Below, piece by piece: positions 1 through 64,000 of a DNA stretch of 64,000 nucleotides; position 1 is the first letter of the stretch, and the number at the start of each line of letters is the position of its first letter. The notes under the pieces are model-generated. The model saw only the letters and a list, made by a program, of their open reading frames with translations, made no database searches and was not told the origin of the DNA. Location: positions 87,490 to 151,489 of the forward strand of contig CAMTUG010000004.1 of assembly GCA_947084965.1 (NCBI GenBank), written 5' to 3'. Source of the stretch: an uncultured Parcubacteria group bacterium. GTDB lineage: Bacteria; Patescibacteriota; Patescibacteriia; UBA9934; CAMTUG01. Position numbers and translations under genes: made by a program.

Positions 1-2737
1 CCGTCGTGCCTTCGGCACTGCCGACGATAATCATCGAGTTTGGTGAGTCAGACGCGAGGGTAGCGGTAAGCGTACCAGCATCCGTGACCGTGACGATAAC
101 ATCTGGCTGGTCGCCGTCGTCATCGTTGTTTTCGGCCACAGCAGAGTCGGTGACGGTGTCGCCTTCTTCATCTTCCGCGGTGTGGTCGATGAGGGAGATG
201 GCGTAGTCGTCATCGTTACCTCCGTCGAGCGCGACGTTCGCGAGGTTACACTTGACGATCATCTTGTCGCCATCACCTGCCGCGATCGTCCAGTCGAAAC
301 CAGAGAAGATAAGTTCCCCAGTCGTTTCGAGAGATTCCGGTCCATCGATCAACGCTCCAGCAAGGTCGTAGATGGAGCAAGAGTTGATGAAGTCCTGAAC
401 TTCGAAGTCCGGAGCTGCATCACCAGCCAAGAAGACGTTACCGCCTGAGGTGTCTTCAACAAGGACGTCGAAGGTCACATCGGTGACGGTAATGTCGGAA
501 GCGTTGCCAGCTTCAAAGCTGAAGCCAACAAACTCCACGTTCTGGGAAGCGGTCACGACGGTCTTGCTCGTTGGGGTGCCCGCGAGGGTCACTTCAAGAG
601 AAGAATCATCGAGTTCGAGATCCCAACCGGCCAAATCGGCGGTAGGAACGATGTCATCACCAGCGACTAAGTCGTTGTTGTCGGCATCCTCGGCTTCGAT
701 CGTGCTCATATCGAGGGTGGCTTGGATCGTTTCGCCTGGAGCGGCGTCACCCGTGTCTTCGATATCAACGACGAGGGAGAAGTCAATGCTGTCACCAGCT
801 TCAAAGATAATTTCATCTGAGAAGGTGAGACTATTGGCCGTGTCGGTTGCTCCGCCGTCCACACAGGTTGCGAATTCTTCTGGACCAGCAACGGTCCTTC
901 CGTCTTCATCAACCACGGTGAAGCTGGTGAAGTTCGAGTCGTCGTTGCCATCACACAAGTTCGTACCATCAATGTCGAATTCGAATTCGTTCACCTGTGT
1001 CCAGTTCTGGGAGGTGATAGTGAAGTCGAAGATCGACTGGTTGTCGCCACCGATCGAAAGATCGGTCGTGGCTGAAGGACCATTGAAGGCAACGGTCAAT
1101 TTGCCACCGATGATCTCAGCGTACGAACATTCGTCAGCGGACGAAGCACAGGCATCACCGGTGTCAGCCATGTTGTTGATCACGCGCATACCGAAGCCGA
1201 AGTCACCACCGATCGCCATGAGGTCAGACGTTTCCTCAAGAGCGGTCAAGATAACATCGTTCGGTTCACCACCGATGTCGGCCGTGACCGTGAAGGTCTT
1301 GGTGTCGCCGTCTTCGACGGTGTAGGTGTCGTCAAGTTCGAAGAGCACCAAGTCGGAACCGATGTCCTCACCAGTAGCGAGCAAGGTCGAACCCTGCCAG
1401 AGCTGGTAGTTGGAGTGGTCACCAGAATCGTCGATGTTCAAGGTGACGGCTTCGATCATGGCATCTTCGTCATCAGCTTCGATGGTGAACTTGGCAATTT
1501 CTGCCTCTTCTTCACCGATCGTCACGTCAGAAATCGATCCCGTTTCGTCGATCGTGACCGTACCGACAGCCGCTGAGTCGGTGACGGTGTGCATTTCGCT
1601 TTCGATCGGGAAGTCACCAGCAACGGATTCAGCCGTTGAAGTGATGTTGTCTTCATCGAGGGAGAAGCCAAATGTGTGCGATCCGTCAAAAGCGTTATCG
1701 TCGTCGATATCGACCACCACCCAAAGGGTGGCCGTCTCTCCGTCAGCAACGTCTACGCCAAGGGCGGAGAACGTTACCTGGCGGGTCGAGCTGTTGACGC
1801 TCTTGCCGTTCGTCAAACGTGCTCCATCTTGGTAGATGTAGACGTTTTCAAGGACATCTTCATCGGCAACACCTTCAAAATCAAGGATGAGGCCGTTGAC
1901 CGTAACGTCTGAGCTGTCCCCTTCAAAGTCGATCGCCATCACCTGCACGTTGGTGGCAAATTCTGGGATCGTCTGTGAATCTGGGGTGTCGCTCGAGAGG
2001 GAGACCATGAGATCACCTTCAGCGACCGCTTCGGAAGTTTCCTGCTGCGAAGTGTCAGAGAGCGCTGGCACGTAGCCAGTGATGTCGCTGCCATCTTCGT
2101 AGTCATCAAGATCAACCGAGGAATCGGTGATGAGGAATTTGCTCTGGAGGCGGTTGGCGGTCATGCCAGCGTCCGTCACCATGCGCTTCTCTCCGTCCCA
2201 GATGATGTAGTACGAACCTTCGACGAGCATCCCGTCGACAAATTCGGCCGTGGTCATCGAGAGACCTTCTTCGTAATCGGTGAAGAAGACGTCCGGGACG
2301 TCGATCACCCAGTCGGACCAGTCAGAACCGTAGAGGTCTTCAGCAACCTCTTCGGTTTCCACCCAACGGATTTCTCCGCCGCGTGTGACCACGTAGGTCT
2401 TCGGATCGGTGTCAATTTTCACCATCCAAGTACCTGGGCGGACAACGATGTTACCGGCGAGCGGAATGCTGGCCAAGGTGACATCGCTGATCGTCTCCAC
2501 ATCGCTAAAATCTTCGTACCATGTGAAGTAGGTCTTTTCGTTCGGGAATGTCCAGCGTTCGCCGTCCATGTAGTAGTAGACGGTTGAGAGGGAACCTTTG
2601 ACAAGGTCACCATCTTCCAACGACTGGGCGTTGGCGGTAAGCGGCGACACGAACGAAGCGATACCGACCGACCAAAGAATGGTGGCGGCAGCGACAGCGA
2701 CCGTGAACGCGCGCTTGAGGGTAAACGCGTTTTGCAT
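1..2737 (-). CDS. Large secreted acidic repeat surface protein, N-terminal part; the ORF runs off the left window edge and is absent from the ORF track
   Basis: Minus-strand ATG at 2737-2735 opens MQNAFTLKRAFTVAVAAATILWSVGIASFVSPLTANAQS (signal peptide), then an Asp/Glu/Thr-rich repeat protein. I translated more than 70 codons by hand with no stop and found no in-frame stop around 1741-1800. The plus-strand ORFs here are Ser/Thr/Val low-complexity antisense. Confidence 0.6.
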   Translation of the reverse strand, partial: MQNAFTLKRAFTVAVAAATILWSVGIASFVSPLTANAQSLEDGDLVKGSLSTVYYYMDGERWTFPNEKTYFTWYEDFSDVETISDVTLASIPLAGNIVVRPGTWMVKIDTDPKTYVVTRGGEIRWVETEEVAEDLYGSDWSDWVIDVPDVFFTDYEEGLSMTTAEFVDGMLVEGSYYIIWDGEKRMVTDAGMTANRLQSKFLITDSSVDLDDYEDGSDITGYVPALSDTSQQETSEAVAEGDLMVSLSSDTPDSQTIPEFATNVQVMAIDFEGDSSDVTVNGLILDFEGVADEDVLENVYIYQDGARLTNGKSVNSSTRQVTFSALGVDVADGETATLWVVVDIDDDNAFDGSHTFGFSLDEDNITSTAESVAGDFPIESEMHTVTDSAAVGTVTIDETGSISDVTIGEEEAEIAKFTIEADDEDAMIEAVTLNIDDSGDHSNYQLWQGSTLLATGEDIGSDLVLFELDDTYTVEDGDTKTFTVTADIGGEPNDVILTALEETSDLMAIGGDFGFGMRVINNMADTGDACASSADECSYAEIIGGKLTVAFNGPSATTDLSIGGDNQSIFDFTITSQNWTQVNEFEFDIDGTNLCDGNDDSNFTSFTVVDEDGRTVAGPEEFATCVDGGATDTANSLTFSDEIIFEAGDSIDFSLVVDIEDTGDAAPGETIQATLDMSTIEAEDADNNDLVAGDDIVPTADLAGWDLELDDSSLEVTLAGTPTSKTVVTASQNVEFVGFSFEAGNASDITVTDVTFDVLVEDTSGGNVFLAGDAAPDFEVQDFINSCSIYDLAGALIDGPESLETTGELIFSGFDWTIAAGDGDKMIVKCNLANVALDGGNDDDYAISLIDHTAEDEEGDTVTDSAVAENNDDDGDQPDVIVTVTDAGTLTATLASDSPNSMIIVGSAEGTT

Positions 2738-2887
2738 AAGTGTAGGATCCTTTTCTATTTTAAGTATAGAGCAGAATAGCGGCCTAGCGGCCTCGACCTT
2801 TTGGCTACCCCACAGAATAAACGAAGTTGTGTCAGTTGCCCGACACGCGCGAGATGATCAGGTGATCAGCTCGAGCGCAACGACCAG

Positions 2888-3943
2888 CTACTCGAGCGGA
2901 GGCAAATCAACGCTCCCATCTTTTTGTGCGATGATCATCAGTTCAAGAGCGACCACATCTGTTTCTGTCTGGTCAATAACAAATTCCACAGCGTCGAGCA
3001 CAGCAAAGGCCTTGCGGAATCCACCGGAAGCCATGGCGTTCATCGCTTCATTGAACTGACCGTCAAAGGACTGCAGGACGTTCTCAAGCGACGTAAGATC
3101 AACCCCACGCGGAACGACGAATCCTTCGTTTGCTTTTGTTTCAATAACCGTAATGCGACCGAGGGTCAACTTGATGCGCTGGTCGATCGTCTCCAATCGA
3201 TTTTGAAACGTTGCCTGTAAGTCATCTTTGGCCATGTGCGCCGGGTCGTTTTCAACGGTCGTGACCAGAACTTCAACCGCTGCTTCAGCAACTTCGGTGA
3301 CGTCGCCCTGCGCTTCTTCGGTTGAAATACCGATTTCATCCGCCGCCCCGGCAAACGCCGCCGCCGTTTCATTAAGTGCCGTTGCGACTGCTGTGGCGTC
3401 CGCTCCGGCCGTAACGATCGTTTCCATCACCACTTTTGCTTCGCTCACCTCACTTTTAAACGCTTCAACGACCGTTTTCATCTGTTCTGCTTTTCCGGCA
3501 CGATCGCTGTTTGAAATCGCCTTGGCTTCATCTAAGCGTTTCGCGGCAAACTGCACATGTAGTTCGGCTTTCTTTTCATCACTTGCGGTAAACGTAAGCT
3601 TCGCCTGTTCATTGGCGATCTTCACCGGGTAAAGCATGTCCCCCGGAAGGGAGTTCGACGCAGCGCTCACGGAAGTCATCCAACCACCAACGACCATGAT
3701 AAATGCCCCAAAGCCGACCATCGCTGGTTTAAGAACGACATTACTCACGTTGTCCCAAACGTATTCGAAATATTCGCCAAACGCGTATTTGCGCTGATCG
3801 ATCTGATCGGATCCAAAAATCTGCATGTGCACCTGAGAGCGCACGCGCTGGAAACTCTCGTCGCTCATAGCGCCGAGGCGAGCATCATTCCGATGCTTCT
3901 TCAGAAATTTGATGAGATCCTGTTCTGTTTGCATAGTAGTCAT
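2888..3943 (-). CDS. Membrane-anchored protein immediately downstream of the ECF sigma factor; candidate anti-sigma factor
   Basis: 351 aa with a single hydrophobic segment (AMVGFGAFIMVVGGWMTSV). It overlaps the stop of the sigma factor gene, a typical sigma/anti-sigma arrangement. Confidence 0.4.
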   Translation of the reverse strand: MTTMQTEQDLIKFLKKHRNDARLGAMSDESFQRVRSQVHMQIFGSDQIDQRKYAFGEYFEYVWDNVSNVVLKPAMVGFGAFIMVVGGWMTSVSAASNSLPGDMLYPVKIANEQAKLTFTASDEKKAELHVQFAAKRLDEAKAISNSDRAGKAEQMKTVVEAFKSEVSEAKVVMETIVTAGADATAVATALNETAAAFAGAADEIGISTEEAQGDVTEVAEAAVEVLVTTVENDPAHMAKDDLQATFQNRLETIDQRIKLTLGRITVIETKANEGFVVPRGVDLTSLENVLQSFDGQFNEAMNAMASGGFRKAFAVLDAVEFVIDQTETDVVALELMIIAQKDGSVDLPPLE

Positions 3944-4496
3944 CCATGATCCGACGAATCGCTTTCAGTGACCGGTGGACCAGGACACGCACCGCATTTT
4001 CCGATCGTTCAAGGACATCTGCGATTTCACGAATCGTCATTTCTTGTAAGTACCGCATGATCAGCACTTCCTGGTATTCTTCCTTCAAGTGCTTGAGGTG
4101 CTTCTCTACAGCTTCAAAACTGAGAACGGCACTCACCTCTTCTTCAACGGATCCTTTCGAGACAACGTCGTCGGCATCCTCGAGTTCTGCCTCATTTCGT
4201 GTCGCGCGTTTTCGATAGTAGTTCGCGCAGACATTTCGGGCGATCTTGTAGAGGAGACCCTGGACCCGATCGACATGTGCTGTCTGAGCGTAATTCCAGA
4301 AGCTGATAAAAACTTCTGCAGTCAGATCCTCGGCCTCGGTAATGGTAGGAGTCTTATAGCGAAGGAACCGTTGCACCATTGGTGCGTTTTCCTTGTAAAG
4401 TTCATCAAACGCTTTCTGGTCTTTAAAGCGACGAATCCGGAACAAGAGAAATTTTTCGTGCTCCTTCTGCATATGCACAGTCGCAACCAGCGGCAA
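3885..4496 (-). CDS. RNA polymerase sigma-70 family (ECF-type) sigma factor
   Basis: Region 2-like LLYKIARNVCANYYRK and a region 4 HTH, LIMRYLQEMTIREIADVLERSENAVRVLVHRSLKAIRRIM. Confidence 0.75.
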   Translation of the reverse strand: MPLVATVHMQKEHEKFLLFRIRRFKDQKAFDELYKENAPMVQRFLRYKTPTITEAEDLTAEVFISFWNYAQTAHVDRVQGLLYKIARNVCANYYRKRATRNEAELEDADDVVSKGSVEEEVSAVLSFEAVEKHLKHLKEEYQEVLIMRYLQEMTIREIADVLERSENAVRVLVHRSLKAIRRIMDDYYANRTGSHQISEEASE

Positions 4497-4720
4497 GTTA
4501 TTACAGTCCTACTAAATGCGTGCATTATAGCAGACGGATTACGCTACAATTTCATTACTTTTAGCCCACAATGACCTTCCTGTGGATGAATGTCTTACCA
4601 CTAAACCGCCAGTTTTTCAATGGTATTGAGCACATATTTGACAGTTTTCGTTTACTTGTCTACACTGGTGTTGACAACAATTCCTGTTACCGGCTTCAGG
4701 AGCCGGTACTAAATAGTATG

Positions 4721-5011
4721 GCAACACAACCTCTTGTTAGACTTTCTATCTCTGAGGCCGCAAAGCTCTTTGGAGTGAGCACGCGCACCGTTCGGCGTGC
4801 CATCGCCGAAGAAGCGGTCACCTATATCGTCGTCCAAGGGCGTTATAAGGTAAACTTTGAGTCGCTCCTGCGCTGGTCGCAAGACACAACGACCATCCGC
4901 AACAAACGCGACAAAAAAGGGATCGGACAGTTTGTCGACCAGTGGAAGATCAAGAACAAACTGTACTCCCCGAATCCTAAGATCGTGGAAAGTTATGAGG
5001 AAAAAGGTTAG
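4721..5011 (+). CDS. Small helix-turn-helix DNA-binding protein (MerR/excisionase-like)
   Basis: MATQPLVRLSISEAAKLFGVSTRTVRRAIAE is an HTH signature. The start is chosen at the internal ATG of ORF 4571..5011. Confidence 0.45.
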   Translation, partial: ATQPLVRLSISEAAKLFGVSTRTVRRAIAEEAVTYIVVQGRYKVNFESLLRWSQDTTTIRNKRDKKGIGQFVDQWKIKNKLYSPNPKIVESYEEKG

Positions 5012-7031
5012 AGGAAAAAGGTTAGAGGTTGGAGGAAAGGGGTTCTTTGGGGCCCTGCTTATTGTTTCTCTTCTTTCCTCTTTCCTCTTTCCTCTAACTA
5101 CCTATTCCGCGAGCTCAGATTACGTTCGCACCGCCAACTACTTTTTGCTTTCCGGCACAACGCTCGACGATAAGGCGACGCGCGAAACGCTGATGAAATT
5201 CGATCTACTCATCCTGCCGATCCTCGCTCAGGAATACAACTTGGACTTCATCGCCGAAGCGCGCAAAAAAAATCCGGACATTATCTTGCTCGCCTACGTT
5301 CCGACGGTGAGCTGGAACTCTGTGTGGACGGCAAAAATTTACACCGACTTCAAAAAAGGGATTAAGTCGAGTTGGTGGCTGAAAGATTCAGACGGCGATC
5401 AAGTTTCAATCTGGCCAGGCACCCAAGCGCTCAACCTCACAACCGAGTGGGCCGACTACTTGGCGGACTGGACCAACGATGAAATTCTATCGACCGGACT
5501 TTGGGACGGAGTTTTTTACGACGAGGTGAGCGCTGAGATCGCCTGGGTCGGTGATGTGGACGTTAATCGCGACGGCGACGCCGATGATGCCGCATCAGCC
5601 AACGAGGCCTGGACCAAAGGTCTGATTCATCTGTTCGACAAAACACGCGATGCGGCTGGCCGCGATACGATCATCGTCATGAACGGTTCGAGCAACACGC
5701 GCCTGATGCCGTACGTCAACGGTCGCATGTTCGAATCCTTCCCTACCCCATGGGAATCGGGTGGTGTCTGGAACGAAATAGAATCACGCTATATCGCCCA
5801 ACAGAATCAGGTTGGCTACGATCCTATTTTTATTATCAACGGTAACTCCGACAACACCGGGAACAAAACGAATTACAGAAAAGTACGCTTTGGGTTAACT
5901 TCGACCTTAATGAGCGACGGGTACTTTGGTTACGACCACGGCGATCAGTCGCATGGGCAGACGTGGTACTACGACGAATACGATATCTACTTAGGTGAAC
6001 CGACCGAGGATGGGCACACGTTGTCCAGCGGCGTTTGGGAACGCGACTTTACGGAAGGCAAAGCACTCGTTAATCCAACAAGCACAGAACAGAAGATCAA
6101 GCTCGACGGCGACTACGAAAAAGTCCACGGTACGCAGGATCCGACGACAAACGACGGGCGGATTGTCAGCTCGGTCACTATCCCTTCGCAAGATGGGATC
6201 GTGTTGCTACGTACGATCGAAGAGATCACCGAGGCGGTATTTAAGAACGGTTCGTTCGTTCGCATCTTTGATAAATCAGGCAATACCAGCCGCAACGGAT
6301 TTTTTGCCTATGACAGCGCAGCCAAAGGGGGCGACCAGGTCATTCATGCGGACTTAAACGGCGACGGCAAACTGGAGATGATCAGCGCCGGCGAATCGCG
6401 CGTTGATATTTATAACGCGACTGGCGGATTGCACGCCTCATTCTACCCGTACACGGACAAATACAAACTCGGGGTCAACATTTCTGTCGGTGACTTGGAA
6501 GGCGACGGCACGGTCGAAATTGTCACAGGCACCGAAAATGGCGGCGGACCACAAGTGCGCATCTTTAATAAGGACGGGGTGCTCATCCACCCAGGATTTT
6601 TTGCCTACGACACCGCCTTCCGTGGTGGAGTCAACGTGACGATCGGCGACTTAAACGGCGATGACGTCGTGGAGATCATCGCTGGAGCTGGCGTTGGCGG
6701 CGGGCCACACGTACGTGTCTTTAATAAAGATGGCAAAGTGATCAATCCAGGATTCTTCGCCTATGATCCTTCGTTTCGTGGTGGGGTGAACGTGGCCGCA
6801 GCGGATTTAGACGGGGACGGGATCGACGAAATTATTACCGGTCCAGGCAAGGGCGGCGGGCCGCAAGTAAAGGTGTTTGATCGCAACGGAGCGCTCCTCA
6901 ATTCTGGCTTCTTCGCGTATGATGAAGGAAGTCGCGACGGCGTCGAAGTTTCCGCTGCGGACTTGGATGGCGACGGCAAAGACGAAATCATCGCCATCGG
7001 AACCGACGTCTTTACCTTGTCCCTCTTCTAA
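4995..7031 (+). CDS. Secreted protein with an N-terminal glycoside-hydrolase-like (GHL/TIM-barrel-like) domain and C-terminal FG-GAP/VCBS repeats
   Basis: Internal ATG of ORF 4857..7031 with a hydrophobic N-terminus (FFGALLIVSLLSSFLF). Four or more repeats of FFAYDxxxRGGVNVxxxDLDGDGxxEIIxGxGxGGGPxVxVF. The start overlaps a hairpin element. Confidence 0.6.
   Translation: MRKKVRGKRLEVGGKGFFGALLIVSLLSSFLFPLTTYSASSDYVRTANYFLLSGTTLDDKATRETLMKFDLLILPILAQEYNLDFIAEARKKNPDIILLAYVPTVSWNSVWTAKIYTDFKKGIKSSWWLKDSDGDQVSIWPGTQALNLTTEWADYLADWTNDEILSTGLWDGVFYDEVSAEIAWVGDVDVNRDGDADDAASANEAWTKGLIHLFDKTRDAAGRDTIIVMNGSSNTRLMPYVNGRMFESFPTPWESGGVWNEIESRYIAQQNQVGYDPIFIINGNSDNTGNKTNYRKVRFGLTSTLMSDGYFGYDHGDQSHGQTWYYDEYDIYLGEPTEDGHTLSSGVWERDFTEGKALVNPTSTEQKIKLDGDYEKVHGTQDPTTNDGRIVSSVTIPSQDGIVLLRTIEEITEAVFKNGSFVRIFDKSGNTSRNGFFAYDSAAKGGDQVIHADLNGDGKLEMISAGESRVDIYNATGGLHASFYPYTDKYKLGVNISVGDLEGDGTVEIVTGTENGGGPQVRIFNKDGVLIHPGFFAYDTAFRGGVNVTIGDLNGDDVVEIIAGAGVGGGPHVRVFNKDGKVINPGFFAYDPSFRGGVNVAAADLDGDGIDEIITGPGKGGGPQVKVFDRNGALLNSGFFAYDEGSRDGVEVSAADLDGDGKDEIIAIGTDVFTLSLF
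4997..5098. repeat. Heptamer-repeat inverted-arm hairpin element (GGTTAGAGGAAA family), no gene in the loop
   Basis: Left arm GGAAAAAGGTTAGAGGAAAAAGGTTAGAGG; right arm CTCTTCTTTCCTCTTTCCTCTTTCCTCTAAC, which is the reverse complement of GTTAGAGGAAAGAGGAAAGAGGAAAG. A solo arm recurs at 32453-32486. Confidence 0.5.
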
Positions 7032-7034
7032 CGT

Positions 7035-8771
7035 ATGGATCAACGCAAAGGAACCATTCTACACACCGCCCTGCACCTAGCCGCCGCACCAGGTCGGTTG
7101 GTTCGTCATCCGCTGACCCATCTTTTTCATCGCTACTACAAAGAAAAAAGTTTCGCTCGCACCCTCTTCGTGATCGACATCATCCTCGTCGCCACGATCA
7201 TTGTCTTAACGAGTGTCTTCACGTACCTGCTCTTCAGATCTGCTTCGATCACCGATCAAGTAGTGATCGATGCGACCGTTGCTCCAACAGAAATCGTGAG
7301 CGGGAGCGCCTCGACCTTGATCTTCCGTTACGAAAATCAGTCTGATGAGGAGTTACGTAATGCCCGGCTCGCGCTGACCTTCCCTGCACACTTTGAACGC
7401 CTCGAGGAAGCAAGTGGTGCAGACGAACACTCGGCTCAAGTATTTGATCTTGGTACGATCGCCCCGGACGCGCACGGCCAGATCAAAATCCGTGGGGTGA
7501 TGTTCGGCGATGTGGGTGGTGATCAACTCTTTGCAAGCAGCCTCTCCTTTACCTACGGCGAGCGCAATGCGCTGGCAACAAAAAAGAGCGAGCACTCCTT
7601 CCGTCCGGAACGCTCCACCCTTGCTTTGGAGCTCCGTCTCCCGGAACGACTCGTCGCTGGTCAGGAAGTGAGCGGTCAGATCGTTTATAAAAATACGGGC
7701 GAGATCAATTTCCCAGAGATCAGCATTGAACCGGTCTGGCCAGCAGATTTCACCTTGATTTCGAGCGACCCCTCACTTGCCAACGGCAACTTCCGTCTAC
7801 GCGCACTGGCCGCTGGCGAAGAAGGGGTGATGGAATTTCGCGGTCGTTTGCCAGGAATGGAATCGATTGATTTCTCTTTTCACCCAAGCTTCACCTTTGG
7901 GGAGGATCGCTACAAACAGGAAACCCTCAGCCAAACGGTGACCTTGCTCCCCTCCCAGCTGACCGCCCGAGCGGAGCCAACAAGCGCTGTTCTCACCCCG
8001 GGGGGCATGATCGAAGTCAACATTCTGTATGAACACACCGGAGAATTTGCTATCGAAAACGCAACGGTGACGATTTCCTCTGACCCAAGTGTCTTCACAA
8101 AAGATGTCGTGACAACGATCGGTTCGCTCGCCCCGGGCGCTACAGGTGAAATCACCGTGTCTGTACCGATCATCGCCCGTCCGATCATCAACACGACGTC
8201 GATCAAAACGACGACATCCTACATCCTCGAGGGCACCACGGACACGATCAGCGTGGTGACCGACCGCGACAGCATAAAAATTACCACCCCGGTGGTACTC
8301 GAGGCATTCGCTCGCTACAGCTCGCCCCAAGGCGATCAACTTGGTCGTGGCCCGTTACCACCGATCGTTGGCGAAGAGACAAAATACTGGATCTTCCTCA
8401 CCGTGCGTTCAACAACCAACGCCATCAATAACGTTCACCTCGACGCCGATTTGGGCCCAGGTGTTTCTTTCACAGGCAAGCAGAGCGTTTCGGTCGGCGA
8501 ACAGTTGACGTACTTGGCCGAATCCAACTCGATTGAATGGAAGATCCCGTCGATCGATCCAACCGTGCGCGACGGGGTGGTCAGTGTGGCGTTTGAAGTC
8601 GCGATCGTCCCGACAGAAGCGATGCTCGGCAAAACACCGACGCTCGTGAGCGGCCCGTTCGTTCGCGGACAAGATGCCTTCACCGGCGCCCAGGTGATTG
8701 GCCGTGGTGTAACGATCACCACCAATTTGCCGTACGACGCCATGGCTGCAGGACTTGGAATCGTTGAATAA
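7035..8771 (+). CDS. Membrane-anchored repeat-domain protein of unknown function
   Basis: 578 aa with an N-terminal TM segment (LFVIDIILVATIIVLTSVFTYLLF) followed by a beta-rich, DUF11-like repetitive extracellular region. Confidence 0.5.
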   Translation: MDQRKGTILHTALHLAAAPGRLVRHPLTHLFHRYYKEKSFARTLFVIDIILVATIIVLTSVFTYLLFRSASITDQVVIDATVAPTEIVSGSASTLIFRYENQSDEELRNARLALTFPAHFERLEEASGADEHSAQVFDLGTIAPDAHGQIKIRGVMFGDVGGDQLFASSLSFTYGERNALATKKSEHSFRPERSTLALELRLPERLVAGQEVSGQIVYKNTGEINFPEISIEPVWPADFTLISSDPSLANGNFRLRALAAGEEGVMEFRGRLPGMESIDFSFHPSFTFGEDRYKQETLSQTVTLLPSQLTARAEPTSAVLTPGGMIEVNILYEHTGEFAIENATVTISSDPSVFTKDVVTTIGSLAPGATGEITVSVPIIARPIINTTSIKTTTSYILEGTTDTISVVTDRDSIKITTPVVLEAFARYSSPQGDQLGRGPLPPIVGEETKYWIFLTVRSTTNAINNVHLDADLGPGVSFTGKQSVSVGEQLTYLAESNSIEWKIPSIDPTVRDGVVSVAFEVAIVPTEAMLGKTPTLVSGPFVRGQDAFTGAQVIGRGVTITTNLPYDAMAAGLGIVE

Positions 8772-8873
8772 CAAAAATCCTCTTTGCACCGCGGAGTCAG
8801 GATCACGTCACGACATGAATGGCCAGGAATCTATGTCGTGGCGGGATTCTGCGGAGCGATGCAAAGAGGGTTT

Positions 8874-10085
8874 TTATTTCATCACCTCTTCGTACACCTT
8901 CATTAATTCTGCGTAGTGCCGCTCGGCGCCGTAGCGCTGTTCGGCCCGGGTGCGACCAGCGCGACCGAATTTTGTAGCCAGAACGGGATCTTGGGCAAGG
9001 CGGCTGATCGCCTCCCGCAGCGCCTGGACGTCCGCAGGCGGAACCAGGAATCCCGTTACACGATCAACGATAACTTCTGGCAATGCCCCAGTGTGCGAAG
9101 CGATCACCGGTTTGCCCATCGCCATCGCTTCGATCGCCACCATCCCGAACACCTCTGGCCACAAGGACGGTACAACGACCGCCCGCGCTCCGCGGACCAA
9201 TTTCCAGAGCGATTCCCCACCTTGATACCCTTCGAATCGCACGTTGGGCATCCGGTCACCCGCAATGTGCAGATAGGCCTCCTCCGGCCCCGTCCCCACA
9301 ATCTTGCACGGCACCCCCGGCATGGTGTGCATCGCTTTCATTAACACCTCAACCCCTTTTTCTTCAACGAGCCGACCGTAATACAAAATATAACCGTCAT
9401 CGTCGAATCGCGGCGTGTGCGTTAAGGCGTCGGTGTAATGGGGAATCATCGTGCACTGCTTACGATCAAGTCCATGATCCACATGCTCGTTCAGAACATA
9501 TTGCGAGGAGAAAATAAATCGATCCACGGTACTGGTGTAGCTCCGTCGCAGACGATGTAGTTTGAACGTCAGTGCTTGAACGAACGAGGCCAACATCGAG
9601 TCCTTGTGAAACTTGGAAAGCGTCAGGGAAAGTAACGACTTATGCGAGAGATCCTCCACGCGCCCGTTGGCCCACATCATGTAATTTGGGGTGATTAAAT
9701 GATAGTCGTGAACCGTCATAACGATAGGAATCTTTTCTGATTTAAGAACATCGAGAATCGACGGCGAAATTTGCGTGTAAATGTTGTGGACATGGGCGAC
9801 GTCCGGGCGCTTATGACGAATCAACTCCCGCAGTTGACGTGCCGCTTCAAACGAGTACATCGCCCGTCCGAGAACGTTCAGGCCAGAGATTCCGCCGTGC
9901 ACTCGCTCGGTCTCAACCTTCCTTACAAAATATTTTGAAAACGCGGTCGGATGATTTCGATCATCTTGCATGGCAAACGGAATCACTTCATGCCCGTGCG
10001 CACGCAGTAAATCAGAGAGATCGAGCACGTAGCGCTCCGCTCCCCCTTTTGGCCAGTAATATTTATTGATTTGAAGAATCCGCAT
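8874..10085 (-). CDS. Glycosyltransferase family 4 (GT-B fold)
   Basis: N-terminus MRILQINKYYWPKGGAERYV; C-terminal EX7E-type region FGMVAIEAMAMGKPVIASHTGALPEVI. Confidence 0.8.
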   Translation of the reverse strand: MRILQINKYYWPKGGAERYVLDLSDLLRAHGHEVIPFAMQDDRNHPTAFSKYFVRKVETERVHGGISGLNVLGRAMYSFEAARQLRELIRHKRPDVAHVHNIYTQISPSILDVLKSEKIPIVMTVHDYHLITPNYMMWANGRVEDLSHKSLLSLTLSKFHKDSMLASFVQALTFKLHRLRRSYTSTVDRFIFSSQYVLNEHVDHGLDRKQCTMIPHYTDALTHTPRFDDDGYILYYGRLVEEKGVEVLMKAMHTMPGVPCKIVGTGPEEAYLHIAGDRMPNVRFEGYQGGESLWKLVRGARAVVVPSLWPEVFGMVAIEAMAMGKPVIASHTGALPEVIVDRVTGFLVPPADVQALREAISRLAQDPVLATKFGRAGRTRAEQRYGAERHYAELMKVYEEVMK

Positions 10086-10752
10086 AGGCGATGAGTACAG
10101 AGGTCAGACCGAACAAACGTTGTCGTAGAATCTTCACCCGCGTAGGGCGCGGGAATAACTTTTTAAATGCCGAGGAGGTAAGCAACGTCAGCGCATTATG
10201 CTTCCCTTCGTTCTTACGACCGAGCGAGCGATAGATCCTGTTGCGCATGAACGTCGGTAACCAATGTACAAACGGGATCATGGTGTGCGATTCAATCGGG
10301 AATGACCGCGCTGGAGTGGTGAGAAAAACTTTTTTTCCAACACGCAAACATTCAGAGACAAACTTTTCCTGATCACGTCGTCCGCCAACATGCTCGATCA
10401 CGGCGTTTGAAAAAACAACGTCGAACTCCCCATCTTTGAACGGCAGTTTGCGTGCATCGGCTTGAACCGCTTTGACCTTAGGATAGCGCTCGCTAAACTT
10501 CTTCATATCCTCGATCCCAACAGCGGTAATCATCTCCGGGTACGGATACCATTCTTCCAAAAAGTTCTCCGCTCGCTCCCCGCTCGCCACCCCGGAAGCG
10601 CCAATATCTAAAATCGTGGTCATTGCGGTTGGTTGAACGACGTGCATAAATCGGGCGAACTTTTTTTTACGCGAGCGAATCGTCAGCCCGCGTGTTCCTC
10701 GCCAGACAAGTCCGTCCGGCCAATCCCAAAACGTTTTCATGATCCAACTCAT
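10063..10752 (-). CDS. Class I SAM-dependent methyltransferase
   Basis: Motif I ILDIGASG and motif II/III region DGEFDVVFSNAVIEHV. Confidence 0.7.
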   Translation of the reverse strand: MSWIMKTFWDWPDGLVWRGTRGLTIRSRKKKFARFMHVVQPTAMTTILDIGASGVASGERAENFLEEWYPYPEMITAVGIEDMKKFSERYPKVKAVQADARKLPFKDGEFDVVFSNAVIEHVGGRRDQEKFVSECLRVGKKVFLTTPARSFPIESHTMIPFVHWLPTFMRNRIYRSLGRKNEGKHNALTLLTSSAFKKLFPRPTRVKILRQRLFGLTSVLIAYADSSNQ

Positions 10753-10756
10753 AAAT

Positions 10757-10872
10757 TCGAAATTCGAAATTCGAAGCTCGAAACAAATTCGAATCGAAAA
10801 TCGAAAATTCTTGAAACTTCTTTTTTTCTCTTTCCGATTGCTTCGTATTTCGATTTTTGTATTTCGTATTTC
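10757..10872. repeat. Heptamer-repeat inverted-arm hairpin element (GAAATTC family), no gene in the loop
   Basis: Left arm AAATTCGAAATTCGAAATTCGAAGCTCGAAA; right arm CGTATTTCGATTTTTGTATTTCGTATTTC, an imperfect reverse complement. A related element lies at 30735-30862. Confidence 0.45.
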
Positions 10873-10876
10873 ATAC

Positions 10877-12463
10877 TTACGCTATGCGTTCATGACGCCC
10901 GAGCAAAACAACAAAGGCCGCGAACATCCACAAGTATACCGCAAGCGAGCGCACTTCGAGGAATGTAGCCAAAAAGGCGTTCAAGGCAACGGCGATCATC
11001 GCCCCAGCAACGCCGAGCGCTATCGCCCGGGTGAAGTCATCGTCAGAGCGTTTATGAACGCGCAAGGCATACACAAACAATCCGAGATAGAGCCAGAGGT
11101 ACAAGGCAAAGCCGATCGTTCCGGTCTCTCCCCACAACGAAAACCAGTTGTTATCGAGGTAGCCTTCACTTCCGTACACACCGAATGGCAGTCCGAGTTG
11201 ATCGTACACTTCTGTGTTACGGAACAAGATCGCCGCACCGCCGCCGTAGGTGCCTGGACCGAACCCGAAAAGCGGCGATGCCGGAATAACCGTCGTCACC
11301 GTTTGGACGATCCAATACAATCGCCCCAGGCCGTAATACTCCCCGCTCCAACGCTCCACACTAAACGCCTCGAAGAATCGTTCAACAAACGTTTGCGACG
11401 GTGTGTCGATTAACTTGCTGACAACGAGCCCCGAGTAAGCAAGATACCCAGCGATGATTGCGGCACAAATGCCTACACCGACCATTACTTTACGATCGCG
11501 TTTGATAATGAGCGCGAGAAATAAAAAGCCGAGGAGGAACCCGAACCAACTTGAACGTGAATAGGTCAGAGCAAGCGCTGGGAGCCCGAGCAAAAAGAGC
11601 CACCATAATTCTTTGCGTTCGGTGCGGATACGCTTTTCATACAGCAAGCCAACACCGATCAACAGGAAAAATCCAAGGAAGGTGCCGAGACGATCGTAGC
11701 GGCCGAGCGTAGCAAAAACGCGCGAACCAGGATCCCAAAACTGCACCGTCCCTTCCGTTAACGTGAATTCACCAAAGGTGCGCGTTTGTGATGGCAACAA
11801 AAAACTATCGAGCGGTGCACCAAGCACGGCTTGGGCGATCCCGATCCCCGCTTGCAATGCGGCGACGGAGAGCATGATCACGACTAAACGTTTGATGTAG
11901 GTACGCGACGGATCCAAAAGCAGGACCGCGTAAAACAAAAGCATATAACGGATGATCTGACGAATCCCGACGATGGCGATCGTCGGATCGACCCAGTTAA
12001 TCACCGCACTTGAAGCGAGAACGACGAGCAAAAGGACGAACGGCAAGTTCATCGGATTTTCGATAACTTTTTTCCCGTCCAAAAAAGCGCGGACGACGGC
12101 GACGGCAAAGATCAAATAAATCAGTGCCTCGGAAAAAACACGGGCGTAAAGATAAATTTCATCCGGGATCCACTTGAGCACGAACGGTTCGAACGGAAGA
12201 AAGACGGAGAGGATGGTTAGTGACGTCAACGGTTTTAGAATCGTCAGCACGATGAAAAAGAGCGCGACCAAACCGCCGAGGACTGTAAGTGGCGAAGTGA
12301 AGACGATCCCGATTGTGCCGATGGCGATGATCGTGAGGGTCAACGCAAAAAGCATCGGCATCTTTTCATCCGATCGTCGATACGCTTCCCGGAGGTTCAC
12401 CATAGTACGGATATTATAGCAGAAATTCCAAACTCCAAGCACCAAATAACAAATAAATCTCAA
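10877..12463 (-). CDS. O-antigen ligase / Wzy-like polytopic membrane protein
   Basis: 528 aa with at least 10 hydrophobic segments and O-antigen-ligase-like architecture. The true start may be the internal MPMLFALTL. Confidence 0.6.
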   Translation of the reverse strand: MRFICYLVLGVWNFCYNIRTMVNLREAYRRSDEKMPMLFALTLTIIAIGTIGIVFTSPLTVLGGLVALFFIVLTILKPLTSLTILSVFLPFEPFVLKWIPDEIYLYARVFSEALIYLIFAVAVVRAFLDGKKVIENPMNLPFVLLLVVLASSAVINWVDPTIAIVGIRQIIRYMLLFYAVLLLDPSRTYIKRLVVIMLSVAALQAGIGIAQAVLGAPLDSFLLPSQTRTFGEFTLTEGTVQFWDPGSRVFATLGRYDRLGTFLGFFLLIGVGLLYEKRIRTERKELWWLFLLGLPALALTYSRSSWFGFLLGFLFLALIIKRDRKVMVGVGICAAIIAGYLAYSGLVVSKLIDTPSQTFVERFFEAFSVERWSGEYYGLGRLYWIVQTVTTVIPASPLFGFGPGTYGGGAAILFRNTEVYDQLGLPFGVYGSEGYLDNNWFSLWGETGTIGFALYLWLYLGLFVYALRVHKRSDDDFTRAIALGVAGAMIAVALNAFLATFLEVRSLAVYLWMFAAFVVLLGRHERIA

Positions 12464-12552
12464 AGACCAAAACTCAAATCGGTTTTAAACATTGATTCTT
12501 GGATATTGAGACTTATTTGATGCTTGGTGCTTGTGATTTGGTGCTTAAATGC

Positions 12553-12585
12553 GAACGCCCCGACTGCCGTAGTGCAGCCGGGGAC
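12553..12585 (-). terminator. Hairpin just 3' of the high-GC gene 12615..13718
   Basis: CCCCGACTGCC...GCAGCCGGGG stem with one mismatch, immediately after the minus-strand stop. The T-tract is weak. Confidence 0.35.
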
Positions 12586-12614
12586 GTTGTCGCGATTGTG
12601 CCGTAGGGATGGAC

Positions 12615-13718
12615 CTACAGCGAGCAGACGGGCTCGGTCGAGCACGAGGCGACGAACTGGGCCTCACAGCCGCTCCCCGTGGAGATCTCGATGATCTCCA
12701 GGTCGCAGGAGCTGCCGGAGGCGTCGTAGTACACCGCGCTGTGATCCCCGTCGAGCGAGGAGCCCATGCAGGAGTACCGCGTGCTCGAGTACTCGAGCGA
12801 GTAGCGGCCGACGTAGTCGTCGTAGACCTCCTCCACCGTGAAGGACCAGTCCGCGCCGTCGTCCGACACGCTCGCGGTCGCCGAGGTGGTGTCCCACCAG
12901 TCGCCGAAGTCCTCGCAGGCCTCGTCGACCTCGTAGCCCACCGAGGCGCTCGAGCGGGTCGCGCTCGGCGTCACGGTGATGACGACGCAGTCGAAGCAGG
13001 GGGGCTCCTCGGTCTCGGTCGCGGTGTCGGTCTCGGCGGCGGTGTCCTCGGCCGTGTCGGTGTCGGTGTCCTCCTCGGTCGCGGTGTCCGCCGCGACGCC
13101 GGTGTCCTCGGTGATGGCTCCGCTGTCCGAGGCGGCGCCGGTGTCCGTCACGGTGCCGCTGTCGGCCTCCGCGTCGGTGTCCTCGTCGCCCTCGGCGGGC
13201 TCCTCGGTGTCGTCGGCCTCGGGGGCGCCGGTGTCGGTCTCGGTCTCGGAGCCGGTGTCGTCGGACGCGGGGATGTCGTCGCGGTTGAGGGGGTTCGAGC
13301 CCGCCTCGACCTCTTCCCCGTCGCTGTAGCCGTCGCCGTCGGTGTCCGAGTCGTACTTCTCCGTGCCGAGCTCGTTCTCCTCCGCGTCGGTCAGGCCGTC
13401 GCGGTCGGAGTCGGGGCTCTCCTCCTCGGGCTCCTCGGCGGCGGTGTCGACGGGCTCCTCGACCGGCTCCTCGATGTCGGTGTCCTCGGCCGGGTCGTCC
13501 GTGTCCTCCTCGGGCTCCTCGGTCTCGGAGTCGTCGCCTTCGGGGACCTCCTCCGCCTCCTCCTCCATCGGCACGCCGGTGTCGCTGATCACCCCGGTGT
13601 CGTCGGCCTCGGGGCTCTTGGCGCCCTCGATGACCATGGTGAAGTTGTCACAGCCGACGGAGAAGAGCGCGGCGAGGGTGGTCAGGACCGCTGACCGCGG
13701 GATCGTGAACAGTCGCAT
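12615..13718 (-). CDS. High-GC secreted lipoprotein with thrombospondin type 3-like Ca-binding repeats and an acidic low-complexity region
   Basis: Signal peptide with lipobox (LAALFSVGCDN). DxDxDGxxDxxE motifs such as DSDRDGLTDAEE and DSDTDGDGYSDGEE. GC3 is close to 100%. Confidence 0.6.
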   Translation of the reverse strand: MRLFTIPRSAVLTTLAALFSVGCDNFTMVIEGAKSPEADDTGVISDTGVPMEEEAEEVPEGDDSETEEPEEDTDDPAEDTDIEEPVEEPVDTAAEEPEEESPDSDRDGLTDAEENELGTEKYDSDTDGDGYSDGEEVEAGSNPLNRDDIPASDDTGSETETDTGAPEADDTEEPAEGDEDTDAEADSGTVTDTGAASDSGAITEDTGVAADTATEEDTDTDTAEDTAAETDTATETEEPPCFDCVVITVTPSATRSSASVGYEVDEACEDFGDWWDTTSATASVSDDGADWSFTVEEVYDDYVGRYSLEYSSTRYSCMGSSLDGDHSAVYYDASGSSCDLEIIEISTGSGCEAQFVASCSTEPVCSL

Positions 13719-13829
13719 TGGACCTCCAGTTTGCGTGAGAAACGTTCCGCGGTGTCCAGCCGCAAAACGCAGGGAACGGGCTTGTGGCCCGGTTAGCTTG
13801 GGTTCAAAACCCGGGGGAGCGAACGTCGA

Positions 13830-13858
13830 AATATAGCATATTTTAGCCCTTTTGTCAA
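13830..13858 (-). promoter_or_regulatory. Near-consensus sigma70 promoter for gene 12615..13718
   Basis: On the minus strand, TTGACA, then 17 nt (AAAGGGCTAAAATATGC), then TATATT; about 110 nt upstream of the start at 13718. Confidence 0.5.
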
Positions 13859-13912
13859 TGGTATAACGCTAGAATTAGCCTAAAAATAGGCAAAAACATA
13901 GTACTGGCCACG

Positions 13913-14695
13913 ATACCGGCTTCAGAAGCCGGTATCAGGAGGACATAAGTTAGAAACCGGAACAAAATCCAGGTACAATAAAAAAACTATGGCAATCACA
14001 AGGGACTTCAACTCGGGTAGCTATTACCACGTTTATAATCGAACCGTAGTTGGTACAAAACTTTTTAGATCATTTGCTGACCACCAACGTTTTTATGAAA
14101 ATCTTTACGTGTTTAACAATGCGAACTACCGTCATCGTGGTGGTGACCCAAGACGCGCCTACTATGAACTTGCAACTGCTGAAATTAACCGTGCACCCCT
14201 CGTTGAAATCGAATGTTTTATCCTCATGCCAGACCACTATCACTTAGTTCTCAAACAGCTACAAGAAAATGGCATATCGAAATTCATGCACCGACTAAGC
14301 ATGGGTTATGCAAACTATCTGAATCTAAAATATCAACGAACGGGACACGTTTTCGAAACAAAGTTCAAGGCGAGGCCGGTCGATGAACAGGAGCATTTCG
14401 ATCACTTACCACGTTATATTCATCTCAATGCCCTCGATCATAAATTGCCGGGCTGGAGAAATGGTTCGATCTCAGATTGGGCGCTGGCAAAAGCGATTCT
14501 CGATTCCTATCCATGGTCGAGTCATCATGTTTATTCAGGCTATGGACAGTCATTTGAAGTAATTAACGAGTCATTTGCTCGTGCTCGCTACCCTTCACCA
14601 AAGGACTACTTTACCGATCTACAAAACTGGTCAGGTCGATCAACCCTATCAAAACTTGATTCGTATTTCTGATACCGGCTTCTGAAGCCGGTATC
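13913..14695 (+). mobile_element. IS200/IS605-family (RAYT-like) transposase unit flanked by inverted REP-like palindromes
   Basis: ATACCGGCTTCaGAAGCCGGTAT at 13913-13935 and GATACCGGCTTCtGAAGCCGGTATC at 14671-14695. Both are perfect palindromes with complementary loop bases, i.e. inverted copies. Confidence 0.65.
13989..14672 (+). CDS. IS200-like / REP-associated tyrosine (Y1, HUH) transposase
   Basis: HUH motif MPDHYHLVL and C-terminal YIHLNALDH, which matches the IS200/RAYT YxHxNP(V/A) signature. It is low-GC in a high-GC neighbourhood. Confidence 0.75.
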   Translation: MAITRDFNSGSYYHVYNRTVVGTKLFRSFADHQRFYENLYVFNNANYRHRGGDPRRAYYELATAEINRAPLVEIECFILMPDHYHLVLKQLQENGISKFMHRLSMGYANYLNLKYQRTGHVFETKFKARPVDEQEHFDHLPRYIHLNALDHKLPGWRNGSISDWALAKAILDSYPWSSHHVYSGYGQSFEVINESFARARYPSPKDYFTDLQNWSGRSTLSKLDSYF

Positions 14696-14788
14696 ATCTT
14701 TTTAAACGCGAAGACGCCCACGGAAGTTGTCCGTGGGCGCCGCTCGGGGGCTCGAGTGTCGGCTCGAGCCGTTGTCGTGCCGGTGGGG

Positions 14789-17700
14789 CTAGATCCCCTG
14801 CCAGGCGTAGGTGGTCGCGGAGCTCTCGAAGATCTCCACGTCGCGGGTGTTGGCCGAGAAGACCGCGTTCAGCCAGCACTGCGGCGTCGTGCCCGTCGAG
14901 CCGTCGATCACGAAGAGGGAGAAGACCCCGTCCGTGATCGTGAAGCTGTAGGACCCGGTGCCGGTGTAGGGCAGGTACTGCATCGCCCCGCCGGCCGAGT
15001 AGTCGATGACCCCGATCTGGTCGCCCGAGGTGAGGGTCATCGCCGAGGTGCAGTCGATCAGCGAGCTCGGGTCATCCAGGCCGCCCGAGAGGGTGAGGAC
15101 CAGGAAGCCGCCGCTCGCGACACCGTCCACGGTGAAGAGGCAGGTCGCCTCGTCCACGACCCCGTCGCAGTCGTTGTCGACGCCGTCGTCGCAGGTTTCG
15201 GCCGCGTCGGGGTTGCTGAGCGCGAGACTGTCCTCGCAGTCGTCCCCGCCGCAGGCCTCGCTCACGAGGCCGTCGCCGTCCTCGTCGTCCTCGCAGGTCC
15301 CGGTGTCGCCGCCCGAGTCGCCGGTGTCGGAGGTCTCGCAGACCTCCTCGTCGACGTCACCGTCGCAGTCGTCGTCGAGGGTGTTGCAGTACTCCTCGGC
15401 GCCGGGGTAGCTGGTGCGCTGGTTGTCGTCGCAGTCGGTCGCGTCGGCGACGTAGCCGCTGGGCTGGTCGCAGGCCGCGGTGGCGGTGGCGGTCTCGTCG
15501 CCGAAGCCGTCGCCGTCGCCGTCCGGGTACCAGTCGCTGTCGTCGATCGCGTCGTCCTCGTCGACTTCGCCGTCGCAGTCGTCGTCCTGGCCGTTGCAGA
15601 ACTCGTCGGCGCCGGGGTAGCTGTCGTCGTCGCCGTCGTCGCAGTCCTCGCAGGCCGCGAAGCCGTCGAGGTCGGCGTCGTCGTACATCACCGAGCCGTC
15701 GCAGTTGTAGTCCGTGGGGTCGGTGCAGTCCGACTCGTCCGCGCCCGGGTTGTAGAGCGCGTCGCCGTCGTCGCAGTCGCCGCCGATCGCGACGTAGCCG
15801 CTCGGCGCGTCGCAGGCGATCTGGGTGACGCTGTCGTCACCGTACTCGTCGTCGTCCGCGTCCGCGTACCACGTCCCCGCGTCGATCGCGTCGTTCTCGT
15901 CGACGTCACCGTCGCAGTCGTCGTCGAGGCCGTTGCAGGTCTCGGTCGCGGCAGGACTCACGTCGACGTTGCCGTCGTCGCAGTCGCCGTCGTTCTCGGA
16001 GTACCCGTCGCCGTCCTCGTCGGAGGCGTCGGTCCCCTGGTCGACGTTGCCATCGCAGTCGTCGTCGAGGCCGTTCTCGATCTCCTCGGCGCCCGGGTAG
16101 GTCGTGCGCTGGTTGTCGTCGCAGTCGGTCGCGTCGGCGACGTAGCCGCTGGGCTGGTCGCAGGCCGCGGTGGCGGTGGCGGTCTCGTCGCCGAAGCCGT
16201 CGCCGTCGCCGTCCGGGTACCAGTCGCTGGCGTCCTCGTCGACCGTCCCGTCGCAGTCCCGGTCCACCCCGTCCTCGCAGTCCTGCGGGGCGTCGGGGTT
16301 GGTGCGGAACACGCTGTCGTCGCAGTCGCCGTCGTCCTCGGTCCAGCCGTCACCGTCGTCGTCGTAGGAGTCGGTGTTGTTGTCCACGACCCCGTCGCAG
16401 TCGTCGTCGGCGCCGTTGACGTACTCGGTCGCACCCGGGTGGGTGCTGCGGTCGAGGTCGGCGCAGTCGCCGTCGCACTCGGTGTAGCCGTCGCCGTCCG
16501 CGTCGACCATGTCGCCCGGGTCGCTGTCGTCGCAGTCGCTCCAGTCGTCGACGTAGCCGGTGGGCGCGTCGCACTCGATGTCCATGACGCTCGCGTCGCC
16601 GTAGCCGTCGCCGTCCGCGTCCGCGTACCAGGTCGAGGCGTCGATCGCCTCGTCCTCGTCGACGTCACCGTCGCAGTCGTCGTCGACCTCGTTGCAGGAC
16701 TCCGCCTCGGCGGGGCTCACCGAGGAGTCGAGGTCGTCGCAGTCGTCGTCGTTCTCGACGTAGCCGGTGGGGAGCGAGCAGGCGGCGTGGGTGTTGCCCG
16801 CGTCGCCGTAGCTGTCCCGATCGAGGTCCGCGTACCAGGTCGAGGCGTCGATCGCCTCGTCCTCGTCGACGTCACCGTCGCAGTCGTTGTCGATCGTGTC
16901 GCAGATCTCGCTGTCGGCGGGCGAGATCGCGGCGTCGTCGTCGTCGCAGTCGTTGGCGTCGGCGACGTAGCCGCTCGGCTGGTTGCAGGCGTAGTCGATC
17001 GCGTCCTCGTTGCCGAAGCCGTCGCCGTCCGCGTCCGCGTACCAGGTCGAGGCGTCGATCGCCTCGTCCTCGTCGACCGTGCCGTCGCAGTTGTCGTCGA
17101 CCTCGTTGCAGGTCTCGAGCTCGCCCGGGTTGACGCTCGCGTCGGTGTCGTCGCAGTCGGTGGCGTCGACGACGTACCCCGCGGGGATGGTGCAGGAGGT
17201 GAGCGCGTTGTCCACGTCGCCGTAGCCGTCGCCGTCCACGTCGCCGAAGAAGTCGATCGCGTCCACCGCGTCGTCCTCGTCCACGATCGCGTCGCAGTCG
17301 TCGTCCACGCCGTTGCAGGACTCGGACTGGCCGACGAAGATCTCGGCGTCGAGGTCGTAGCAGTCGCGGCTGTCGGTCACGTAGCCGTCCGGCTGGCTGC
17401 AGGCCTCGACGGGCGCGTTCAGGTCGCCCTGGCCGTCGCCGTCGAGGTCGGCGTAGAAGGTCGAGGTCACGCCCTCGTCGACCGTGCCGTTGCAGTTGTC
17501 GTCGCGGTCGTTGCAGGCCTCGGTCGCGCCGGGGTTGACGTCGGCGTCCCCGTCGTCGCAGTCGCTGTCGTCGGCGACGTAGTGGCTCGGCGCCACGCAG
17601 TCGTCGATCGCGTCCGCGGAGTCGCCGTAGCCGTCCTGGTCGAGGTCGGCGTACCAGGTCCCGAGGGCGTTCTCGTCGACCGTGCCGTTGCAGTTGTCGT

Positions 17701-17977
17701 CGCGGTCGTTGCAGGCCTCGGTCGCGCCGGGGTTGACGTCGGCGTCCCCGTCGTCGCAGTCGCCGTCGTTCTCCGAGTACCCGTCGCCGTCGTTGTCGAC
17801 CTCGTCGGGATCCGGCTGGTCGATGTTGACGCCGGTGTCGTTGATCGGGTCCTGGAACCCGATCGTCTCGCAGCCGGCGAGGGTGAGGGTGATGAGCAGC
17901 CCGCCGATCTTGGCGCGGGTGCTCGAGGAGGCGGCCTTGCGGACGCCGGACTTCTTGGTGAGACGGAACAGGTTCAT
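14789..17977 (-). CDS. High-GC lipoprotein built from about 20 MopE-like (putative metal-binding, PF11617-type) Cys/Asp-rich modules
   Basis: Signal peptide plus lipobox (LITLTLAGCET). Tandem modules DCDDxDAxVNPGAxExCNxxDDNCDGxVDE(D)xAIDAxTWYADADGDGYG. The minus strand has recognisable motifs; plus-strand frames are V/A/G/R low complexity. Confidence 0.7.
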   Translation of the reverse strand: MNLFRLTKKSGVRKAASSSTRAKIGGLLITLTLAGCETIGFQDPINDTGVNIDQPDPDEVDNDGDGYSENDGDCDDGDADVNPGATEACNDRDDNCNGTVDENALGTWYADLDQDGYGDSADAIDDCVAPSHYVADDSDCDDGDADVNPGATEACNDRDDNCNGTVDEGVTSTFYADLDGDGQGDLNAPVEACSQPDGYVTDSRDCYDLDAEIFVGQSESCNGVDDDCDAIVDEDDAVDAIDFFGDVDGDGYGDVDNALTSCTIPAGYVVDATDCDDTDASVNPGELETCNEVDDNCDGTVDEDEAIDASTWYADADGDGFGNEDAIDYACNQPSGYVADANDCDDDDAAISPADSEICDTIDNDCDGDVDEDEAIDASTWYADLDRDSYGDAGNTHAACSLPTGYVENDDDCDDLDSSVSPAEAESCNEVDDDCDGDVDEDEAIDASTWYADADGDGYGDASVMDIECDAPTGYVDDWSDCDDSDPGDMVDADGDGYTECDGDCADLDRSTHPGATEYVNGADDDCDGVVDNNTDSYDDDGDGWTEDDGDCDDSVFRTNPDAPQDCEDGVDRDCDGTVDEDASDWYPDGDGDGFGDETATATAACDQPSGYVADATDCDDNQRTTYPGAEEIENGLDDDCDGNVDQGTDASDEDGDGYSENDGDCDDGNVDVSPAATETCNGLDDDCDGDVDENDAIDAGTWYADADDDEYGDDSVTQIACDAPSGYVAIGGDCDDGDALYNPGADESDCTDPTDYNCDGSVMYDDADLDGFAACEDCDDGDDDSYPGADEFCNGQDDDCDGEVDEDDAIDDSDWYPDGDGDGFGDETATATAACDQPSGYVADATDCDDNQRTSYPGAEEYCNTLDDDCDGDVDEEVCETSDTGDSGGDTGTCEDDEDGDGLVSEACGGDDCEDSLALSNPDAAETCDDGVDNDCDGVVDEATCLFTVDGVASGGFLVLTLSGGLDDPSSLIDCTSAMTLTSGDQIGVIDYSAGGAMQYLPYTGTGSYSFTITDGVFSLFVIDGSTGTTPQCWLNAVFSANTRDVEIFESSATTYAWQGI

Positions 17978-18138
17978 CCTGTCCTCCTGTGGTTGGGGGT
18001 CTACTTCTCTCGGACACTTCTCCGTCGTCAGGCCGACGGAGCACTAGAACACAAAAAGAGCTACGCGTTGCGTTTCCGCCTGATCCCCTCCCCATCAGTC
18101 GAAAACGACGCTAAAAATAGGCAAAATCACGGCCTGTG

Positions 18139-18167
18139 TTTTTATCACTTTTGCCCAAGAATGTCAA
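18139..18167 (-). promoter_or_regulatory. Candidate sigma70 promoter for gene 14789..17977
   Basis: On the minus strand, TTGACA, then 17 nt, then TAAAAA (weak -10 with TGA upstream); about 165 nt upstream of the start at 17977. Confidence 0.35.
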
Positions 18168-18369
18168 GAAATCGCTAACGAAATCTTTAAAAGTCGATGC
18201 GGTGTCGGTGCGTGGGGTGCCAGCCTCTGAGACGTACCCAAAATGTATGGCGAAGAAGTGGCAGGGACCCGCAAACCGGCAGATCGCAAATTCTGTACGT
18301 TTTAAAAAGCGTGATGCCCTCGGGAGTGTCCCAAGGGCATCAGAGCGTCGATCTACCCGGCCCGGTTGA

Positions 18370-20727
18370 TCAGTAGGCCTCGCGCAGCGAGAACTGGTCG
18401 AAGAGGTAGTCGCCGGATTCGAATCCGAGGCAGAGCGTATGATCCGCCTCGGTGGCGGTGAAGATCCAGGCGTACTCCTGCCAGGACGTCGTGGCGGCCG
18501 CCATCGTGTCGTCGTAGTCCCCGTCGCTCGCGCTCGGGGTGAGGTCGACAGTCGAACCGATCGAGCTCGTCTCGATCCAGGCGACTCCGAAGGAGAGCGA
18601 GGAGGCCGTCGTCGTCCGGTAGACGAAGGCGATCTCGTAGTCGACCCCGACCGTGAAGCCGGAGAACTCGGTGCAGACCCCGGCCTGGTACCAGTCCGAC
18701 GAGGTCGCCACGCTGACCTCCATGAAGTAGTCGTGGGACCCGACCGACGTGGTGTACACGTACGACGAGCTCTCCGAGTACCCGAGAGTGATGGCGTAGC
18801 TGCCCCAGGCGGTCCTGACCGCGGCCCAAACCGAACTGGGATCGCTGTCGATCGCCCCGTCCGTGAAGAAGCTCGAGCCCGTCGCCACGTAGCCCGTCCC
18901 GCTGACGCAGACCGTGGTGTCCTCGAAGTCCCAGAGGCCGTTGCAGTCGTTGTCGACCAGGTCGTAGCACTCGTGACCAGTTCCCCAGTCGTCCTCGGCG
19001 GTGTGAGCCGGGGACGCGGCCGCGGTGGTGTCGTCGCAGTCGCCGCCGGTCGTGACGTACCCCGAGAGGGTCGAACACGTGGTGGTGCCGGTGGACGAAT
19101 CGCCGTAGCCGTCGCCGTCCTCGTCGAGGTAGTAGGTGGTGCCCGCCCCCTCGTCGATCGTCCCGTCGCAGTCCTCGTCCATCCCGTCGCAGTTCTCGGT
19201 CGCGCCAGGGTAGACCCCGCTCGCGGCGTCGTTGCAGTCGCCGGCGTCCTCGGTGTAGCCGTCGCTGTCGTCGTCGTAGCAGGACGTCGTCTCATCGATC
19301 GTCCCGTCGCAGTCCTCGTCCACGCCGTCGCAGGACTCGCTCGCGCCGGGGCTCACGTCGGCGTCGCTGTCGTTGCAGTCACCGCCGGTTTCGGTGTACC
19401 CGTCGCCGTCGTCGTCGTAGAGCGAGGTCCCCTCGTCGACGATCCCGTCGCAGTCGTCGTCCACCAGGTTGGCGGACTCGGTGCCGCTCGGGTTGACCGT
19501 CGCATCGCTGTCGTCGCAGTCATCGTCGTTCTCGACGTAGCCGGCGGGGAGCGCGCAGGCGGCGAGCGTGCTGTCCGGGTCGCCGTAGCTGTCGCCGTCG
19601 TAGTCGCGGTAGTAGACGTTGGCCGTGAGGCCGTCGTCCACCGTCCCGTCGCAGTCGTCGTCCACGCCGTTGCAGGACTCGGTCGCCGAGGTGTTGACCG
19701 CCGCGTCGCCGTCGTTGCAGTCGCCGGCGCAGGTGGTCTCCCCGTCGCCGTCGCTGTCGACATCTTCGTCGATCGTGCCGTCGCAGTCCTCGTCGATCGT
19801 GCCGTCGCAGACTTCGCTCGCGCCGGGGTTGACCGCCGCGTCGCCGTCGTCGCAGTCCGACTCGCAGACCATGTACCCGTCGCGGTCGTCGTCCGCCTCG
19901 TCGCTTCCGGCGCTGCCATCGCAGTCGTCGTCCACGCCGTTGCAGGACTCGGTCGCGTCCGGGTTGACCGCCGCGTCGCCGTCGTTGCAGTCGTCGGCGT
20001 TGTCGGCGTAGCCGGTCGGCAGGTCGCAGGCCTCGGCCGGGACGAGCTCGTTGCCGAACCCATCGCCGTCCGCGTCCTCGTACCAGGTCGGCATGTCCAC
20101 GGCGTCCTCGTCGACCTCCCCGTCGCAGTCGTTGTCGACGTCGTCGCAGAGCTCATCGAGGTCGGGGGCGGCGGCGACGTTGCCGTCGTCGCAGTCCCCG
20201 GCGCAGGTCGTCCAGCCGTCGCCGTCCGCGTCCACGTCCTCGTTGATCTCCCCGTCGCAGTCGTTGTCGATCTCGTCCTCGCAGCTCTCCTCGAGTCCGG
20301 GGCTCGCGGTCGACAGGGCGTCGTCGCAGTCCCCGTCGCACTCGGTGTAGCCGTCGCTGTCGTCGTCGACCATGTCGCCGGCCGTGGTGTCGTCGCAGTC
20401 GCCCGCGACGGCCACGAAGCTGGTCGGCTGGTCGCAGGCGATCTCGGTGGTGGCTTCGTCGCCGTAGCCATCGCCGTCCGCGTCCGCGTACCAGGTCGGC
20501 ATGTCGATGGCGTCCTCGTCGATCTCGCCGTCGCAGTCGTCGTCGAGGTCGTTGCAGACCTCGTCGGTCGGGACGCAGCCGGAATCGGTGTCGGTGTCCG
20601 TGTCCGTATCGGTGTCCGTATCGGTGTCCGTGTCCGTGTCGGTGTCGGCGTCACCCGAATCACCAACGATGGTAGACTTGCCGAGGGTCAGCTCAGCGAG
20701 GCAGGCCATGAGGGTCAGTAGCAACAT
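18370..20727 (-). CDS. High-GC MopE-like Cys/Asp-rich modular lipoprotein with an N-terminal (Thr-Asp)n linker and a C-terminal beta-rich domain
   Basis: Start taken at the internal ATG giving MLLLTLMACLAELTL (signal peptide). A (DT)12 tract is followed by about 12 MopE-like modules. Confidence 0.65.
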   Translation of the reverse strand: MLLLTLMACLAELTLGKSTIVGDSGDADTDTDTDTDTDTDTDTDTDTDSGCVPTDEVCNDLDDDCDGEIDEDAIDMPTWYADADGDGYGDEATTEIACDQPTSFVAVAGDCDDTTAGDMVDDDSDGYTECDGDCDDALSTASPGLEESCEDEIDNDCDGEINEDVDADGDGWTTCAGDCDDGNVAAAPDLDELCDDVDNDCDGEVDEDAVDMPTWYEDADGDGFGNELVPAEACDLPTGYADNADDCNDGDAAVNPDATESCNGVDDDCDGSAGSDEADDDRDGYMVCESDCDDGDAAVNPGASEVCDGTIDEDCDGTIDEDVDSDGDGETTCAGDCNDGDAAVNTSATESCNGVDDDCDGTVDDGLTANVYYRDYDGDSYGDPDSTLAACALPAGYVENDDDCDDSDATVNPSGTESANLVDDDCDGIVDEGTSLYDDDGDGYTETGGDCNDSDADVSPGASESCDGVDEDCDGTIDETTSCYDDDSDGYTEDAGDCNDAASGVYPGATENCDGMDEDCDGTIDEGAGTTYYLDEDGDGYGDSSTGTTTCSTLSGYVTTGGDCDDTTAAASPAHTAEDDWGTGHECYDLVDNDCNGLWDFEDTTVCVSGTGYVATGSSFFTDGAIDSDPSSVWAAVRTAWGSYAITLGYSESSSYVYTTSVGSHDYFMEVSVATSSDWYQAGVCTEFSGFTVGVDYEIAFVYRTTTASSLSFGVAWIETSSIGSTVDLTPSASDGDYDDTMAAATTSWQEYAWIFTATEADHTLCLGFESGDYLFDQFSLREAY
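20575..20650. repeat. In-frame hexanucleotide microsatellite (GTGTCS/GTATCG)n encoding (Thr-Asp)n
   Basis: About 12 tandem 6-mers, seen directly in the sequence. Confidence 0.8.
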
Positions 20728-20926
20728 GTGGGGCTCCGTGCTGGGGTCAGGGTGTATCCTTACAAGCACCGCGAACTTGCGGGCTTCTGAATGCACATAA
20801 AAAGTGTTCAGTCAGAAATCCACAAATTCACCACACGATCCACTAAAGTGCGACCATTATAATTATCACAGAAAAATGAACTTGTCCAGTAGCTGCGGGC
20901 CCAATAAATAGCTCAATAAAGCACAG

Positions 20927-20975
20927 CACCCCCTCGGAGAGCTTCTCCGCGGGGGTGTCAGACGTAGTTCACGGC
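20927..20975 (-). terminator. Rho-independent terminator for gene 21024..21812
   Basis: On the minus strand, CACCCCC-GCGGAGAAGCTCTCCGAG-GGGGTG followed by CTGTGCTTTATTGAGCTATTTATTG. Confidence 0.5.
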
Positions 20976-21023
20976 CGGCACCCACGCTTCGAAGTCTTCG
21001 AAGGGATGCCGGGCCGGGCAGGG

Positions 21024-21812
<789 letters not shown>

Positions 21813-21956
21813 GGGGGTCTCCTTGGCGCTTGGGGGTTGGCCTTGTCAGGGCCGGGAACAGAACGCAATCCTTCATCGGTTGACGGCCGATATACCGATC
21901 CTGATCCTTTGGGTTTGAACCAGGACAGGCGGGAAGCTCTTTGGAAAGTCGTAATT

Positions 21957-22017
21957 GGTAAGTGGCAAGGAGAGACGCTCGTGTCTCCGCTTTCCACTTA
22001 CTGCTTACCACTTTCTA
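21957..22017. repeat. GTAAGTGG-family palindromic hairpin element, copy A (empty loop)
   Basis: GGTAAGTGGCAAGGAGAGACGCTCGTGTCTCCGCTTTCCACTTACTGCTTACCAC with central stem GAGAC/GTCTC; about 170 nt 3' of gene 22184..23638. Confidence 0.55.
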
Positions 22018-22183
22018 CAGAACTTTCCACCGTCCTAATTCTTGGATCGGTCGCAGGCCAAAGCCTGCAGCTACCACGATCTTGTAAAGGACACTCTGAG
22101 GGCACCATACCATGATGATGATCTCGGAGTGTCGTTGCTGAGGAGTGGCCCCAGCAACGATCACGGTGAGTCCCCCGACTCCT

Positions 22184-23638
22184 CTACATCGGGGGGGGCG
22201 AACCAGCGGGGGCGGCGGTGCTGGTCGCGGGGGCGGGGGCGACGGGGGCGGACACGGCGTAGGGCGACCAGGCGATGTCCTTCGTCTTGCCGCCGAAACG
22301 GTAGACGATGAGCGCGCTGGCCTGGAAGGTCGTGACCCCTCCACCGTTCTTGTAGCCCCAGGTGTTGTCCCCGGTGCGCAGGATGTCGGACTGTCCGAAG
22401 AGCCCGCCGCCCTGGACCTCGAGGCCCAGGCCGTTCGGCTTCAGCGGCATGAGGTCCACCATCGCGACGAGGCCGAGGAGCGCCCCGTTCACGACGACCT
22501 CGGCCGACCCGTCAGCGTCGGTGCTGCCGACGCCAAGGCTCTGGTACCCGCCCCGCAGGCCGATGGAGAAGGCGGGGACCGGGGTCACGAACCCGGTACC
22601 GCCGAAGCCGTAGGCGTCCGAGTACTCGCTGAGGAGGCCGAAGTTCCCGTAGGCGTTGAACCCGCCGTAGGTGCCCTCCATGCCCCAGCCCCCCTGGATC
22701 GCGGGGCCGGTGTGCCCACCAGACGACATGATGCCGCCGCCGATGGTGAACATCCCGTACTGGCCGTTGTTGAGCTTGGTGACGATCGAGGCCACGCCCG
22801 CCTCGGCGTTGGCGGCGCGGGCCTCGGCGTTGTCGGCCGTGCCCTGGGCACGGGTGATGCCGGCGAGGAACCCGGCGTTGGTCTCGGTCTGGGCCGTCCG
22901 GAAGCCCGCGAAGTCGGACTGGGTTGCCTGGGCCATGGTCATGGCGCCGGTCGCCGTGCCCATCGCGTCCGCCGCGAGCTGCCCCACGGCACGGGTCTCG
23001 ACGAGCGCGGTGTAGATGCCGGAGCAGACGACGGCCCCGGCGCTGTCCTTGACCTCGACCTGGCCGTTCATCGCGTCCCGCGTGGCCGTGAAGCCCGCGG
23101 GGAGCGTGCCGCCCAGCGCCACCTGCTGGCACTTGGACTCGGCGTCGAGGGCGCTCACGTTGCCCTCGAGGGCGGTGACCTTCTTCTCGGTCTTGGTCAC
23201 GCGCAGGCCGAGGGACGCGAGGGCGGCGGAGCTGGCGCCGTCGGTGTTCGTCGTGACGCCGAGGCACTGCTTCGCCTGCTTGTCCCACTCCATGTTGACC
23301 TGGACGCCGTTCTGGATCGGGTCGTCGCACCCGGCCTTGCGCGCCGGGGTGTCCCAGTGGGTGCGGGTGCAGATGGCGAGGGTCGACACGGCGCCGTTGT
23401 AGCACTCGACGGGCGCCGCGAGCAGGGCCTGGCCCCACTTCGCGATGTCCGGGTTGTCCCGGAGCACGTCGCTGATCTTGGGGGCTCCGGCGGGGGTGGT
23501 GCTGGTCGTCGGGGCCGGGGTCGTGCCGGTCACCGGGGTGGTCGCCTGGCCCGGGGTGAGGGCGTAGGCGGGGTTGATGCCGGTGACGACGGCGGCGCTG
23601 GCGAGAGCCAGGGTGATGAGCAGGTTGCGGACGTGCAT
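22184..23638 (-). CDS. High-GC secreted Gly/Ala/Thr-rich protein of unknown function
   Basis: Signal peptide MHVRNLLITLALASAAVVTG, a Cys-containing N-terminal domain and a Gly-rich C-terminal half (GGGIMSSGGHTGPAIQGGWGMEGTYGGF). Confidence 0.55.
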   Translation of the reverse strand: MHVRNLLITLALASAAVVTGINPAYALTPGQATTPVTGTTPAPTTSTTPAGAPKISDVLRDNPDIAKWGQALLAAPVECYNGAVSTLAICTRTHWDTPARKAGCDDPIQNGVQVNMEWDKQAKQCLGVTTNTDGASSAALASLGLRVTKTEKKVTALEGNVSALDAESKCQQVALGGTLPAGFTATRDAMNGQVEVKDSAGAVVCSGIYTALVETRAVGQLAADAMGTATGAMTMAQATQSDFAGFRTAQTETNAGFLAGITRAQGTADNAEARAANAEAGVASIVTKLNNGQYGMFTIGGGIMSSGGHTGPAIQGGWGMEGTYGGFNAYGNFGLLSEYSDAYGFGGTGFVTPVPAFSIGLRGGYQSLGVGSTDADGSAEVVVNGALLGLVAMVDLMPLKPNGLGLEVQGGGLFGQSDILRTGDNTWGYKNGGGVTTFQASALIVYRFGGKTKDIAWSPYAVSAPVAPAPATSTAAPAGSPPPM

Positions 23639-23816
23639 GGGTTCCTCCTTCAGTGAGGGGTGAGAAACCGTCGGATGCCTCCGCCGGTTCCTTTTGTGTC
23701 GTTACAGAGCCACTGTCCTGTCCGCCCTTGCGGGTCAGAACAGCGCCCGTCCGTTGATCCAAGGTGTCGAACCTACGGACGGACGGATTTCGAATTGGAA
23801 GGTGGGAAGGTGGAAA

Positions 23817-23884
23817 GCGGTAATTGGTAAGTGGAGAGTGGAGACACGAGTGTCTCTGCTTACTACTTACTGCTTACCACTTTC
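23817..23884. repeat. GTAAGTGG-family palindromic hairpin element, copy B (empty loop)
   Basis: GGTAATTGGTAAGTGGAGAGTGGAGACACGAGTGTCTCTGCTTACTACTTACTGCTTACCAC; direct-orientation copy of element A, lying in the 5' leader of gene 22184..23638. Confidence 0.55.
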
Positions 23885-24074
23885 ATAACTTCTTTCCACT
23901 CCGAAATCCATCCGCCCTCGGCCGATCCAAGGACCTTTCCGTAAACCGATCTTGTAATGAACGCTCGTGTGGTCTGACAGGACTCAACCACAAGGAGGAG
24001 ATGTGGCGAATACTGCCGGACCGCACGATAATTCATTGAGTCTAGGGACAATTCGCCCATTTAGCGAACGTGTG

Positions 24075-24103
24075 AGAATAGCAGGTTTTCCCAAAAATGT
24101 CAA
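24075..24103 (-). promoter_or_regulatory. Candidate sigma70 promoter about 440 nt upstream of gene 22184..23638
   Basis: On the minus strand, TTGACA, then 17 nt (TTTTTGGGAAAACCTGC), then TATTCT. Confidence 0.4.
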
Positions 24104-24257
24104 GAACCCCCGTTTTCGGCTCTGTAGTCACTTGTCGTGATGAGGAGGAGGCATCATGACCGTGCGCTATAGAGCCGAAAGAGGGGGTCCTAGTGGAAGT
24201 ACCTTAGAAGAATAGACGTGCTGTGTCAAGGTGGTGTGGATAATTAAAAATCGCTCT

Positions 24258-24717
24258 AGGATTAGCGAAATTTGAAATTCAGAAACTCAGAAATTGGATA
24301 GGATGGGTCAACGCTTCTGATTCAATGAAAGATTACGAGTGGAGCTGATATAACGATTCAAAACCATGTGAAGAGACTCAAGTTTGGTCAGCAGCAACGT
24401 TTTTTCTGATTCTACTATCTTCCCTCTCTCAAATAACCTCTCTGTCCAATGAATAGCCTCAACAAGGGATCCACGGGCGTTATAATTGAACTTATTTTTA
24501 TCAAGATAATGAAACCTTCCGAACCCCTCAGCAATATTTGCACCGACGGAATCAATGGCAGAAATCCATTGGTCGCCCATGATCTTCTTGTCCTGCCAAT
24601 GCATCCGATCGTATATATTCCATGCAACTTGCGCACTCTCGACAGATAATCGATAAGCATCTAACTCCGTAAGTTGCATACCCCCAGCCCAATTTCTAAT
24701 TTCTGATTTTCAAATTT
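24258..24717 (-). other. IVS-like cassette: four-helix-bundle gene in the loop of an inverted heptamer-repeat hairpin (GAAATTY family)
   Basis: Flank 24258-24290 is GAAATTTGAAATTCAGAAACTCAGAAATTG. Flank 24683-24715 is CAATTTCTAATTTCTGATTTTCAAATTTC, whose reverse complement is GAAATTTGAAAATCAGAAATTAGAAATTG. Confidence 0.45.
24308..24679 (-). CDS. Four-helix-bundle protein (TIGR02436; 23S rRNA intervening-sequence protein / Avd family)
   Basis: Family hallmark ISAIDSVGANIAEGFGRFHYLDKNKFNYNARGSLVE. It is a paralog of 25406..25771. Confidence 0.8.
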   Translation of the reverse strand: MQLTELDAYRLSVESAQVAWNIYDRMHWQDKKIMGDQWISAIDSVGANIAEGFGRFHYLDKNKFNYNARGSLVEAIHWTERLFERGKIVESEKTLLLTKLESLHMVLNRYISSTRNLSLNQKR

Positions 24718-25347
24718 CTATTCATGGATCAACTGGTGTCTCCGACGAATCCGTTCCACTTTCAAGAGAACGAATCCGACCCCGGCCAATCCACCCAAAA
24801 TCGCACCAGCAAAAGCATTCAACGGAATGTTTGGCCGAACGGGCCAGTTTGAGCTCAAAGGTTCATCAACGAGCTGAATCGAGATCGATCCCCCGCTCGT
24901 ATACTGCCACCCTTCGGTCACAATCACCGCCCCCAGGGCGCGGGCGATCAATTCCGCCTGGGCAACATCTTCATGATAAACAACGATAGTCAGCAACCCC
25001 GTTCCACGGGCAACGGACGCCTGCACCGTCTCTCCCCACTTCTTACGCTTTTTCTGATCATCGCTCGGGAAATAATCCTGATCGATCTGACTCGACGCGG
25101 CCATCACCTTTTCGAAAAACGTGGTGGTGTAAATGACGTTGGTAATATCTTCGGCCACACGCTCGGCCGAACGCGACGCGGTGTAGGCATCAACGGCGCC
25201 CAGCTGTTGGATGATCAACAAACGTTCGGTCGAAGAATATTCAAGCGGACGCAGAAACGACAAAATCACTCCGAGGAGTAATCCGATCGCGGCCATCAAG
25301 ACGATGGTGTGCCAGAAGTTGATGAGGGTTGTGGAATATTTGGGCAT
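24718..25347 (-). CDS. Wzz-like polysaccharide chain-length-determinant domain protein (2 TM)
   Basis: N- and C-terminal TM segments flanking a periplasmic-like domain; the size and architecture fit a Wzz N-terminal domain. Confidence 0.45.
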   Translation of the reverse strand: MPKYSTTLINFWHTIVLMAAIGLLLGVILSFLRPLEYSSTERLLIIQQLGAVDAYTASRSAERVAEDITNVIYTTTFFEKVMAASSQIDQDYFPSDDQKKRKKWGETVQASVARGTGLLTIVVYHEDVAQAELIARALGAVIVTEGWQYTSGGSISIQLVDEPLSSNWPVRPNIPLNAFAGAILGGLAGVGFVLLKVERIRRRHQLIHE

Positions 25348-25371
25348 AGGGGGAAAGGAAAGAGGTGAGAG

Positions 25372-25806
25372 GAAAGCAGTAAGCAGTAAGTGGTAAGTGG
25401 AGATACTAACGAAGGATGGAACGGTCTTTGGTTGCTGCGATGTAATTATTCAGCATCTTCATGAGCCGACCAATTTTTTCATTGTACGAACCGAGCTCCT
25501 CTATTGAAACCTTCTGCCGTTCTCCCAAAACATCTGTCCAGTGCTGAGCCTCCTGTAATGAACCACGGGCGTTGTAATTAAATTTGTTCTTATCCAAATA
25601 ATGGAATCGACCGTACCCCTCGGCAATATTTGCCCCAACGGAGTCAATAGCCGTAATCCACTGATCACCCATGATCTTCTTTTCCTGCCAAGTCATCCGT
25701 TCATACACCGCCCACGCTTCACGAGAAATCTCCCGAGCTAACTGGTAAACGTAGATTTCCGTAAGCGCCATAGTGTCTCCACTTACTGCTTACCACTTAC
25801 TACTTT
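25372..25806 (-). other. IVS-like cassette: four-helix-bundle gene in the loop of the GTAAGTGG-family hairpin
   Basis: 25372-25405 is AGCAGTAAGCAGTAAGTGGTAAGTGGAGATAC. The reverse complement of 25772-25806 is AGTAGTAAGTGGTAAGCAGTAAGTGGAGACAC. The arms match the halves of empty elements A and B. Confidence 0.5.
25406..25771 (-). CDS. Four-helix-bundle protein (TIGR02436 / Avd family), paralog
   Basis: ITAIDSVGANIAEGYGRFHYLDKNKFNYNARGSLQE; about 60% identical to 24308..24679. Confidence 0.8.
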   Translation of the reverse strand: MALTEIYVYQLAREISREAWAVYERMTWQEKKIMGDQWITAIDSVGANIAEGYGRFHYLDKNKFNYNARGSLQEAQHWTDVLGERQKVSIEELGSYNEKIGRLMKMLNNYIAATKDRSILR

Positions 25807-25811
25807 CTCAT

Positions 25812-26843
25812 CTATCTCCGCCCCAATTGTACATCAATCATCACTTCTTCACCACCGCGATCGATCGTTAATCGCACCGTTTCTTCGGGTGCATAGGACA
25901 ACAGACGTTCGGCAAACGATTCATCACCGAGCGCCATTCCTCCAACGTGAGTGATAATGTCCCCACGACGAACACCAGCGATCGCTGCAGGTCCGTTCAC
26001 AACGACCGTATCAATGTACGTGCCACGACTGAACCCACGATCAATCCCTGCTGGAACATGGACGGCGGAAAGATCGATGACCGTCGCTCCAAACACCGTG
26101 CGTGCACTTTCACCCGATCGAATGACAGATCGCACCACAGGGAGCAATTGGTGGAGGGGCGTGCCGTCGATCGCAATCAACTCCCCTGCCGAATTGACGA
26201 CCGGTGTTCCAGGAAGCGGAAAAAGATCGGCGTAGGTGAAACTGCGGGTGAACGTTTCGGCCGGCAGTCTGGCAACGGTCGCATTCCAGTGATGCGCATC
26301 GACCACGGCCGTTGGCAACAGAGCCGATGCCGACGTTGCGGCAAAAGCCAGCGAACCGCTTTCGACCTGATCCGACGCACCAAACGGAATGACCGGCAAC
26401 CCACTCGCTTCGAGACGATAAAAATAGATCTCGGTGTACGGATCGCTGACAGAATCAACAATCGTGTACTCCGTTTCACCGATGAAGGCGTGCAAGGGAG
26501 CGTCCCCTTCGGCCGTTTCCACGCTCGTCATCACCCAGCCATCAGAAGTGATGACCACACCGAGAGAGTCCTCTTCACCCGGAAGGAGGATCGGATCGAT
26601 ACCGCCGACACGTTGAAATCGCACCAACGCCGGCTGCACAACGTCACGCGCCCGGGCCGCTGCTTCTTCGAACGTCCCCGGAATCGGTTGCGGCTTTTCT
26701 TGCGACAAACGAATGACTTCATTGCCAGCACCTTCGAGCGAAGCGGCGTATCGATCTAAATATTCCGCGCTCCAAACAGAAGCGAAGATACCGGCCGAAA
26801 GGCCAGCGGCGACCGACAAGACGATCAACAGAATTTTTTGCAT
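25812..26843 (-). CDS. Secreted trypsin-like (HtrA/S1C-like) protease-fold protein with a C-terminal PDZ domain
   Basis: Signal peptide, protease-like core (TPVVNSAGELIAIDG) and PDZ-like GVRRGDIITHVGGMALGD. The catalytic triad was not verified. Confidence 0.5.
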   Translation of the reverse strand: MQKILLIVLSVAAGLSAGIFASVWSAEYLDRYAASLEGAGNEVIRLSQEKPQPIPGTFEEAAARARDVVQPALVRFQRVGGIDPILLPGEEDSLGVVITSDGWVMTSVETAEGDAPLHAFIGETEYTIVDSVSDPYTEIYFYRLEASGLPVIPFGASDQVESGSLAFAATSASALLPTAVVDAHHWNATVARLPAETFTRSFTYADLFPLPGTPVVNSAGELIAIDGTPLHQLLPVVRSVIRSGESARTVFGATVIDLSAVHVPAGIDRGFSRGTYIDTVVVNGPAAIAGVRRGDIITHVGGMALGDESFAERLLSYAPEETVRLTIDRGGEEVMIDVQLGRR

Positions 26844-26844
26844 A

Positions 26845-27609
26845 TTACGTCCACTGAGCAGTGAGCAGAATCGCGAGGATCATTAGAGTGCCGACGGTGA
26901 TGTAACGACGAACGACCGTTTTCGATAACTTCGACGATAAGTTCGCACGCGAAAGGCCAAGGTACATGTAATAGAGAACCGCGACAAGGGCACCGTCCGT
27001 AATGTACATCGTTGGTAAATAGGTAATCACCACTAACAGCTCAGCGAAGATCACCGCAGCGGCCAGCGCGTACACAGCGGCGCGCTGAAGCGGAACTTTC
27101 GAAATCCACAACGCGGAAAGCGTCAATGTAAAACAGAGAACAGCAAAAGAGATCGCAAAGAGGTACAGGGGGATGCGAGCAAACGAGTAGAGCGCATGAC
27201 CGCCAGCGGCGAGAAAAAACAAGGTAACAACGGCCATAATCCCTCCGGAGTTTTGTAGACTGTACGCTTGATAAGCCCCAGGCAGATGCAAATATGTAAA
27301 CAAGTTCTCCGCATAAAAATAGGCAACGCCGGCACCAAGAAGAATGACAAGAAATCGAATAGCGGTATCGTCAGCAAGCATGAACAGGAGGACTGTGGCC
27401 AGAATGTGGAGTGTGGGGATCGCGACCAGACCCCAAAACTCCTTTTCGCGAAAGCGCGCACCAGCAAGACGGAAGAAGAGGGACAGAGCGAGGACGGTGA
27501 CGATCGTCAAAATCCAGACGGCAGACATCGGATGATAGGAAACGAAAAGCATCCCCGTGGCAAAGACGGTTGCGATAACAAACGGCGTGATGCGATGGAG
27601 AAGAATCAT
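26845..27609 (-). CDS. Polytopic membrane protein of unknown function
   Basis: 254 aa with 7-8 hydrophobic segments. Confidence 0.4.
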   Translation of the reverse strand: MILLHRITPFVIATVFATGMLFVSYHPMSAVWILTIVTVLALSLFFRLAGARFREKEFWGLVAIPTLHILATVLLFMLADDTAIRFLVILLGAGVAYFYAENLFTYLHLPGAYQAYSLQNSGGIMAVVTLFFLAAGGHALYSFARIPLYLFAISFAVLCFTLTLSALWISKVPLQRAAVYALAAAVIFAELLVVITYLPTMYITDGALVAVLYYMYLGLSRANLSSKLSKTVVRRYITVGTLMILAILLTAQWT

Positions 27610-27618
27610 GAATGGACG

Positions 27619-28320
27619 TTACTCTTCGACGATCAACGTTCCCTGAATCACCAGCGATCCTTCAGAAAGTTCGACCGCGGTCAGTTGGGCATACGGTCTG
27701 ATCGCTTCGTTAAACGGCGCCGTCGCTTGAGTGATCACGGCCTGCAGCGACCAGGTGAACAACCAGCGTGGAAGCGGAAGGGATCCGACAGAAAGACGCG
27801 TCAGTTTGAATTGAAGCCCTCCTTCTTCAATCACGGGTTTTACCGCGATCGTCACACCAGCGGCCGGGGCATCTTGCACGAGGGGGAGATAAAATTCAAC
27901 TTCACTCCCGGCAATCACCGCCACCTGCGTCTGTTCGATGTCGACGATCGTGGCCCCTGTTTTTTCGATCATCTGACGGGCAGACGCAGTCAATGACGAC
28001 TCTTCTAGGGTCAGGGTGATGGCGTCCGTGCGCCGGGCGATCTGCGCGCTGATCTGGGAGGGAACGGTTTCTTCAACGGGCACGCCGGCCGCCACAAGAT
28101 GATCCGGCGTATCGGCTCGATGAATCGCTAAAAAAAGAAAGATCGCCGCGCTGCACAGGAGCGTGAGGCTCACTCCCCAAAAAATCACTTTGCGTCGAAG
28201 CGCGGCACCGAATCTGGTGCTCGGGGTGTCCGAACTCGATGGCCGTGCGGCTTTTGGATCAGCGATCAATTCGATCCGTGCCATAAACTGATTATTCAAT
28301 CCAAGAGTACTGATCGACAA
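27619..28320 (-). CDS. Membrane-anchored hypothetical protein
   Basis: Single TM (VIFWGVSLTLLCSAAIFLFLAI) followed by a soluble domain. Confidence 0.35.
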   Translation of the reverse strand: MSISTLGLNNQFMARIELIADPKAARPSSSDTPSTRFGAALRRKVIFWGVSLTLLCSAAIFLFLAIHRADTPDHLVAAGVPVEETVPSQISAQIARRTDAITLTLEESSLTASARQMIEKTGATIVDIEQTQVAVIAGSEVEFYLPLVQDAPAAGVTIAVKPVIEEGGLQFKLTRLSVGSLPLPRWLFTWSLQAVITQATAPFNEAIRPYAQLTAVELSEGSLVIQGTLIVEE

Positions 28321-28714
28321 GCGTCTGCCAACGCGCTTCGGCCCCTTCCGTTCCGTTCATCCAGTCGGTGAGCAGAATCACCAGATCAAGATGAAGATCT
28401 TTATATTCAGACGGGACGTGCAGTTGAAGTAACGCTTCGCGCGCTTTGGAAAGAATCTCACTCTTCCCTTCTGACGCCGATTCAGCGGCGATGCGTGTTC
28501 GCACATCTCCAAGGATCGCGTGAGCGTTGGCTTGATACTCAACGGAGGTGACGGCCGACGGAACGGTCGGTTCGAGCGTGGCGCGATCTTTAAAAATGGA
28601 AAAAATAGCACCGGCAAGGATGAGGGTCAGCACGCCGACGAGGATCGGGAAATATGTTTTGTGATGAAGCATAACGTTAAGTCTTTTCTTGATTGCGAAT
28701 GACGTCGTACACAA
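28292..28714 (-). CDS. Small membrane-anchored hypothetical protein
   Basis: N-terminal TM (YFPILVGVLTLILAGAIFSIF); translationally coupled to its neighbours. Confidence 0.35.
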   Translation of the reverse strand: MCTTSFAIKKRLNVMLHHKTYFPILVGVLTLILAGAIFSIFKDRATLEPTVPSAVTSVEYQANAHAILGDVRTRIAAESASEGKSEILSKAREALLQLHVPSEYKDLHLDLVILLTDWMNGTEGAEARWQTLVDQYSWIE

Positions 28715-29711
28715 AGACGCTGGTCATAGTAGCGACAGGGATAGCGAGCGCAGCCCCGGCGATCCCGCCGAGTTTGAAGCCGATCAACAAGGCGACGATC
28801 GACACGATCGGATTTAATCCGGTCACCTTCTGCATCACCTTCGGAATTAAAATGTGATTCTCCACTTGCTGAATGATGATGTACAGGAGCAAAACCATCA
28901 CCGCTTTCACCGGCGATTCACCAAAGGCGATGACGATCGCGGGGATCGCCGAAAGCGTTGGACCGGCGTACGGAATCACTTCGAGCAAGCCGGCAAGTAG
29001 GGCGAGGACGAGGGCATACGGCACACCGAGGATAGTGAGACCGAGATAGGCACAGACAGCGATGACGATCATCAACAGCAACTGTCCGCGCAGCCACTGA
29101 CCGATCTTTTCCTGCATCTTGTTAAACAACTGGGTGAGGTATGGCTGATATTCGTCCGGGGAAAGGCGGCGGAAGATGCGCTTCCAAGCATCTTCTTCAA
29201 CGACAATATAAAACGCCAGAACGAGGACGATGAAAAAGGCGGCAACGCCCCCGATGATCCCGGTGACCGTAGCGAACAGCCCTGTAAGGAGCGAGCCCGC
29301 CTGTTCACGGAGCTGATCGATCGAAGCGTTGATACTTTCTTGGATGCCGTACTGTTCACCAAAAGCGATCAGACGATTGACCTGTTCAGAAACATTGCCT
29401 GCTGCCCCAGAAAAATTATTCAGCAGTTCATGAAACTGCGAAACGAACGGCGGGATGATCAAAATGAGACTGGTGGAGAGGATCGAGAACAGGATGACGT
29501 AAATAGTGATCACTCCCAGGGGGCGCGGGATTTTTCGGCGATGCAACCAACTAACGGCCGGCTCAATCAGTGCCGAGAGCATCAGGGCGAGCAGGAGCAT
29601 GATGACGATCTCTTTGATGTACCACAAAAAGCCGACAGCAAGGGCGATCACCAGGACACGAAAGATCGTGCCGGTCGAGATACTGATCGATTGTGGAATA
29701 GCGCGCGGCAT
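28677..29711 (-). CDS. AI-2E family transporter (PerM/UPF0118)
   Basis: 344 aa with about 8 TM segments and the family-typical length and loop pattern. Confidence 0.65.
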   Translation of the reverse strand: MPRAIPQSISISTGTIFRVLVIALAVGFLWYIKEIVIMLLLALMLSALIEPAVSWLHRRKIPRPLGVITIYVILFSILSTSLILIIPPFVSQFHELLNNFSGAAGNVSEQVNRLIAFGEQYGIQESINASIDQLREQAGSLLTGLFATVTGIIGGVAAFFIVLVLAFYIVVEEDAWKRIFRRLSPDEYQPYLTQLFNKMQEKIGQWLRGQLLLMIVIAVCAYLGLTILGVPYALVLALLAGLLEVIPYAGPTLSAIPAIVIAFGESPVKAVMVLLLYIIIQQVENHILIPKVMQKVTGLNPIVSIVALLIGFKLGGIAGAALAIPVATMTSVFVYDVIRNQEKT

Positions 29712-29787
29712 ACGTCGCCAATTTTAGCATATTCCCCCCATATCCTCCACTTACCACTTACTGCTTACCGCTTTCTTTCCCAGTTCC

Positions 29788-29816
29788 TTGACATTTTTGC
29801 CAAATTTTGCTATATT
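29788..29816 (+). promoter_or_regulatory. Consensus sigma70 promoter for the high-GC gene at 29960
   Basis: TTGACA, then 17 nt (TTTTTGCCAAATTTTGC), then TATATT. A GGAGGA Shine-Dalgarno lies 7 nt before the ATG at 29960. Confidence 0.55.
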
Positions 29817-29959
29817 CTTCAGTCGGTTTTCCCTGCGTCTTGGCGCTCCCGCGCACAATTCGCTTCGATTTCCATTCCCCCCGCCGCCTGGACCGACACA
29901 GGTGGTTCCGTTCGAGACCCAAGGCCCCCGTGGGCCACTTCCCGTCCCTGGAGGACACC

Positions 29960-30646
29960 ATGCCGACCGCAACCCCCCACCCCGCGTGGGTTCTCGCCGC
30001 ACAGCTGTGTGGCATCGCCCCCGACACCGCCGACGAGGTGGAGAAGGGCCAGATCGAGGCGGCGCTCGCCGATCTCAAGGCCGCCTTCGCGACCCGCATG
30101 CCGATCATCCCGACCGCCGAGGACATCAAGGAGATCGCCCGCGAGGAGGCCGAGCACGTCATGCCGGTGATCCCCGAGCGCGGACTCGTGGATCGCTGGG
30201 CCGGCACGTTCGCGGTCCTCGGGCTGATCCTCGGCCTCGCCGGCACGATCGGCGCCGCCGCGGTCGCGTGGAAGTCGACGATGGACGAGCGGGAGCTGTG
30301 GCTCCGCGTCGCGACGGAGAGCTACGCGACCCAGTACCAACTCCCCGGCCGCATCGCCGCGGTCGAGGGCGCGATCGCCACGCTCCAGGCGGCCCAGCCC
30401 ACCCCGGCCCCCGCCGCCCCGCCGCCCCCGGCCACCACCACCGACCCCGCCGCCCCCGCCCAGCCCACCGCCGCCGCCATGGACGACGCCAACATCTCGG
30501 CGAAGTGCAACAACATCGTGGCGCTCGGCGGCACCGATGGCTACCGGCTCGACCAGTGCGCCGACAGCCAGACCTACGTCTGCCGCGCCTACGACCAGCC
30601 GCGGGGGCAGGTCTCGGAGTGTGCCCTCGCGAGCACGGTCCCCTAG
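29960..30646 (+). CDS. High-GC membrane protein of unknown function (Pro/Ala-rich linker, Cys-containing C-terminal domain)
   Basis: Start moved from the track's 29807 to the ATG at 29960, because 29807 lies inside the promoter. TM segment FAVLGLILGLAGTIGAAAVAW. Confidence 0.5.
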   Translation: MPTATPHPAWVLAAQLCGIAPDTADEVEKGQIEAALADLKAAFATRMPIIPTAEDIKEIAREEAEHVMPVIPERGLVDRWAGTFAVLGLILGLAGTIGAAAVAWKSTMDERELWLRVATESYATQYQLPGRIAAVEGAIATLQAAQPTPAPAAPPPPATTTDPAAPAQPTAAAMDDANISAKCNNIVALGGTDGYRLDQCADSQTYVCRAYDQPRGQVSECALASTVP

Positions 30647-30672
30647 GACCTGCCACACCGATGGGCAGGTCC
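30647..30672 (+). terminator. Hairpin 3' of gene 29960..30646
   Basis: GGACCTGCC-CACACCGAT-GGCAGGTCC with no clear T-tract. Confidence 0.3.
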
Positions 30673-30734
30673 GCGACCCTGCCTATCTCTCGACTCCCTT
30701 CAGCACTACGGCTGGAGGGATTCGTGTTTATTGG

Positions 30735-30862
30735 AAGGAAAATTCGAAATACGAATGTCGAAATTCGAAATAAAAGGAAATACAAAAAAGTAAAAGTTTC
30801 CAAATTTCCCATTTCCGGTTAGGATTTGTTTCGTGCTTCGTATTTCGGATTTCGTATTTATA
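30735..30862. repeat. Heptamer-repeat inverted-arm hairpin (GAAATWC family), no gene in the loop, immediately 5' of smpB
   Basis: Left arm AAATTCGAAATACGAATGTCGAAATTCGAAAT; right arm CTTCGTATTTCGGATTTCGTATTTATAC. Confidence 0.4.
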
Positions 30863-30867
30863 CCTCC

Positions 30868-31311
30868 ATGCCAACGCTCGCTACCAACAAACGCGCACGA
30901 TTTGACTACGACGTCCTCGAAGAATTTGAGGCCGGGATTAAGTTATCTGGCGGCGAAGTAAAATCGGCCAAAGGCGGGCATGTGCAGCTCGATCGGGCAC
31001 ATATTTCCCTGCGCGGCACGGACGCCTATTTAGTCGGCGCCCATATTTCCTATTATAAACCGAGCGGCCCGCAAACGGACTATGACCCAGAACGCCCTCG
31101 TCGACTTCTTCTCCACAAAAAAGAACTCAACCGATTATTGGGGAAATCAAAGGAAGGCGGATTGACAATTATCCCAATTTCGCTCTATACTAAGGGCGAT
31201 TTGGTAAAAGTTTCCGTAGCTTTAGCCAAGGGAAAAAAGAAATTCGAAAAACGGGAAACGATCAAAAACCGCGAAGTGGATCGCGAGATCCGCCGCGCCA
31301 AACTTGAGTAA
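30868..31311 (+). CDS. smpB: SsrA-binding protein SmpB
   Basis: MPTLATNKRARFDYDVLEEFEAGIKLSGGEVKS matches the SmpB N-terminus. The start is moved to the internal ATG. Confidence 0.9.
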   Translation: MPTLATNKRARFDYDVLEEFEAGIKLSGGEVKSAKGGHVQLDRAHISLRGTDAYLVGAHISYYKPSGPQTDYDPERPRRLLLHKKELNRLLGKSKEGGLTIIPISLYTKGDLVKVSVALAKGKKKFEKRETIKNREVDREIRRAKLE

Positions 31312-31444
31312 TGACGAATGCTTTGAAAAACTCGAGATGCAAGGCGTGGGACAGCGAGCTCTGAGACGTAGGTAAATCCTACGTTGAGGAGCGAGCAGGG
31401 ACCCACAACACAGCAGATCGAGGAATTTCAAAGCATGAGTTTAT

Positions 31445-31826
31445 GGGGGTGTCGGGTATCGACGGGAGTTCATTTTCATGTGAGCAAGCCGAGGACGTAC
31501 GCTACCTCGTAAATACTGCGTGCAACGTAGATAACTGCCAATCTCATCACGAAACTTAGGAACGCGTATAGCGCTCCTGCGTTCGTACCAGCGTTCGCCT
31601 AAGGGCGAACCTGCACTTCCTCCACGATGCTCGATAGTGGATACGAAGTGTTATATATCGAGCTCGGGATTATCTCTTTCGATCGGATAATCTCTAAAGG
31701 CTAGATCGGAACCTTCTGGCGTCTTTTGTTCCGCCTTATTCGTCAGAAGTATTCAGCGGAACTACGCTTGTAGAAACACGTGGGGATTGCTTTCGCACAG
31801 GAGTTCAACTCTCCTCACCTCCACCA
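31445..31826 (+). ncRNA. ssrA: tmRNA (ssrA), one-piece
   Basis: The 5' end GGGGGTGTCGGGTATCGACGGG and the 3' end GGAGTTCAACTCTCCTCACCTCCACCA (T-arm plus acceptor) pair into an acceptor stem. It lies directly downstream of smpB. A candidate tag ORF ends ...AYSAPAFVPAFA-stop. Confidence 0.8.
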
Positions 31827-31889
31827 GTTCATATAACAGACTTTGCTTCGCACGTCTGTCAATCCGGTCAATCCATAAGAAACATTACA

Positions 31890-32441
31890 ATGCGCATTCA
31901 TCGTCACCGAAATCGTGCTCCGAAATTCGAAGCACCAACGTACCGCGTCAACGAACAGATCACCAACGAGACCGTTCGCGTGATCGACGAAGAGGGAGCT
32001 CCCCTTGGCGTCATCAAAACAACGGACGCTCTTGAACGTGCCCGCGAAGCAGGATTTGATCTCGTTGAAGTTTCCCCAAAGGCAGAACCGCCGGTCTGCA
32101 AATTCCTCGAGTACGGGGTTTTTAAATATCAAAAGGAAAAGGAAGCGCGTAAAGCCAAGGCTCAATCAAAGGAGGTGGAGATCAAAGGGATCCGCCTTTC
32201 TCTGCGCATCGGCGTTGGCGATTTGGAGACCCGCAAGAACCAGGCGCTCGGGTTTATGGAGCGCGGGGATAAGGTCAAAATCGAAATTGTGCTCCGTGGC
32301 CGTGAAAAAGCCCACGTCGATGTGGCCAAGGAAGTCATGACCAATTTTATGGAGTCCCTCAAAGCCACCTACCCCCTCCGGATTGAACAGCCGTTCCAGG
32401 CTCAAGCCGGCAGGTTGACAATGATAGTCGCTAGAGTGTAG
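31890..32441 (+). CDS. infC: Translation initiation factor IF-3
   Basis: RVNEQITNETVRVIDEEGAPLGV...FDLVEVSPKAEPPVCKFLEYGVFKYQ matches IF-3. An upstream non-ATG start is possible. Confidence 0.85.
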   Translation: MRIHRHRNRAPKFEAPTYRVNEQITNETVRVIDEEGAPLGVIKTTDALERAREAGFDLVEVSPKAEPPVCKFLEYGVFKYQKEKEARKAKAQSKEVEIKGIRLSLRIGVGDLETRKNQALGFMERGDKVKIEIVLRGREKAHVDVAKEVMTNFMESLKATYPLRIEQPFQAQAGRLTMIVARV

Positions 32442-32496
32442 GATGCGGCGGCATAGGAAAAGGTTAGAGGAAAGAGGAAAAAGTGAAGGAAATTGT

Positions 32497-32682
32497 ATGA
32501 ACAAAACGTATAAAGCACTGGCAAAACGGGTCACCGTGACCAAAACAGGCAAGGTGATCAAACGCAAAGCTGGCCAGGACCATTTTAATTCCCGCGAGAC
32601 CGGCAAGGAACGCCGCAATAAGCGCTCGGATATGGGCGTTTCCAAGCCGATCAACAAGCTCGTCGTGGATAATCTTCAATAA
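32497..32682 (+). CDS. rpmI: 50S ribosomal protein L35
   Basis: MNKTYKALAKRVTVTKTGKVIKRKAGQDHFNSRE. Confidence 0.8.
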   Translation: MNKTYKALAKRVTVTKTGKVIKRKAGQDHFNSRETGKERRNKRSDMGVSKPINKLVVDNLQ

Positions 32683-32684
32683 GT

Positions 32685-33029
32685 ATGCCACGAGTTAAAC
32701 GAGGCGTCATGCACGCCAAAACGCGCCGCAACTTGTTAGCCAAAGTGAAGGGCTACAAGCCAGGTCGCCGCAACAAGATCAAGCAGGCCCGTGTCGCCTT
32801 CTTGAAAGCCGGTGTCAACGCCTACACCTCGCGCAAGTTGAAAAAGCGCGTCAACCGCGGACTCCAGAACATCCGCATCAACGCCGCCGCTCGCGAAAAT
32901 GGCACGATCTACAGCCGCCTGATCGACGCCATGAAGAAAGCGAATATCGAGCTTGATCGCAAAGTGTTAGCCCAGATCGCCGCGGCACACCCAGCCGTCT
33001 TCTCGAAGATCGTCGCCGCGACCAAATAA
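32685..33029 (+). CDS. rplT: 50S ribosomal protein L20
   Basis: MPRVKRGVMHAKTRRNLLAKVKGYKPGRRN; conserved infC-rpmI-rplT gene order. Confidence 0.9.
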   Translation: MPRVKRGVMHAKTRRNLLAKVKGYKPGRRNKIKQARVAFLKAGVNAYTSRKLKKRVNRGLQNIRINAAARENGTIYSRLIDAMKKANIELDRKVLAQIAAAHPAVFSKIVAATK

Positions 33030-33039
33030 AAGAAAATTG

Positions 33040-33085
33040 ATGAGCCCCGCGGAAGTTCTCCGCGGGGCTCTTCTTGTTGTTGTCG
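33040..33085 (+). terminator. Rho-independent terminator of the infC-rpmI-rplT operon
   Basis: GAGCCCCGCGGA-AGTTC-TCCGCGGGGCTC followed by TTCTTGTTGTTGT. Confidence 0.6.
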
Positions 33086-33094
33086 ATCGCTCGT

Positions 33095-33880
33095 TCAGCG
33101 ACCGACCGATCCGCCCGGTCGCCCCTCTCCACCACTTCCCTTGCAGAGCTGAGGTGCGTCCGACTTGGTCGTGCACATGTACTCGACCGCAGCGCAGAGA
33201 CGCCCCGGATCCTGATCCTCGGCCGCGTCGACCAGGTAGGCCTTGCCACCAGGGAAGGTGTAGATCTTCATTCCGGCGTTGACCATCTTGCCACCGGGGT
33301 CGCCACCCTGGGCCTGGTTGCATTCCTTGAGCGCCTTCTCCGCCTTCTTGGCCTGGCGCTGGGACTCTTCGGCCTGGCGCTCGGCCTTGGCCGCATCGGC
33401 CTGAGCTGCCGCGAGTTCTGCGGACATCTTGATGATCTGCTGGCGCAGCTCCTTGGAGCTCGCCTGGCACTCCTTCAGCTCCTTGCGGAGCTTGGGGGCT
33501 TCGGCCAGCGCTTCGATGTCGCCGTCGGACAGATCCTGATTGGCGAGCTCGGTCATCGCCGCCAGGGTCTGGGCGGCCTTCTGCTTGGCTGCGGCCTCCA
33601 GCCGTGCGAGCTCTGCCCGCTTCTGCTTGCTGGCGGCCAGATCGGTCTCCGCCAGCTGCCGCGCCTCCATCTCGACCTTCAGTGCCTGCGCCTTGGCCTC
33701 GAGCTCGACCTCCTTCTCCTTGAGGTCAGCGAACGAAGTGGCGATGATGAGCATCAGCACCCGAATGATCGCCACCTGCCCGAGAACGACGACCAAGAGG
33801 GCGATGTTGAAGCCCGAGAGGATGTCGGACTGCGAGTCGCTCGGGCTGGAGTGAACCCGCTCGTCGAATTCTTCGCTCAC
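33095..33880 (-). CDS. High-GC MotB/ExbD/TolR-like single-TM protein with a long coiled coil and a Cys-containing C-terminal domain (no peptidoglycan-binding domain)
   Basis: TM SDILSGFNIALLVVVLGQV has an Asp at the cytoplasmic end, as in MotB (ADFMTAMMAFFLV), followed by about 150 aa of coiled coil. Its start overlaps (ATGA) the stop of the upstream MotA-like gene. Confidence 0.4.
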   Translation of the reverse strand: MSEEFDERVHSSPSDSQSDILSGFNIALLVVVLGQVAIIRVLMLIIATSFADLKEKEVELEAKAQALKVEMEARQLAETDLAASKQKRAELARLEAAAKQKAAQTLAAMTELANQDLSDGDIEALAEAPKLRKELKECQASSKELRQQIIKMSAELAAAQADAAKAERQAEESQRQAKKAEKALKECNQAQGGDPGGKMVNAGMKIYTFPGGKAYLVDAAEDQDPGRLCAAVEYMCTTKSDAPQLCKGSGGEGRPGGSVGR

Positions 33881-34974
33881 TTGGCACCTCCCTTCTCGCC
33901 CGTCTTGATCTCGAGCACGTAGCCGCCTTCGACCAGCTTCATCTTCAGCGTTCCGCCGTCGAGCCCGCCGATCAGCTCGGCCAGGCGCTCGAAGCGCGGC
34001 CCGAAGACCTCGGTCATCGTGCGCATGATCGCCGCGTTGGCGCGACCGGCGCTCCGCAGCTCGCCCGCGACATCGGCGATCTTCTCGGTCGCTTCGATCA
34101 GCGGCTTGGCCAACTCGTTGTTGGCGGCGAGCGTCAGGTAGGTTGACACCTGGCTCGGCAGGTGCAGCTTGGCCATGATCTCGTCCTGGATCCAGGACTC
34201 GACCTCGGTCAGCGAATCCATCTCCGCGCTCTTGCGGTCGTCGATGAACCGCCCGAGCCAGGCCTTGGCCCCCCAGCCGATGAGGGAGGTGATGAAGGCG
34301 GTCATGACCGTGTACAGGTCGATCGTCGAGGAGTTGGCCGAGAGCTCGGTGAAGAGCTGGAAGGCGTCGAAGCTCTCCTTGGTGATCGTCGGCATCTTGA
34401 AGAGGCCGACCGCCTGCGCCAGGAAGGTCATGAAGCCGATGATCGTACCGATCGCGCCCTCGAACGAGAGCGTCTCGACCTCGGCCTTGATCGTGCCGAA
34501 GCGTTGAGCGACCTTGCGGCGCTCGATCGTCATCTTGGCATCGACGAACTTCTGGATCGACCCTTCGTCCGCGGCGTTGGTGATCTTGGTCAGCAGCGCC
34601 GCGATCAGCCCGTGGACGAGCACCGCCCCGCCGTTCTTGCGCGGGTCGGGGTCGATCAGATCAGGGATGTGCTCGCGGTCGATCACCGGCGTGGTGCCGT
34701 AGAACTTCGGCGGGGCAAAGACCCGGGACTTGGGGATCCGCCAGACGATGTAGCCGAAGAGCTTGAACACCATGTAGATCGTGAAGACCCAGGCCATGGT
34801 GTTGAACGCTCCGGACGCCGTCGCGAAGTAGGAGTAGCCGACGACACCCGACACGCCGGTCAGGGCGATGCCGAACAGGGACCAGATCATGCGAACCTCG
34901 GGGGTGGAGAGATGATGAGACGAAACGATCTGCGGGTTGTCCCGCCGCTTTTGTGCCCGAATACTCGGTCGCAA
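33877..34974 (-). CDS. High-GC MotA/TolQ/ExbB-family proton-channel protein (4 TM)
   Basis: 2 TM, then a cytoplasmic loop, then 2 TM. TM3 reads AIGTIIGFMTFL, matching the family motif LGLLGTV(I/W)G(I/M)xxAF. Confidence 0.5.
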   Translation of the reverse strand: MRPSIRAQKRRDNPQIVSSHHLSTPEVRMIWSLFGIALTGVSGVVGYSYFATASGAFNTMAWVFTIYMVFKLFGYIVWRIPKSRVFAPPKFYGTTPVIDREHIPDLIDPDPRKNGGAVLVHGLIAALLTKITNAADEGSIQKFVDAKMTIERRKVAQRFGTIKAEVETLSFEGAIGTIIGFMTFLAQAVGLFKMPTITKESFDAFQLFTELSANSSTIDLYTVMTAFITSLIGWGAKAWLGRFIDDRKSAEMDSLTEVESWIQDEIMAKLHLPSQVSTYLTLAANNELAKPLIEATEKIADVAGELRSAGRANAAIMRTMTEVFGPRFERLAELIGGLDGGTLKMKLVEGGYVLEIKTGEKGGAK

Positions 34975-34995
34975 AGGCAGAGAGGCAAACGGCAG

Positions 34996-35024
34996 AAATT
35001 ACCAGGGATTTCCATTTCTGTCAA
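34996..35024 (-). promoter_or_regulatory. Consensus-like sigma70 promoter for the MotA-like operon
   Basis: On the minus strand, TTGACA, then 17 nt (GAAATGGAAATCCCTGG), then TAATTT. Confidence 0.45.
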
Positions 35025-35049
35025 TGAAGGGATCCTCAACCTATTTCCC

Positions 35050-35078
35050 TTGACTTTTTCACTAAAGCTAGATATCTT
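35050..35078 (+). promoter_or_regulatory. Divergent sigma70-like promoter for gene 35145..36941
   Basis: TTGACT, then 17 nt (TTTTCACTAAAGCTAGA), then TATCTT. Confidence 0.45.
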
Positions 35079-35144
35079 CTGAGGTCCGCGTTCTTACGTG
35101 GCAACGTTCCCGACAGATCCCATAATCCCAACCAGAGGTCCGCG

Positions 35145-36941
35145 ATGCCTGCCAAAACCCGCCTGAACTGTACGACCGTCCCCGCCGGCCGCACCCTCGC
35201 TGCCGAAGGGACGACAACGCTCACCCTGGGGGTGAACGCGCTGAGCGCCCCCAACTTCAAGTCGAGGGCGGCGCTGATCCAGGACGAGACCAAGGCCCCG
35301 GGCCTGCGCTTCGTCGATCCGGCGACCGGTGACAAGGTCGCCTACCTCGAAGTCGAGATCGTGGGCGGCCGGGTCGAAGTGACGTTCGTCTTCCTCGCGC
35401 GGTGCGAGGCGACCGAGATCGCCTTCGTCCTCGAGCCCCACTCCTCGAAGTTCCAGGAGATCGAGGTTCGCCTGCCCGTCGCGGTCGCGGCCCCGCCCCC
35501 GTCCCCGACCACGCCGGCCGAAGTCGTGGTGGAGCTCACCGACACGCTCCAGCTCATCCACAACGACGGCAGCGTGGCCAAGGGGCTGATGTTCGGCGAG
35601 AGCCAGCCGATCTACCTCGAGGCGAAGGACGCCACGGGACTGCCGATCGCGGTCCGTGCCAAGGTCTCGGTCGTCACGACGATCTCGACGAACGCCGTGA
35701 TCCGCATGGCCGCAGACGCGATCGTGGGCCTGACCGAGCTCGACCTGGAGACGGATGCGCTGAGCGGCAAGTCCGCGCCGTTCATCCTCTGCGACACCGG
35801 GCTCGGCGACGCAACGACGATCCTCACGATCGAGCGACTGGACGAGCTGTTCCCGCCGATCGAAGTCGTGCTGGAGATGTTGCCGTCGCCCCCGCCCCCA
35901 CCCCCGCCCCGCTACGGTCCGCCGCCGGCGTCTCGCCGCTCCACCCCTCGGGTGCGTGCTGCAGAAACGGATGCCCCGGAGCCGGGACATGTGCGCATGG
36001 CCCCTGTGGCCATCGCACCGCCTCTCCCCCTGCCGCCCCCGGACCCCACGATCGTGATTCCGCCCCCGGCCCCGATCGTTCCATCACCCGCCACCGTGGC
36101 TCCACCGCGTCCGGCTGCCCCCCGGCCCCCGCCGACCATCTCGGCCCCGCCCCTGCTCCTCGATCCCGAGTCCGAAAGGAGGAGGGAGCTCGAAGACCTG
36201 CTCGCGACCGCTCGCGGACGGGTCGGAGAACTCGAGCGTGAAGCTGGAACTCGGGACACGCAGATCGCGGGGCTCATTCGTCAGAACGCCGAGCTCGAGC
36301 GCCGGCTCTACGAGAAGTCCGAGGAACACATGAAGGAACGCATTCTCCGCACTCGTCGCGAGCGCGAGGATCAGGAACGGATGGAGCGCATCGGAGTGCT
36401 GGGCCGCGAGATCGAGCGGCTGCGGGGCGTGATCCGCCAGCTGGAGAACACCCCGCCGTCGGCCCGACGTCGGCCCGACGATCCGCCGACCCCACTCGCG
36501 AAGCCCCGATCGGTCCTGCGACTCACCGCCGCCGGAGTGATCACCGCACTCGTCGCGATCCTGATCGCTACGGCCCTTCTCCCCTCGGAGAAGAAGGAGG
36601 TCCTGGCCGCGCAGGCTCGCCGCGGGTGCGTGGTGCTGATGGGTGAAGAGCCCGAGAGCATCACGCCGAGTGGCGCGTCGAAGGCCCAGAAGCCCGCCCC
36701 GGACAGTCCCAAGCTCGAGGTGGTCGTGGTGGAAGACGGCCCCCCGCCGCCCCCGCCCACCAACACCTTCGACCCGCGGAGCCTGTGCACCGAGACGTTC
36801 TCGGACCCGTACGCCACCCGTACGGCCACCTACTGGGGATGCCCCGGCGACGCGGAAGCCCGCTGGGTCTGCCCGATGAAGTGGGTGGACACCGCAAGTC
36901 GATCCTTCGAGATCGACGTCCCTACCTGTCGCAAGCAGTAG
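35145..36941 (+). CDS. High-GC Pro-rich, coiled-coil protein with a C-terminal TM segment and a Cys-containing extracytoplasmic tail
   Basis: Polyproline tracts (PSPPPPPPPRYGPPP), an ERRLYEKSEEHMKER coiled coil and TM VITALVAILIATALL. Confidence 0.5.
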   Translation: MPAKTRLNCTTVPAGRTLAAEGTTTLTLGVNALSAPNFKSRAALIQDETKAPGLRFVDPATGDKVAYLEVEIVGGRVEVTFVFLARCEATEIAFVLEPHSSKFQEIEVRLPVAVAAPPPSPTTPAEVVVELTDTLQLIHNDGSVAKGLMFGESQPIYLEAKDATGLPIAVRAKVSVVTTISTNAVIRMAADAIVGLTELDLETDALSGKSAPFILCDTGLGDATTILTIERLDELFPPIEVVLEMLPSPPPPPPPRYGPPPASRRSTPRVRAAETDAPEPGHVRMAPVAIAPPLPLPPPDPTIVIPPPAPIVPSPATVAPPRPAAPRPPPTISAPPLLLDPESERRRELEDLLATARGRVGELEREAGTRDTQIAGLIRQNAELERRLYEKSEEHMKERILRTRREREDQERMERIGVLGREIERLRGVIRQLENTPPSARRRPDDPPTPLAKPRSVLRLTAAGVITALVAILIATALLPSEKKEVLAAQARRGCVVLMGEEPESITPSGASKAQKPAPDSPKLEVVVVEDGPPPPPPTNTFDPRSLCTETFSDPYATRTATYWGCPGDAEARWVCPMKWVDTASRSFEIDVPTCRKQ

Positions 36942-36959
36942 GGCCCTCACCGCGATGAC

Positions 36960-37003
36960 TCCGTCCTTGGTACGCAAGGACGGAGTTCGCTTTTTTAGCC
37001 AAA
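36960..37003 (+). terminator. Rho-independent terminator of gene 35145..36941
   Basis: ACTCCGTCCTT-GGTACGC-AAGGACGGAGT followed by TCGCTTTTTTAG. Confidence 0.55.
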
Positions 37004-37035
37004 TCGGATTATCATAAAGAGATAAAGTTGAATCT

Positions 37036-37920
37036 ATGAATGAATACACCCCTCGTCCAAAGCCCGAGTTTAAAGGAGAAGCAGAAGATCACGGCGTTGT
37101 TGAATACAAAGCCAGATCAAATCCGGCACTCCATCCAGAAAAACCAAAGCCTATTATTAAGGGGAGCTCCGAGCGTGTCCGTCAGGAAGCTGTTGGTCGT
37201 GTCGAAGCGCGTCTACAGGCCGGAATCGATCTTGATGTCTACAAAGAACAACTCGAAGCCGATCTCCTCCAAACTGAAGATGAGCTTGAACAGATGGACA
37301 ATGATGCCGACATGTTTGCAGAAACGTTTAAAGATGCTGAAAAACTGCGTCTGGAACTTGATCACGTTACGTTTCTCCGCGACAATCCAGCAGAGCTGAA
37401 ACGCGTCGTTGGAACGATCGTTGATAAATTGAGCACCGGTGCGTCAGGCGAAACGACGTTTAGAGTCGCACCAAAAGCAGAGACAACAAAGCCAGTCGCC
37501 CGAGGAGAAAGACCGCAGAGCGCCAAGCCACCGGAAGCCCAACAAGCAAAAGCATCGTTGGAATCAACCGTTGATAAATTTGTCGGCTGGCTGAAAGCAA
37601 AATTTGCGCCAAAGGAAAAACCAGCGGTGCCTCTAACCGCCTACGATCGAGAACAGCCACAACGTAAAGCGGCAGCGATGGCCAACAAAGCGGCGGAATC
37701 AAAAATGCTTCAGGAACGTGCAACGATTGAACGAAAAATTTCTGCCGATCCGCGGGTCATTCGCCTTGAGCGAATCATCTCTGAAGCGAAACTCGAAGGC
37801 AATCGCAAACGCTACCAAGCCGAACTCAACGCCCTCAAAGCCACATTGCGTAAACAGGAATCATTTGATGATCTCCCAGAGATTGAACCAGAAGCGCTGG
37901 AGCACCTCGCGAGCAAATAG
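37036..37920 (+). CDS. Hypothetical charged/coiled-coil protein
   Basis: 294 aa, Lys/Glu-rich and moderate-GC, with no recognisable motif. Confidence 0.45.
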   Translation: MNEYTPRPKPEFKGEAEDHGVVEYKARSNPALHPEKPKPIIKGSSERVRQEAVGRVEARLQAGIDLDVYKEQLEADLLQTEDELEQMDNDADMFAETFKDAEKLRLELDHVTFLRDNPAELKRVVGTIVDKLSTGASGETTFRVAPKAETTKPVARGERPQSAKPPEAQQAKASLESTVDKFVGWLKAKFAPKEKPAVPLTAYDREQPQRKAAAMANKAAESKMLQERATIERKISADPRVIRLERIISEAKLEGNRKRYQAELNALKATLRKQESFDDLPEIEPEALEHLASK

Positions 37921-37940
37921 TCGCACCGCCCAGAGGAATC

Positions 37941-37972
37941 ACGACCAACACCCGTTGGTCGTTTTTCGTCTA
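37941..37972 (+). terminator. Rho-independent terminator of gene 37036..37920
   Basis: ACGACCAAC-ACC-CGTTGGTCGT followed by TTTTCG. Confidence 0.5.
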
Positions 37973-37983
37973 TAAAATTCGAA

Positions 37984-38026
37984 AGCCGCCCCGGAGAAGG
38001 TCGAGGTGACCTTCTCCGGGGCGGCG
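37984..38026 (-). terminator. Long GC hairpin 3' of the POT transporter gene (convergent terminator)
   Basis: GCCGCCCCGGAGAAGGTC-GAGGT-GACCTTCTCCGGGGCGGC, about 18 bp, followed on the minus strand by TTTCGAATTTTATAG. Confidence 0.45.
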
Positions 38027-38050
38027 AGGAGCAGCTCCGGACGCACGCCG

Positions 38051-39391
38051 TTACGCGGCGTCCTGGACGTAGTTGACGACCTTGTACCGACGGGCGATCG
38101 GGATGTAGACGAGCGCCGCCACGAGCATCAGCCCTGCGAAGAACAGGAAGTAGTCGGGGCCCTCGAGCATGCTGGTGCCATCGTCGCGCAGGATCACCGT
38201 GTTCACCAGCGCGGTGAAGGCGTTCCCGAGCGAGATCGCCAGGAGATCGAGGGACATGACCGAGCTCTTCATCGTCTTCGGCGCCTGCGTGTAGCAGAAC
38301 TCGATCAGCGTCACCGAGAGGAAGACCTCCGCGGCGGTGAGGATCACGAAGCAGAGGATCTGCCAGGCGATCGAGGGCTGCCCGCCTGCGTCGATGAGCA
38401 TCTGGACGTAGGCGCAGATGAGGAACGGCACCACCGTCAGGAAGAGGCCGATTCCGATCTTGCGCAGGGGCGAGAGCGGGAAGACGCGGCTGAGGAGTGG
38501 GTAGAGGGCGTAGGTGAAGAGCGGGATGTAGAGCATCACGAGGAACGGGTTGACGCCCTGGATCTGGGCGGACATGAGCTCGAAGCCCAGGACGGTGCGG
38601 TCCATCTTCTCGGCCTGCAGCACCCAGGCCGATCCACTCTGCTCGTAGAGCGAGGAGAAGATCGCGCTGAAGGCAATGATGACCGAGAGGCGGGCCAGAG
38701 TCTTGATCCCCTCGCCGCTGAAGGTCTCGCGCAGGAACGTCAGGCCGCCGGGCGGCACGTGGACGAAGCGGTTGCGGCCGAGCCAGAAGGCGACGGTGGC
38801 GATGAACATCAGGATGCCAGGCACCGCGAAGGCGACCCGCGGGCCGTAGTTCTCGAGCAGCCAGGGGGTGGCGAGCATCGCCAGCCCGCCGCCCATGTTG
38901 ATCGCGAAGTAGAACCAGTTGAACATCTCCGCCATGCGATGGGCGTTGCCCTTGCCGAACTGGTCGCCGAGGTGAGCCGCGACGCACGGCTTGATCCCGC
39001 CCGCGCCGATGGCGATGAGACCGAGGCCGATGGCGAGCCCGGTGCGGGTCTCGTCGAGCGCGAGCGCCAGGTGGCCGAAGCAGTAGACGACCGAGAGCGC
39101 CATGATCGTGCGGTACTTGCCGAGGATGGTGTCGGCGAGCAGCGCCCCGAAGATCGGGAGGAAGTACACCGCCGAAGCGAAGGTGTGGTACCAGACCATG
39201 GCGTCCGCCTCGCTCATCGGCGCGAGCGCGCCGCTGTCGTCGAGGAGGTACTTGGTCATGAAGATCACCAGGATGCCGCGCATCCCGTAGTACGAGAACC
39301 GCTCTGCGGCCTCGTTCCCGATGATGAACGGAATCCCCGGAGGGATGCCGGTCGCCTCTTGCGAAGGCGCCGTTCGACGCATGACGGACAT
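38051..39391 (-). CDS. High-GC POT/PTR2-family proton-dependent oligopeptide transporter
   Basis: IIGNEAAERFSYYGMRGILVIFM (ExxERFxYY motif) and about 12 TM. The start is taken at the internal MSVMRR. Confidence 0.75.
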   Translation of the reverse strand: MSVMRRTAPSQEATGIPPGIPFIIGNEAAERFSYYGMRGILVIFMTKYLLDDSGALAPMSEADAMVWYHTFASAVYFLPIFGALLADTILGKYRTIMALSVVYCFGHLALALDETRTGLAIGLGLIAIGAGGIKPCVAAHLGDQFGKGNAHRMAEMFNWFYFAINMGGGLAMLATPWLLENYGPRVAFAVPGILMFIATVAFWLGRNRFVHVPPGGLTFLRETFSGEGIKTLARLSVIIAFSAIFSSLYEQSGSAWVLQAEKMDRTVLGFELMSAQIQGVNPFLVMLYIPLFTYALYPLLSRVFPLSPLRKIGIGLFLTVVPFLICAYVQMLIDAGGQPSIAWQILCFVILTAAEVFLSVTLIEFCYTQAPKTMKSSVMSLDLLAISLGNAFTALVNTVILRDDGTSMLEGPDYFLFFAGLMLVAALVYIPIARRYKVVNYVQDAA

Positions 39392-39520
39392 GGGAACCTC
39401 GTGGCTTGCGCTCCGTTCGCGGTGAATCGCCGCTGTGGGCGATCGTCGGTCAAGACGGAGAACCGACAGCATCCGATCTGGACGCGACCGTATTTAACCT
39501 GGGGGCATGTGGAAAGTCAA

Positions 39521-40057
39521 TCAAACGGCGTTCGAACGAAAAAGACGATGAAGGTTCGATGCGGCAAAGGCCAGTGCAGTACAAAGGATTGTTACGATAA
39601 AAAGGATAACGGCCGGCCAGAAGGAGTGACCGGAAAGAAGGAACGCGAAGCCGAAAAACGCGTAGCAGAGAATATCCGCACTCAGAATCCAAATAAACAG
39701 CTGGCGAGCGCTCGGCGCGGCGCGAGGAAATAGGTGATGAAGGATCGATCCGATGACGTCGAAGAGCAAAGCCAGGATCAGATACCATCGCAAAATGTAA
39801 GGGACCGGATTTACGGAATAGGAAACATGGGTCAGGCCCGCTTCGGTGAGAATTCGAATGATCGCCGTCTGAATAAATCCTGGATCATATGAAAGGACAA
39901 GAACCAACAGCGCGGACACCCCACAAAACAGAGTGAATGCTTGAAGCAGGATTGCCGGGAGACTCAAAAGATAAGCGATGTAACTGAATACAGCGCGTAC
40001 AACGATCAACAAAAAATCTGTCCCCTTCTGGCGCATCATGTCCTTGAAGTATGGCAC
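39521..40057 (-). CDS. Small polytopic membrane protein
   Basis: 178 aa with 4-5 hydrophobic segments. Confidence 0.4.
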   Translation of the reverse strand: MPYFKDMMRQKGTDFLLIVVRAVFSYIAYLLSLPAILLQAFTLFCGVSALLVLVLSYDPGFIQTAIIRILTEAGLTHVSYSVNPVPYILRWYLILALLFDVIGSILHHLFPRAAPSARQLFIWILSADILCYAFFGFAFLLSGHSFWPAVILFIVTILCTALAFAASNLHRLFRSNAV

Positions 40058-40122
40058 GACGAGCCCAGGCGGACAAATGACCCTCCCATTCGAATCCCGT
40101 CCGATAATGAAAAACGACCAAC

Positions 40123-41145
40123 GTGAAGTTGGTCATTTTTCATGGCGGGACGGAGGGGTTAAGTACCAAAATTGTAGCGACCTTTGAAGGGGTTTTGGAG
40201 GATTCGTCCTTTGGCGATTTTGAGGCGGACGGGTCGCTCCCTTTGGACAACTTGGTACAAAGTGGAACACGAAACGGCACTTTCCCAGTTTTGGGGACTT
40301 ATAAGGGTTTTCGGCTTTCGTTCGCCTTATTCTCCTGTTCGATGAGCATCCTGACATTTTCGTCATATATAGCCCTCCAAAAACAAAATGTCCGGTTTCT
40401 GATAAACTTCGTACGCGATGAACATAATAATTCCTACAGAGGAAAAGCGGCTCCGTTACCCCTCACGTCCTGTATGGAAAAAGCAGAAGAACCAGATTTT
40501 GACCTTCAGGGGTTGATTGAAACTCCGGGTAGGTTAATCAGCGCCTACCTGAACAACTTCATGGCTGATTTGGGTTGCGCGACGACAGAGGAATTTCATC
40601 AAAAGTTGTCCGATATCACAAACCACCCTTATAGGTACATTTTTCATGACGATACCCTTGCAGATGGCATTAATACTTCAAAAATTTTAGAGTCCATCAG
40701 CATTCTTCGGCTTGAAGCGGTGCGTTCTCCTGAACTCTTCAAAAATATCGCCACGATGCACGGATTGTCACTAAATGATCCCGAACTGCTACGTTCTGAA
40801 ATTGAGGCAATAAAAACGACGCAAACACGGGTTACAAAATACGATTTTCATCTATCAAATAGCGCCATCATACACATTGGCACGGGCAAAAAGCGAGTGT
40901 TGACCGACAAGCAGTACGGGCTACTTGCGTGTCTAAACACGAAAAAACATAAGCCGCGGACATTTTTAAGAAGTCACTCCGGGTATCAGGATGAAGGGCT
41001 GAGAGGGTTTATAAAGGAATTCAACGCTTGGGTGAGAGATGAATGCGGCATCCCTATTCGAGCGATAGAGGGTGATAAAAAAATCGGTGGCTATAAGTTT
41101 GCGACCTGTATTAGGGTGAAGAAAGTCGGTCGGCACGAAACTTAA
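40123..41145 (+). CDS. Hypothetical protein
   Basis: 340-aa ORF; the true start may be internal. No motif recognised. Confidence 0.35.
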   Translation: MKLVIFHGGTEGLSTKIVATFEGVLEDSSFGDFEADGSLPLDNLVQSGTRNGTFPVLGTYKGFRLSFALFSCSMSILTFSSYIALQKQNVRFLINFVRDEHNNSYRGKAAPLPLTSCMEKAEEPDFDLQGLIETPGRLISAYLNNFMADLGCATTEEFHQKLSDITNHPYRYIFHDDTLADGINTSKILESISILRLEAVRSPELFKNIATMHGLSLNDPELLRSEIEAIKTTQTRVTKYDFHLSNSAIIHIGTGKKRVLTDKQYGLLACLNTKKHKPRTFLRSHSGYQDEGLRGFIKEFNAWVRDECGIPIRAIEGDKKIGGYKFATCIRVKKVGRHET

Positions 41146-41167
41146 GGGTGCACACGAGTGTGCAGAA

Positions 41168-41200
41168 AAACGGCTAAATCTAGCCGTTTTTCTTGTTGAT
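41168..41200 (+). terminator. Rho-independent terminator
   Basis: AAAAACGGCTA-AATC-TAGCCGTTTTTCTTG. Confidence 0.5.
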
Positions 41201-41328
41201 AACTTTTCCCAGCGCACCATAGGCACACCTCGTGCGGGTGTTGGAGAATGGCCTGTGAAGGCGGCAGTTGACCGCCGTAAAACCAAACAGAAGCGTTGGA
41301 TGCTGACCAACATTTCTGAATCACTTTT

Positions 41329-41691
41329 ATGCCAAATGCCCCGAGTCATGATGTCACTCCGATCGAATCCGATTTTCCATCCGTTCCGAGCGTCCAGTAC
41401 GCGGGTGGGTTCGTCGAATTCGCACTGTGGTACGCGACGCCAAAGGTCGATCGCAAGCATAAAACGCAGAAGGCGTTTGCGGAATCAGTCGGAGTCTGCG
41501 AGGACACTCTCACTGACTGGAAACATAGACCGGAGTTCTGGCCGACAGTGCAACAGTTCATCGCGGAGCGCATGCGTGAACGTATTCCTGACGTGATCAA
41601 CGGACTATTTATCAACGCGTCCCATACGGGTAAGGCCTCTGACGTGGAGTCCTTCCTAAAAATCGCTGGGATCCTAAACCTTAAACGATAA
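41329..41691 (+). CDS. Hypothetical phage-associated small protein
   Basis: 120 aa, tightly coupled (4-nt gap) to the ParB-methyltransferase gene. Confidence 0.4.
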   Translation: MPNAPSHDVTPIESDFPSVPSVQYAGGFVEFALWYATPKVDRKHKTQKAFAESVGVCEDTLTDWKHRPEFWPTVQQFIAERMRERIPDVINGLFINASHTGKASDVESFLKIAGILNLKR

Positions 41692-41694
41692 CTT

Positions 41695-42957
41695 ATGCCA
41701 CAACTAAACATTCACGAGATGGCGATCGGAGATCTCAAGCCAGCCATTTATAACCCGAGAAAGATTTCTGATAAACAGAAAGAGGAACTCAAGACCAGCA
41801 TTCAGAAGTTCGGCTTCGTGGATCCGATCATCGTAAACGACCACAAGGAGAGGAAAGGCGTGGTCATCGGCGGTCACCAGAGATTATCCGTCGCGAAGGA
41901 ACTCGGATTCAAAAAGGTACCCGTCGTCCTCCTGAACTTGCCGGAAGCCAAGGAGCGCGAGCTGAACCTGCGTCTGAACAAAAACGTCGGGGAGTGGGAC
42001 ATCGATCTATTGCGCAACTTCGACATCGGGGATCTTCTGCGGGTCGGATTCGACGATCAGGATCTGCAAGACATATGGGCGGACACACTGTCCGTGACGG
42101 ACGACGAGTTTGACGTGGAAGAAGCCGTGCGAGCGATCGCTAAACCAAAAGCCAAGCTGGGAGATATCTATCAACTTGGGAGCCACCGAATCTCGTGCAA
42201 CGATGCCACCGACTTGGCGGCGGTACAAAAGCTCGTTGGCAACGAGCGGATGGATATGGTGACTCTGGATCCGATATACGGGATCGGCCTGTCGTACGAC
42301 AGGGGCGTGTCGACCAAGGGAAAGTACGCGGGTTCCGAAAAGGATCAGATGAAGGGAGATGAGTACCGCACGTTTTTAAAAACGGTGTTTGAAAATTCGC
42401 TGGCCGTTTCAAAGGAAGATCTGCATTTCTACTGCTGGAACGATCAACGGCACATCGGTCTCGTCCAGTCGCTCGTGGAGGAAACGAAACTTTCGAACAA
42501 GAGCGTCTGCCTGTGGGTGAAGAATAACTTCACGCCGGTTCCCGGGATCGCGTGGAACAAGAGCTACGAGGCGTGCGTGTACGCGACGCGCGGCAGGCCG
42601 TACTTGAATCCCGACGTTCAAAACCTGACGGAGATCATGAACAAGGAAGTCGATTCCGGCAACCGTCAGATCGACGACATCGTAGACCTGTTCGACCTCT
42701 GGCTCGTGAAGCGGCTCCCTGCCCAGGAGTACCAGCATGCGACCCAAAAGCCGCTTCCACTATACGAGAAGCCGTTGCGCCGATGCACCAAGGTCGGGGC
42801 GAACGTGTTGGATGTATTTTCCGGAAGCGGCACCACGCTTCTCGCGTGCGAGCAGATGAAGCGGACGGCCTTCGTCATGGAAAAGGATCCCGTCTTCGTG
42901 GACGTCTGCATTCAGCGTTTCGAGGAAACCACGGGCATCAAAGCTAAAAAACTCTAA
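41695..42957 (+). CDS. ParB-like nuclease domain fused to a DNA methyltransferase (orphan, phage-type)
   Basis: ParB motif VIGGHQRLSVAKELG followed by a methyltransferase region with DPIYGIG (DPPY-type motif IV). Confidence 0.75.
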   Translation: MPQLNIHEMAIGDLKPAIYNPRKISDKQKEELKTSIQKFGFVDPIIVNDHKERKGVVIGGHQRLSVAKELGFKKVPVVLLNLPEAKERELNLRLNKNVGEWDIDLLRNFDIGDLLRVGFDDQDLQDIWADTLSVTDDEFDVEEAVRAIAKPKAKLGDIYQLGSHRISCNDATDLAAVQKLVGNERMDMVTLDPIYGIGLSYDRGVSTKGKYAGSEKDQMKGDEYRTFLKTVFENSLAVSKEDLHFYCWNDQRHIGLVQSLVEETKLSNKSVCLWVKNNFTPVPGIAWNKSYEACVYATRGRPYLNPDVQNLTEIMNKEVDSGNRQIDDIVDLFDLWLVKRLPAQEYQHATQKPLPLYEKPLRRCTKVGANVLDVFSGSGTTLLACEQMKRTAFVMEKDPVFVDVCIQRFEETTGIKAKKL

Positions 42958-42964
42958 CCACCAT

Positions 42965-43711
42965 ATGAAGATAAAAAACGGAGACCTCGTTCAATTAGGC
43001 GATCACTTTTTAATCTGCGGCGACTCGATGAATGAGAAAACGGTCGGTCGGCTGCTCGCGGGACGCGAGATCCAGCTCGTCCTCACCGACCCGCCCTACG
43101 GGGTGAGCTACGTGGAGAGCAAGATGGGATTCACGCAGTCGCTCGCGAAGCCGAAGGTGATCCAGAATGATCAGATCGAAAGCGAGGAGGAGTACGCCTC
43201 GTTCACGCGGGCATGGCTCGGTGCCTGTACACCGTTCATGGCCAAGAAAAACTCCATGTACATCTTCAACTCCGACCGGATGCTGTTTGCCCTCCGGTCT
43301 GGGATGGAAGCCGCTGGTTTCAAGTTCGCACAACTTCTCATCTGGGCGAAGACGCACGCCGTCGTAGGCCGCATGGACTACCTGCCGTCGCACGAGCTGA
43401 TCGCCTACGGGTGGCATGGGACGCACGCGTTCCGCAAGTCGAAGGATAAGAGCGTCATCATCTGCCCGAAGCCAAGCAAGAGCAAGTGGCACCCAACGTC
43501 CAAGCCCCGGCAACTCCTGCGTCGATTGATTCTTAACAGCTCAAAGGTCGGCGACACGGTTTATGAGCCCTTTGCCGGCGGAGGGTCATGCCTTCTCTCA
43601 TGCGAAGAAACGAGGCGCAAATGCCTGGCGGTTGAGCTGGATACGGAATACTGCGAAACCATCGTCATGCTCTGGGAACGCATGACGGGAAAGGAGGCTA
43701 TTAAGAAATAA
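42965..43711 (+). CDS. DNA methyltransferase (N6-adenine/N4-cytosine, DPPY class), orphan
   Basis: LVLTDPPYGVSY. Confidence 0.75.
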   Translation: MKIKNGDLVQLGDHFLICGDSMNEKTVGRLLAGREIQLVLTDPPYGVSYVESKMGFTQSLAKPKVIQNDQIESEEEYASFTRAWLGACTPFMAKKNSMYIFNSDRMLFALRSGMEAAGFKFAQLLIWAKTHAVVGRMDYLPSHELIAYGWHGTHAFRKSKDKSVIICPKPSKSKWHPTSKPRQLLRRLILNSSKVGDTVYEPFAGGGSCLLSCEETRRKCLAVELDTEYCETIVMLWERMTGKEAIKK

Positions 43712-43715
43712 TCGT

Positions 43716-44228
43716 ATGCCGAAGAAAACAGAAGCGTATCCCGCGAACACCAAGCGGATCGACGCGCAGAAGAAGCTCCTGCTCCAGCACATCGAGAAGA
43801 CGCCGATCGTCGAGGTCGTGTGCCAGAAGGTCGGCATCGGACGCACGACCCTCTATCGCTGGCTACACGAGGACGAATCGTTCGCTAAGGAATATGGCGA
43901 GGCCTTCGGCACCGGGGTCGATCTCATCAGCGACCTCGCGGAGTCGAAGCTCATCGGGAAAATCCAGGAGGGCGACATGACAGCCGTGAAGCTCTGGCTC
44001 GGCACACACCGCAAGGACTTCGTGAACAAGCTTGAAGTGAGCGCGACCAGGCAGGAAGAGATGACCGAGGAAGAAAAGAAGTTGATCGAGGCGGCGCACG
44101 CCCGGCTCGGCCTGATTGCACCACCGACAATTATTAACCCGCAACCATATGTCCAACCAATTCCTAGACCAGAAAACGATGAACTTAATTCTAAGCAACA
44201 AGGCGGCGAGGCTCATGCTCGTGAATAA
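43716..44228 (+). CDS. Terminase small subunit-like HTH protein
   Basis: The position (5' of TerL, overlapping it), size (170 aa) and HTH (GIGRTTLYRWL) fit a small terminase subunit. Confidence 0.5.
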   Translation: MPKKTEAYPANTKRIDAQKKLLLQHIEKTPIVEVVCQKVGIGRTTLYRWLHEDESFAKEYGEAFGTGVDLISDLAESKLIGKIQEGDMTAVKLWLGTHRKDFVNKLEVSATRQEEMTEEEKKLIEAAHARLGLIAPPTIINPQPYVQPIPRPENDELNSKQQGGEAHARE

Positions 44229-45924
44229 GTCCCATCGCAACTTCTTCGCCACGTATTTTCCCCATTACCTGACGTACCCGTGCGCGGACATCCACCAGCG
44301 ACTCTTTGACCTCACCGAAGACGCGAACAACAAGTTCGCCGTAGGCCAGACGTTCCGAGGTAGCGGAAAGTCGACGATTGTCTCGCTGTCATACGCGCTC
44401 TGGGCGATTCTCGGGTGCCAGCAAAAGCACCTCGTCGTGCTCGTCGCGAAGACTCAAGAACAGGCGAAGAGATTACTCGACGCCATCAAGCGCGAGCTTG
44501 AGACGAATAAGCTTCTGCAAGTCGACTTCGGGAAAATCCACGAAGAGAGTACCCCGTGGAACTCGACAGCACTGACGTTCAATGACCAGAACGCACAGAT
44601 CACCGCCATTTCCATCGACCAGGCCATGCGCGGCATGCGCTTCCAGAACTACCGCCCCGACCTCATCATCCTTGACGACATCGAGGACTCCGCCTCCGTC
44701 CGTACTCTCGAGTCTCGCGACCGCCTGCAGGAGTGGTTCGACAAAGACCTGCTCCCGGCAGGCGACACGAATACGCGGGTTATTCTTCTGGGTAACAATC
44801 TACATCCGGACTCCCTGCCGAACCGCATCATCGACCGCGTGCAAAACAGACAGTTCGACGCGAAGGTTATAAGGTGCCCGCTCGTTGACGAGAACGGCAT
44901 CTGCGCTTGGCCAGGAAAGTTCCCGACGAAGGAGTCGTTGGAAGCGCTTCGCAAGCTGTATTCATCCGAGCGTACATGGCGACAGGAATTCTTGTTACAA
45001 CCCGTCCTTTCGGAAGAAACGATCGTGAACGAACGGCAGATCAACTATTACGACGAGTTTCCCGAGGACGAGGACTGTGGTGTCTACGCGGCAATCGGCA
45101 TCGATCTTGCCTGTAGCACGTCGTCGCGGGCGGACAAGACCGCGATGGTCTGCGCGAGGGTCTATGGCAAGGGCGACGAGATGCGCGTCTACCTATTGCC
45201 AAACCTGGTCAACGACCGGCTGGAAATCCACGGATCGCTTGCGGAATGTGTCAATCTCGCCGGCCGCATCAGTCTCGACGGCGGCACCGGCCGGTCGTCG
45301 GTTCGGATATTCGTCGAATCCGTCGGGTTTCAAAAGACGTTCGCGCAGCAGCTTACCTCCCGTGGCATGAAGCGGGTGGAGGAATTCCAGCCAGGAAAGA
45401 TTGGGGACAAGCGCGACCGCCTCTACATGGCAGCCGACCTCATCAAGAGCGGACAGGTTCTCTTCCCTCGGCACGGGCTGGAGGAACTCACCGGGCAGAT
45501 TATAGCCTTCGGCGTCGAGCGGCACGACGATCTTGTCGACGCGTTCACGACACTCGTACTTAAGGTGATTGAAAATAACCCGAGGAACTCCAGCGTCGGC
45601 GTCGCTGTCGGCAACCTCAATAAGATTTATACGCCCGAAGAACTTGCAATTGAGAGGGAAAATCAGCGTCGTGATTACCGTGCGATGATGGACGGGTACG
45701 ACTATCGGGTTATGCTGGCAGAGCTGCACGCCAAGGGACAGTGCCCTAATCTCCGCATTGGTAATCCGTACGTCGCAAAACGGAAAAAGGTTTCTAATCC
45801 TGAGAAGCTACCAACGAAAGCTTCTGAAAAATTGAAACCATCGCATACGTGTCCAAACCACAATAATCCAACATATTCTTCCGTAACTGAGACTTCTGTT
45901 CAGAAGGAAGGTCAGGATTCGTGA
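44215..45924 (+). CDS. Terminase large subunit
   Basis: Walker A in FRGSGKSTIV and a nuclease-domain Asp in AAIGIDLA. Start taken at the ATG overlapping the TerS stop. Confidence 0.75.
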   Translation: MLVNKSHRNFFATYFPHYLTYPCADIHQRLFDLTEDANNKFAVGQTFRGSGKSTIVSLSYALWAILGCQQKHLVVLVAKTQEQAKRLLDAIKRELETNKLLQVDFGKIHEESTPWNSTALTFNDQNAQITAISIDQAMRGMRFQNYRPDLIILDDIEDSASVRTLESRDRLQEWFDKDLLPAGDTNTRVILLGNNLHPDSLPNRIIDRVQNRQFDAKVIRCPLVDENGICAWPGKFPTKESLEALRKLYSSERTWRQEFLLQPVLSEETIVNERQINYYDEFPEDEDCGVYAAIGIDLACSTSSRADKTAMVCARVYGKGDEMRVYLLPNLVNDRLEIHGSLAECVNLAGRISLDGGTGRSSVRIFVESVGFQKTFAQQLTSRGMKRVEEFQPGKIGDKRDRLYMAADLIKSGQVLFPRHGLEELTGQIIAFGVERHDDLVDAFTTLVLKVIENNPRNSSVGVAVGNLNKIYTPEELAIERENQRRDYRAMMDGYDYRVMLAELHAKGQCPNLRIGNPYVAKRKKVSNPEKLPTKASEKLKPSHTCPNHNNPTYSSVTETSVQKEGQDS

Positions 45925-47266
45925 GCGTCGCCCAGCTCGCGGATGCCGTGCCGCCTTCGTGTATGGCGAGATTGTTGTAAGAAAGCTCGGGACACATGAC
46001 AGGAAGAACCTTCTTGATCGACGCGCTGCCGCCGAAGCGGGAGTCGACGTAATAGCCCTTCTTCACGATCATCATCAGATCGTAGATGCGATCGTTCACG
46101 CTCGCCATGAAGTCAGCGAACTCGGGCAGGTGCTCTCCAATCTCCGCGTTGCGCGATGCCTCGAACCGCGCGTTCCAAACGATCACGCTTCCGACGTCAC
46201 CGATATGTTTCTTGAGGGACTCCGCGACCATCGGCGCGGGGTCTTTCATTTCATCGGCGAGGAATTCGTAGTGCTCAGGATCAGCTTCCGGCTCGCGCAT
46301 GACGTGGACGGAATATTGGAACACGGCGTGCTGGTACGGTCGGTAGTCGTCGAAGAGCGGCACTGCCGGGAAATACGTTTCATAGTCCAAAAAGTAGAGC
46401 GGGTACTGCAAACTATCGAAGTCAGACTTGATCGCATCCTTATCAATCGAAAGAGTCGGCGTGGCCTTCGTGCCCGGCAGTTTGATATCTCCAAGTTCGG
46501 CCATGACGTCGGCCGGAACTTGGTCGGGCTTGATAAACCCGCGTTCCAAAAAGGCGACAAGCTTCTCTTTCGGAAGCGATGCGGCTATGGAATACTTGTC
46601 GTCGCCGTTCAGCTCGGAAAAATAACAGGCAAGGAACTCGCACTCCGCTGGGTCGTTGCAGGACATGACGTGCATGAGGCGCGGCACCTTGTCCCAGTCG
46701 AGGACTGCGAGGGCGCGTGGGATTTCTTTCTTCGCCATCGGCATGACGTTTTCGACCTCGTGCGTTATGTCTACCTTGGTAAACAATTGTCCCGGATCAA
46801 TCTCGCCGTTACGGACGTACTGATTGTTGACGTGGACAAGAAACGTACGGGAGACGCGGATGCCAGCCTCCTCAAGGCAGATGCGTTGGAAAGCGACGTC
46901 TGTGATGTGCTCCTCTTTTACGTCAGTGGAACTCTTCACTTCGTAGATATCCCACGAGCCGTCGGCATTCTTCGTAAGGATGTCGCAACGGCAAGAAAGC
47001 TTAGCCGTCATGAACGTCGGCTGAAGCAAAATGGTCGCGCCGCTCGCGATTGCCTTCTTGGTGTTCTCAGCGGCCGGCTTGCCAAACCCATCAACGTTCA
47101 CGCCGCTTGGAAAGAGCTTTTGCGCCCACGCGTCGATTACGTTTCCCTCATCGAAGATGCGTTGGAGCGCAGGATCAGTGGGTGGAACCAAATCCGGCCG
47201 TTGCTTCACGAGCCACAGCTCGCACGAGCATCGGAGAAATTGCATGAAGTTGGATTTGGAGAGCAT
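45794..47266 (-). CDS. DUF2779-like protein (RecB/PD-(D/E)xK nuclease-related)
   Basis: N-terminus MLSKSNFMQFLRCSCELWLVKQRPD fits the DUF2779 pattern (LSKSxF...C..LWL). Its 3' end overlaps the TerL 3' end convergently by about 130 nt. Confidence 0.5.
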   Translation of the reverse strand: MLSKSNFMQFLRCSCELWLVKQRPDLVPPTDPALQRIFDEGNVIDAWAQKLFPSGVNVDGFGKPAAENTKKAIASGATILLQPTFMTAKLSCRCDILTKNADGSWDIYEVKSSTDVKEEHITDVAFQRICLEEAGIRVSRTFLVHVNNQYVRNGEIDPGQLFTKVDITHEVENVMPMAKKEIPRALAVLDWDKVPRLMHVMSCNDPAECEFLACYFSELNGDDKYSIAASLPKEKLVAFLERGFIKPDQVPADVMAELGDIKLPGTKATPTLSIDKDAIKSDFDSLQYPLYFLDYETYFPAVPLFDDYRPYQHAVFQYSVHVMREPEADPEHYEFLADEMKDPAPMVAESLKKHIGDVGSVIVWNARFEASRNAEIGEHLPEFADFMASVNDRIYDLMMIVKKGYYVDSRFGGSASIKKVLPVMCPELSYNNLAIHEGGTASASWATLTNPDLPSEQKSQLRKNMLDYCGLDTYAMVSIFQKLSLVASQD

Positions 47267-47275
47267 AGTCGGATG

Positions 47276-49438
47276 TTAAAGCTTGGTGAGCGCGTCACGC
47301 ACGAGGTCGCGATACTCGTCGCGGATGCGATAGTTATCCTTCCGCGCACCCGGGCGGTCGTGCTCGAGGTCGTAAATCAGGATGGCGCGGAGGTGGGCGT
47401 TGTTCGGGTTCGTCACGAACTGCGAGATGTTGCTGAGATATCGGCCGGACTGCCCGACATCCTTGCCGATGCCATTCACGTACAGGCTATCGCGAAGCTC
47501 CTCCTGGGTAAAGCCGCGATTGTCCGAAAGCAGGGTTTTCAGGAAGACGATAAGGCGCGGCGTGAGGTCGCTCACGCGCTCAAGCGTCTCCTCGAGCCTG
47601 TAACGGATGTCGTCGGTCGTGAGGACGTCGACCGGCATCTCCTCGCGCGTATCGCTTTCGTCCTTGGCGTACGAGGCATCGATGTCCTCGGCGGTAAGGT
47701 GCCAGGCTTCGACAAGTGAAGAGATTATTACCTCGGTGCGTTCTTGAATAACGGTTGGAGTCCATGAATCGTAATCCACGACCTCCTGCGTCATGCGGAA
47801 GGCGGAGAGGCCGTCCCTGTTCGTCTCGCCGCGATAGATCTTCACCTTCTCGGCGAACGGCTTGTTGGAGGCGGATTGGTTCTTCGACTTCCGGCTCTCG
47901 TCCATGCTTCCGGCGAGGAGCGTGAGGTTGCCGAGCGTATTCACGAGCGAGTCGTGTTCGTCCTCGGTGAAGTTTGCCGACCAAGACGGGTCGGTCATCG
48001 TCTGCGGCAGGATGTGCTCGAGCTGGACATTCTTCGTGAACGGGATCTCGCGGATCACCGAGTCGTCGAGGAGCGAGTACTCGTACTTGGCGAGCGCGTA
48101 CTTGCCGCAGCTCGCATGGTAGACGTCGCCGCGCAGGTTCTCCGTCGCGTCGCGCACGACGCGGTTCTTGCGCAGGAACGTCTCGAGCCGCGCGAGGATG
48201 GCGTCGACGGGCTGGTTCGCGTTCGCGTCGCGCACGGACGCGAGAAGCGGGGCAAGCACCCCGCGCGAGGTGTGTCCGGCGACGAGCGACAGTCCGCAGA
48301 ATCGCTCGATTCCCTCGATCAGCGTTCCGGCATTCTGTTTGGACAGTCCGTTTCTCCACGCGGCGATGATGGGCGGAAGCCAGTATCCGTGGCCGACGTT
48401 CCATAAAAGAAGCAAGGCCTTCTTGGCGGAACCGTTAAGGGGCTCGCCATGCCACGCGCCAGCCTTCAGTTCGACATACGCATCGACGGACTTCTTCCAG
48501 TCGTCCATGAACGTTCCCGTCGACAGACCAGCGTCCTTGATGTCCTCGGAGATCTCGCGGAACAAGTCCTTGCGCGAGCGGTCGCCGACGACGGCGATGC
48601 GGTGGAACCGCAGGAGGTCGTCCATTGGCACGCCGACCCGCTCGATCTCGCGCCATGTGTCTAGGAATGGTCGCTTCTCGTCGTCGAAGGACTTCCGCGC
48701 CGTCGGATGCTCGGCGTTATGGCGCGTGGTTTCTTCCTCAAGGCGTCGGATGAGCAGGTTCTTGAGCAGGTCCTTCGTGTCCAAGTCCTTGCCGCGCGTG
48801 TTGATCGCCTCGAAGATGGTGTACGCCGACGAAAACGAGTCGCTCGTCATCACGACAAGCATCACCTCGTCGAGCAGGAAGTGGTAGAAATCGTCGAGAT
48901 ACGTCATGATGTCCACTTCCGCATTCTTTGACTTCAGCTCCTCGCTCTTCTCGTCGATGAATTGTTTGAGAAGCCGGATCGCCATCTTGTACGTCTCGGG
49001 GAGGGCGGATCTTTCGTAGCCGGAAAGAACGCCGACGGACTTCAGAATATTTGCCTCGAACGCCGCGCGCTCCTCGGGCTTCACGCTCAGGCGGCACTTC
49101 CCGCGAATGATGCAGCTCTCCTGAATCTCGTTCGCGCGGTCGGGAAGATCTCCCTCAAAGAAAAAATCACGGAGCACGGCGAGGAGAATCATGGTCGTCG
49201 TCAGGCGCTGTCGCCCGTCGACCACCTCGAAGTCCTTACTGTCCCCGCGATTGACCAGAATCAGTTTGTCCAAAAAGTATCCGTCCTCCTTGCGCTCGTA
49301 GGCTTTGGTGAGATCCATCCAGAAGTCCTCCACGTTCTCCATCGTCCACTCGTAAGGGCGTTGGTAGTCGGGAATATTGTAGTAATTGCCGCCGGCGACG
49401 ACTTCGCGCATCCGACAGGGCTTGGCAGTGATGTTCAT
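47276..49438 (-). CDS. GmrSD-family type IV (modification-dependent) restriction endonuclease, DUF262 + DUF1524, with an extra C-terminal domain
   Basis: DUF262 motif VVDGRQRLTTT (DGQQR variant) and DUF1524 His-Me finger region NVQLEHILPQ. Confidence 0.75.
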   Translation of the reverse strand: MNITAKPCRMREVVAGGNYYNIPDYQRPYEWTMENVEDFWMDLTKAYERKEDGYFLDKLILVNRGDSKDFEVVDGRQRLTTTMILLAVLRDFFFEGDLPDRANEIQESCIIRGKCRLSVKPEERAAFEANILKSVGVLSGYERSALPETYKMAIRLLKQFIDEKSEELKSKNAEVDIMTYLDDFYHFLLDEVMLVVMTSDSFSSAYTIFEAINTRGKDLDTKDLLKNLLIRRLEEETTRHNAEHPTARKSFDDEKRPFLDTWREIERVGVPMDDLLRFHRIAVVGDRSRKDLFREISEDIKDAGLSTGTFMDDWKKSVDAYVELKAGAWHGEPLNGSAKKALLLLWNVGHGYWLPPIIAAWRNGLSKQNAGTLIEGIERFCGLSLVAGHTSRGVLAPLLASVRDANANQPVDAILARLETFLRKNRVVRDATENLRGDVYHASCGKYALAKYEYSLLDDSVIREIPFTKNVQLEHILPQTMTDPSWSANFTEDEHDSLVNTLGNLTLLAGSMDESRKSKNQSASNKPFAEKVKIYRGETNRDGLSAFRMTQEVVDYDSWTPTVIQERTEVIISSLVEAWHLTAEDIDASYAKDESDTREEMPVDVLTTDDIRYRLEETLERVSDLTPRLIVFLKTLLSDNRGFTQEELRDSLYVNGIGKDVGQSGRYLSNISQFVTNPNNAHLRAILIYDLEHDRPGARKDNYRIRDEYRDLVRDALTKL

Positions 49439-49440
49439 AG

Positions 49441-49672
49441 CGAGGGTTAGGTTTCAACCCACGGGCCGCCATGAATACAAAGCGACACCCGGTGGTGACG
49501 AAACCCAACCCCCGTACGGATCGTACGAGTGTTGTTTTAACCGGATGCCGCTCAATGCGTGCGATCCGGATAGGGAAAAATCCCCTGGTAAGGAGGTTGG
49601 GTTTCGTCAGGGCTAGAATAGCTTACAAACACCCATAAGTAAAGTCCTTTTTATGGAGTTTTGAGCCCTTCC
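49441..49672 (-). ncRNA. Candidate structured RNA between the DGR reverse transcriptase and GmrSD
   Basis: A perfect 15-bp long-range stem (TGACGAAACCCAACC / GGTTGGGTTTCGTCA) encloses about 95 nt with nested hairpins, CCGGAT...ATCCGG and CGTACGATCCGTACG. The strand was not resolved. Confidence 0.3.
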
Positions 49673-51130
<1,458 letters not shown>

Positions 51131-51145
51131 GCGCGGAATCAAGCA

Positions 51146-51283
51146 CTTTCGAAGACGGAAGACGAACTGATTGTTCGCATTCCACTTGTTCGTCGGCTTC
51201 GCCCAATTGTTGTTGAGCCACGACCCGTCGTCATTGCGTTCCACGTTGAAGACGTTCGGGTTGCCGTCCGAGTCGGATTGCAT
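51146..51283 (-). repeat. DGR template repeat (TR)
   Basis: About 138 nt homologous to 51596-51735. In the VR frame it encodes ...NVERNDDGSWLNNNWAKPTNKWNANNQFVFRLRK, with AAC/AAT codons where VR varies. Confidence 0.8.
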
Positions 51284-51580
51284 GGCGTGCCACCATTGCC
51301 ACTGCCCGCCTATCTCAAAAGAGGTCGGGCTGTATTTTATGCGTGATCGAAAATCACCAAGCACACCATACCAAGTACTTCATTTTTGTTTGGACACAAT
51401 GCGCATCCTCCGAAGGGAACCGTAGCCACCCTCGTTCTCAACACGCATGTACCGAAAAGGCCTTTGGACAGCCGTAACCGCCCATATGAACCAGTCTAGA
51501 CGCCAGAATAACAAAAATTTTCCGATCCGCCTACGGCGGAAAGTATCAAAGGGTCAAAGGAACAAAGTTTCAAGAAGAAG

Positions 51581-53803
51581 CTAAGACTTCAAGGGTTTCT
51601 TGCGAAGACGGAAAACGAACTGACTGTACGCAGGCCACCCGTACGTCGGCTTCGCCCAATTGAGGCCGAGCCACGACCCGTCGTCATTGCGCCCCACGTA
51701 GAAGACGTGCGGCCAGCCGCCCGAGGCGGAAATTTGCTTCATGCCAACGTACACGTATTCGTTCATCGGCTGATTCGCATATTGCAGACGGAACTGCGGG
51801 CCTACTTCCGGCGGACAGAGTTCAAGGCCTAGTTCTTCCGCTCGGGCATAAATCTGATCCGTCGTGGCTCCGCTCGGGAACCCAAGGTCTTCGACGCGAA
51901 GGCGAATAAGCGTCGCTTCCTCCGGAGATTTGATCTTCCACTGTTTCCAGTCCGGCTGATTCTCATCCGGTTCTCGGAGAGATCGCTTGAAGTCGTCATG
52001 CTCCAACATCCATCCCACGTAGTCAAAGCGGTGTCCATTTTGCGTAAGAAAACTTTCTAGTTCACGTTCATCCTTGCCACCAATCTCAATGTTCTGGCGG
52101 GGGATTTTTCCTTCAGGGAAGGAAGTGTATACGTTCTCCACACCCTCGGGGAGACGGTCGAAGATGCCGGGATCGAGTTTGCCGACGTAGGCTTTGGTCG
52201 ATTCGTTGATTTGATCGACCGAATGGGCAATTTGGCTTTCGTCACACTCGAAGACAACAAGGATATCCTCGTCAGTATTTCGCTGACCACGAAGCTCCGC
52301 GACGCGTGGATCCTTATCATAACCGAAACCCTCGATAGGGGTGTCGATTTCGTAGAGGAACAGGAGGTCGTTTTTTGTGAGAGGTTTACCAACGACGGTT
52401 TTTTGTTCAATGAGCGTTAGAAGCCGCATATCCCCGGCCTTCTTCTCGTAAGCCGCGCCGTCCGGGAATTCTTTCATCTTTGCGCCGACGACCGGAGCGA
52501 TATGCGGATCAAGGTTTTGGTCGGGGGCGATACCGCGAACTTCGGCGATCTTGTCGCCTTCCATGCGGATGGCGGCGCGAGGGATGCTGTTTGCGCCGTC
52601 CTCGTCTTGCGAATAGTAGACGTAAAAATCACCGCGGGAGAGTTGAGATTTCGCCACCTCCTCTCCGGCGGTACACCAACCCGTCTTGTGGCGTTCGATG
52701 GATTGAACCAGCTCGGTTGGCTCAGAGCCTTTGTTGTACTTTATCCATTGTCCGGCGGTGTTATGAAGAAGCGTTTCACTTGTGGGAATGAGCTTGGCAA
52801 ATTCAAGGGCATAGAGTCTGGCAAAGTCCTTGGCATCCAAGGCTTGTTGAACTTCTGGTTCAAGATTGCGATCGTCGACAGGGGTTTCAATTTCAAACGT
52901 CGACGGATCAAATGGAGCCATGTCCAAATCCGCGATGATTCTTTCACGATCAACGGGTACGGTCGGATGTTGTTTCTTCGCTTGCGCAATCCTTTGGCCA
53001 ATAACAAGCTGGCGCTCCTTGTTATGCTTTCTTTCCGCTCGTTCCAACTCTTCTCTAGAAGCGGCAAGGCGCTCCTTGTACACACGATCATGCTCCACGT
53101 GGTCACGAACCTTTCCAAGAACGGCTTGATCCAATTCCGGGAACGGGTTCATGGTCTCTTCGTCCCTGGACGGAAAGACCTTGGTGTCTTTATCAAAGCT
53201 GGAAAGCCCGGTGACGCTTCTCATTGCCCAATACCTGAACCAGTCCGGATAGGCGGCTTGAGCGTCGTCGGTTGCCAGATAGTCGATCCATTTATCCAGT
53301 GATCGTTTTTGATCGTCGATCTTGGCGACGATTTCTTCCACCATCTGCTTTTGTTCGTTCTCAAAATCTTGAATTTCGTCCTTGATGTCCGACCCTTTGG
53401 CGCTGGCTTCGACCGCACGCGCGATCTGATCGCGAACCTCGTCCGGAATTTCCGTGTCCCCGTGTCCCAAGGCACGCGCTTGTTTTTGTTGGTGACCCAA
53501 ATATTCGTCGGTGGCGACGTTAGGCTTCACGATAAGCGCGTCGTGCATGAAGCGCTTCATCATGGAAAGATTGCGCTCTTTGCGGTCGAAATTCTCGTGT
53601 CCTTCGAGTTTGGGAGGGTTCAAAATCGTATCCAAGCGTCCAAGATAAGCCTGGATGCGTTCTTCGGGGGTATTGCGGACGCGAGAACCCTTGCGCTCCC
53701 GCGCGGCAACGGCGCGCTCGACATCCTCGGTTTTTTCCACTTGGTACTTTTGCCTGAGAAATTCAGGATTTGATCCATTTTCCATATGGGGGAATGGTAG
53801 CAA
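51581..53803 (-). CDS. DGR target (variable) protein, 740 aa, no signal peptide or TM evident, C-terminal VR
   Basis: C-terminus ...SASGGWPHVFYVGRNDDGSWLGLNWAKPTYGWPAYSQFVFRLRKKPLKS. The N-terminal about 600 aa have no recognised motif. Confidence 0.8.
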   Translation of the reverse strand: MLPFPHMENGSNPEFLRQKYQVEKTEDVERAVAARERKGSRVRNTPEERIQAYLGRLDTILNPPKLEGHENFDRKERNLSMMKRFMHDALIVKPNVATDEYLGHQQKQARALGHGDTEIPDEVRDQIARAVEASAKGSDIKDEIQDFENEQKQMVEEIVAKIDDQKRSLDKWIDYLATDDAQAAYPDWFRYWAMRSVTGLSSFDKDTKVFPSRDEETMNPFPELDQAVLGKVRDHVEHDRVYKERLAASREELERAERKHNKERQLVIGQRIAQAKKQHPTVPVDRERIIADLDMAPFDPSTFEIETPVDDRNLEPEVQQALDAKDFARLYALEFAKLIPTSETLLHNTAGQWIKYNKGSEPTELVQSIERHKTGWCTAGEEVAKSQLSRGDFYVYYSQDEDGANSIPRAAIRMEGDKIAEVRGIAPDQNLDPHIAPVVGAKMKEFPDGAAYEKKAGDMRLLTLIEQKTVVGKPLTKNDLLFLYEIDTPIEGFGYDKDPRVAELRGQRNTDEDILVVFECDESQIAHSVDQINESTKAYVGKLDPGIFDRLPEGVENVYTSFPEGKIPRQNIEIGGKDERELESFLTQNGHRFDYVGWMLEHDDFKRSLREPDENQPDWKQWKIKSPEEATLIRLRVEDLGFPSGATTDQIYARAEELGLELCPPEVGPQFRLQYANQPMNEYVYVGMKQISASGGWPHVFYVGRNDDGSWLGLNWAKPTYGWPAYSQFVFRLRKKPLKS
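51596..51735 (-). repeat. DGR variable repeat (VR) at the 3' end of the target gene
   Basis: It differs from TR at about 24 positions, almost all of them TR adenines in the coding sense (for example AAC to GGC, CTC, TAC, CCT, TAC, AGT). There are 2-3 non-adenine differences. Confidence 0.8.
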
Positions 53804-54391
53804 AAAACGGGAAGATCGTGTAGTCGGAATAGGAGCAGGCCTAAGCTTCCAAATTTGAAGGGTTTGTCGGGCTTTTTAAAGCCTAGACAACCCCAACCAT
53901 TGTGGCATTGATGTGGGGGGAACTATGAAGAATCCACTCGAGCTTACGGTCAATTTAGAGGCGTTTCAGCTCCCGGAAGGGTCTGTGATGACTTCGAAGG
54001 AGGTAACAAAGGAACTCGCCTCCCAGTAGAGGCCATACTGACCGCGACGCTTTTTCGATGCAACGGAGGGTTTGTGACGGTTATCACCGCAGCCAACAGA
54101 CGGCTCAACCTGAAGGCGGTGATGCACGAACTCGACAACAACTGGGTAACGTATCCCAATGAAGATGAGTGGGGGTGATCTCGGTGCGGTCGACCGGAAC
54201 AATCCGTTCGGTCTCGCAAGCGATCCGAGGGTCACGACGTTCATTGACGCACTCGTGCTCAAACAAAAAGAAGTCGCGTTTCAGGTGAGTGGGAACCGCG
54301 CCATCAAGGTGGCGATGAACGGCCTCGTTATTGGAACGAGAGCAAAATTGCTTGGTGGAATCTCCTTGCCGAAACGATTTTAATAATCCAA

Positions 54392-54425
54392 AAACGCGAC
54401 CCGTGATGAGCCGCGTTTTGACTGC
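54392..54425. terminator. Bidirectional rho-independent terminator 3' of hsdR
   Basis: AAAAACGCG-ACCCGTGATGAGC-CGCGTTTTT. Confidence 0.5.
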
Positions 54426-54449
54426 TGATGACGAACGATAACAGTCGCA

Positions 54450-57400
54450 CTAGAACCTCCCGCCGGATATGTCGAAGAACCGCTCGAAGAATCCCGTGAG
54501 CTTGCTCAATACGCTTTCTCGCTTTTGCGTGCGCTCTCCCGACGGAGAGAAGCGAGATACAGGAGGTAGGACTTTCGTGATCGCTGTACCTGTTGTTGAC
54601 ACGACCCCGTCTCGGAACGCATTTTGAATGAATTTATGTGTCGCTTCCGGATCGAGATTTTCCTGTTCAATAATTTGATCAAGTTCCTCGATCTTTTTCT
54701 CCTCGACGAACTTGTGCCAATCCTCGTCAACGATCGAATGCACATCAAGAGAGGTAATGAACTTGTTAATGAGATCCTTCTTGTTACGTAGTTCAATGCT
54801 CGAATCGATGGCCTTGTTGATGTCCGCCAGGATCTCCCGATTCTTCGTGTGGTCTTCGTGATATTTTTTGATCAATCCGAGAACGTAGTCGATGTTAATC
54901 TCAACCTGCTTAATCAATTCCATCTCGAACACGAGATCGTCGTTGATGTTTTCCTTCTCCGCCTCGTCGCTCTTTCGGAACTCATGGTAGAGGTCGATGT
55001 ACAGGCTGTGATAATCCTGAACGTCGCGCTCGGTAAGAATTTCATTCCCCGTAAATTCATCGAAGGCGGAGAGAATGTTTCGTACCCGCAGAATCGCGCC
55101 GTAGAGCTTGATGAAGTCCTTTTGCGCCTGCTCTCCCACGATTTCTTCTCCGATAGGAAACTTCTGACGTAACTCATCAACGAGGCTCTGATATCCACGC
55201 ACTTCTTTTTCTCCGTCACGGTATCCGTTGTAGTAGTCGACGTACGATTTCAGAAGGACGATTCCGCCCGCTTCCTTGTCGCCGAAAAGCGCGATGGACT
55301 CATTCGTCGCCTTCTCGAGGTTACGGAAGCAGACGATATTACCGAATGTCTTCACGCTATTTAAAATACGATTTGTGCGCGAATACGCTTGTAATAATCC
55401 GTGCAAGCGAAGATTCTTATCCACCCAGAGCGTGTTCAGTGTTGTCGCGTCAAAACCGGTCAGGAACATGTTAACGACGATGAGGATGTCGATTTCCCGA
55501 TCCTTCACCTTTTGGCTGACATCCTTGTAGTAGTTTTGAAACTTATCCGCCGAGGTATCGTAAGACGTCCCAAACATGGTGTTGTAGTCCGCGATGGCGC
55601 TGTCCAAGAAGTCGCGAGAGCTTGCATCGAGTCCACTTGTATCCTCCGAGTTTTCGTCGATCACGCCGTCGGCCTCCTCCTCATTCACGCCAAAGCTAAA
55701 GATCGTTGCCACCTTCAATTTTTGGTCGCTCGGAACATCTGCCAGCTGACGCTTGAACTCCGCGTAATACTTCTTTGCCGCATCAATGGAGGAAACCGCA
55801 AAAATGGAATTGAACCCTGCCAACCGCCGATCTTTCAGCTGGTAGAAGCTGTTGCGCTTGGTTTTCTGGTCGAAGTGGTCGCGAATGTACCGTACAATAT
55901 TCGCCAAACGCTCAGGTGCGGCGAGCACAGCCTCGCGGTCGATATCGTTGACCTTTTTATCCTCAATATCCTCGGCTTCGCGCACGGTGGATACGTAGTC
56001 AACCTTGAACGGCAGGACGTTTTTGTCTGCGATCGCGTTGACGATGGTATAGGTGTGGAGCTTCTCGCCGAAGGCCTGTTCGGTTGTCTTCAGGTCGATG
56101 CGACCGCCCGAGGATGCATTCGCCGCGAAGATCGGGGTGCCGGTGAAACCAAAAAGATGGTAGTTCTTGAACGCCTTGGTAATCGCCGTGTGCATGTCGC
56201 CAAATTGTGAGCGATGGCATTCGTCGAAGATGAGGACGACGTGTCCGTCAAAAATGGCGTGCGCTCCATTGCGGGCAATGAAACGGTCGAGCTTCTGGAT
56301 CGTGGTGATGATGATATTCGCATTCGGGTTTTCGAGCTGACGCTTCAATACCGAAGTGCTCGTATTGCTGTTGGCCGCGCCCTTTTCGAACTTGTCGTAC
56401 TCGCGCATGGTCTGGTAGTCCAAATCCTTACGGTCGACGACGAACACGACCTTATCGACGAAGGACATTTTGCTCGCGAGTTGGGCAGTCTTGAAGCTCG
56501 TCAGCGTCTTTCCGGATCCCGTTGTGTGCCACACGAAGCCACCCGCCTCGATCGTGCCTAGCTTCTTATAATTCGTGCTGACTTCGATACGATTGAGAAT
56601 CCGCTCCGTGGCAACAATCTGGTACGGACGCATGACCAGCAACAATCGGTCGGTGGTAAAGACGCAGTAACGCGTCAAAATGTTGAGAAGCGCGTGCTTG
56701 GCAAAAAAGGTCTTGGCGAAGTCCATCAAGTCGGTGATCGGTCGGTTCGTGGCATCCGCCCACCAGCTCGTGAATTCAAAGCTGTTGCTCGCACGCTTGC
56801 CTTTCTTAACACCGCCCTCACTTGATTCCTTGATGTGCTGCTTTCGCGTGGTGTTGCTGTAGTATTTCGTGTGCGTCCCGTTGGAAATCACGAACAGCTG
56901 GACGTATTCAAACAGTCCGGCGGACGCCCAGAAACTTTCGCGCTGGTATCGGTTGATCTGATTGAAGGCCTCCTGAATGGCTACACCCCGGCGCTTCAGC
57001 TCGACGTGGACGAGCGGGAGGCCGTTCACGAGAATAGTGACGTCATAGCGGTTCGCACGCTGGCCGTCCTCGGTCGCATACTGATTTATGACTTGCAGGC
57101 TATTGTTGTGGATGTTGTCCTCCTTGAGGAGATAGACGTTCTTCGTCGTGCCGTCGTCGCGGATAAGATTCTTGACGTAGTCCTCCTGAATGGTCGCCGT
57201 CTTTTCCTCGATGCTCTGATTGGCGTTTGCAATTTCGGTAGTGAAAAATTGCTTCCATTCCGTATCAGTGAACGCAAAGCCGTTGAGCTTTTCAAGTTGC
57301 TGGCGCAGGTTGGCAACCAATTCCTCTTCCGACGTGATGGTGACGTAATCGTATGCCTGCGTTTTAAGCTGTTCAATGAACGCACGCTCAAGTTCCGCCT

Positions 57401-57503
57401 CGCTCTGATAGTGGGCGACGCGCTTTCCGTCCGGCGTATATTCAGCCACCACGGTGCTCTGCGCACTTTCGGCAACGAGATTGTATTTCTTAGGCTTCGG
57501 CAT
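54450..57503 (-). CDS. hsdR: Type I restriction enzyme R subunit
   Basis: 1017 aa with Walker A TTGSGKTLTSF and DEAH-box FDECHRSQ. Confidence 0.9.
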   Translation of the reverse strand: MPKPKKYNLVAESAQSTVVAEYTPDGKRVAHYQSEAELERAFIEQLKTQAYDYVTITSEEELVANLRQQLEKLNGFAFTDTEWKQFFTTEIANANQSIEEKTATIQEDYVKNLIRDDGTTKNVYLLKEDNIHNNSLQVINQYATEDGQRANRYDVTILVNGLPLVHVELKRRGVAIQEAFNQINRYQRESFWASAGLFEYVQLFVISNGTHTKYYSNTTRKQHIKESSEGGVKKGKRASNSFEFTSWWADATNRPITDLMDFAKTFFAKHALLNILTRYCVFTTDRLLLVMRPYQIVATERILNRIEVSTNYKKLGTIEAGGFVWHTTGSGKTLTSFKTAQLASKMSFVDKVVFVVDRKDLDYQTMREYDKFEKGAANSNTSTSVLKRQLENPNANIIITTIQKLDRFIARNGAHAIFDGHVVLIFDECHRSQFGDMHTAITKAFKNYHLFGFTGTPIFAANASSGGRIDLKTTEQAFGEKLHTYTIVNAIADKNVLPFKVDYVSTVREAEDIEDKKVNDIDREAVLAAPERLANIVRYIRDHFDQKTKRNSFYQLKDRRLAGFNSIFAVSSIDAAKKYYAEFKRQLADVPSDQKLKVATIFSFGVNEEEADGVIDENSEDTSGLDASSRDFLDSAIADYNTMFGTSYDTSADKFQNYYKDVSQKVKDREIDILIVVNMFLTGFDATTLNTLWVDKNLRLHGLLQAYSRTNRILNSVKTFGNIVCFRNLEKATNESIALFGDKEAGGIVLLKSYVDYYNGYRDGEKEVRGYQSLVDELRQKFPIGEEIVGEQAQKDFIKLYGAILRVRNILSAFDEFTGNEILTERDVQDYHSLYIDLYHEFRKSDEAEKENINDDLVFEMELIKQVEINIDYVLGLIKKYHEDHTKNREILADINKAIDSSIELRNKKDLINKFITSLDVHSIVDEDWHKFVEEKKIEELDQIIEQENLDPEATHKFIQNAFRDGVVSTTGTAITKVLPPVSRFSPSGERTQKRESVLSKLTGFFERFFDISGGRF

Positions 57504-58644
57504 ATTCTTTGAAAGTCAGGAGTTTCTCCCGGTAGTACTCATACTGTTTGCGCCGAGCGGCGAGCTCTGCTGGAAGACCGACGGAGATGTCATTCACAAG
57601 TGCGTCGAACTTGTCGAGAATCGATACGATGCGTTCTTGTTGGGCAAGAGGTGGGATGGGGATTTGGACAGTCGTTAGTTCTTTTTTATTAACCGCTGGG
57701 ATACTTCCGGTTTTTCTTAGCCCAACAATTGCTGCCTGGATATTCTTAAGATAGTAGTAGACATATTTTGTAAGCAATCCTTCTTTCCGACTTCTGATCC
57801 TGTAACAAAGTGGGCCGCACCAGAAATCTGTTTTTTGATAGCCAACGTGTCCTGCGCCACCCTGTCCCCTGGAAGGAATAGTGATCGTTTCAGCTGGTGA
57901 ATTTTTTTCTGATAGGTAACCGGAAGGTTCATTCCCTGCATTAATAAAAGGAAAGGCATTTACGCCTATAATTGAACTTCTATCAGGTGCTTGACCTGTG
58001 CCAATATCGCAAACCTCACCCAAAGCCGTCCATTCTAGATCCGCATCTAACACTAGAAGTTTCGAACGATAATGTTCGTATTGCTTCTTCCTTGCTTCCA
58101 GCTCTGCTTCCAGCTCTGCTTCCAGCTCTGTGAAAGAGTTTAGCACGCGGACAATCTCTTCTTGGACAGCGACAGGAGGGATGGGGATTTTGATTCGATT
58201 TAAAAAATCAACTGTAATTCCTTTTACTATCGTTCCATTTCCGACAACGTTTATCGTTTGAAAATAATAGGTTAAAAATCTGTTGTTTAGAAATGGTTGC
58301 AATTCAAGCCCGCGCAGATCTTGATTGATCGCAATATCTGTCCCCGCAATTTTCATTTTTCCCGGTGAAATTTTTACAGCAACTATCACGCTACCCTTTG
58401 GAATCAAGTGACTTGAGCTGTCTTCCAGTCCTTCTTTGGTAATGAAATTTCTAGTTGCGTGAATTTCAATATTTACGTTGGAAAGATCTCCAACTGAAGC
58501 CCATGGGATATCACCGTTCCAATAGCTTAATCTAGACTTAGATGGAGTTCCGCCTCCAATATTTCTAATAACACATTCGCCTAATGGTTTGAATACGACC
58601 CCATTCGGGCAGAATTGAGCAATTAATTTTTCAATCTTACTCAT
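57490..58644 (-). CDS. hsdS: Type I restriction-modification specificity subunit
   Basis: Two target-recognition domains separated by conserved helices (LEAELEAELEARKKQYEHYRSKLL and LAARRKQYEYYREKLL). It overlaps hsdR by 14 nt. Confidence 0.85.
   Translation of the reverse strand: MSKIEKLIAQFCPNGVVFKPLGECVIRNIGGGTPSKSRLSYWNGDIPWASVGDLSNVNIEIHATRNFITKEGLEDSSSHLIPKGSVIVAVKISPGKMKIAGTDIAINQDLRGLELQPFLNNRFLTYYFQTINVVGNGTIVKGITVDFLNRIKIPIPPVAVQEEIVRVLNSFTELEAELEAELEARKKQYEHYRSKLLVLDADLEWTALGEVCDIGTGQAPDRSSIIGVNAFPFINAGNEPSGYLSEKNSPAETITIPSRGQGGAGHVGYQKTDFWCGPLCYRIRSRKEGLLTKYVYYYLKNIQAAIVGLRKTGSIPAVNKKELTTVQIPIPPLAQQERIVSILDKFDALVNDISVGLPAELAARRKQYEYYREKLLTFKEYAEA
58095..58130. repeat. Tandem 12-bp repeat (GCTTCCAGCTCT)x3 inside the hsdS central conserved region, encoding (AELE)3 on the coding strand
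   Basis: Seen directly; three perfect copies. Confidence 0.85.
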
Positions 58645-58648
58645 ATGG

Positions 58649-60208
58649 CTACTTCGTTCCTTCTATATCACGCACAATTTCATCAATAGAGGTACGGAGT
58701 TCGTTTTGATGCGCAACAATTTTGTCGATCTCTGAATTCAACCTCATTATATCGACAACTTCGCGAATGTCTTCGGCTACGATATAACTTGAAACGGCAA
58801 TATTGTAGTCGTTGTCAGCGACAGCCTGATTATCGATAACTTTTGCGAAGTATTCGACGTCCTTACGGTTCGTGAATGCTTCCAAGATCTTTGCTCGATT
58901 TGTATCACTGAGCTTGTTTTTATTACCGCCGCGCACAAACTCTGAAGATGCGTCAATGAAAAGCGTTTTATTGTCCTTCTTGCTCTTCTTTAATACAATG
59001 ATGCAGGTCGCGATCGTAGTGCCGAAAAAGAGATCGGGCGGAAGCTGGATCACAGCGTCGACGTAGTTATTGTCGACAAGGTACTTGCGGATTTTTTGTT
59101 CTGCGCCTCCTCGGTAAAGGACACCAGGGAATTCAACGATCGCTGCAGTGCCGCTCGTGGAAAGCCACGAAAGCATGTGCATGGCAAAAGCAAGATCGGC
59201 CTTGCTCTTTGGAGCTAACACACCGGCTGGCGCGAAGCGTGGGTCATTAATAAGGAGAGGATTGCCGTCTCCTTCCCATGTAATCGAGTACGGCGGGTTT
59301 GAAACGATGGCATCAAACGGCTCGTCGTCCCAATGTTTTGGATCGGTCAGCGTGTCGCCGTGGGCGATATTGAAATGGTTGTAGTTGATGTCGTGCAGGA
59401 ACATGTTGATACGACAGAGGTTGTAGGTTGTGAGGTTGATTTCCTGGCCATAAAAACCCAGCCGCACATTTTCTTTGCCAAGAACCTTCGCGAATTTCAA
59501 AAGAAGCGATCCAGAACCGCAGGCAGGGTCATAAACCTTGTTTACTTCCATTTTGCCGACAGTCGTGATCTCAGCAAGAAGCTCGCTGACTTCTTGCGGC
59601 GTGTAGTATTCGCCTCCCGACTTGCCGGCATTCGATGCGTACATCGCCATGAGGTACTCATACGCATCACCAAACATGTCGATCGTGTTCTCCGTATAAT
59701 CTCCGAGGCTCAGATCGCCAATCGTTTCCAAAAGCTTAGCGAGCTTTTGATTTCGCTTCTCGACTGTATTGCCGAGCTTGGGCGAATTAACGTCAAGATC
59801 TTGAAACAGGCCGTTCAAATCATCCTCGCTATCAAATCCCTTCGCGGAACTTTCAATGTTACGGAATACTGCGGCGAGCGTCTCGTTAAGATTCGCGTCT
59901 TCCCGAGCCCGTGCGCGAACATTCACGAAGAGCTCGCTTGGCAGAATGTAAAATCCTTTTTCTTTCACTGTGTCAGCCCGACCAAACTCCGCGTCTTTGT
60001 CGGAAAGGGCGGCGTAGTTGAAGCTGGCGGTACCAGCGCGGCGTTCATCAGCATTGATGTAGCTTGTGAGATTCTCGCTGATGAAGCGGTAAAAAAGCAT
60101 TCCAAGCACATACTGCTTGAAATCCCAGCCATCAATGCTCCCTCGCAGATCGTTTGCGATTTGCCAGATAGCGCGATGCAGCTCTGCGCGTTCGTCTTCT
60201 TTGCTCAT
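58649..60208 (-). CDS. hsdM: Type I restriction-modification N6-adenine DNA methyltransferase subunit
   Basis: Motif I DPACGSGSLL and motif IV VSNPPYS. Confidence 0.9.
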   Translation of the reverse strand: MSKEDERAELHRAIWQIANDLRGSIDGWDFKQYVLGMLFYRFISENLTSYINADERRAGTASFNYAALSDKDAEFGRADTVKEKGFYILPSELFVNVRARAREDANLNETLAAVFRNIESSAKGFDSEDDLNGLFQDLDVNSPKLGNTVEKRNQKLAKLLETIGDLSLGDYTENTIDMFGDAYEYLMAMYASNAGKSGGEYYTPQEVSELLAEITTVGKMEVNKVYDPACGSGSLLLKFAKVLGKENVRLGFYGQEINLTTYNLCRINMFLHDINYNHFNIAHGDTLTDPKHWDDEPFDAIVSNPPYSITWEGDGNPLLINDPRFAPAGVLAPKSKADLAFAMHMLSWLSTSGTAAIVEFPGVLYRGGAEQKIRKYLVDNNYVDAVIQLPPDLFFGTTIATCIIVLKKSKKDNKTLFIDASSEFVRGGNKNKLSDTNRAKILEAFTNRKDVEYFAKVIDNQAVADNDYNIAVSSYIVAEDIREVVDIMRLNSEIDKIVAHQNELRTSIDEIVRDIEGTK

Positions 60209-60211
60209 AGG

Positions 60212-61129
60212 CTATTTGTTCAAATCGTAGCTCTGCTTGATAAGTCCGAGCGCGTAATCAAAATCCTGATCCGACTTGATCTTGATCTCGTAATCTCCGT
60301 TGCCCCAATGACCTTTTTTCGGATTGGTGAAATCCGTCGCCCGATGCTCTGGATCGTTTAACTCGCCGCTTTTTACGTTGAGCGTAATCCGTAGTTCGTC
60401 CTTATAGAAGATTACGTCAGCAAAGTTCGTCGTCAGTTTGTAAGCGACGTACATTTTCTTGGGTACTTCGGTTACTTCCTCGTCAAATGCCAAGATCGCT
60501 TCGCGCAACTTCATGAAGATGGCTTTGGTTACCTCGTTCGATTTTTGCACGTGCTCTTCTATAGTGTAATTTTTCTGCAACGGTTCGGCACCATCTGGAG
60601 ATTTCTCATGCTTTGCTTTACGGACAATGCCTGATGTTGAAACTTTGACGCGCTGATAATTTTCCGGCTCGAGATACAAAATGTTGTCATCGTAAATCCT
60701 GTAGCGAAAGAGCTCGATATTGATAGGAAGAAAATCCGCAGTGTCGATGTCGAACTTGTTGTAGCTTTCGGCGACGCAAATCACGCGGGACGAGTCCCAA
60801 TCGACCTCAATAGCAACCGCACGTTCTCCACAGAGGGCTTCAAACTCGGCCTTGTGATCGAGAAGCCAGCGAAGGTACGAGAGGCCTTGGTTGATCACGC
60901 TTTCATTTGTCGACCGTTTGTATTCGATAATAACCGGCGCACCGTTCTTATCGATTCCGAGCGTGTCGATCCGGCCGCCGAAGCTCGTTGAGTACTCGGT
61001 AGCCAAGAACGTGATATTCAAAATCTCCTCAAGATTTTGCTCGAAAAGCCGCTGGAGATCTCGTTCTAGACGGACATCCTTGGCGGTTAGGCGTTTTACC
61101 TTGGTTTGATTGATCTGAAATAAGGCCAT
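60212..61129 (-). CDS. PD-(D/E)xK nuclease-superfamily-like protein co-transcribed with hsdMSR
   Basis: GGRIDTLGIDKNGAPVIIEYKR fits a D...(D/E)xK pattern; 4-nt gap to hsdM. Confidence 0.45.
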   Translation of the reverse strand: MALFQINQTKVKRLTAKDVRLERDLQRLFEQNLEEILNITFLATEYSTSFGGRIDTLGIDKNGAPVIIEYKRSTNESVINQGLSYLRWLLDHKAEFEALCGERAVAIEVDWDSSRVICVAESYNKFDIDTADFLPINIELFRYRIYDDNILYLEPENYQRVKVSTSGIVRKAKHEKSPDGAEPLQKNYTIEEHVQKSNEVTKAIFMKLREAILAFDEEVTEVPKKMYVAYKLTTNFADVIFYKDELRITLNVKSGELNDPEHRATDFTNPKKGHWGNGDYEIKIKSDQDFDYALGLIKQSYDLNK

Positions 61130-61262
61130 AATTGGGTTTTGGATTGGCCTAAGTTTATGCGAAATCAGCGTTTTTGGCTACCTTGTCGCCTAAATGAAGG
61201 GGTTTTCAGGGACTTAGTTACCAACAGCTAGGCGGACTAGACGCCCCGCAGGGGTTGCGGCA

Positions 61263-62636
61263 TTGATGTGTTGTATGAAAAACACACAAGGTGGCGTGAC
61301 GACCCAGGTGGGGATTACACGCACAAAACACGAACAGGACAGGTCGGCGGTTCCAGAGGCCGTTAAGTACTGCCTTTACGCTCGTAAGAGTAGCGAATCG
61401 GCAGAACGTCAGGTTCTCTCGATCGATTCGCAGACCAAAGAAATGTTGCAGATCGCAGAACGTGACGGGCTGAATGTGGTGGAAATCAAGCGTGAAAGTC
61501 ACTCGGCTAAGGCTACTGGCGAGCGTCCGGTTTTTAACGAACTTTTGCGGGATGTCCGTGAGAAAAAGTTCAACGGAATCCTGACGTGGGCACCGGATCG
61601 ACTAAGCCGTAACGCGGGTGACCTCGGAGCAGTAGTCGACCTGATAGACCAAGGACTGCTTGTAGAGATTCGGACGCACGGACAGACATTCAGTAACAAT
61701 CCAAACGAGAAGTATCTGCTGATGATTCTTGGCTCAACGGCTAAACTCGAAAACGATCACCGAGGAGAAAACGTAAAACGTGGGCTTCGCACGCGAGTCG
61801 AGATGGGATTCTGGCCGGGCATGGCACCAATCGGATACTCTGATCAAAACTTAATGGATAAGAAGGGTCAAAAGCTCCTCGATCCTGTGCGAGCACCGAT
61901 CGTAAAGCAGATGTTTGAGAAAGTCGCCTACGAAAAATGGAGCGGACGAAAGCTCTACAACTGGCTCAAGCACGATTTGAACTTCAAGACGCGCGGCAAT
62001 AAAACACTAACGCTCAGTGGTATCTACCGCATCTTCGAGAATCCCTTCTACCATGGGCGGTTCGAGTTTCCACGCAACACTGGGAACTGGTACGAAGGAA
62101 AGCACAAACCAATCATCACGAAGGAGCTGTTCGATCTGGCCCATGTTCAATTAAAACGCGATCAGATCGTGCGGGAGAACAAGGAGTTCGCCTTCACCAA
62201 ACTGTTCACGTGTGGACAATGTGGGTCGGGAATGTCGGCACAAGAAAAGTACAAGCAACGGAAGGACGGTGGCCACACGCGATATGTCTACTATGGCTGT
62301 ACGCGTTCGCGGGATCGCAACTGCACCAATCCGTATATCAGAGAAGATGAGCTGATCGTAGAGCTACTGAAAATCATCGATGAAATCGATATCAACGAGC
62401 TTGGATTGAAAATAAAACTCGAAGAAGAAATAAAACGCTTTAGCCGCTTCGAACGATTGTTCCGTGGTGGAACGTCTGTGCCGGAAGGAACTACAGAGGA
62501 GATGGACGTCCGTGCGTACATGAAGTATCTCCTACGCGAAGGAAGCATGTCGGAGAAGCGAGAATTGCTTGGGAACCTAAGATCTAGACTACTCTGCACT
62601 AACAAACAGGTCTCAGTCATTGATCGAAGCAACTAG
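61263..62636 (+). CDS. Large serine recombinase (resolvase/integrase family)
   Basis: Catalytic region KYCLYARKSSESAERQ, recombinase domain and C-terminal Cys cluster (CGQCGSGM...YYGCTRSRDRNC). The real start may be a few codons downstream. Confidence 0.8.
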   Translation: MMCCMKNTQGGVTTQVGITRTKHEQDRSAVPEAVKYCLYARKSSESAERQVLSIDSQTKEMLQIAERDGLNVVEIKRESHSAKATGERPVFNELLRDVREKKFNGILTWAPDRLSRNAGDLGAVVDLIDQGLLVEIRTHGQTFSNNPNEKYLLMILGSTAKLENDHRGENVKRGLRTRVEMGFWPGMAPIGYSDQNLMDKKGQKLLDPVRAPIVKQMFEKVAYEKWSGRKLYNWLKHDLNFKTRGNKTLTLSGIYRIFENPFYHGRFEFPRNTGNWYEGKHKPIITKELFDLAHVQLKRDQIVRENKEFAFTKLFTCGQCGSGMSAQEKYKQRKDGGHTRYVYYGCTRSRDRNCTNPYIREDELIVELLKIIDEIDINELGLKIKLEEEIKRFSRFERLFRGGTSVPEGTTEEMDVRAYMKYLLREGSMSEKRELLGNLRSRLLCTNKQVSVIDRSN

Positions 62637-64000
62637 AATCTCGTAATGTTCGTGGAATACGGAATCCATCATTTCCAGAAGGTACTGCACATTCTTTTGG
62701 GTTTCAGGAACCAAAGACGGATCAAACCCAGCGCCCGTTATGTGTGACTGATCGTTCGTGTATTTATAGATCGCTGTCTTTTTGTTTTCATCGAAAGTCA
62801 GAGCTTCCATCTTTTTATAAAGCGTCTGATTGCTTGGGACTCTAAACATCAAAAATGTTTCCAAAACCTTTCGGGCGATATTAGGAATATGGTAGACGGA
62901 AGCGATACTTCCATCGGTCTCAAATTGATGCAAAATCTTGAACAAGTAATGATACTCGCTCTCATGGTTCCTTAAATCTTTGTCGAGTTCAGCTAAATAG
63001 GCGGTTCTTCCTTCTGAGGCTGAATACTGATTTTTGATCATGTAATATTTACTCCCACCCGTCTTGCTGAGCCAGTTTAAGATCAACTTCAAAAAATCAA
63101 AATTGTGAGTCAATAGAAAGACCTGCCTCGCGTCCTTTACTGCATTCTTGAGGTAAGCAAACGCTTGAAAAAGAGAATTGGAATCCAAACTAGAGATCGG
63201 ATCATCAACGACGATGATTCCGTTCTCCAGATCAAAATCCTGATCCTTGAGTTGGATAACAAAGTATAGGAAGGCGACTGCCGTCTTTTCACCCTCGCTC
63301 AAATTTTTGGCAAGTATGCCATTTCGTTTTATCAGGTAACCGCCATCCGGAGCAACCTCGAAAACTATTTCGTTTCTTCCAAGAAACGTTCCCAATTCCT
63401 TGTTTAGAGAATCACAGGCTCTGTGTTCCGAAGATATCTTTCCTTTGTTGTCGTTGATTCTTTTCTTCAGTGCCGAAATACCAAGAAAGCTCTCGTCGCC
63501 AGCATCCCCTTTTTCAAGTCGATGGATTTCCTTTGAGGCTGCGGCAATCTCATTGTCCAAAGCCTTCACTTCTTCAAAGATCGTGCTCAAGTGATGCTGT
63601 TTGAGTAGCTCGGCAGCCTTATCCTTCTCTGACTGAAAGTTATCACTTTTTTGGTTGTGTTGATCCACCAACTCATTAAGTGAAGCGACAGCTTCCTTAA
63701 AGTTATTGCTGAGCGACTTGGAAAAGGATAACGACTCGGTCGTCTTTTGTTTTTTGTTGGTCAGAATCTCAACCATCGCTAAAAGCTCAGCGCAAGAATT
63801 CTCCTTCTCTTGGTTGTAAGACATTACCCTCGAGGCGAATTTTGTTTGCAGATCGTTGTAAAATTGCGCCTTGTCGGGCACCTGCCTATTTTGTACAGCT
63901 TGAATGAAACCCTGTAGATGCGTGATCTGGGAGTCGATTCTGCTCTTCAGTTTTTTGTCGGCCTCATTGAAGTGACCAAGAAGCGCCTCGACTCTTCCGG
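62613..64000 (-). CDS. ABC/AAA-type ATPase (abortive-infection/RloA-like), partial; the N-terminus lies beyond the right window edge
   Basis: Signature-like LSEGEKTAVAFLYF, Walker B plus D-loop IIVVDDPISSLD and H-loop LLTHN. The frame stays open from 63881 to the window edge (...GRVEALLGHFNEADKK...). Confidence 0.55.
   Translation of the reverse strand, partial: GRVEALLGHFNEADKKLKSRIDSQITHLQGFIQAVQNRQVPDKAQFYNDLQTKFASRVMSYNQEKENSCAELLAMVEILTNKKQKTTESLSFSKSLSNNFKEAVASLNELVDQHNQKSDNFQSEKDKAAELLKQHHLSTIFEEVKALDNEIAAASKEIHRLEKGDAGDESFLGISALKKRINDNKGKISSEHRACDSLNKELGTFLGRNEIVFEVAPDGGYLIKRNGILAKNLSEGEKTAVAFLYFVIQLKDQDFDLENGIIVVDDPISSLDSNSLFQAFAYLKNAVKDARQVFLLTHNFDFLKLILNWLSKTGGSKYYMIKNQYSASEGRTAYLAELDKDLRNHESEYHYLFKILHQFETDGSIASVYHIPNIARKVLETFLMFRVPSNQTLYKKMEALTFDENKKTAIYKYTNDQSHITGAGFDPSLVPETQKNVQYLLEMMDSVFHEHYEILVASIND

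Follow-up and report, generated by a model that had tools for sequence, protein, structure and literature searches.

Genes with extreme GC3 and Shine–Dalgarno sites form a distinct class among the backbone genes of a Candidatus Uhrbacteria genome

How did ten genes with G or C at nearly every third codon position come to lie among ordinary backbone genes? The question is raised by a 64 000-nucleotide stretch (the window) of a groundwater genome whose backbone belongs to Candidatus Uhrbacteria (Patescibacteria). In their true reading frames the ten genes, at 12.6–39.4 kb, have GC3 values of 0.84–0.98 (median 0.95), compared with 0.37–0.82 (median 0.59) for the 36 backbone genes of the window; codon usage is thus not uniform, and as sets the two are completely separated (Mann–Whitney U = 360 of a possible 360, P = 1.8 × 10−6). 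High-GC blocks of 0.65–0.73 GC, against about 0.52 for backbone coding sequence, occupy 12551–13700, 14701–17950, 18351–20650, 20901–21800, 22101–23650, 29851–30600, 33051–34650, 35101–36850 and 37951–39400. The abrupt compositional switch described in the original prediction is therefore real and follows gene boundaries. Within the ORFs, GC3 already stands at 0.8–0.97 in the first 33 codons and is maintained through to the stop codon, with a third-position composition of C 0.62, G 0.32, A 0.02 and T 0.03. Most of these genes lie on the minus strand, and the long plus-strand ORFs in the same regions were rejected as antisense artefacts. The features, with backbone genes labelled class I and the ten outliers class II, are as follows.

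12615–13718, minus: class II gene 1, acidic lipoprotein, 367 aa, bacterial TSP3 repeat; GC3 0.98, Shine–Dalgarno site CTGGAGG, TAG stop
13830–13858, minus: near-consensus promoter of gene 1, TTGACA-17-TATATT (11/12 matches, TG extension), about 105 nt upstream
13912–14695, plus: IS200-like Y1 transposase separator (gene 13989–14672, GC3 0.39) flanked by identical 27-nt palindromic hairpins (13912–13938, 14669–14695; third copy 4685–4708)
14789–17977, minus: class II gene 2, Cys/Asp-rich lipoprotein, 1062 aa, 13 PF11617 (MopE) repeats; GC3 0.98, Shine–Dalgarno site AGGAGG, TAG stop
18312–18342, minus: terminator-like hairpin (14-bp stem plus T run) directly 3' of gene 3
18370–20727, minus: class II gene 3, lipoprotein, 785 aa, eight MopE repeats plus a TD repeat; GC3 0.94; start reassigned to ATG 20727
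20859–20888, minus: promoter-like site upstream of gene 3
20928–20942: terminator-like hairpin of gene 4
21024–21812, minus: class II gene 4, lipoprotein, 262 aa, (TD)n repeat; GC3 0.98, Shine–Dalgarno site AAGGAG, TAG stop
21935–22030, minus: imperfect long hairpin 5' of gene 4 (−42.4 kcal/mol, z = −6.9), from a repeat family that also adjoins backbone genes
22184–23638, minus: class II gene 5, secreted near-orphan protein, 484 aa; GC3 0.97, Shine–Dalgarno site AAGGAGG, TAG stop
23795–24103, minus: gene 5 upstream region, with a second long hairpin (23795–23895, z = −6.6) and a promoter-like TTGACA-17-TATTCT (24075–24103)
24308–29711, minus: backbone block (23S-IVP, Wzz/GNVR, 23S-IVP, PDZ protease, DUF5656-like, two unknown genes, AI-2E transporter); GC3 0.44–0.67, sole Shine–Dalgarno site at 25406–25771
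29788–30720, plus: class II gene 6, full unit: promoter TTGACA-17-TATATT (29788–29816), leader of about 135 nt, ORF 29960–30646 (228 aa, GC3 about 0.95), Shine–Dalgarno site GGAGG, TAG stop, terminator-like hairpin (30695–30720)
30868–33029, plus: backbone block, smpB, tmRNA (31445–31826), infC, rpmI, rplT; GC3 0.51–0.76
33042–33070, no strand assigned: bidirectional terminator-like hairpin, with rplT on one side and the convergent class II operon on the other
33095–34890, minus: class II operon, genes 7 and 8, ORFs overlapping by 4 bp: a 337-aa membrane protein (33877–34890; GC3 0.94; best structural matches MotA/ExbB/TolQ/ZorA chains) and a 261-aa protein (33095–33880; GC3 0.84; one transmembrane segment plus coiled coil)
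35145–36987, plus: class II gene 9, Pro-rich protein, 598 aa; GC3 0.85, falling to about 0.7 in the middle third; terminator-like hairpin (36957–36987)
37036–37920, plus: 294-aa backbone gene between islands 4 and 5, GC3 0.43
37941–37962: terminator-like hairpin 3' of the 294-aa gene
38051–39391, minus: class II gene 10, POT/PTR2 peptide transporter, 446 aa; GC3 0.95, GC1 0.59, GC2 0.42, TAA stop

The original prediction divided the outliers into five islands, each a single transcription unit. Instead, the ten genes make up at least eight transcription units: four of the genes lie in island 2, with spacers of 227–392 bp (GC 0.52–0.55) that carry promoter-like and terminator-like sites in some cases but not for every gene, and island 4 consists of the two-gene operon and one divergent gene. 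Hairpin terminators do lie at the island boundaries, and ordinary backbone genes (the Y1 transposase, smpB–ssrA–infC–rplT) do separate the islands. The spacers had been described as AT-rich and as carrying backbone repeats; repeat families are indeed common to island and backbone spacers, but the former are not simply AT-rich, because the 100 nt on either side of class II genes have GC contents of 0.59 and 0.58, compared with 0.45 for backbone spacers, with GC3 far higher than either.

The genome was assembled from a metagenome, and pieces of some GC-rich organism might have been joined into an Uhrbacteria contig. Such a chimera would need about 16 junctions, every one of them inside a spacer, and the same repeat families occur in spacers within and outside the islands. 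Moreover, Logan contigs from a second assembler (run ERR3478686) match 21611–36745 and 36716–49391 at 100% identity, spanning most of the junctions, and the same architecture recurs in synteny in dozens of independent Uhrbacteria MAGs from other studies. A simple chimeric assembly, judged unlikely from the outset, is effectively refuted.

The two classes also differ in their signals for translation. Within the window, 10/10 island genes have a Shine–Dalgarno site, compared with 1/36 backbone genes; the corresponding figures across the lineage are 40/48 and 53/401 (odds ratio 38, P = 2 × 10−25), and the fraction of genes with a site climbs essentially monotonically with GC3 excess (0.14, 0.11, 0.29, 0.59, 0.85). 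Core genes carry one in 2–5% of cases, whatever the genome GC. Instead, a −10 hexamer ends 4–13 nt before the start in 50–69% of smpB, AI-2E and Wzz orthologues, with a peak at 6–10 nt, compared with 0/43 class II genes at this start-proximal spacing. A −10 box placed 6–10 nt before the ATG, as is often seen in operon-first class I genes, implies a leaderless mRNA, and from this promoter geometry class I genes often look leaderless. The anti-Shine–Dalgarno sequence is absent from the 16S rRNA of some Parcubacteria (PMC9297842). Class II genes have long 5' leaders, strong Shine–Dalgarno sites (GGAG or GGAGG), stop codons that are mostly TAG (favoured over TGA) and, for most of them, near-consensus promoter-like and terminator-like sites.

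Class II is not peculiar to this genome. Of 80 other Uhrbacteria species, 36 have GC3-outlier genes no more than 10 kb from infC, on a background GC3 of 0.35–0.62, and most of these genes fall into two slots, beyond the Wzz/PDZ block (the gene order of the 24308–29711 block being kept in 50–65 Uhrbacteria loci) and after rplT. Median GC3 excess is +0.15 for the gene immediately following rplT (positive in 84% of cases; n = 43) and +0.14 for the first one beyond the Wzz/PDZ block (n = 47), compared with 0.00 for control non-core genes. These slots are variable and rich in orphans, with conserved genes on either side. Secreted-looking products are encoded by 42/63 outliers and 289/975 other genes (P = 6 × 10−9), lipoboxes are found in 27/63 and 35/975, respectively, and lipoproteins have a GC3 of 0.8–1.0 when their genes carry a Shine–Dalgarno site but background GC3 when they do not. 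Class II GC3 rises with background GC3 with a slope of 0.95 ± 0.24, a value confounded by false-positive Shine–Dalgarno calls. The class therefore exists and recurs lineage-wide in the same slots, linked to Shine–Dalgarno sites, leaders and TAG; it is functionally coherent, being enriched for lipoproteins and secreted proteins with few or no homologues, and neither misassembly nor recent gene transfer accounts for its layout.

Class II genes use G or C at nearly every synonymous site, including CTN over TTR for Leu and CGN over AGR for Arg. In every background they prefer C-ending to G-ending codons, with Ser encoded preferentially by AGC. Uhrbacteria rplT and infC share these native preferences; the remaining backbone genes, GC-rich Uhrbacteria and L090, a truly GC-rich contig with a homologue of the MotA-like gene, do not. 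Ordinary translational selection could account for the class II preferences if class II encoded the most highly expressed major surface proteins, in optimal codons, and the near-consensus promoters, strong Shine–Dalgarno sites and strong terminator-like hairpins would fit such a role. However, rplT and infC show a GC3 excess of about 0.00, deplete G-ending codons (GCG 0.16, GGG 0.10, CGG 0.07) that class II uses at 2–4 times those levels, and prefer GAA, AAA and CAA, whereas class II prefers GAG (0.87), AAG (0.97) and CAG (0.94). Top expression would hardly be expected of a POT transporter or a stator-like pair, and the strength needed exceeds the values that Sharp et al. reportedly gave in 2005 for codon selection in fast-growing bacteria. 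We consider this explanation improbable.

The original prediction saw a foreign, Myxococcota-like look in the cargo. The MopE-like assignment is borne out by the 13 and eight PF11617 repeats, as are the TSP3 repeats and the POT transporter, while the MotA/ExbB-like pair stands at the level of fold only. Under repeated horizontal acquisition, a few permissive slots in each Uhrbacteria lineage would keep receiving surface-protein cassettes (promoter, Shine–Dalgarno site, ORF and terminator) from a GC-rich, Shine–Dalgarno-using pool, such as hosts, neighbours or a CPR lineage of high GC, and the cassettes would retain donor composition with no special maintenance. The units are autonomous and GC-shifted over the whole transcription unit (flanks 0.58), they occupy variable, orphan-rich slots, and an identical trait set recurs across species. 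POT has clear non-CPR relatives; the majority of MopE relatives come from non-CPR contigs of uniformly high GC, where the genes show similar tendencies (TAG 17 : TGA 15; C preference 0.70). In aggregate, class II proteins (GC1 0.65, GC2 0.49, K/(K+R) 0.40) resemble GC-rich Uhrbacteria proteomes, as of a 63–68% GC genome, a likeness that may stem from a foreign or GC-rich past, or from nothing more than the abundance of Ala, Gly, Asp and Thr in surface proteins.

Best non-self identities, however, are 63% (POT), 49% (MopE), 48% (MotA-like) and 34% (the 484-aa protein), so that searches of 5.8 to 15 billion proteins, among them those of run ERR3478686 (the source of the window-identical Logan contigs), gave no donor above 63% for any of these four cargo proteins. 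No viral relatives of class II genes were found, nor any integrase, tRNA or direct repeats at the island boundaries. At such divergence synonymous sites are saturated, and under the amelioration theory reportedly set out by Lawrence and Ochman in 1997, decay to the host background would be expected unless some force maintained the composition. MopE relatives in other organisms have a GC3 that follows their own genome or local background; the family is not intrinsically GC3-rich.

The MotA-like pair also adjoins rplT in a second locus (L086), whose rplT is 77% identical to that of the window, yet GC1/GC2/GC3 there are 0.61/0.41/0.64, compared with 0.55/0.43/0.94 in the window, and GC3 in the syntenic orthologue is 0.60–0.64. 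The window pair is more AT-type than its orthologues in GC1 and K/(K+R) (0.60), and both it and POT are host-like in amino acids and GC1 with GC3 at 0.94–0.95, the reverse of the order expected of amelioration. The L090 homologue, by contrast, has 0.76/0.45/0.97, K/(K+R) 0.04, an upstream GC of 0.74 and a preference for G-ending codons. Judging from this one gene family, GC3 can rise in place. A recent donor is not detectable, and syntenic orthologues of much lower GC3 are known for at least one family. A Myxococcota-like donor of the five blocks, as the original prediction implied, is not supported by these findings or by the C-over-G preference common to rplT and infC, the genes belonging instead to the lineage-wide class with Shine–Dalgarno sites, long leaders and TAG stops. 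Unmaintained acquisition from any source seems to us unlikely, if still to be taken seriously.

A bias acting in place might also arise from GC-biased gene conversion or biased repair, if surface-protein slots were recombination hot spots that recombine by natural transformation with a W-to-S bias. The outliers do lie in variable slots between conserved genes, the spacers adjoining them are modestly raised (0.51–0.52 compared with 0.45), GC3 shows no relaxation at the 5' end of the ORFs and synonymous first positions are shifted too. Such a process would be blind to frame and strand, yet C exceeds G at fourfold sites of the coding strand for genes on both DNA strands, TAG is favoured over TGA, and the nonsynonymous composition of the MotA-like pair (GC1 0.55) has not moved towards GC. 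Flanks remain at 0.52–0.59 against a GC3 of 0.95, the close link to Shine–Dalgarno sites and leaders is left unexplained, and the effect required exceeds the few percent of GC3 to which, according to Lassalle et al. in 2015, bacterial gene conversion is said to amount. We regard this as a doubtful explanation.

We favour, at a probability of about one half, the view that synonymous sites are under sustained selection in a class of leadered, Shine–Dalgarno-dependent envelope genes, some of which came from foreign sources long ago. Because the proteins have diverged far past synonymous saturation, we infer that a GC3 of about 0.95 cannot be an undecayed relic and that a sustained fixation bias must maintain it. 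Class I is the backbone, with no Shine–Dalgarno site and with GC3 at the genome background, and class II a set of autonomous units, mainly for lipoproteins, secreted and membrane proteins, fast-evolving or orphan, found at a small number of variable positions that conserved housekeeping operons separate. It seems most likely that selection acts on the transcript, favouring GC-rich, Shine–Dalgarno-dependent mRNAs of envelope proteins, perhaps through mRNA stability or separation from the leaderless mode of initiation; POT, and probably the MopE proteins, may have entered by old horizontal transfer. Against sustained selection, such strength (an estimated logit offset of about 2–3 over background) would be unusual for a slow-growing CPR bacterium, the pressure extends beyond codons (leaders and trailers about 0.58 GC, compared with 0.575 for GC-rich Uhrbacteria spacers), and the traits shared across species (Shine–Dalgarno site, leader, TAG, C over G) would also be expected from a common external pool.

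Beyond the range covered by the original prediction, a defence and mobile block at 41.7–49.4 kb also has a GC3 of 0.70–0.82.

The original prediction that base composition switches abruptly along the window was borne out: at 500-bp resolution, stretches of about 0.50 GC alternate with blocks of 0.63-0.75 GC at the five places proposed (islands 1-5, at 12.5-13.8, 14.7-23.7, 29.8-30.7, 33.0-37.0 and 37.9-39.5 kb). The borders of the blocks, taken from a 150-bp scan, are as follows.

High-GC blocks in the window
12551-13700
14701-17950
18351-20650
20901-21800
22101-23650
29851-30600
33051-34650
35101-36850
37951-39400

In each block a single frame has a GC content at third codon positions (GC3) near 1, and it is in this frame that Pfam domains, lipoboxes and signal peptides are found; the opposite strand of the islands has longer ORFs, but these were rejected as antisense artefacts of GC3-rich DNA. 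The islands hold ten genes, arranged in at least eight transcription units.

Island genes
12615-13718, acidic lipoprotein with TSP3 repeats (gene 1)
14789-17977 and 18370-20727, two Cys/Asp lipoproteins with MopE repeats (genes 2 and 3)
21024-21812, TD-repeat lipoprotein (gene 4)
22184-23638, secreted near-orphan protein of 484 aa (gene 5)
29960-30646, 228-aa protein (gene 6)
33095-34890, operon of a 337-aa membrane protein and a 261-aa single-pass coiled-coil protein (genes 7 and 8)
35145-36941, Pro-rich protein of 598 aa (gene 9)
38051-39391, PTR2-type peptide (POT) transporter (gene 10)

With starts corrected, these ten genes have GC3 values of 0.84-0.98 (median 0.95), compared with 0.37-0.82 (median 0.59) for the 36 backbone genes in the window, and the two distributions show zero overlap (U = 360 of 360, P = 1.8e-6). 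The third bases of the island genes are C 0.62, G 0.32, A 0.02 and T 0.03, and GC3 is already high in the first 33 codons and stays so up to the stop. In the deviation of their composition and codon usage from those of the host, the window islands resemble genomic islands. We refer to the island genes and their lineage-wide equivalents as class II and to the backbone genes as class I.

Both Cys/Asp lipoproteins belong to PF11617 (MopE-type): the 30-residue Cys/Asp motif recurs 13 times in one (339.9 bits) and 8 times in the other (227.5 bits), and both scores exceed the Pfam gathering cut-off of 27. The transporter belongs to the POT/PTR2 family (PF00854, 262.7 bits, cut-off 27, with an MFS_1 co-hit), its homologues numbering thousands. 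The pair encoded by the operon matched no Pfam, NCBIfam or PADLOC profile. For the predicted model of the 337-aa protein (pLDDT 69), the 37 best matches in the PDB are without exception MotA, ExbB, TolQ, PomA or ZorA chains (E 0.08-0.5, TM-score ≤0.5), and in three orthologues of the 261-aa partner the motif D-[IV]-L-x-G precedes the transmembrane segment; 'MotA/ExbB-like', which draws on the ranking of fold matches, is therefore used here as a lead to a putative identity rather than as membership of a family. The AlphaFold model of the 484-aa protein, with a pLDDT of 34, was set aside. In two neighbouring lipoprotein genes, (Thr-Asp)n linkers are specified by tandem GACACC-type repeats (20509-20664 and 21447-21690), which are likely to be length-variable tracts.

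The original prediction had argued against a chimeric assembly, and this argument held. The window is 100% identical, over 21611-36745 and 36716-49391, to two independently assembled Logan contigs (run ERR3478686), which overlap by one k-mer. Between them the contigs run across each border of islands 3 and 5, and also across the right border of island 2 and the left border of island 4. The spacers of the islands and of the backbone have repeat families in common (the 27-nt palindrome, for which copies lie at 4685, 13912 and 14669, and the family of long hairpins described further below), and the island architecture is also found in independent MAGs. With the junctions covered by these contigs reproduced, the same repeats inside and outside the islands and the pattern recurring elsewhere, an assembly chimera as the source of the islands is effectively excluded. 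The Logan contigs break, with a 30-bp overlap, at 36716-36745, inside the Pro-rich gene at 35145-36941, where there may be a graph branch or strain variation; the middle third of the same gene dips to a GC3 of about 0.7.

A scan for translation initiation factor IF3, with one genome per species, gave 80 loci whose IF3 is 54-70% identical to that of the window. Where the labels of these loci are informative they read Candidatus Uhrbacteria or Patescibacteria group, and many others bear the evidently generic label 'uncultured Gammaproteobacteria'. The order Wzz, PDZ protease, DUF5656-like, AI-2E, followed by smpB, ssrA, infC, rpmI and rplT, is conserved in 50-80 of the loci. Of the 80 Uhrbacteria loci, 36 (background GC3 0.35-0.62) have, no more than 10 kb from infC, at least one GC3-outlier gene (GC3 ≥0.85 and ≥0.22 over the locus median, with the frame chosen by a rule combining GC3 rank and the composition of the first two bases). 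The outliers cluster in two slots, equivalent to islands 2 and 4 of the window, one beyond the Wzz/PDZ block and the other just after rplT. When slot genes were taken irrespective of their GC3 and compared with the core-gene background, the first gene after rplT showed a median GC3 excess of +0.15 (84% positive, n = 43, P = 9e-9) and the first gene beyond Wzz/PDZ an excess of +0.14 (n = 47, P = 5e-6); for non-core genes elsewhere the excess was 0.00, with only 4% exceeding +0.2. The extreme case is the locus L063, in which a MopE lipoprotein (GC3 0.91) and a secreted protein (0.90) stand against a background of 0.30-0.42. Most outliers are orphans, and the genes that fill the slots of different species are for the most part not homologous: in BLAST and jackhmmer comparisons of outliers against outliers, most had no homologues, and the MopE family and three small clusters were the sole recoveries. 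Secreted-type N-termini were found in 42 of 63 outliers versus 289 of 975 other genes (P = 6e-9), and lipoboxes in 27 of 63 versus 35 of 975. The slots hold GC3-elevated genes in most relatives, and the MotA-like pair itself is syntenic in L086, a locus that carries it beside rplT.

The two classes also differ in the signals for translation initiation. A GGAG or GGAGG sequence lies 5-10 nt before the start of all ten island genes, versus one of the 36 backbone genes. Across the lineage, in a count restricted to genes with an N-terminal hydrophobic segment, a Shine-Dalgarno site precedes 40 of 48 outliers versus 53 of the 401 remaining genes (odds ratio 38, P = 2e-25), and the fraction of genes with such a site, in order of rising GC3 excess, is 0.14, 0.11, 0.29, 0.59 and 0.85. 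Predicted lipoproteins are split in the same way, those with a Shine-Dalgarno site having GC3 values of 0.8-1.0 and those without one the background GC3. Among core genes the proportion with a site is 2-5%, whether the Uhrbacteria genomes are low, intermediate or high in GC. Loss of the anti-Shine-Dalgarno motif has been reported for some Parcubacteria, in a study that does not specifically cover Uhrbacteria (PMC9297842).

In 50-69% of species (smpB 33/66, AI-2E 42/63, Wzz 34/49), operon-first core genes have a TATAAT-like hexamer whose end lies 4-13 nt ahead of the ATG, with the peak at 6-10 nt; at this spacing it was found in none of 43 class II genes. Operon-first class I genes thus often have the promoter geometry of leaderless genes, with a -10 element ending about 7 nt before the start and no Shine-Dalgarno site. 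Because this spacing is that of leaderless mRNAs, it suggests, from promoter sequences, that leaderless mRNAs may be the default in Uhrbacteria, with L005, L006 and L008 (among the compared loci L002-L081) and the backbone genes of the window as examples. Upstream of island genes lie three of the four best sigma-70-type promoter matches in the region 12-32 kb (two score 11/12), and, measured from these sites, the leaders would be some 105-430 nt long. Genes 3, 4, 6 and 9 are each followed by a terminator-like hairpin, and another, which is bidirectional, lies between rplT and the operon. The codon TAG, normally the rarest bacterial stop codon, ends 40 of 62 class II genes from the window and L014-L081 (65%), 159 of 686 class I genes and 34 of 108 genes of GC-rich Uhrbacteria. 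In MopE genes of uniformly GC-rich, non-CPR metagenome contigs, the stops are TAG 17, TGA 15 and TAA 0.

We put at roughly 0.8 the probability that a two-class genome architecture common to Uhrbacteria exists. The best-supported description is of a class I that is leaderless, lacks Shine-Dalgarno sites and has background GC3, and of a class II that is leadered, Shine-Dalgarno-led, GC3-saturated, TAG-terminated, envelope-related and fast-evolving, and is placed in fixed variable slots.

The original prediction had also called the cargo Myxococcota-like, and the implied reading of the five islands as imports is not supported: the best identity to non-self proteins was 63% for the POT transporter, 49% for MopE, 48% for the MotA-like protein and 34% for the 484-aa protein, and the searches gave none of the close homologues in a donor lineage by which genomic islands are recognized. 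The best non-self matches of the transporter (58-63% identical) lie in ordinary non-CPR contigs, two of which, on inspection, had a local GC of 0.57-0.58 and a POT GC3 of 0.54-0.78. The 337-aa protein has four homologues among 5.8 billion proteins; for the 484-aa protein a word-indexed search found none, and exhaustive HMMER against 1.84 billion representatives found two distant ones (34% and 31%). Relatives of MopE in JGI metagenomes are at most 49% identical and their GC3 tracks that of their own genome (0.29-0.37 in low-GC contigs and 0.85-0.98 in GC-rich contigs), showing that the family is not intrinsically GC3-rich. A scan of 2.9 million viral contigs with three class II queries gave no relatives. 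At the island boundaries we found neither an integrase nor a tRNA nor direct repeats; the sole tRNA-like gene is the tmRNA, which lies within a backbone block and was the only detection in an Rfam search, and the Y1 transposase is of backbone composition, with hairpin ends of its own. We found no evidence for the islands as recent imports.

The most telling case is the MotA-like gene, for which four copies can be compared by their GC content at the three codon positions (GC1/GC2/GC3).

Copies of the MotA-like gene
L086, with rplT 77% identical to that of the window: 0.61/0.41/0.64; partner GC3 0.60
L087: 0.59/0.44/0.74
Window: 0.55/0.43/0.94; K/(K+R) 0.60; FYMINK 0.29
L090, a truly GC-rich contig: 0.76/0.45/0.97; K/(K+R) 0.04; upstream GC 0.74; G-ending codons preferred

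The L086 pair occupies the same position next to rplT, with neighbours at 0.46-0.49, and retains a GGAGG site. L090 (JGI 3300061641, Ga0597090_0348060) is a 1.7-kb contig of GC 0.73 with the same MotA-like/partner pair, so the family is also present in a truly GC-rich organism of unknown lineage. The window copy therefore has third positions like those of a 73%-GC genome, but its first positions, its flanks and its amino-acid usage are those of a genome at 50% GC. It is established theory that the amelioration of foreign genes erodes synonymous sites first, and amelioration therefore cannot yield the state of the window copy. Repeated import from an unsampled GC-rich pool we consider unlikely.

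In order to tell an in-place equilibrium from a fixed donor composition, class II GC3 was regressed on background GC3; the slope was 0.95 ± 0.24, but false-positive Shine-Dalgarno calls and the upper limit of 1.0 on GC3 both confound it. Aggregate amino-acid composition fails to separate the hypotheses, because protein type is a confounder. Codon choice is more informative. Among G/C-ending codons, class II genes prefer C over G in every background (Val 0.59-0.64, Thr 0.61-0.69, Ala 0.58-0.70), and AGC makes up about 35% of their Ser codons, again in every background. The rplT and infC genes of Uhrbacteria have the same preferences, which are not those of other backbone genes, of GC-rich Uhrbacteria or of L090, and this argues for a long residence of class II under the decoding preferences of the lineage. 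The same agreement in C-ending codons and AGC would favour pure expression-level codon optimisation, but rplT and infC have no GC3 excess, are depleted in G-ending codons and favour GAA, AAA and CAA, whereas class II genes use G-ending codons freely (GAG 0.87, AAG 0.97, CAG 0.94). Class II is therefore not simply hyper-optimised, and with the G-ending, Lys, Glu and Gln codons all mismatched we regard optimisation of this kind as very unlikely.

The synonymous first positions of class II genes are also shifted (TTR 1-7% of Leu, AGR 5-9% of Arg), and their untranslated flanks more weakly so (GC 0.58-0.59). Whichever DNA strand a gene lies on, it is the coding strand that prefers C to G, and TAG is used in preference to TGA. 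Both observations argue against processes that take no account of frame or strand, of which mutation bias and biased gene conversion are examples, and so does the lack of a shift in GC1 and amino-acid usage in the MotA-like and POT proteins. Gene conversion would give A/T to G/C changes in all site classes, symmetrically on both strands and in the flanks, and this was not found (flanks 0.52-0.59). Conversion bias at hot spots, with these features against it, is distinctly improbable.

We give even odds to sustained selection acting on class II, both at its synonymous sites and on its transcripts, with some of the genes having entered from foreign sources long ago. Two observations run counter to it, namely that the aggregate GC1 (0.65) and GC2 (0.49) of class II, together with the flank GC, resemble those of GC-rich Uhrbacteria, and that MopE genes in GC-rich non-CPR bacteria are also prone to TAG and C-ending codons (L118, one such contig, is not CPR); part of the shared set of traits may travel with the gene families. 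Rather more tentatively, at somewhat under even odds, Uhrbacteria, and perhaps other Parcubacteria, may run two expression regimes within one small genome, and in one of them selection on transcripts would hold GC3 near 1.0. Housekeeping genes would be leaderless and without Shine-Dalgarno sites; envelope and surface genes would be leadered, Shine-Dalgarno-dependent, G/C-saturated at synonymous sites and TAG-ended; and the transcript selection would act independently of genome GC (background GC3 0.35-0.88). If true, this would be the sharpest intragenomic split in codon usage known in bacteria and would provide a built-in means to regulate or insulate the synthesis of surface proteins.

Classical genomic islands share with these genes their sharp departures in GC and codon usage, their accessory, surface-linked cargo and their location between conserved genes. 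Here, in contrast, the borders lack integrases, tRNAs and direct repeats, no donor is detectable, each island is a single transcription unit instead of a block, many species have the same slots filled, and the genes are GC-rich, with a same-position orthologue of near-normal GC3, whereas accessory genes are usually AT-rich. Phage morons, reportedly described by Hendrix, Juhala and colleagues as autonomous promoter-ORF-terminator units of deviant composition inserted between genes, often code for lipoproteins or surface proteins, and several island genes likewise have their own promoter-like site, Shine-Dalgarno site, terminator-like hairpin and deviant composition; unlike morons, they are chromosomal, beside smpB, infC, rplT and an envelope operon rather than in a prophage, and gave no relatives in the viral contigs scanned. 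O-antigen and capsule loci also have conserved flanks, highly variable surface-related content and a long-term atypical composition, and a Wzz/Wzy/glycosyltransferase neighbourhood is present in the window, but such loci deviate as whole blocks (AT-poorer or AT-richer) and encode enzymes, whereas here GC3 is saturated gene by gene and linked to initiation, and the products are structural or secreted proteins.

As in genomes poor in Shine-Dalgarno sites, such as those of Bacteroidota, which have few and in which rpsU keeps one, most genes here lack a site and a minority has a strong one; the difference is that the default appears to be leaderless rather than leadered without a site. The codon-usage classes of Sharp and Li, and the 'class II/III' genes of E. 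coli of Medigue, are said to be driven by expression level. They too are discrete classes within one genome, and a C-ending preference is partly common to class II and translation genes, but the amplitude here is far larger and the direction in Lys, Glu, Gln and G-ending codons contradicts that of the translation genes. In the searchable literature we found no description of Shine-Dalgarno sites linked to saturated GC3, TAG stops and long leaders, nor, for CPR bacteria, of GC3-extreme genes, coupling of Shine-Dalgarno sites to GC3, or leaderless dominance.

Compositional islands are routinely taken as recent transfers and used to filter or 'decontaminate' metagenome bins; in Uhrbacteria such filtering would mislabel native, lineage-wide envelope genes and could strip them from MAGs. 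One-model-per-genome gene callers will also mis-call class II genes, and long antisense ORFs are open across all of them. The ribosomes of CPR bacteria are already known to be unusual and, to our knowledge, little is known directly of CPR protein synthesis; a leaderless default beside leadered, Shine-Dalgarno-led surface (lipo)proteins with GC-saturated codons points to two initiation regimes in these bacteria. A GC3 of 0.95-1.0 against a background of 0.35-0.6 is a natural test of the strength of synonymous-site selection or conversion bias in bacteria, and the Cys/Asp-repeat lipoproteins, orphan secreted proteins, stator-like pair and peptide transporter are a likely host or phage interface.

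The right-hand part of the window contains a defence and mobile block, of which the stretch at 41.7-49.4 kb has moderately raised GC3 (0.70-0.82) and no Shine-Dalgarno sites. A diversity-generating retroelement lies at 49.7-53.8 kb (49673-53803; RVT_1 E = 2e-23).

Defence and mobile features
41695-63881, whole block, with ParB-like/N6_N4 methyltransferases, HTH_Tnp, DUF2779, the retroelement, DUF5655 and an AAA_13 protein
47276-49438, GmrSD (GC3 0.82)
49673-50833, minus strand, reverse transcriptase gene (RVT_1)
about 51146-51277, template repeat
51581-53803, minus strand, 740-aa gene, with the variable repeat at its 3' end (51599-51730)
54450-57503, hsdR, with hsdS and hsdM (type I restriction-modification system)
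61263-62636, large serine recombinase

Over 134 aligned columns, 20 of the 22 mismatches between template and variable repeats fall at a plus-strand T, that is, at a template A on the gene strand. A link of the nearby retroelement, or of the Avd-like '23S rRNA intervening-sequence protein' genes, to the GC3 pattern was considered and rejected, because adenine mutagenesis is confined to the variable repeat. The latter genes are two paralogues of the PF05635 four-helix-bundle family (24308-24679 and 25406-25771, 72% identical over 240 nt), which we take to be also that of the Avd accessory protein of retroelements; they lie inside the conserved envelope operon, 25 kb from the reverse transcriptase.

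Long imperfect hairpins of a single family, GAAAGTGGTAAGCAGTAAGTGG... (z about -6.7), occur at 21935-22030, 23795-23895, 25372-25411, 25770-25815 and 29745-29776, with two intact copies upstream of class II genes. Two half-arms (25372-25411 and 25770-25815) flank the second PF05635 gene, as if this ORF sat in the loop of such a hairpin, by analogy with an rRNA intervening sequence. The Y1 transposase gene (13989-14672) lies between perfect 27-nt palindromic hairpins, GATACCGGCTTCAGAAGCCGGTATC (13912-14695), with a third copy 9 kb away at 4685-4708, and this IS200-like transposase with its palindromes looks like a REP/RAYT-type arrangement.

Follow-up and report, generated by a model that had tools for sequence, protein, structure and literature searches.

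Probably native, near-optimal primary-sigma promoters at the head of high-GC3 exported-protein genes in a Candidatus Uhrbacteria bacterium

Long leaders and 5'-terminal stem-loop stabilisers are known from several transcripts of abundant bacterial envelope proteins, among them the E. coli ompA 5' UTR, the B. subtilis aprE leader and S-layer leaders, and extended -10 promoters (TGnTATAAT) of the sigma70/sigmaA type are known in E. coli and Firmicutes. Strong bacterial promoters generally combine a four-part spacer with the TG motif, and start-site selection involves a "start element" (Kuo et al., NAR 2025, PMC12641261).

The DNA analysed here, a window of 64,000 nucleotides, is assigned to an uncultured Candidatus Uhrbacteria (CPR/Patescibacteria) bacterium: the infC product is 54-70% identical to its database matches, the majority of which are MAGs named Candidatus Uhrbacteria or Patescibacteria, and the backbone synteny around infC is conserved in these relatives. 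The GC content of its genome is ~52%. Ten envelope-protein genes of the window have a GC3 of 0.84-0.98, versus 0.4-0.7 in the remaining genes. Five of them form a run in which every member has a lipobox or signal peptide, and the other five are interspersed with normal-GC genes (smpB, tmRNA, infC, rpmI, rplT and 37036-37920; Table 1). Their codon usage is strongly skewed, with AAG, AAC, TAC and TTC each chosen 99% of the time. The ribosomal-protein gene rplT has almost no GC3 excess (+0.02), so that, were these units no more than "highly expressed", high expression alone would be insufficient to account for their GC3.

Six promoter sites that a sequence-only reading had placed in front of these genes are all found at their coordinates, with a spacer of exactly 17 bp in each. 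The -35 hexamer is TTGACA in five and TTGACT in P6, and the -10 is TAnnnT in all but P2 (18167-18139, TAAAAA), the weakest of the six because it lacks the usually invariant final T. P1 (13858-13830, -) and P4 (29788-29816, +) are, as had been claimed, perfect TTGACA-N17-TATATT. From -35 to -10, P3 covers 24103-24075 (-), P5 35024-34996 (-) and P6 35050-35078 (+). The extended -10 reads TGC in P1, P3 and P4, TGG in P5 and TGA in P2, and P6 has none. Every site is oriented toward a start codon 61-431 nt downstream; P5 and P6 are divergent, with 26 bp between their -35 boxes.

The pattern recurs far more often than chance allows. The window holds two perfect TTGACA-N17-TATATT matches against 0.09 expected, six TTGACA-17-TAnnnT against 0.13, and eight combinations of TTGACA and TAnnnT at spacers of 16-18 against 0.68. 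TTGACA alone is depleted (17 copies versus an expectation of 29), and 11 of these fall in non-coding DNA, which is only 17% of the window. On a matrix (class A) trained on relatives only, all of them other Uhrbacteria, P1, P4, P3, P6 and P5 are the five best of 127,922 window positions, while Markov simulations scanned with it return zero matches at 14 bits or more.

Table 1. Features of the window, in order of position. Scores of P1 to P6 and of the site at 39492 are on the class-A matrix; ranks are among 127,922 window positions.
Feature	Position	Strand	Description	Bits (rank)
Promoter-like site	4638-4666	+	Comparable site before normal-GC unit	
High-GC3 run	12615..23638	-	Five genes, GC3 0.94-0.98, IS200-like element in between	
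TSP3-repeat lipoprotein gene	12615-13718	-	High-GC3 run	
P1	13820..13858	-	-35 TTGACA 13858-13853, 17-nt spacer ending TGC, -10 TATATT 13835-13830, N5, GTTC 13824-13821; target 12615-13718, leader ~106 nt	34.9 (1)
19-mer CTAAAAATAGGCAAAAACA	13880-13898	+	First copy	
IS200-like element	13912-14695		Between two high-GC3 units, not bracketing them	
MopE lipoprotein gene	14789-17977	-	13 MopE repeats; high-GC3 run	
19-mer CTAAAAATAGGCAAAATCA	18111-18129		Second copy	
P2	18130..18167	-	TTGACA-17-TAAAAA, TGA before -10, GCCG where GTYC expected; target 14789-17977, leader ~156 nt	4.9 (12)
Intrinsic terminator	18312..18342	-	Ends 18370-20796 unit, directly upstream of P2	
MopE lipoprotein gene	18370-20796	-	8 MopE repeats; high-GC3 run	
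Degenerate site	20850..20888	-	TGGACA-17(..TGA)-TAATTA-N5-GTCG; not in the earlier list	4.6
Hairpin with T-run	20942-20928	-	Unit-closing	
Asp-Thr repeat gene	21024-21812	-	High-GC3 run	
Secreted orphan gene	22184-23638	-	High-GC3 run	
Palindrome	23810-23897		88 nt, in P3 leader	
P3	24065..24103	-	TTGACA-17(..TGC)-TATTCT-N5-GTTC; targets 22184-23638 and probably 21024-21812, leader 431 nt	27.0 (3)
P4	29788..29826	+	TTGACA-17(..TGC)-TATATT-N5-GTCG; target 29960-30646, leader ~138 nt	33.1 (2)
Second high-GC3 set	29960..39472	both	Five genes, GC3 0.84-0.93	
Exported proline/alanine-rich protein gene	29960-30646	+	Start from independent gene call in L001	
Hairpin with T-run	30695-30720	+	Unit-closing	
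Promoter-like site	31162-31191	+	Comparable site in smpB 3' end, upstream of tmRNA	
Ordinary sigma70-type promoter	32415..32444	+	TTGACA-18-TAGGAT, upstream of rpmI-rplT	
Membrane-protein gene	33095-33880	-	4-nt overlap with 33877-34890	
Membrane-protein gene	33877-34890	-	4-nt overlap with 33095-33880; pair kept in relatives	
P5	34986..35024	-	TTGACA-17(..TGG)-TAATTT-N5-GTTT; target bicistron 33877-34890 and 33095-33880, leader ~100 nt	14.0 (5)
P6	35050..35088	+	TTGACT-17-TATCTT-N5-GTCC, without TG; target 35145-36941, leader 61 nt	16.6 (4)
Proline-rich protein gene, C-terminal anchor	35145-36941	+	High GC3	
Hairpin with T-run	~36957-36999	+	Unit-closing	
POT transporter gene	38051-39391/39472	-	High GC3	
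Weak promoter-like site	39492..39520	-	TTGACT-17-TTAAAT, upstream of POT transporter	-13.4

The hexamers and their spacing are not reserved for the high-GC units, as they also precede the units behind the sites at 4638, 31162 and 32415. The last of these lies upstream of rpmI-rplT, which is preceded by an equivalent TTGACN-17-TAnACT promoter in ~30 related loci, and its presence shows that the hexamers are the organism's general consensus. Nor do the listed sites head every high-GC transcription unit, as had been proposed: eight such units are counted in the window and six have one. The 18370-20796 unit has only the degenerate site at 20850..20888, which is probably its promoter, and the POT transporter only TTGACT-17-TTAAAT. 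No separate site precedes the genes 21024-21812 and 33095-33880, which look as if they are co-transcribed with their upstream neighbours.

Five of the six also conform to a stricter architecture, made up of a spacer of the form A/T-GC-A/T, an extended -10 (TGn) and the motif G-T-Y-C at a fixed position 6-9 nt after the -10. On these features the subclass would comprise five of the six sites and, weakly, also those at 18167 and 20888. Among 35 promoters of high-GC3 genes in other species the TG carries 1.3-1.4 bits beyond the hexamers, and G, T, C and C at 6-9 nt past the -10 carry 1.5, 1.4, 0.9 and 0.9 bits; both signals are absent from 112 promoters of normal genes. Matching sequences place the subclass across Uhrbacteria and on other groundwater metagenome contigs.

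This subclass is genuinely tied to high-GC3 genes throughout the clade. Of the high-GC3 genes, 59-61% have a strong sigma70-like site upstream, versus 22% of normal genes with an upstream gap. In relatives, TG is present in 84% of the strong sites before high-GC3 genes and in 23% of those at background genes; where the gene has a GC3 of at least 0.85, 81% of the strong sites in front of it have TG and GT together, compared with 12% for near-background genes. The median excess GC3 downstream is +0.31 behind the subclass (n=68) and 0.00 otherwise (n=99; p=1.7e-17). This main sample consists of 80 related loci, all around infC, in which some promoters are perhaps orthologous and not independent, and the flank clustering is ungapped, so that orthologous promoters could escape detection. 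In a second, independent sample of 80 metagenome loci, retrieved solely through the DNA pattern, the median excess is +0.12 (p=1e-5), with values of at least +0.15 in 46% and of -0.15 or lower in 3%, and many of the genes downstream encode signal peptides or lipoproteins. Genes behind the subclass also differ from others in the frequency of a lipobox (22% versus 2%) and of secreted-like proteins (45% versus 24%). The coupling is statistical, not absolute, since the 18370 unit and the POT transporter have degenerate sites only; one relative of the 33877 gene (L206) has a subclass-like promoter yet no GC3 excess.

Together, these results suggest that the six sites are probably native, near-optimal primary-sigma promoters, five of them (and weakly P2) members of a clade-wide subclass that heads exported-protein genes with raised GC3. 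The enzyme recognising them would be the primary (sigma70/sigmaA-type) RNA polymerase holoenzyme of the Uhrbacteria bacterium, and they would look alike because each lies near the optimum of this one enzyme: a -35 TTGACA, a 17-bp spacer laid out as A/T tract, G/C patch and T tract, a TGn extended -10, and a TAnnnT -10. The RNA is predicted to start at the G or T of G-T-Y-C, about 6-8 nt past the -10, in keeping with the G and T that relatives' promoters conserve at +6 and +7. It would often open with a short terminal hairpin, continue into a leader of 60-430 nt with a Shine-Dalgarno sequence, cover one or two genes and stop at an intrinsic terminator. The products are exported or envelope proteins (MopE or TSP3 lipoproteins, orphan secreted proteins, membrane proteins), and the GC3 excess would evolve inside resident gene families. 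The architecture, its non-random occurrence, its orientation, its recurrence across the clade and its coupling to GC3 are shown by the sequences; initiation, promoter strength and mRNA stabilisation are what we infer from them. As to the hairpin, the predicted pairing probability of nt 1-4 in subclass transcripts is 0.58, peaking at that offset, versus 0.40 with a shuffled tail (p=3e-5), and in about half of the leaders a hairpin is predicted to open no more than 1-2 nt from the 5' end. Within the window one is predicted from nt 1 at P1, P3 (GUUCGCU/GGCGAAU) and P6, none at P2 or P4, and that at P5 begins only at nt 7; measured from predicted 5' ends, no hairpin of the window is significantly more stable than its shuffled counterparts.

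Could the genes instead be foreign and the promoters captured? Import from bacteria of at least 70% GC, such as Myxococcota, followed by gain or insertion behind a native promoter, would account for several features. MopE repeats are common in Myxococcota. The high-GC3 codon usage resembles that of a genome of at least 70% GC, GC1 (0.64) and GC2 (0.485) agree with what a regression across the clade itself gives for a genome of high GC, the GC excess reaches, more weakly, into untranslated leaders and 3' flanks, and an IS200-like element lies among the genes. However, the proteins point elsewhere: 22184-23638 is without a homologue in a search of 5.8 billion proteins, 12615-13718 matches others solely across short TSP3 repeats, and the 33877-34890 family comprises 19 cluster representatives, distant relatives whose contigs look CPR-like wherever the neighbours are informative. 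The searches with these three proteins found no donor lineage with close homologues. Within the 33877 family GC3 spans 0.50-0.94, which indicates that GC3 changes in place, and in eight orthologues of one secreted-protein family it exceeds the species' own backbone every time. Dozens of species with a backbone GC of 0.44-0.56 carry high-GC3 exported-protein genes in the same syntenic slots; the window's specific high-GC3 proteins are absent from the 80 related loci, where other such genes stand instead. In high-GC Uhrbacteria, GC3 (~0.8-0.89) stays below the 0.98 seen here and the promoters are mostly without the subclass features (TG 24%, GT 10%). It is also implausible that a near-perfect multi-part promoter evolved repeatedly before foreign codon usage faded. 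The window contains no tRNA gene. Orphans and tiny CPR-only families, together with the GC3 spread within a family, thus make recent import and capture unlikely for the high-GC proteins tested, and the unrelated flanks of the promoters also speak against the capture or domestication suggested earlier. At the POT transporter, whose closest relatives are ~60% identical (best matches 57-63%) and lie in non-CPR contexts, promoter capture is possible.

A true regulon, in which G-T-Y-C or the hairpin is the site of a dedicated regulator, alternative sigma or initiation factor that would switch the surface-protein set together, is quite doubtful. The fixed distance of GTYC from the -10, with up to 1.5 bits per position in one functional gene class, would suit such a factor, and the back-to-back P5 and P6 could have a common control region. 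However, the -35 and -10 boxes are those of the housekeeping rpmI-rplT promoter, implying the same sigma factor, and a regulator typically needs a site longer than four bases. Neither the 35 relatives' promoters nor the six-site alignment conserves an extended or palindromic operator, sharing being limited to the 4-nt GTYC, and the window has no regulator gene linked to the high-GC3 units. GTYC is placed as would suit start-site selection through the "start element" of PMC12641261, and also the 5' arm of a terminal hairpin. Of the surface-protein regulon proposed in the sequence-only reading, the statistical tie to lipoprotein, secreted and membrane-protein genes across Uhrbacteria stands; the shared regulator does not follow from it.

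It is very improbable that a mobile cassette with an outward-facing promoter was inserted before each gene. Small palindromic elements and the IS200-like element do occur, a half palindrome (29745-29775) lies 13 nt upstream of P4, and the spacers of P3 and P4 are identical at 22 of 29 positions by eye. However, the six regions align in the core only, and 68 subclass promoters fall into 64 flank clusters in which P1, P4 and P5, the window's scored ones, are singletons; with unrelated flanks, the promoters are not copies of one element. The spacer composition they share is found in strong promoters generally, and the palindromes have no consistent association with the six sites. The 19-mer reported near two sites is real, although its noted positions (13879, 18110) are off by one base. 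Its copies are 18/19 identical, a single such repeat being expected ~0.9 times by chance in 64 kb (own arithmetic); they differ in position relative to P1 and P2, and the sequence is absent from the 80 related loci.

Chance, an assembly chimera or engineered DNA, to which abrupt GC shifts and promoters unusually near the textbook consensus might point, has next to no standing, given six pattern matches against 0.13 expected and GC shift points that coincide with gene boundaries, each flanked by native promoter and terminator, and a constructed arrangement is rejected by the recurrence of the architecture in many MAGs and metagenome contigs, independent environmental assemblies from different studies, and by a Logan assembly of run ERR3478686 that is 100% identical across 21890-36745, several high/normal GC junctions included.

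How do the high-GC3 units, read as native genes behind native promoters, compare with known systems? Like acquired GC-atypical islands, they contrast sharply with the backbone, consist of accessory, fast-evolving surface genes with an IS nearby, and include one member, the POT transporter, with chiefly non-CPR relatives. Unlike such islands, they have no donors that could be found, belong to orphan or CPR-only families with variable GC3, have counterparts in the same positions in many species, stand one by one behind lineage-typical promoters, and lie as single genes among smpB, infC and rplT, not as a block at a tRNA or integrase gene. With the ompA, aprE and S-layer leaders they would share long untranslated leaders (here 60-430 nt), surface or exported products, a self-contained unit that ends in a terminator and, for about half of the leaders here, a predicted 5'-terminal hairpin. 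However, stabilisation is a prediction here, from a modest hairpin signal (0.58 vs 0.40), and the sequence of the first four bases is conserved, something a stabiliser hairpin does not need.

The sites themselves resemble extended -10 promoters in their TTGACA, 17-bp spacer and TAnnnT, with TG in five of six, but combine TG with a full -35, whereas elsewhere TG often offsets a weak one. As in strong promoters, their spacers run from an A/T tract over a slight G/C patch and another A/T tract to a G-rich end, and certain bases are preferred around the predicted start. In contrast to the general "start element", which is Y-R-Y, the motif here is G-T-Y-C, fixed 6-9 nt past the -10 and confined to one gene class of the genome.

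Each of the six promoters that the sequence-only reading had predicted near GC-rich genes (P1-P6) is found where it was placed, with a gene start 61-431 nt downstream. The arrangement TTGACA-17-TAnnnT occurs 6 times in the window against 0.13 expected, and the perfect form TTGACA-N17-TATATT, of which two had been claimed, is indeed found twice against 0.09 expected. The -10 of P2 (18167) is poor, TAAAAA. On the whole the observation holds up. To say that such a promoter precedes every high-GC unit is too strong: eight units were counted, and two have only poor sites, namely the MopE-repeat gene at 18370, with a degenerate TGGACA-17-TAATTA-N5-GTCG (20888-20850), and the POT transporter gene, with TTGACT-17-TTAAAT. 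The genes at 21024 and 33095 seem to share transcripts with their respective upstream genes.

Coordinates of promoters, repeats and other features in the window
Feature	Position	Strand	Remarks
P1	13858-13830	-	before 12615
P2	18167-18139	-	before 14789
P3	24103-24075	-	before 22184 and 21024
P4	29788-29816	+	before 29960
P5	35024-34996	-	before 33877 and 33095
P6	35050-35078	+	before 35145
19-mer, two copies	13880-13898; 18111-18129	+
IS200/IS605-like (Y1 / REP-associated-type) transposase gene tnpA	13989-14672	+	element 13912-14695
Perfect 27-nt hairpin copies	13912-13938; 14669-14695		bracket tnpA
Similar hairpin, TTACCGGCTTCAGGAGCCGGTA	4680-4701		just past the 4638 promoter
Cassette-like four-helix-bundle genes ('23S rRNA intervening sequence protein')	24267-24718; 25372-25807		each flanked by 36-37-nt inverted repeats
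ORF-less palindromes, same family	21931-22018; 23810-23897		between 22184 and 21024; within the P3 leader
Half copy of the palindrome	29745-29775		13 nt upstream of P4
Imperfect inverted repeat	12428-12541		50-nt arms; across start of O-antigen-ligase-like gene
Imperfect inverted repeat	24103-24191		40-nt arms; directly upstream of P3 -35
Long (GACACC)n-type arrays	20580-20650; 21500-21690	-
tmRNA gene	31445-31826
Defence cluster	41695-61129		ParB-domain DNA methylase, DUF2779 protein, GmrSD-type endonuclease (GC3 0.82), type I restriction-modification
Type I restriction-modification system	HsdR 54450-57503; HsdM 58649-60208

The hexamers are shared with normal-GC units, which have equal hexamers and spacing at 4638, 31162 and 32415. 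The last of these precedes rpmI-rplT, whose promoter is kept as TTGACN-17-TAnACT in about 30 related loci, so the architecture is the lineage's general consensus. Across the window TTGACA is rarer than expected (about 29 copies would be expected and 17 are present), with 11 of these in non-coding DNA, which makes up 17% of the sequence; depletion and non-coding bias together are the signature of a motif actually read by the cell's polymerase, and the under-representation suggests selection against spurious promoters within genes. The consensus-like site TTGACA-18-TATACT at 31162-31191 (+) falls within the 3' end of smpB, some 250 nt ahead of the tmRNA gene, and may be the tmRNA promoter, giving a long precursor. 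The tag peptide of this tmRNA is ANLITKLRNAYSAPAFVPAFA.

Ten genes in the window have GC3 values of 0.84-0.98, compared with 0.4-0.7 for the others. Their third positions are mostly C (0.62) or G (0.32), with little A (0.025) or T (0.038), and AAG, AAC, TAC and TTC each reach 99% usage. The products include lipoproteins with 13 MopE repeats, 8 MopE repeats, TSP3 repeats and Asp-Thr repeats; the remainder are orphans, secreted or membrane, and one POT transporter. The (GACACC)n arrays code for Asp-Thr repeats close to the N-terminal ends of the lipoproteins at 18370-20796 and 21024-21812, and slippage could alter the length of such repeats. The split into two GC3 modes extends beyond the window: among related loci with backbone GC3 below 0.70, where high-GC genes were called by codon-position GC rules, about 10% of genes make up a second mode at 0.8-0.98, mostly with signal peptides or lipoboxes and in matching syntenic slots, after a Wzz-like gene and after rplT. 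The high-GC3 class is enriched in lipoboxes (22% vs 2%), and its proteins are rich in Asp, Gly, Ala, Thr, Pro and Cys.

The promoters of these genes form a recognizable subclass. Scored with a generic sigma70 matrix derived from E. coli, 59-61% of high-GC3 genes have a strong site upstream, against 22% of normal genes having an upstream gap and 5-13% on the antisense strand. In an alignment of 35 high-GC3-gene promoters from other species, the spacer runs from an A/T tract behind the -35 through a G/C patch to a T tract, TG stands ahead of the -10 (1.3-1.4 bits), and G, T, C and C follow exactly 6-9 nt past it (1.5, 1.4, 0.9 and 0.9 bits; hereafter GTYC). None of the spacer, TG or GTCC conservation was seen in 112 normal-gene promoters. 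A matrix built from these relatives only picks out P1, P4, P3, P6 and P5 as the best five among 127,922 window positions, with P2 at rank twelve, and gave no match of at least 14 bits in simulated sequence.

Are these promoters copies of one another? Conservation in the six-region alignment is limited to the core, and 68 subclass promoters fall into 64 flank clusters, with the window's scored P1, P4 and P5 as singletons. Strong bacterial promoters in general have a four-part spacer and TG (PMC12641261, the one general promoter paper that literature searches on CPR promoters gave), so the window's spacers can be alike without common ancestry. On this evidence the likeness of P1-P6 reads as convergence on one optimum, and the six are probably native, near-optimal primary-sigma promoters. 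Taken alone they are of an ordinary, known kind; the new part, which is worth testing, is the fixed GTYC start and the tie to GC-saturated exported-protein genes. Nothing was found in the literature on GC3 or codon heterogeneity in Uhrbacteria or Patescibacteria.

The 19-mer CTAAAAATAGGCAAAA(A/T)CA does recur near two promoters, as had been observed, with one copy 22 nt upstream of the P1 -35 and the other at +5 to +23 of the predicted P2 transcript. It was rejected as a promoter or shared element: it has no -35/-10 boxes in either orientation, lies upstream of P1 yet inside the P2 transcript, and is absent from the 80 related loci around infC. Its core, AAATAGGCAAAA, resembles the promoter spacer in relative L081 (position 4222, minus strand), and the 19-mer may be a promoter relic.

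The subclass and GC3 are coupled. TG and GT occur together at 81% of strong generic sites when the downstream gene has GC3 of at least 0.85, at 42% before intermediate-excess genes and at 12% before near-background genes; median excess GC3 is +0.31 behind sites with both (n=68) and 0.00 behind sites with neither (n=99; p=1.7e-17). Since the tested loci all surround infC, an independent sample was drawn by scanning metagenome contigs for the bare DNA pattern TTGACA-N9-TTTT-N-TG-N-TANNNT-N5-GTYC. The 80 loci returned have subclass features also at positions left free by the pattern, and their downstream genes, many encoding signal-peptide or lipoproteins, have a median excess GC3 of +0.12 (p=1e-5), with 46% at +0.15 or more and 3% at -0.15 or less. 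The coupling is statistical, and one relative of the gene at 33877 has the promoter features and no GC3 excess. Of the proposed dedicated surface-protein regulon, a surface-protein expression class is what stands, sharper than first described and clade-wide.

That foreign genes captured these promoters is unlikely for most units. Composition alone fits import, and GC1 and GC2 of the high-GC3 genes match the clade regression for a high-GC genome; since both readings fit that regression, it cannot discriminate import from GC pressure in place. The POT transporter looks acquired, with thousands of matches about 60% identical in diverse non-CPR bacteria and no close donor among them. Against import, 22184 has no homologue among 5.8 billion proteins, and the similarity of 12615 to other proteins is limited to TSP3 repeats. 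Exhaustive profile-free search gives only 19 relatives of 33877 (a protein scan against metagenome contigs found none), with a 33095 homologue beside them on every contig that extends far enough, and contigs with informative neighbours look CPR-like. GC3 within this family is 0.50, 0.72, 0.88, 0.92 and 0.94, beside neighbours, where the contig has any, at 0.6-0.76; in a secreted-protein family with eight orthologues it exceeds the backbone in each species. Homologue, family GC3, orthologue and neighbour evidence favours residence, so the GC3 excess evolves in place. High-GC Uhrbacteria as a source of gene and promoter together were rejected: TG and GT are mostly missing from their strong promoters, and their GC3 stays below that of the window's genes. 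A constructed arrangement is excluded.

The backbone around these genes, part of a Candidatus Uhrbacteria (CPR) genome, has about 52% GC and carries smpB, tmRNA, infC, rpmI and rplT, the two four-helix-bundle genes, glycosyltransferases and the defence cluster, several genes of which have intermediate GC3 (0.70-0.82) without a subclass promoter. InfC is 54-70% identical to its matches, most named Candidatus Uhrbacteria or Patescibacteria MAGs, and gene order is kept among these relatives. The window proteins looked up and found are all singletons at 90% identity, from one NCBI contig (169,720 nt), and 21890-36745 recurs at 100% identity in an independent Logan assembly. Related loci L003, L009, L011-L013 and others come from MAG records titled 'uncultured Gammaproteobacteria bacterium', in which the Uhrbacteria-type smpB-infC-rplT locus has about 60-67% identity; the titles look like placeholder or wrong taxonomy.

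What drives the GC3 excess? Generic codon bias of highly expressed genes was rejected: the rplT excess is only +0.02, Lys, Glu and Gln take G-ending codons 89-99% of the time, and untranslated leaders are also GC-enriched (0.55 vs 0.45, p=5e-8). Together with 3' flanks in which GC declines from 0.66 to 0.47, this makes ordinary translational selection unlikely. The excess spans the transcribed unit, stopping at the AT-rich promoter, and therefore fits selection on the mRNA and also a transcription-linked mutation or conversion process.

A tentative proposal, possible rather than probable, is that one very small genome (in Uhrbacteria, probably in other groundwater CPR) holds two codon dialects, with subclass promoters tied to GC-saturated exported-protein units. 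A minority of self-contained units would have the full -35, extended -10, fixed GTYC start and 5' hairpin, with codons almost entirely G/C-ending and a GC excess covering the entire transcribed unit, leader included. The excess would arise and decay inside resident gene families, leaving rplT, the ribosomal-protein gene tested, without it. If so, the GC-raising force acts per transcription unit, and ordinary translational selection or gene import is insufficient; the candidates are selection on the mRNA itself (stability or structure) or a targeted mutation or gene-conversion process tied to the promoter class.

P1-P6 offer a first sequence-level picture of a strong promoter in a CPR lineage without a cultured member or start-site data. 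Imported DNA is the routine reading of compositional islands in bacteria, and it would be the wrong one here for most genes tested: extreme GC3 is a trait of lineage-specific, fast-evolving envelope genes, predictable from a promoter motif. If the coupling holds, the probable major surface proteins of uncultured Uhrbacteria, candidates for host attachment, gain a practical marker, and composition-based gene-transfer detection and CPR genome binning call for caution. It would also give a natural within-genome contrast on bacterial GC variation (selection, biased gene conversion, mutation), with neighbours as controls.

The IS200/IS605-like element sits between P1 and the 3' end of a MopE gene. 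The palindromes may be RNase III-type processing or stabilising elements in mRNAs, and the inverted repeat abutting P3 may terminate the upstream gene. An Rfam scan of the window put tmRNA alone above threshold, so none of the leaders matches an already described RNA family.

That GTYC stands at a constant distance from the -10 speaks for its involvement in choosing the start site. For an RNA starting at the GTYC G, the predicted mean probability that bases 1-4 pair inside the initial 40 nt is 0.58, a peak at this offset (0.1-0.38 at others) that drops to 0.40 with a shuffled tail (p=3e-5). In the window a terminal hairpin is predicted for P1, P3 and P6, none individually significant, and the fold energies of the six leaders, each taken alone, do not differ significantly from shuffles. 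Stable mRNAs for abundant envelope proteins have a classical layout of 5'-terminal hairpin, long leader and terminator. By analogy, we infer that the subclass units, with predicted hairpin, leader and terminator, resemble this layout.

Follow-up and report, generated by a model that had tools for sequence, protein, structure and literature searches.

Two genes for four-helix-bundle (4HB) proteins, P1 and P2, each occupy the loop of a hairpin whose arms are inverted arrays of tandem heptamers, and ORF-less copies of such arms (hairpins A and B and a solitary arm, E) coexist with these filled units in the window, that is, the whole 64,000-nt stretch of DNA that was analyzed. On balance, the units are probably hairpin cassettes of the intervening-sequence (IVS) type that reside outside rRNA, are transcribed by read-through and processed by RNase III, and are gained and lost as DNA. 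The filled units and their arms are as follows:

24267..24302, minus strand: P1 3′ arm, CCAATTTCTGAGTTTCTGAATTTCAAATTTC
24308..24679, minus strand: P1, 4HB gene, 123 aa, PF05635/TIGR02436
24683..24718, minus strand: P1 5′ arm, GAAATTTGAAAATCAGAAATTAGAAATTGG..., beginning at the GNVR stop codon
25352..25408, minus strand: P2 3′ arm, TAG TATCTCCACTTACCACTTACTGCTTACTGCTTTC plus an outer part
25406..25771, minus strand: P2, 4HB gene, 121 aa, PF05635/TIGR02436, cargo of a hairpin with GTAAGYR arms
25771..25826, minus strand: P2 5′ arm (sense orientation), GAAAG(TAGTAAG)(TGGTAAG)(CAGTAAG)TGGAGACACT, then ATG

Both units belong to a co-directional operon ordered PDZ protease–[P2]–GNVR–[P1]. The initial annotation had described P2 as bracketed by inverted arms matching the halves of hairpins A and B, and P1 as bracketed by a second arm family, and both descriptions hold. 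The P2 arms (25372-25408 and 25771-25807) are 37 nt long, are 84% complementary, and extend into the stop and start codons, with weaker pairing continuing outward to ~25352 and ~25826. The 5′ arm, which contains an SD-like GGAG, entirely fills the spacer after the PDZ-protease stop codon (25812), and the 3′ arm ends 5 nt from the GNVR start codon (25347), its heptamer core (25372-25408) lying 25 nt away. The P1 arms (24267-24302 and 24683-24718) are 36 nt long, are 75% complementary, and represent a second heptamer family (GAAATTY); a terminator-like hairpin (24251-24268) comes after the 3′ arm. The MFE and centroid structures of both filled units have a closing stem of ~35 to 45 bp.

Membership of the two genes in the Avd/23S-IVS-protein family, as first proposed, is corroborated by profile matches and by predicted fold. 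In an HMM search, the two ORFs matched PF05635 (E-values of 1e-17 and 1e-21) as well as TIGR02436, and the AF2 model of P2 (pLDDT 90) resembles Xcc0516 (2GSC; TM 0.87), with 2RLD and then Avd (4DWL) following in the order of fold matches. P1 and P2 are 60% identical as proteins, and the 4HB protein is conserved, with 27 invariant positions among 31 sequences.

Gene-less elements with related arms occur at five places in the window:

10753..10872, unstranded: ORF-less hairpin, (AAATTCG)n / (TTCGTAT)n arms, 36-nt loop, folding z = −2.5
21928..22031, unstranded: hairpin A, ORF-less, GTAAKYR arms, apex GGAGAGAC-GCTCGT-GTCTCC
23777..23917, unstranded: hairpin B, ORF-less, GTAAKYR arms, core 23813-23884, apex GGAGACAC-GAG-TGTCTC
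29745..29777, unstranded: solitary arm E, CCTCCACTTACCACTTACTGCTTACCGCTTTC
30740..30859, unstranded: ORF-less hairpin of the AAATTCG family, loop of ~58 nt, folding z = −3.2

Hairpins A and B belong to the 5′ leaders, themselves paralogous, of two genes for secreted proteins: A (heptamer core 21951-22015 within stem 21928-22031, 6-nt loop) in the leader of gene 21024-21812 (minus strand), and B (loop of 3 to 4 nt, outer conserved stem 23777-23800/23894-23917) on top of a conserved leader hairpin upstream of gene 22184-23638 (minus strand). Folding energies of the two are −52 to −54 kcal/mol (z between −5.6 and −7.2), and the sequences at the ends of their apex (GGAGACAC / GTGTCTCC) are those with which the P2 arms end on the inner side. 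Arm E, identical at 30 of 31 positions to the reverse complement of arm 25372-25402 (C), lies 35 nt upstream of the start of an AI-2E transporter gene (minus strand) and directly upstream of a promoter-like TTGACA-17-TATATT (29788-29816, plus strand). AAATTCG is a rotation of the GAAATTC of the P1 arms, and the hairpins at 10753-10872 and 30740-30859 (the latter at the end of a high-GC ORF region, upstream of smpB) are tentatively assigned to that arm family from their repeat sequence.

Chance is excluded as the source of these structures by the closing stems, the folding z-scores of A and B, the excess of GTAAGYRGTAAG (18 occurrences in the window with at most one mismatch, versus 0.28 expected from shuffles), and the arm alignments: the arms of A and B align with those of P2 (C and D) better than shuffled controls (z = 6 to 14; 1,000 shuffles) and with each other at z = 12 to 20 (1,000 shuffles). 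Assembly error is unlikely, since L001, an independent assembly from Logan, matches 21611-35771 at 100% identity.

The arrangement extends well beyond this genome. We surveyed metagenome loci encoding CPR/Patescibacteria homologues, 62 of which were testable, and flanking inverted arms (score of at least 30) were present at 40 of the 62 4HB genes (65%) versus 7 of 195 control ORFs (4%), arm scores differing between the two sets at p = 1e-26 (Mann-Whitney); the suspected association of hairpin and 4HB ORF is thus seen in copies elsewhere. Arms are alike within a genome and differ between genomes, and their tandem-repeat period is 7 at 15 loci, 10 at five, 8 at four, 11 at three, and 9 at one. 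Empty hairpins with the arms of a nearby filled unit were found at L074, L075, L080, L119, and L121. Neither the window units nor any of 80 related loci (0/80) are located in rRNA, which confirms the earlier view that IVS-like combinations of stem and ORF sit in ordinary intergenic DNA. The units lie within operons. Neighboring genes are co-oriented with the 4HB gene in about 85% of cases (53/63 upstream and 53/61 downstream), at median gaps of 53 and 63 nt, respectively, and are diverse (124 ORFs in 85 clusters); within one conserved gene cluster, the 4HB gene sits in different spacers in different genomes. Flanking arms are not universal, being absent from 35% of CPR loci, and none were found at a 4HB gene on a Pseudanabaena plasmid. 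In another phylum, (GTAAGCR)n and (CTTACTG)n arrays lie on either side of a Paludibacter 4HB-like ORF that the CPR-subfamily HMM matches weakly (E = 0.002).

Orthologous sites in relatives occur bare, empty, and filled. The spacer between the PDZ and GNVR genes measures −4 to 7 nt in five relatives (L125, L126, L128, L129, and L130), holds empty hairpins in two lineages (L123/L124 and L127), and is filled in the window. The site after GNVR is filled in the window and in L123, is empty in the sister genome L127 (a hairpin with related GGAAATT arms), and has no element in L125 and L126; the 4HB proteins that the window and L123 have at this site are not each other's best matches. The two L123 spacers fold less significantly (z = −3.6 and −1.0). 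A conserved leader hairpin, which L125, L126, and L128 have in a short form, is extended at its apex by hairpin B in the window and by a counterpart in L123; B is a lineage-specific addition. The original suggestion of a cassette that inserts at palindromes, or of hairpins that acquire or lose the ORF, is supported by the bare, empty, and filled sites and by the apex extension. A and B are not free-standing target sites.

Each unit consists of a PF05635 4HB ORF bordered immediately, at its start and stop codons, by a pair of inverted short-tandem-repeat arrays, of period 7 here. Because the units fill operon spacers and leave no space for a separate promoter, their transcription would depend on read-through. 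Once transcribed, the arms would pair into a duplex of 35 to 45 bp that also buries the SD-like GGAG, and RNase III, by analogy with rRNA IVSs, would cut this duplex, releasing the ORF-bearing loop and separating the flanking cistrons, so that an operon, or an rRNA helix, could harbor the cassette with little penalty. A motif scan of the window found no rnc. At the DNA level, gain and loss would affect the hairpin whether or not it carries the ORF. It would arise de novo where genes adjoin tightly and on the apex of hairpins already present, and the unit may move as a whole. Arm mismatches include 57 G·U and 63 A·C; G·U is not in excess, so the mismatches bear no signature of selection for a sense-strand RNA stem. 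The symmetry of the arms is equally compatible with a DNA-level origin.

It is rather unlikely that the heptamer arrays are instead DNA-operator or RNA-binding sites of the 4HB protein, their hairpin shape being secondary, with each paralogue reading its own heptamer family and regulating itself, the A and B leaders, and the promoter beside E. The two paralogues do correspond to two arm families, and for each the window has additional sites that lack an ORF; E directly adjoins the −35 box of a promoter close to consensus, 5′ leaders contain A and B, and Avd-type proteins bind nucleic acid in the DGR ribonucleoprotein (8UB7/8UB8, among the fold matches). Arm similarity also rises with protein similarity (Spearman 0.40; permutation p = 5e-4), but joint inheritance or joint movement of arms and ORF predicts this co-divergence equally. 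Moreover, all arrays in L123 are of one family irrespective of the gene flanked, 40 genomes from many phyla have (CTTACYR)n arrays, mostly without a detectable 4HB gene nearby, the PF05635 family has no known sequence-specific binding, and regulation would leave the exact placement of the ORF in the loop unexplained.

We give little credence to the hairpins being ordinary intergenic palindromes (terminators, mRNA stabilizers, or REP-like elements) with 4HB genes lying between two of them by coincidence. Heptamer arrays and hairpins do occupy many spacers in the window and at related loci, whatever the neighbors, and other phyla are known to have direct heptamer repeats ahead of start codons (PMC4679880). 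Coincidence, however, fits poorly with the enrichment of arms at 4HB genes over controls, with arms that reach the start and stop codons, and with the match of the A and B apex ends to the P2 arms; in addition, a terminator scan (stem plus T run) reported none of the hairpins, and the REP hairpins of the window RAYT differ.

That the units are MITE-like nonautonomous transposons with the 4HB gene as passenger, mobilized, for example, by the IS200-like Y1 transposase encoded in the window (13989-14672), is very improbable, despite the terminal inverted repeats, the ORF-less and ORF-bearing copies, and the presence/absence differences between sites. No target-site duplications were found at the units, nor any transposase, RT, or invertase adjoining them; the arms, being tandem arrays whose register varies, lack defined ends, the Y1 transposase has unrelated flanking hairpins of its own (GATACCGGCTTCWGAAGCCGGTATC), and a constant cargo family would be left unexplained. 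Copies within the window are 76 to 84% alike (E versus C apart), which is unlike an actively transposing MITE. Hardly credible is an invertible switch, turning on and off either the 4HB gene (promoterless and flanked by inverted repeats of 35 to 50 nt) or, via E and C (30/31 complementary across 4.3 kb), the whole operon, since no invertase or recombinase was found nearby, 4HB genes are co-oriented with their neighbors at ~85% of loci, two independent assemblies show a single orientation, and the 3- to 6-nt loops of the ORF-less hairpins cannot switch.

Several known systems share features with these IVS-type hairpin cassettes. Tandem heptamer repeats (STRR) occur in cyanobacterial spacers. 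Cyanobacterial small dispersed repeats reportedly nest in each other and in stems, as Elhai and colleagues are said to have described in 2008. Like such repeats and like REPINs (REPINs/RAYTs; PMC3116915), both of which spread in genomes as hairpins, the window hairpins are short palindromic intergenic elements; in contrast to both, their arms are tandem repeats of variable register, the loop holds a specific small ORF, no transposase turned up in association with them, and the hairpins of the RAYT-like gene in the window are different ones. Intergenic heptamer direct repeats (TAACTGA) of Beggiatoaceae, Bacteroidetes, and cyanobacteria are likewise genome-specific spacer heptamers, usually before start codons, in distant phyla (PMC4679880), and arm E and the 5′ arms match their description; those arrays are direct, however, with one inverted case in 170 sets, whereas the window arms form matched inverted pairs around a gene, and a link to PF05635 is unreported there.

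Avd and S23p-type 4HB proteins form one superfamily in the literature (PMC10053308), and Avd, the DGR accessory protein (4DWL, 8UB7), has the same fold (TM 0.77). Unlike Avd genes, the window genes adjoin no reverse transcriptase or template/variable repeat pair, and sequence identity is only 8 to 9%. Avd genes have not been described as enclosed by inverted heptamer arrays.

ORF-less IVS hairpins exist in other bacteria (Salmonella, Yersinia, and Campylobacter). The closest parallel comes from 23S rRNA IVSs with an S23p/PF05635 ORF, as in Coxiella burnetii and Leptospira: these encode a protein of the same family within the loop, have terminal inverted repeats that form a stem of ~28 bp or more around the ORF, carry tandem heptamers of variable copy number directly before the start codon, and occupy the apex of a pre-existing helix (PMC4990558). 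In the Coxiella IVS, RNase III cleaves within a 28-bp terminal inverted-repeat stem, and the S23p ORF is immediately preceded by the heptamer GACAGAT in two or three tandem copies (PMC4990558); stem, tandem heptamers, and ORF are thus shared, in agreement with the IVS-like build first ascribed to the window units. Cleavage has been demonstrated in Coxiella and would extend to the window units by analogy. The window units differ in occupying operon spacers and 5′ leaders (rRNA, 0/80 loci) and in that the CPR 4HB protein is strongly conserved, whereas the Coxiella ORF is decaying. Given the arms, the gene-less hairpins, and the bare, empty, and filled sites in relatives, a wider hairpin element, subject to gain and loss, seems to include the classic "intervening sequence" of rRNA as one instance.

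Both four-helix-bundle (4HB) genes of the window lie in the loops of inverted heptamer-repeat hairpins, as the initial annotation had proposed, and the arrangement extends to the whole subfamily. The features concerned are as follows:

25406–25771, minus strand: P2, a 4HB ORF of 121 aa
25372–25408 and 25771–25807: arms of the P2 unit, 37 nt, 84% complementary, GTAAGYR heptamers
24308–24679, minus strand: P1, a 4HB ORF of 123 aa
24267–24302 and 24683–24718: arms of the P1 unit, 36 nt, 75% complementary, GAAATTY heptamers
21928–22031: hairpin A, without ORF, P2 arm family (GTAAGYR), loop of 6 nt
23813–23884 (core): hairpin B, without ORF, P2 arm family (GTAAGYR), loop of 3–4 nt
29745–29777: solitary arm E, 30/31 identical to the reverse complement of the arm at 25372–25402 (arm C)

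The arms of P2 do correspond to the two halves of A and B: their inner ends (GGAGACACT-ATG ... TAG-TATCTCC) match the apex ends of A (GGAGAGAC/GTCTCC) and B (GGAGACAC/GTGTCTC), and P1 is indeed bracketed by a second arm family, that of the GAAATTY heptamers (75% complementary). Arm-to-arm alignments, including those of A and B with the two P2 arms, score above all 1000 shuffled controls (z 6 to 20), and the window contains 18 occurrences of the heptamer pattern, with 0.28 expected. Copies of the arms in the window are 76–84% alike, with the exception of E versus C. The predicted folding energy of A and B is −52 to −54 kcal/mol (z = −5.6 to −7.2), and both filled (ORF-containing) units have a predicted closing stem of ~35–45 bp in MFE as well as centroid folds. 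The region 21611–35771 is 100% identical in an independent Logan assembly. An Rfam search returned no match to the hairpins, and a scan for intrinsic terminators (short GC-rich stem plus T run) reported none at A, B, or the unit arms and one site directly past the P1 unit (24251–24268).

Several other elements of the window can be noted here. A near-consensus promoter-like site (29788–29816, plus strand; TTGACA, 17 nt, TATATT, with TG) directly follows arm E and faces a high-GC ORF. A hairpin at 12428–12541 (−38.9 kcal/mol, z = −5.6), situated at the edge of a high-GC block, has heptamer-like arms of the opposite chirality, its 5′ arm being C-rich (CCAAACT...) and its 3′ arm G-rich. Purine-rich GGTTAGAGGAAA-type arrays occur twice (4992–5098 and 32455–32492); one pairs with CCTCTTTCC as a hairpin, and the other is solitary, directly 5′ of the start of the L35 gene.

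The proposed placement of the two proteins in the Avd/23S-IVS-protein family holds. P1 and P2, which are 60% identical, are members of PF05635/TIGR02436 (23S rRNA IVS protein; four helix bundle protein), scoring 61.2 and 74.3 bits against PF05635 (cut-off 33.8) and 61.7 and 72.9 bits against TIGR02436 (cut-off 24). The AlphaFold (AF2) model, a monomer with a pLDDT of 90.3, consists of four helices forming a four-helix bundle, for which Foldseek gives TM scores of 0.85–0.87 to Xcc0516 (2GSC) and 0.78 to BT_0352 (2RLD), with the DGR protein Avd (4DWL) as a more distant match (TM 0.77); profile matches are to 2RLD (2e-6) and 2GSC (2e-4). Within the published family motif GxxRxxxSxxxNxxE (quoted in PMC3936711), the S44-x3-N48-x2-E51 part is present and invariant, and the upstream GxxR is replaced (P2 reads GDQWITAIDS). 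Because 27 positions are invariant across 31 sequences, the 4HB protein is under purifying selection. The closest homologues, 55–64% identical, derive from CPR/Patescibacteria (Uhrbacteria, Liptonbacteria, and Harrisonbacteria). PADLOC returned no match that would assign the genes to a defence system. A restriction/defence cluster recognized by Pfam lies at 41695–60208 (ParB-N/N6_N4 methylase, GmrSD, and type I R-M HsdR plus HsdM).

We fetched 80 metagenome loci encoding homologues, in which 62 4HB genes were testable, and searched 150 nt on either side of each ORF for the best-scoring inverted repeat joining the two flanks (threshold 30). Scores of at least 30 were obtained for 40 of the 62 4HB genes (65%) versus 7 of 195 control ORFs (4%) from the same loci (Mann-Whitney p = 1e-26), such that the association of hairpin and 4HB gene is borne out in copies elsewhere. 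Neither the window units nor any of the 80 loci lie in rRNA (Rfam finds only tRNAs in the loci and only the tmRNA in the window), in agreement with the ordinary intergenic location first described; outside rRNA, a large CPR subfamily normally has stem, heptamers, and ORF together. The tmRNA gene (31445–31826) adjoins smpB.

Arms usually start 0–40 nt from the start codon and at most ~30 nt from the stop codon. Their repeat period is 7 (15 loci), 8 (4), 10 (5), 11 (3), or 9 (1), and their sequence varies among loci, with GTAAKNN, GAAATTN, GAGATAAA, GTKATTG, and ATRGTTA as recurring families. G is abundant and C scarce in the 5′ arm, with the reverse in the 3′ arm (275 G-C versus 51 C-G pairs); arm mismatches comprise 57 G·U versus 63 A·C, that is, no G·U bias, and no strand-specific RNA signature is seen. 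Similarity between arms increases with similarity between proteins (Spearman 0.40, permutation p = 5e-4). Units lie embedded in co-directional gene runs: the upstream neighbour shares the orientation of the unit in 53 of 63 cases and the downstream neighbour in 53 of 61, across median gaps of 53 and 63 nt. The neighbours themselves vary widely, 124 ORFs forming 85 clusters, and in one conserved cluster the 4HB gene occupies different spacers, depending on the genome. Empty hairpins (without ORF) that share their arms with a nearby filled unit occur in five loci (L074, L075, L080, L119, and L121). In L075, a solitary 3′-type array (CCCTAATTACTAATTACCCAATTACTAATTACTCC, 2773–2810) of the same family as the adjoining filled and empty hairpins runs in frame within the coding sequence of a peptidyl-tRNA hydrolase.

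The build reaches beyond CPR: in a Paludibacter genome (L035), (GTAAGCR)n and (CTTACTG)n arrays enclose a 4HB-like ORF that the HMM matches weakly (E = 0.002). It is not universal, since the one match in a plasmid collection, a Pseudanabaena 4HB copy, is armless. The right-arm 20-mer ACTTACTGCTTACCRCTTWC has exact matches in 40 GTDB representative genomes of many phyla (~4 expected, by our own estimate), nearly always inside an intergenic tandem array (CTTACYR)n, with an inverted (YRGTAAG)n partner within 600 nt in at least five of the 40. Near these 40 arrays, the CPR-subfamily HMM, whose narrowness makes the count a lower bound, detects at least one 4HB gene, that of Paludibacter.

The operon AI-2E – x – x – DUF5656 – PDZ – GNVR is kept in seven relatives, and orthologues of the GNVR protein, whose gene lies between the two units, are 73–86% identical, allowing two junctions to be compared.

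State of the PDZ/GNVR junction and of the junction after GNVR in the window and its relatives:
PDZ/GNVR, window: filled, 464 nt
PDZ/GNVR, L127 (sister): empty hairpin, 107 nt
PDZ/GNVR, L123/L124: empty purine/pyrimidine-array hairpin, 125–126 nt
PDZ/GNVR, L125, L126, L128, L129, L130: tight spacer, −4 to 7 nt
After GNVR, window: filled
After GNVR, L127: empty hairpin, related GGAAATT arms
After GNVR, L123/L124: filled, GGAGAAA arms
After GNVR, L125, L126: none
After GNVR, L128, L129, L130: no 4HB gene called (gene calls only)

A neighbour-joining tree from three concatenated proteins makes L127 the sister of the window and places L124 elsewhere, beside L125; it follows from this grouping that the same junction has seen more than one gain, or precise loss, of a hairpin. 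At two junctions, one sister has the ORF and the other lacks it. The 4HB proteins encoded after GNVR by the window and by L123 do not form a best-match pair, a sequence comparison that favours independent acquisition of the two genes at one junction. The outer flanks of the P2 unit resemble the empty PDZ/GNVR hairpin of L123 in a short and weak alignment, which suggests nesting. The earlier proposal that hairpins acquire or lose the ORF stands insofar as bare, empty, and filled states occur at the same junction among relatives, this support bearing on the states themselves.

The proposal of a cassette that inserts at palindromic sites is supported in outline. Hairpin B lies at the apex of a leader hairpin with a conserved base (GGCGGATGGAAGT ... 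ACTTCCGTCCGTCC), which is short in L125, L126, and L128 and extended by ~90–100 nt through GTAAGYR arrays in the window and GGAGAAA arrays in L123; B and its L123 counterpart extend the apex of a conserved hairpin. No target-site duplication is seen, the arms having no flanking direct repeats. In the same minus-strand leader, that of gene 22184–23638, two hairpins (24103–24191 and ~23951–24021) have CCUCCUCC (anti-SD-like) loops and are followed by GTTCATTACAAG. They keep their position in L123 and L125–L128, a paralogous leader precedes gene 21024–21812, and Rfam gives no match to this leader, a candidate for an undescribed cis-regulatory element of genes for secreted proteins.

The base composition of the region is mosaic. 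Blocks of 63–70% GC (12600–13800, 14700–23850, 29850–30750, 33000–36900, and 37950–39450), separated by low-GC spacers in a backbone of 46–56% GC, encode secreted/repeat proteins (MopE-type Cu-binding, Asp-Thr, and TSP3 repeats). Downstream of GNVR, the high-GC genes have conserved counterparts, likewise high in GC, in L125, L126, and L128; the mosaic is therefore a lineage trait rather than a recent transfer. An assembly chimera as its cause was rejected, given the identical Logan contig and the conservation of these genes.

The genes around P1 and P2 encode a PDZ protease, a GNVR/Wzz-like protein, DUF5656, an AI-2E transporter, and secreted repeat proteins, with no reverse transcriptase, transposase, or invertase beside either ORF. 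A diversity-generating retroelement, with the 4HB protein in the role of Avd, was rejected, there being no adjacent RT and no TR/VR-like long direct repeat in 21500–26200, and integron attC sites were dropped for lack of an integrase and of R′/R″ cores. Among other readings, the heptamer arrays could be protein-binding arrays, the arms recombination sites of an invertible switch, or the hairpins generic palindromes; the cassette model explains better than any of these three, or than a MITE mobilised by a RAYT, why a single protein family lies precisely in the loop. Against a MITE or other TIR transposon, the arms are without adjacent direct repeats or transposase, and the copies are only 76–84% alike. 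The hairpins beside the Y1_Tnp ORF (GATACCGGCTTCWGAAGCCGGTATC) are unrelated to the heptamer arms, so that a REPIN/RAYT system was rejected. That ORF (13989–14672, plus strand; IS200-like, PF01797, HYH motif) has the palindrome GATACCGGCTTCWGAAGCCGGTATC on both sides (hairpins 13912–13940 and 14673–14700), the arrangement of a REP-associated tyrosine transposase.

The reading of the units as an IVS-type element outside rRNA is supported in outline. Because units fill their operon spacers completely, a transcript containing the ORF must include both arms, whose predicted 35–45 bp duplex takes in an SD-like GGAG. By analogy with rRNA IVSs, RNase III would cut this duplex, a step that could free the ORF-bearing loop, uncouple the flanking cistrons, and render the cassette tolerable in operons and rRNA helices alike. 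At the DNA level, gene junctions and hairpin apices gain and lose the hairpin, with or without its ORF. Within one genome the arrays look homogenised, judging from E versus C (30/31) and from the L123 arrays, which are all of one family. A further-reaching reading, which we consider rather unlikely, is that hairpin and 4HB ORF form an autonomous selfish element. The protein, related to Avd (the retroelement adaptor), would then be the agent that promotes the spread of its cognate tandem-repeat hairpin, by copying or insertion, into apices and junctions, with ORF-less hairpins as non-autonomous derivatives and rRNA IVSs as copies landed in rRNA helices; the view of the IVS as a mobile element, with an ORF that helps it move, is an old one (quoted in PMC4990558).

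Bare, empty, and filled states differ among close relatives, and hairpins also lengthen existing helices at the apex. To our knowledge, rRNA intervening sequences and the PF05635 family have, since the early 1990s, stood without explanation. The IVS/PF05635 question becomes comparative and testable, as natural variants in insertion, deletion, and arms number in the hundreds, and intergenic heptamer arrays, whose abundance in several phyla has gone unexplained, are now tied to a specific gene family. Were the selfish-element reading true, the long-puzzling rRNA IVSs would be copies of the element in rRNA helices.

A search of open-access text brought up no account of free-standing PF05635 genes enclosed by matched inverted heptamer arrays, or of ORF-less counterparts, so that an earlier description may exist. 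PF05635 genes wedged into other operons, for example between cmr3 and cmr2, have been noted without explanation (PMC3936711), and intergenic direct heptamer repeats 5′ of start codons are described from Beggiatoaceae, Bacteroidetes, and cyanobacteria (PMC4679880). The Coxiella 23S IVS has a terminal inverted-repeat stem of 28 bp, cleaved inside by RNase III (in vitro and by RACE mapping), an S23p ORF in its loop, and two or three tandem heptamers (GACAGAT), their number depending on the strain, directly 5′ of the start codon (PMC4990558). The window units, which the initial annotation had called IVS-like, match this type, sharing a terminal inverted-repeat stem (arms of 36–37 nt, 75–84% complementary, that close stems in the predicted folds), tandem heptamers, and an S23p-family ORF in the loop; they differ in location, rRNA IVSs being inserted in helix 25 or 45 of the 23S rRNA gene and the window units lying outside rRNA.
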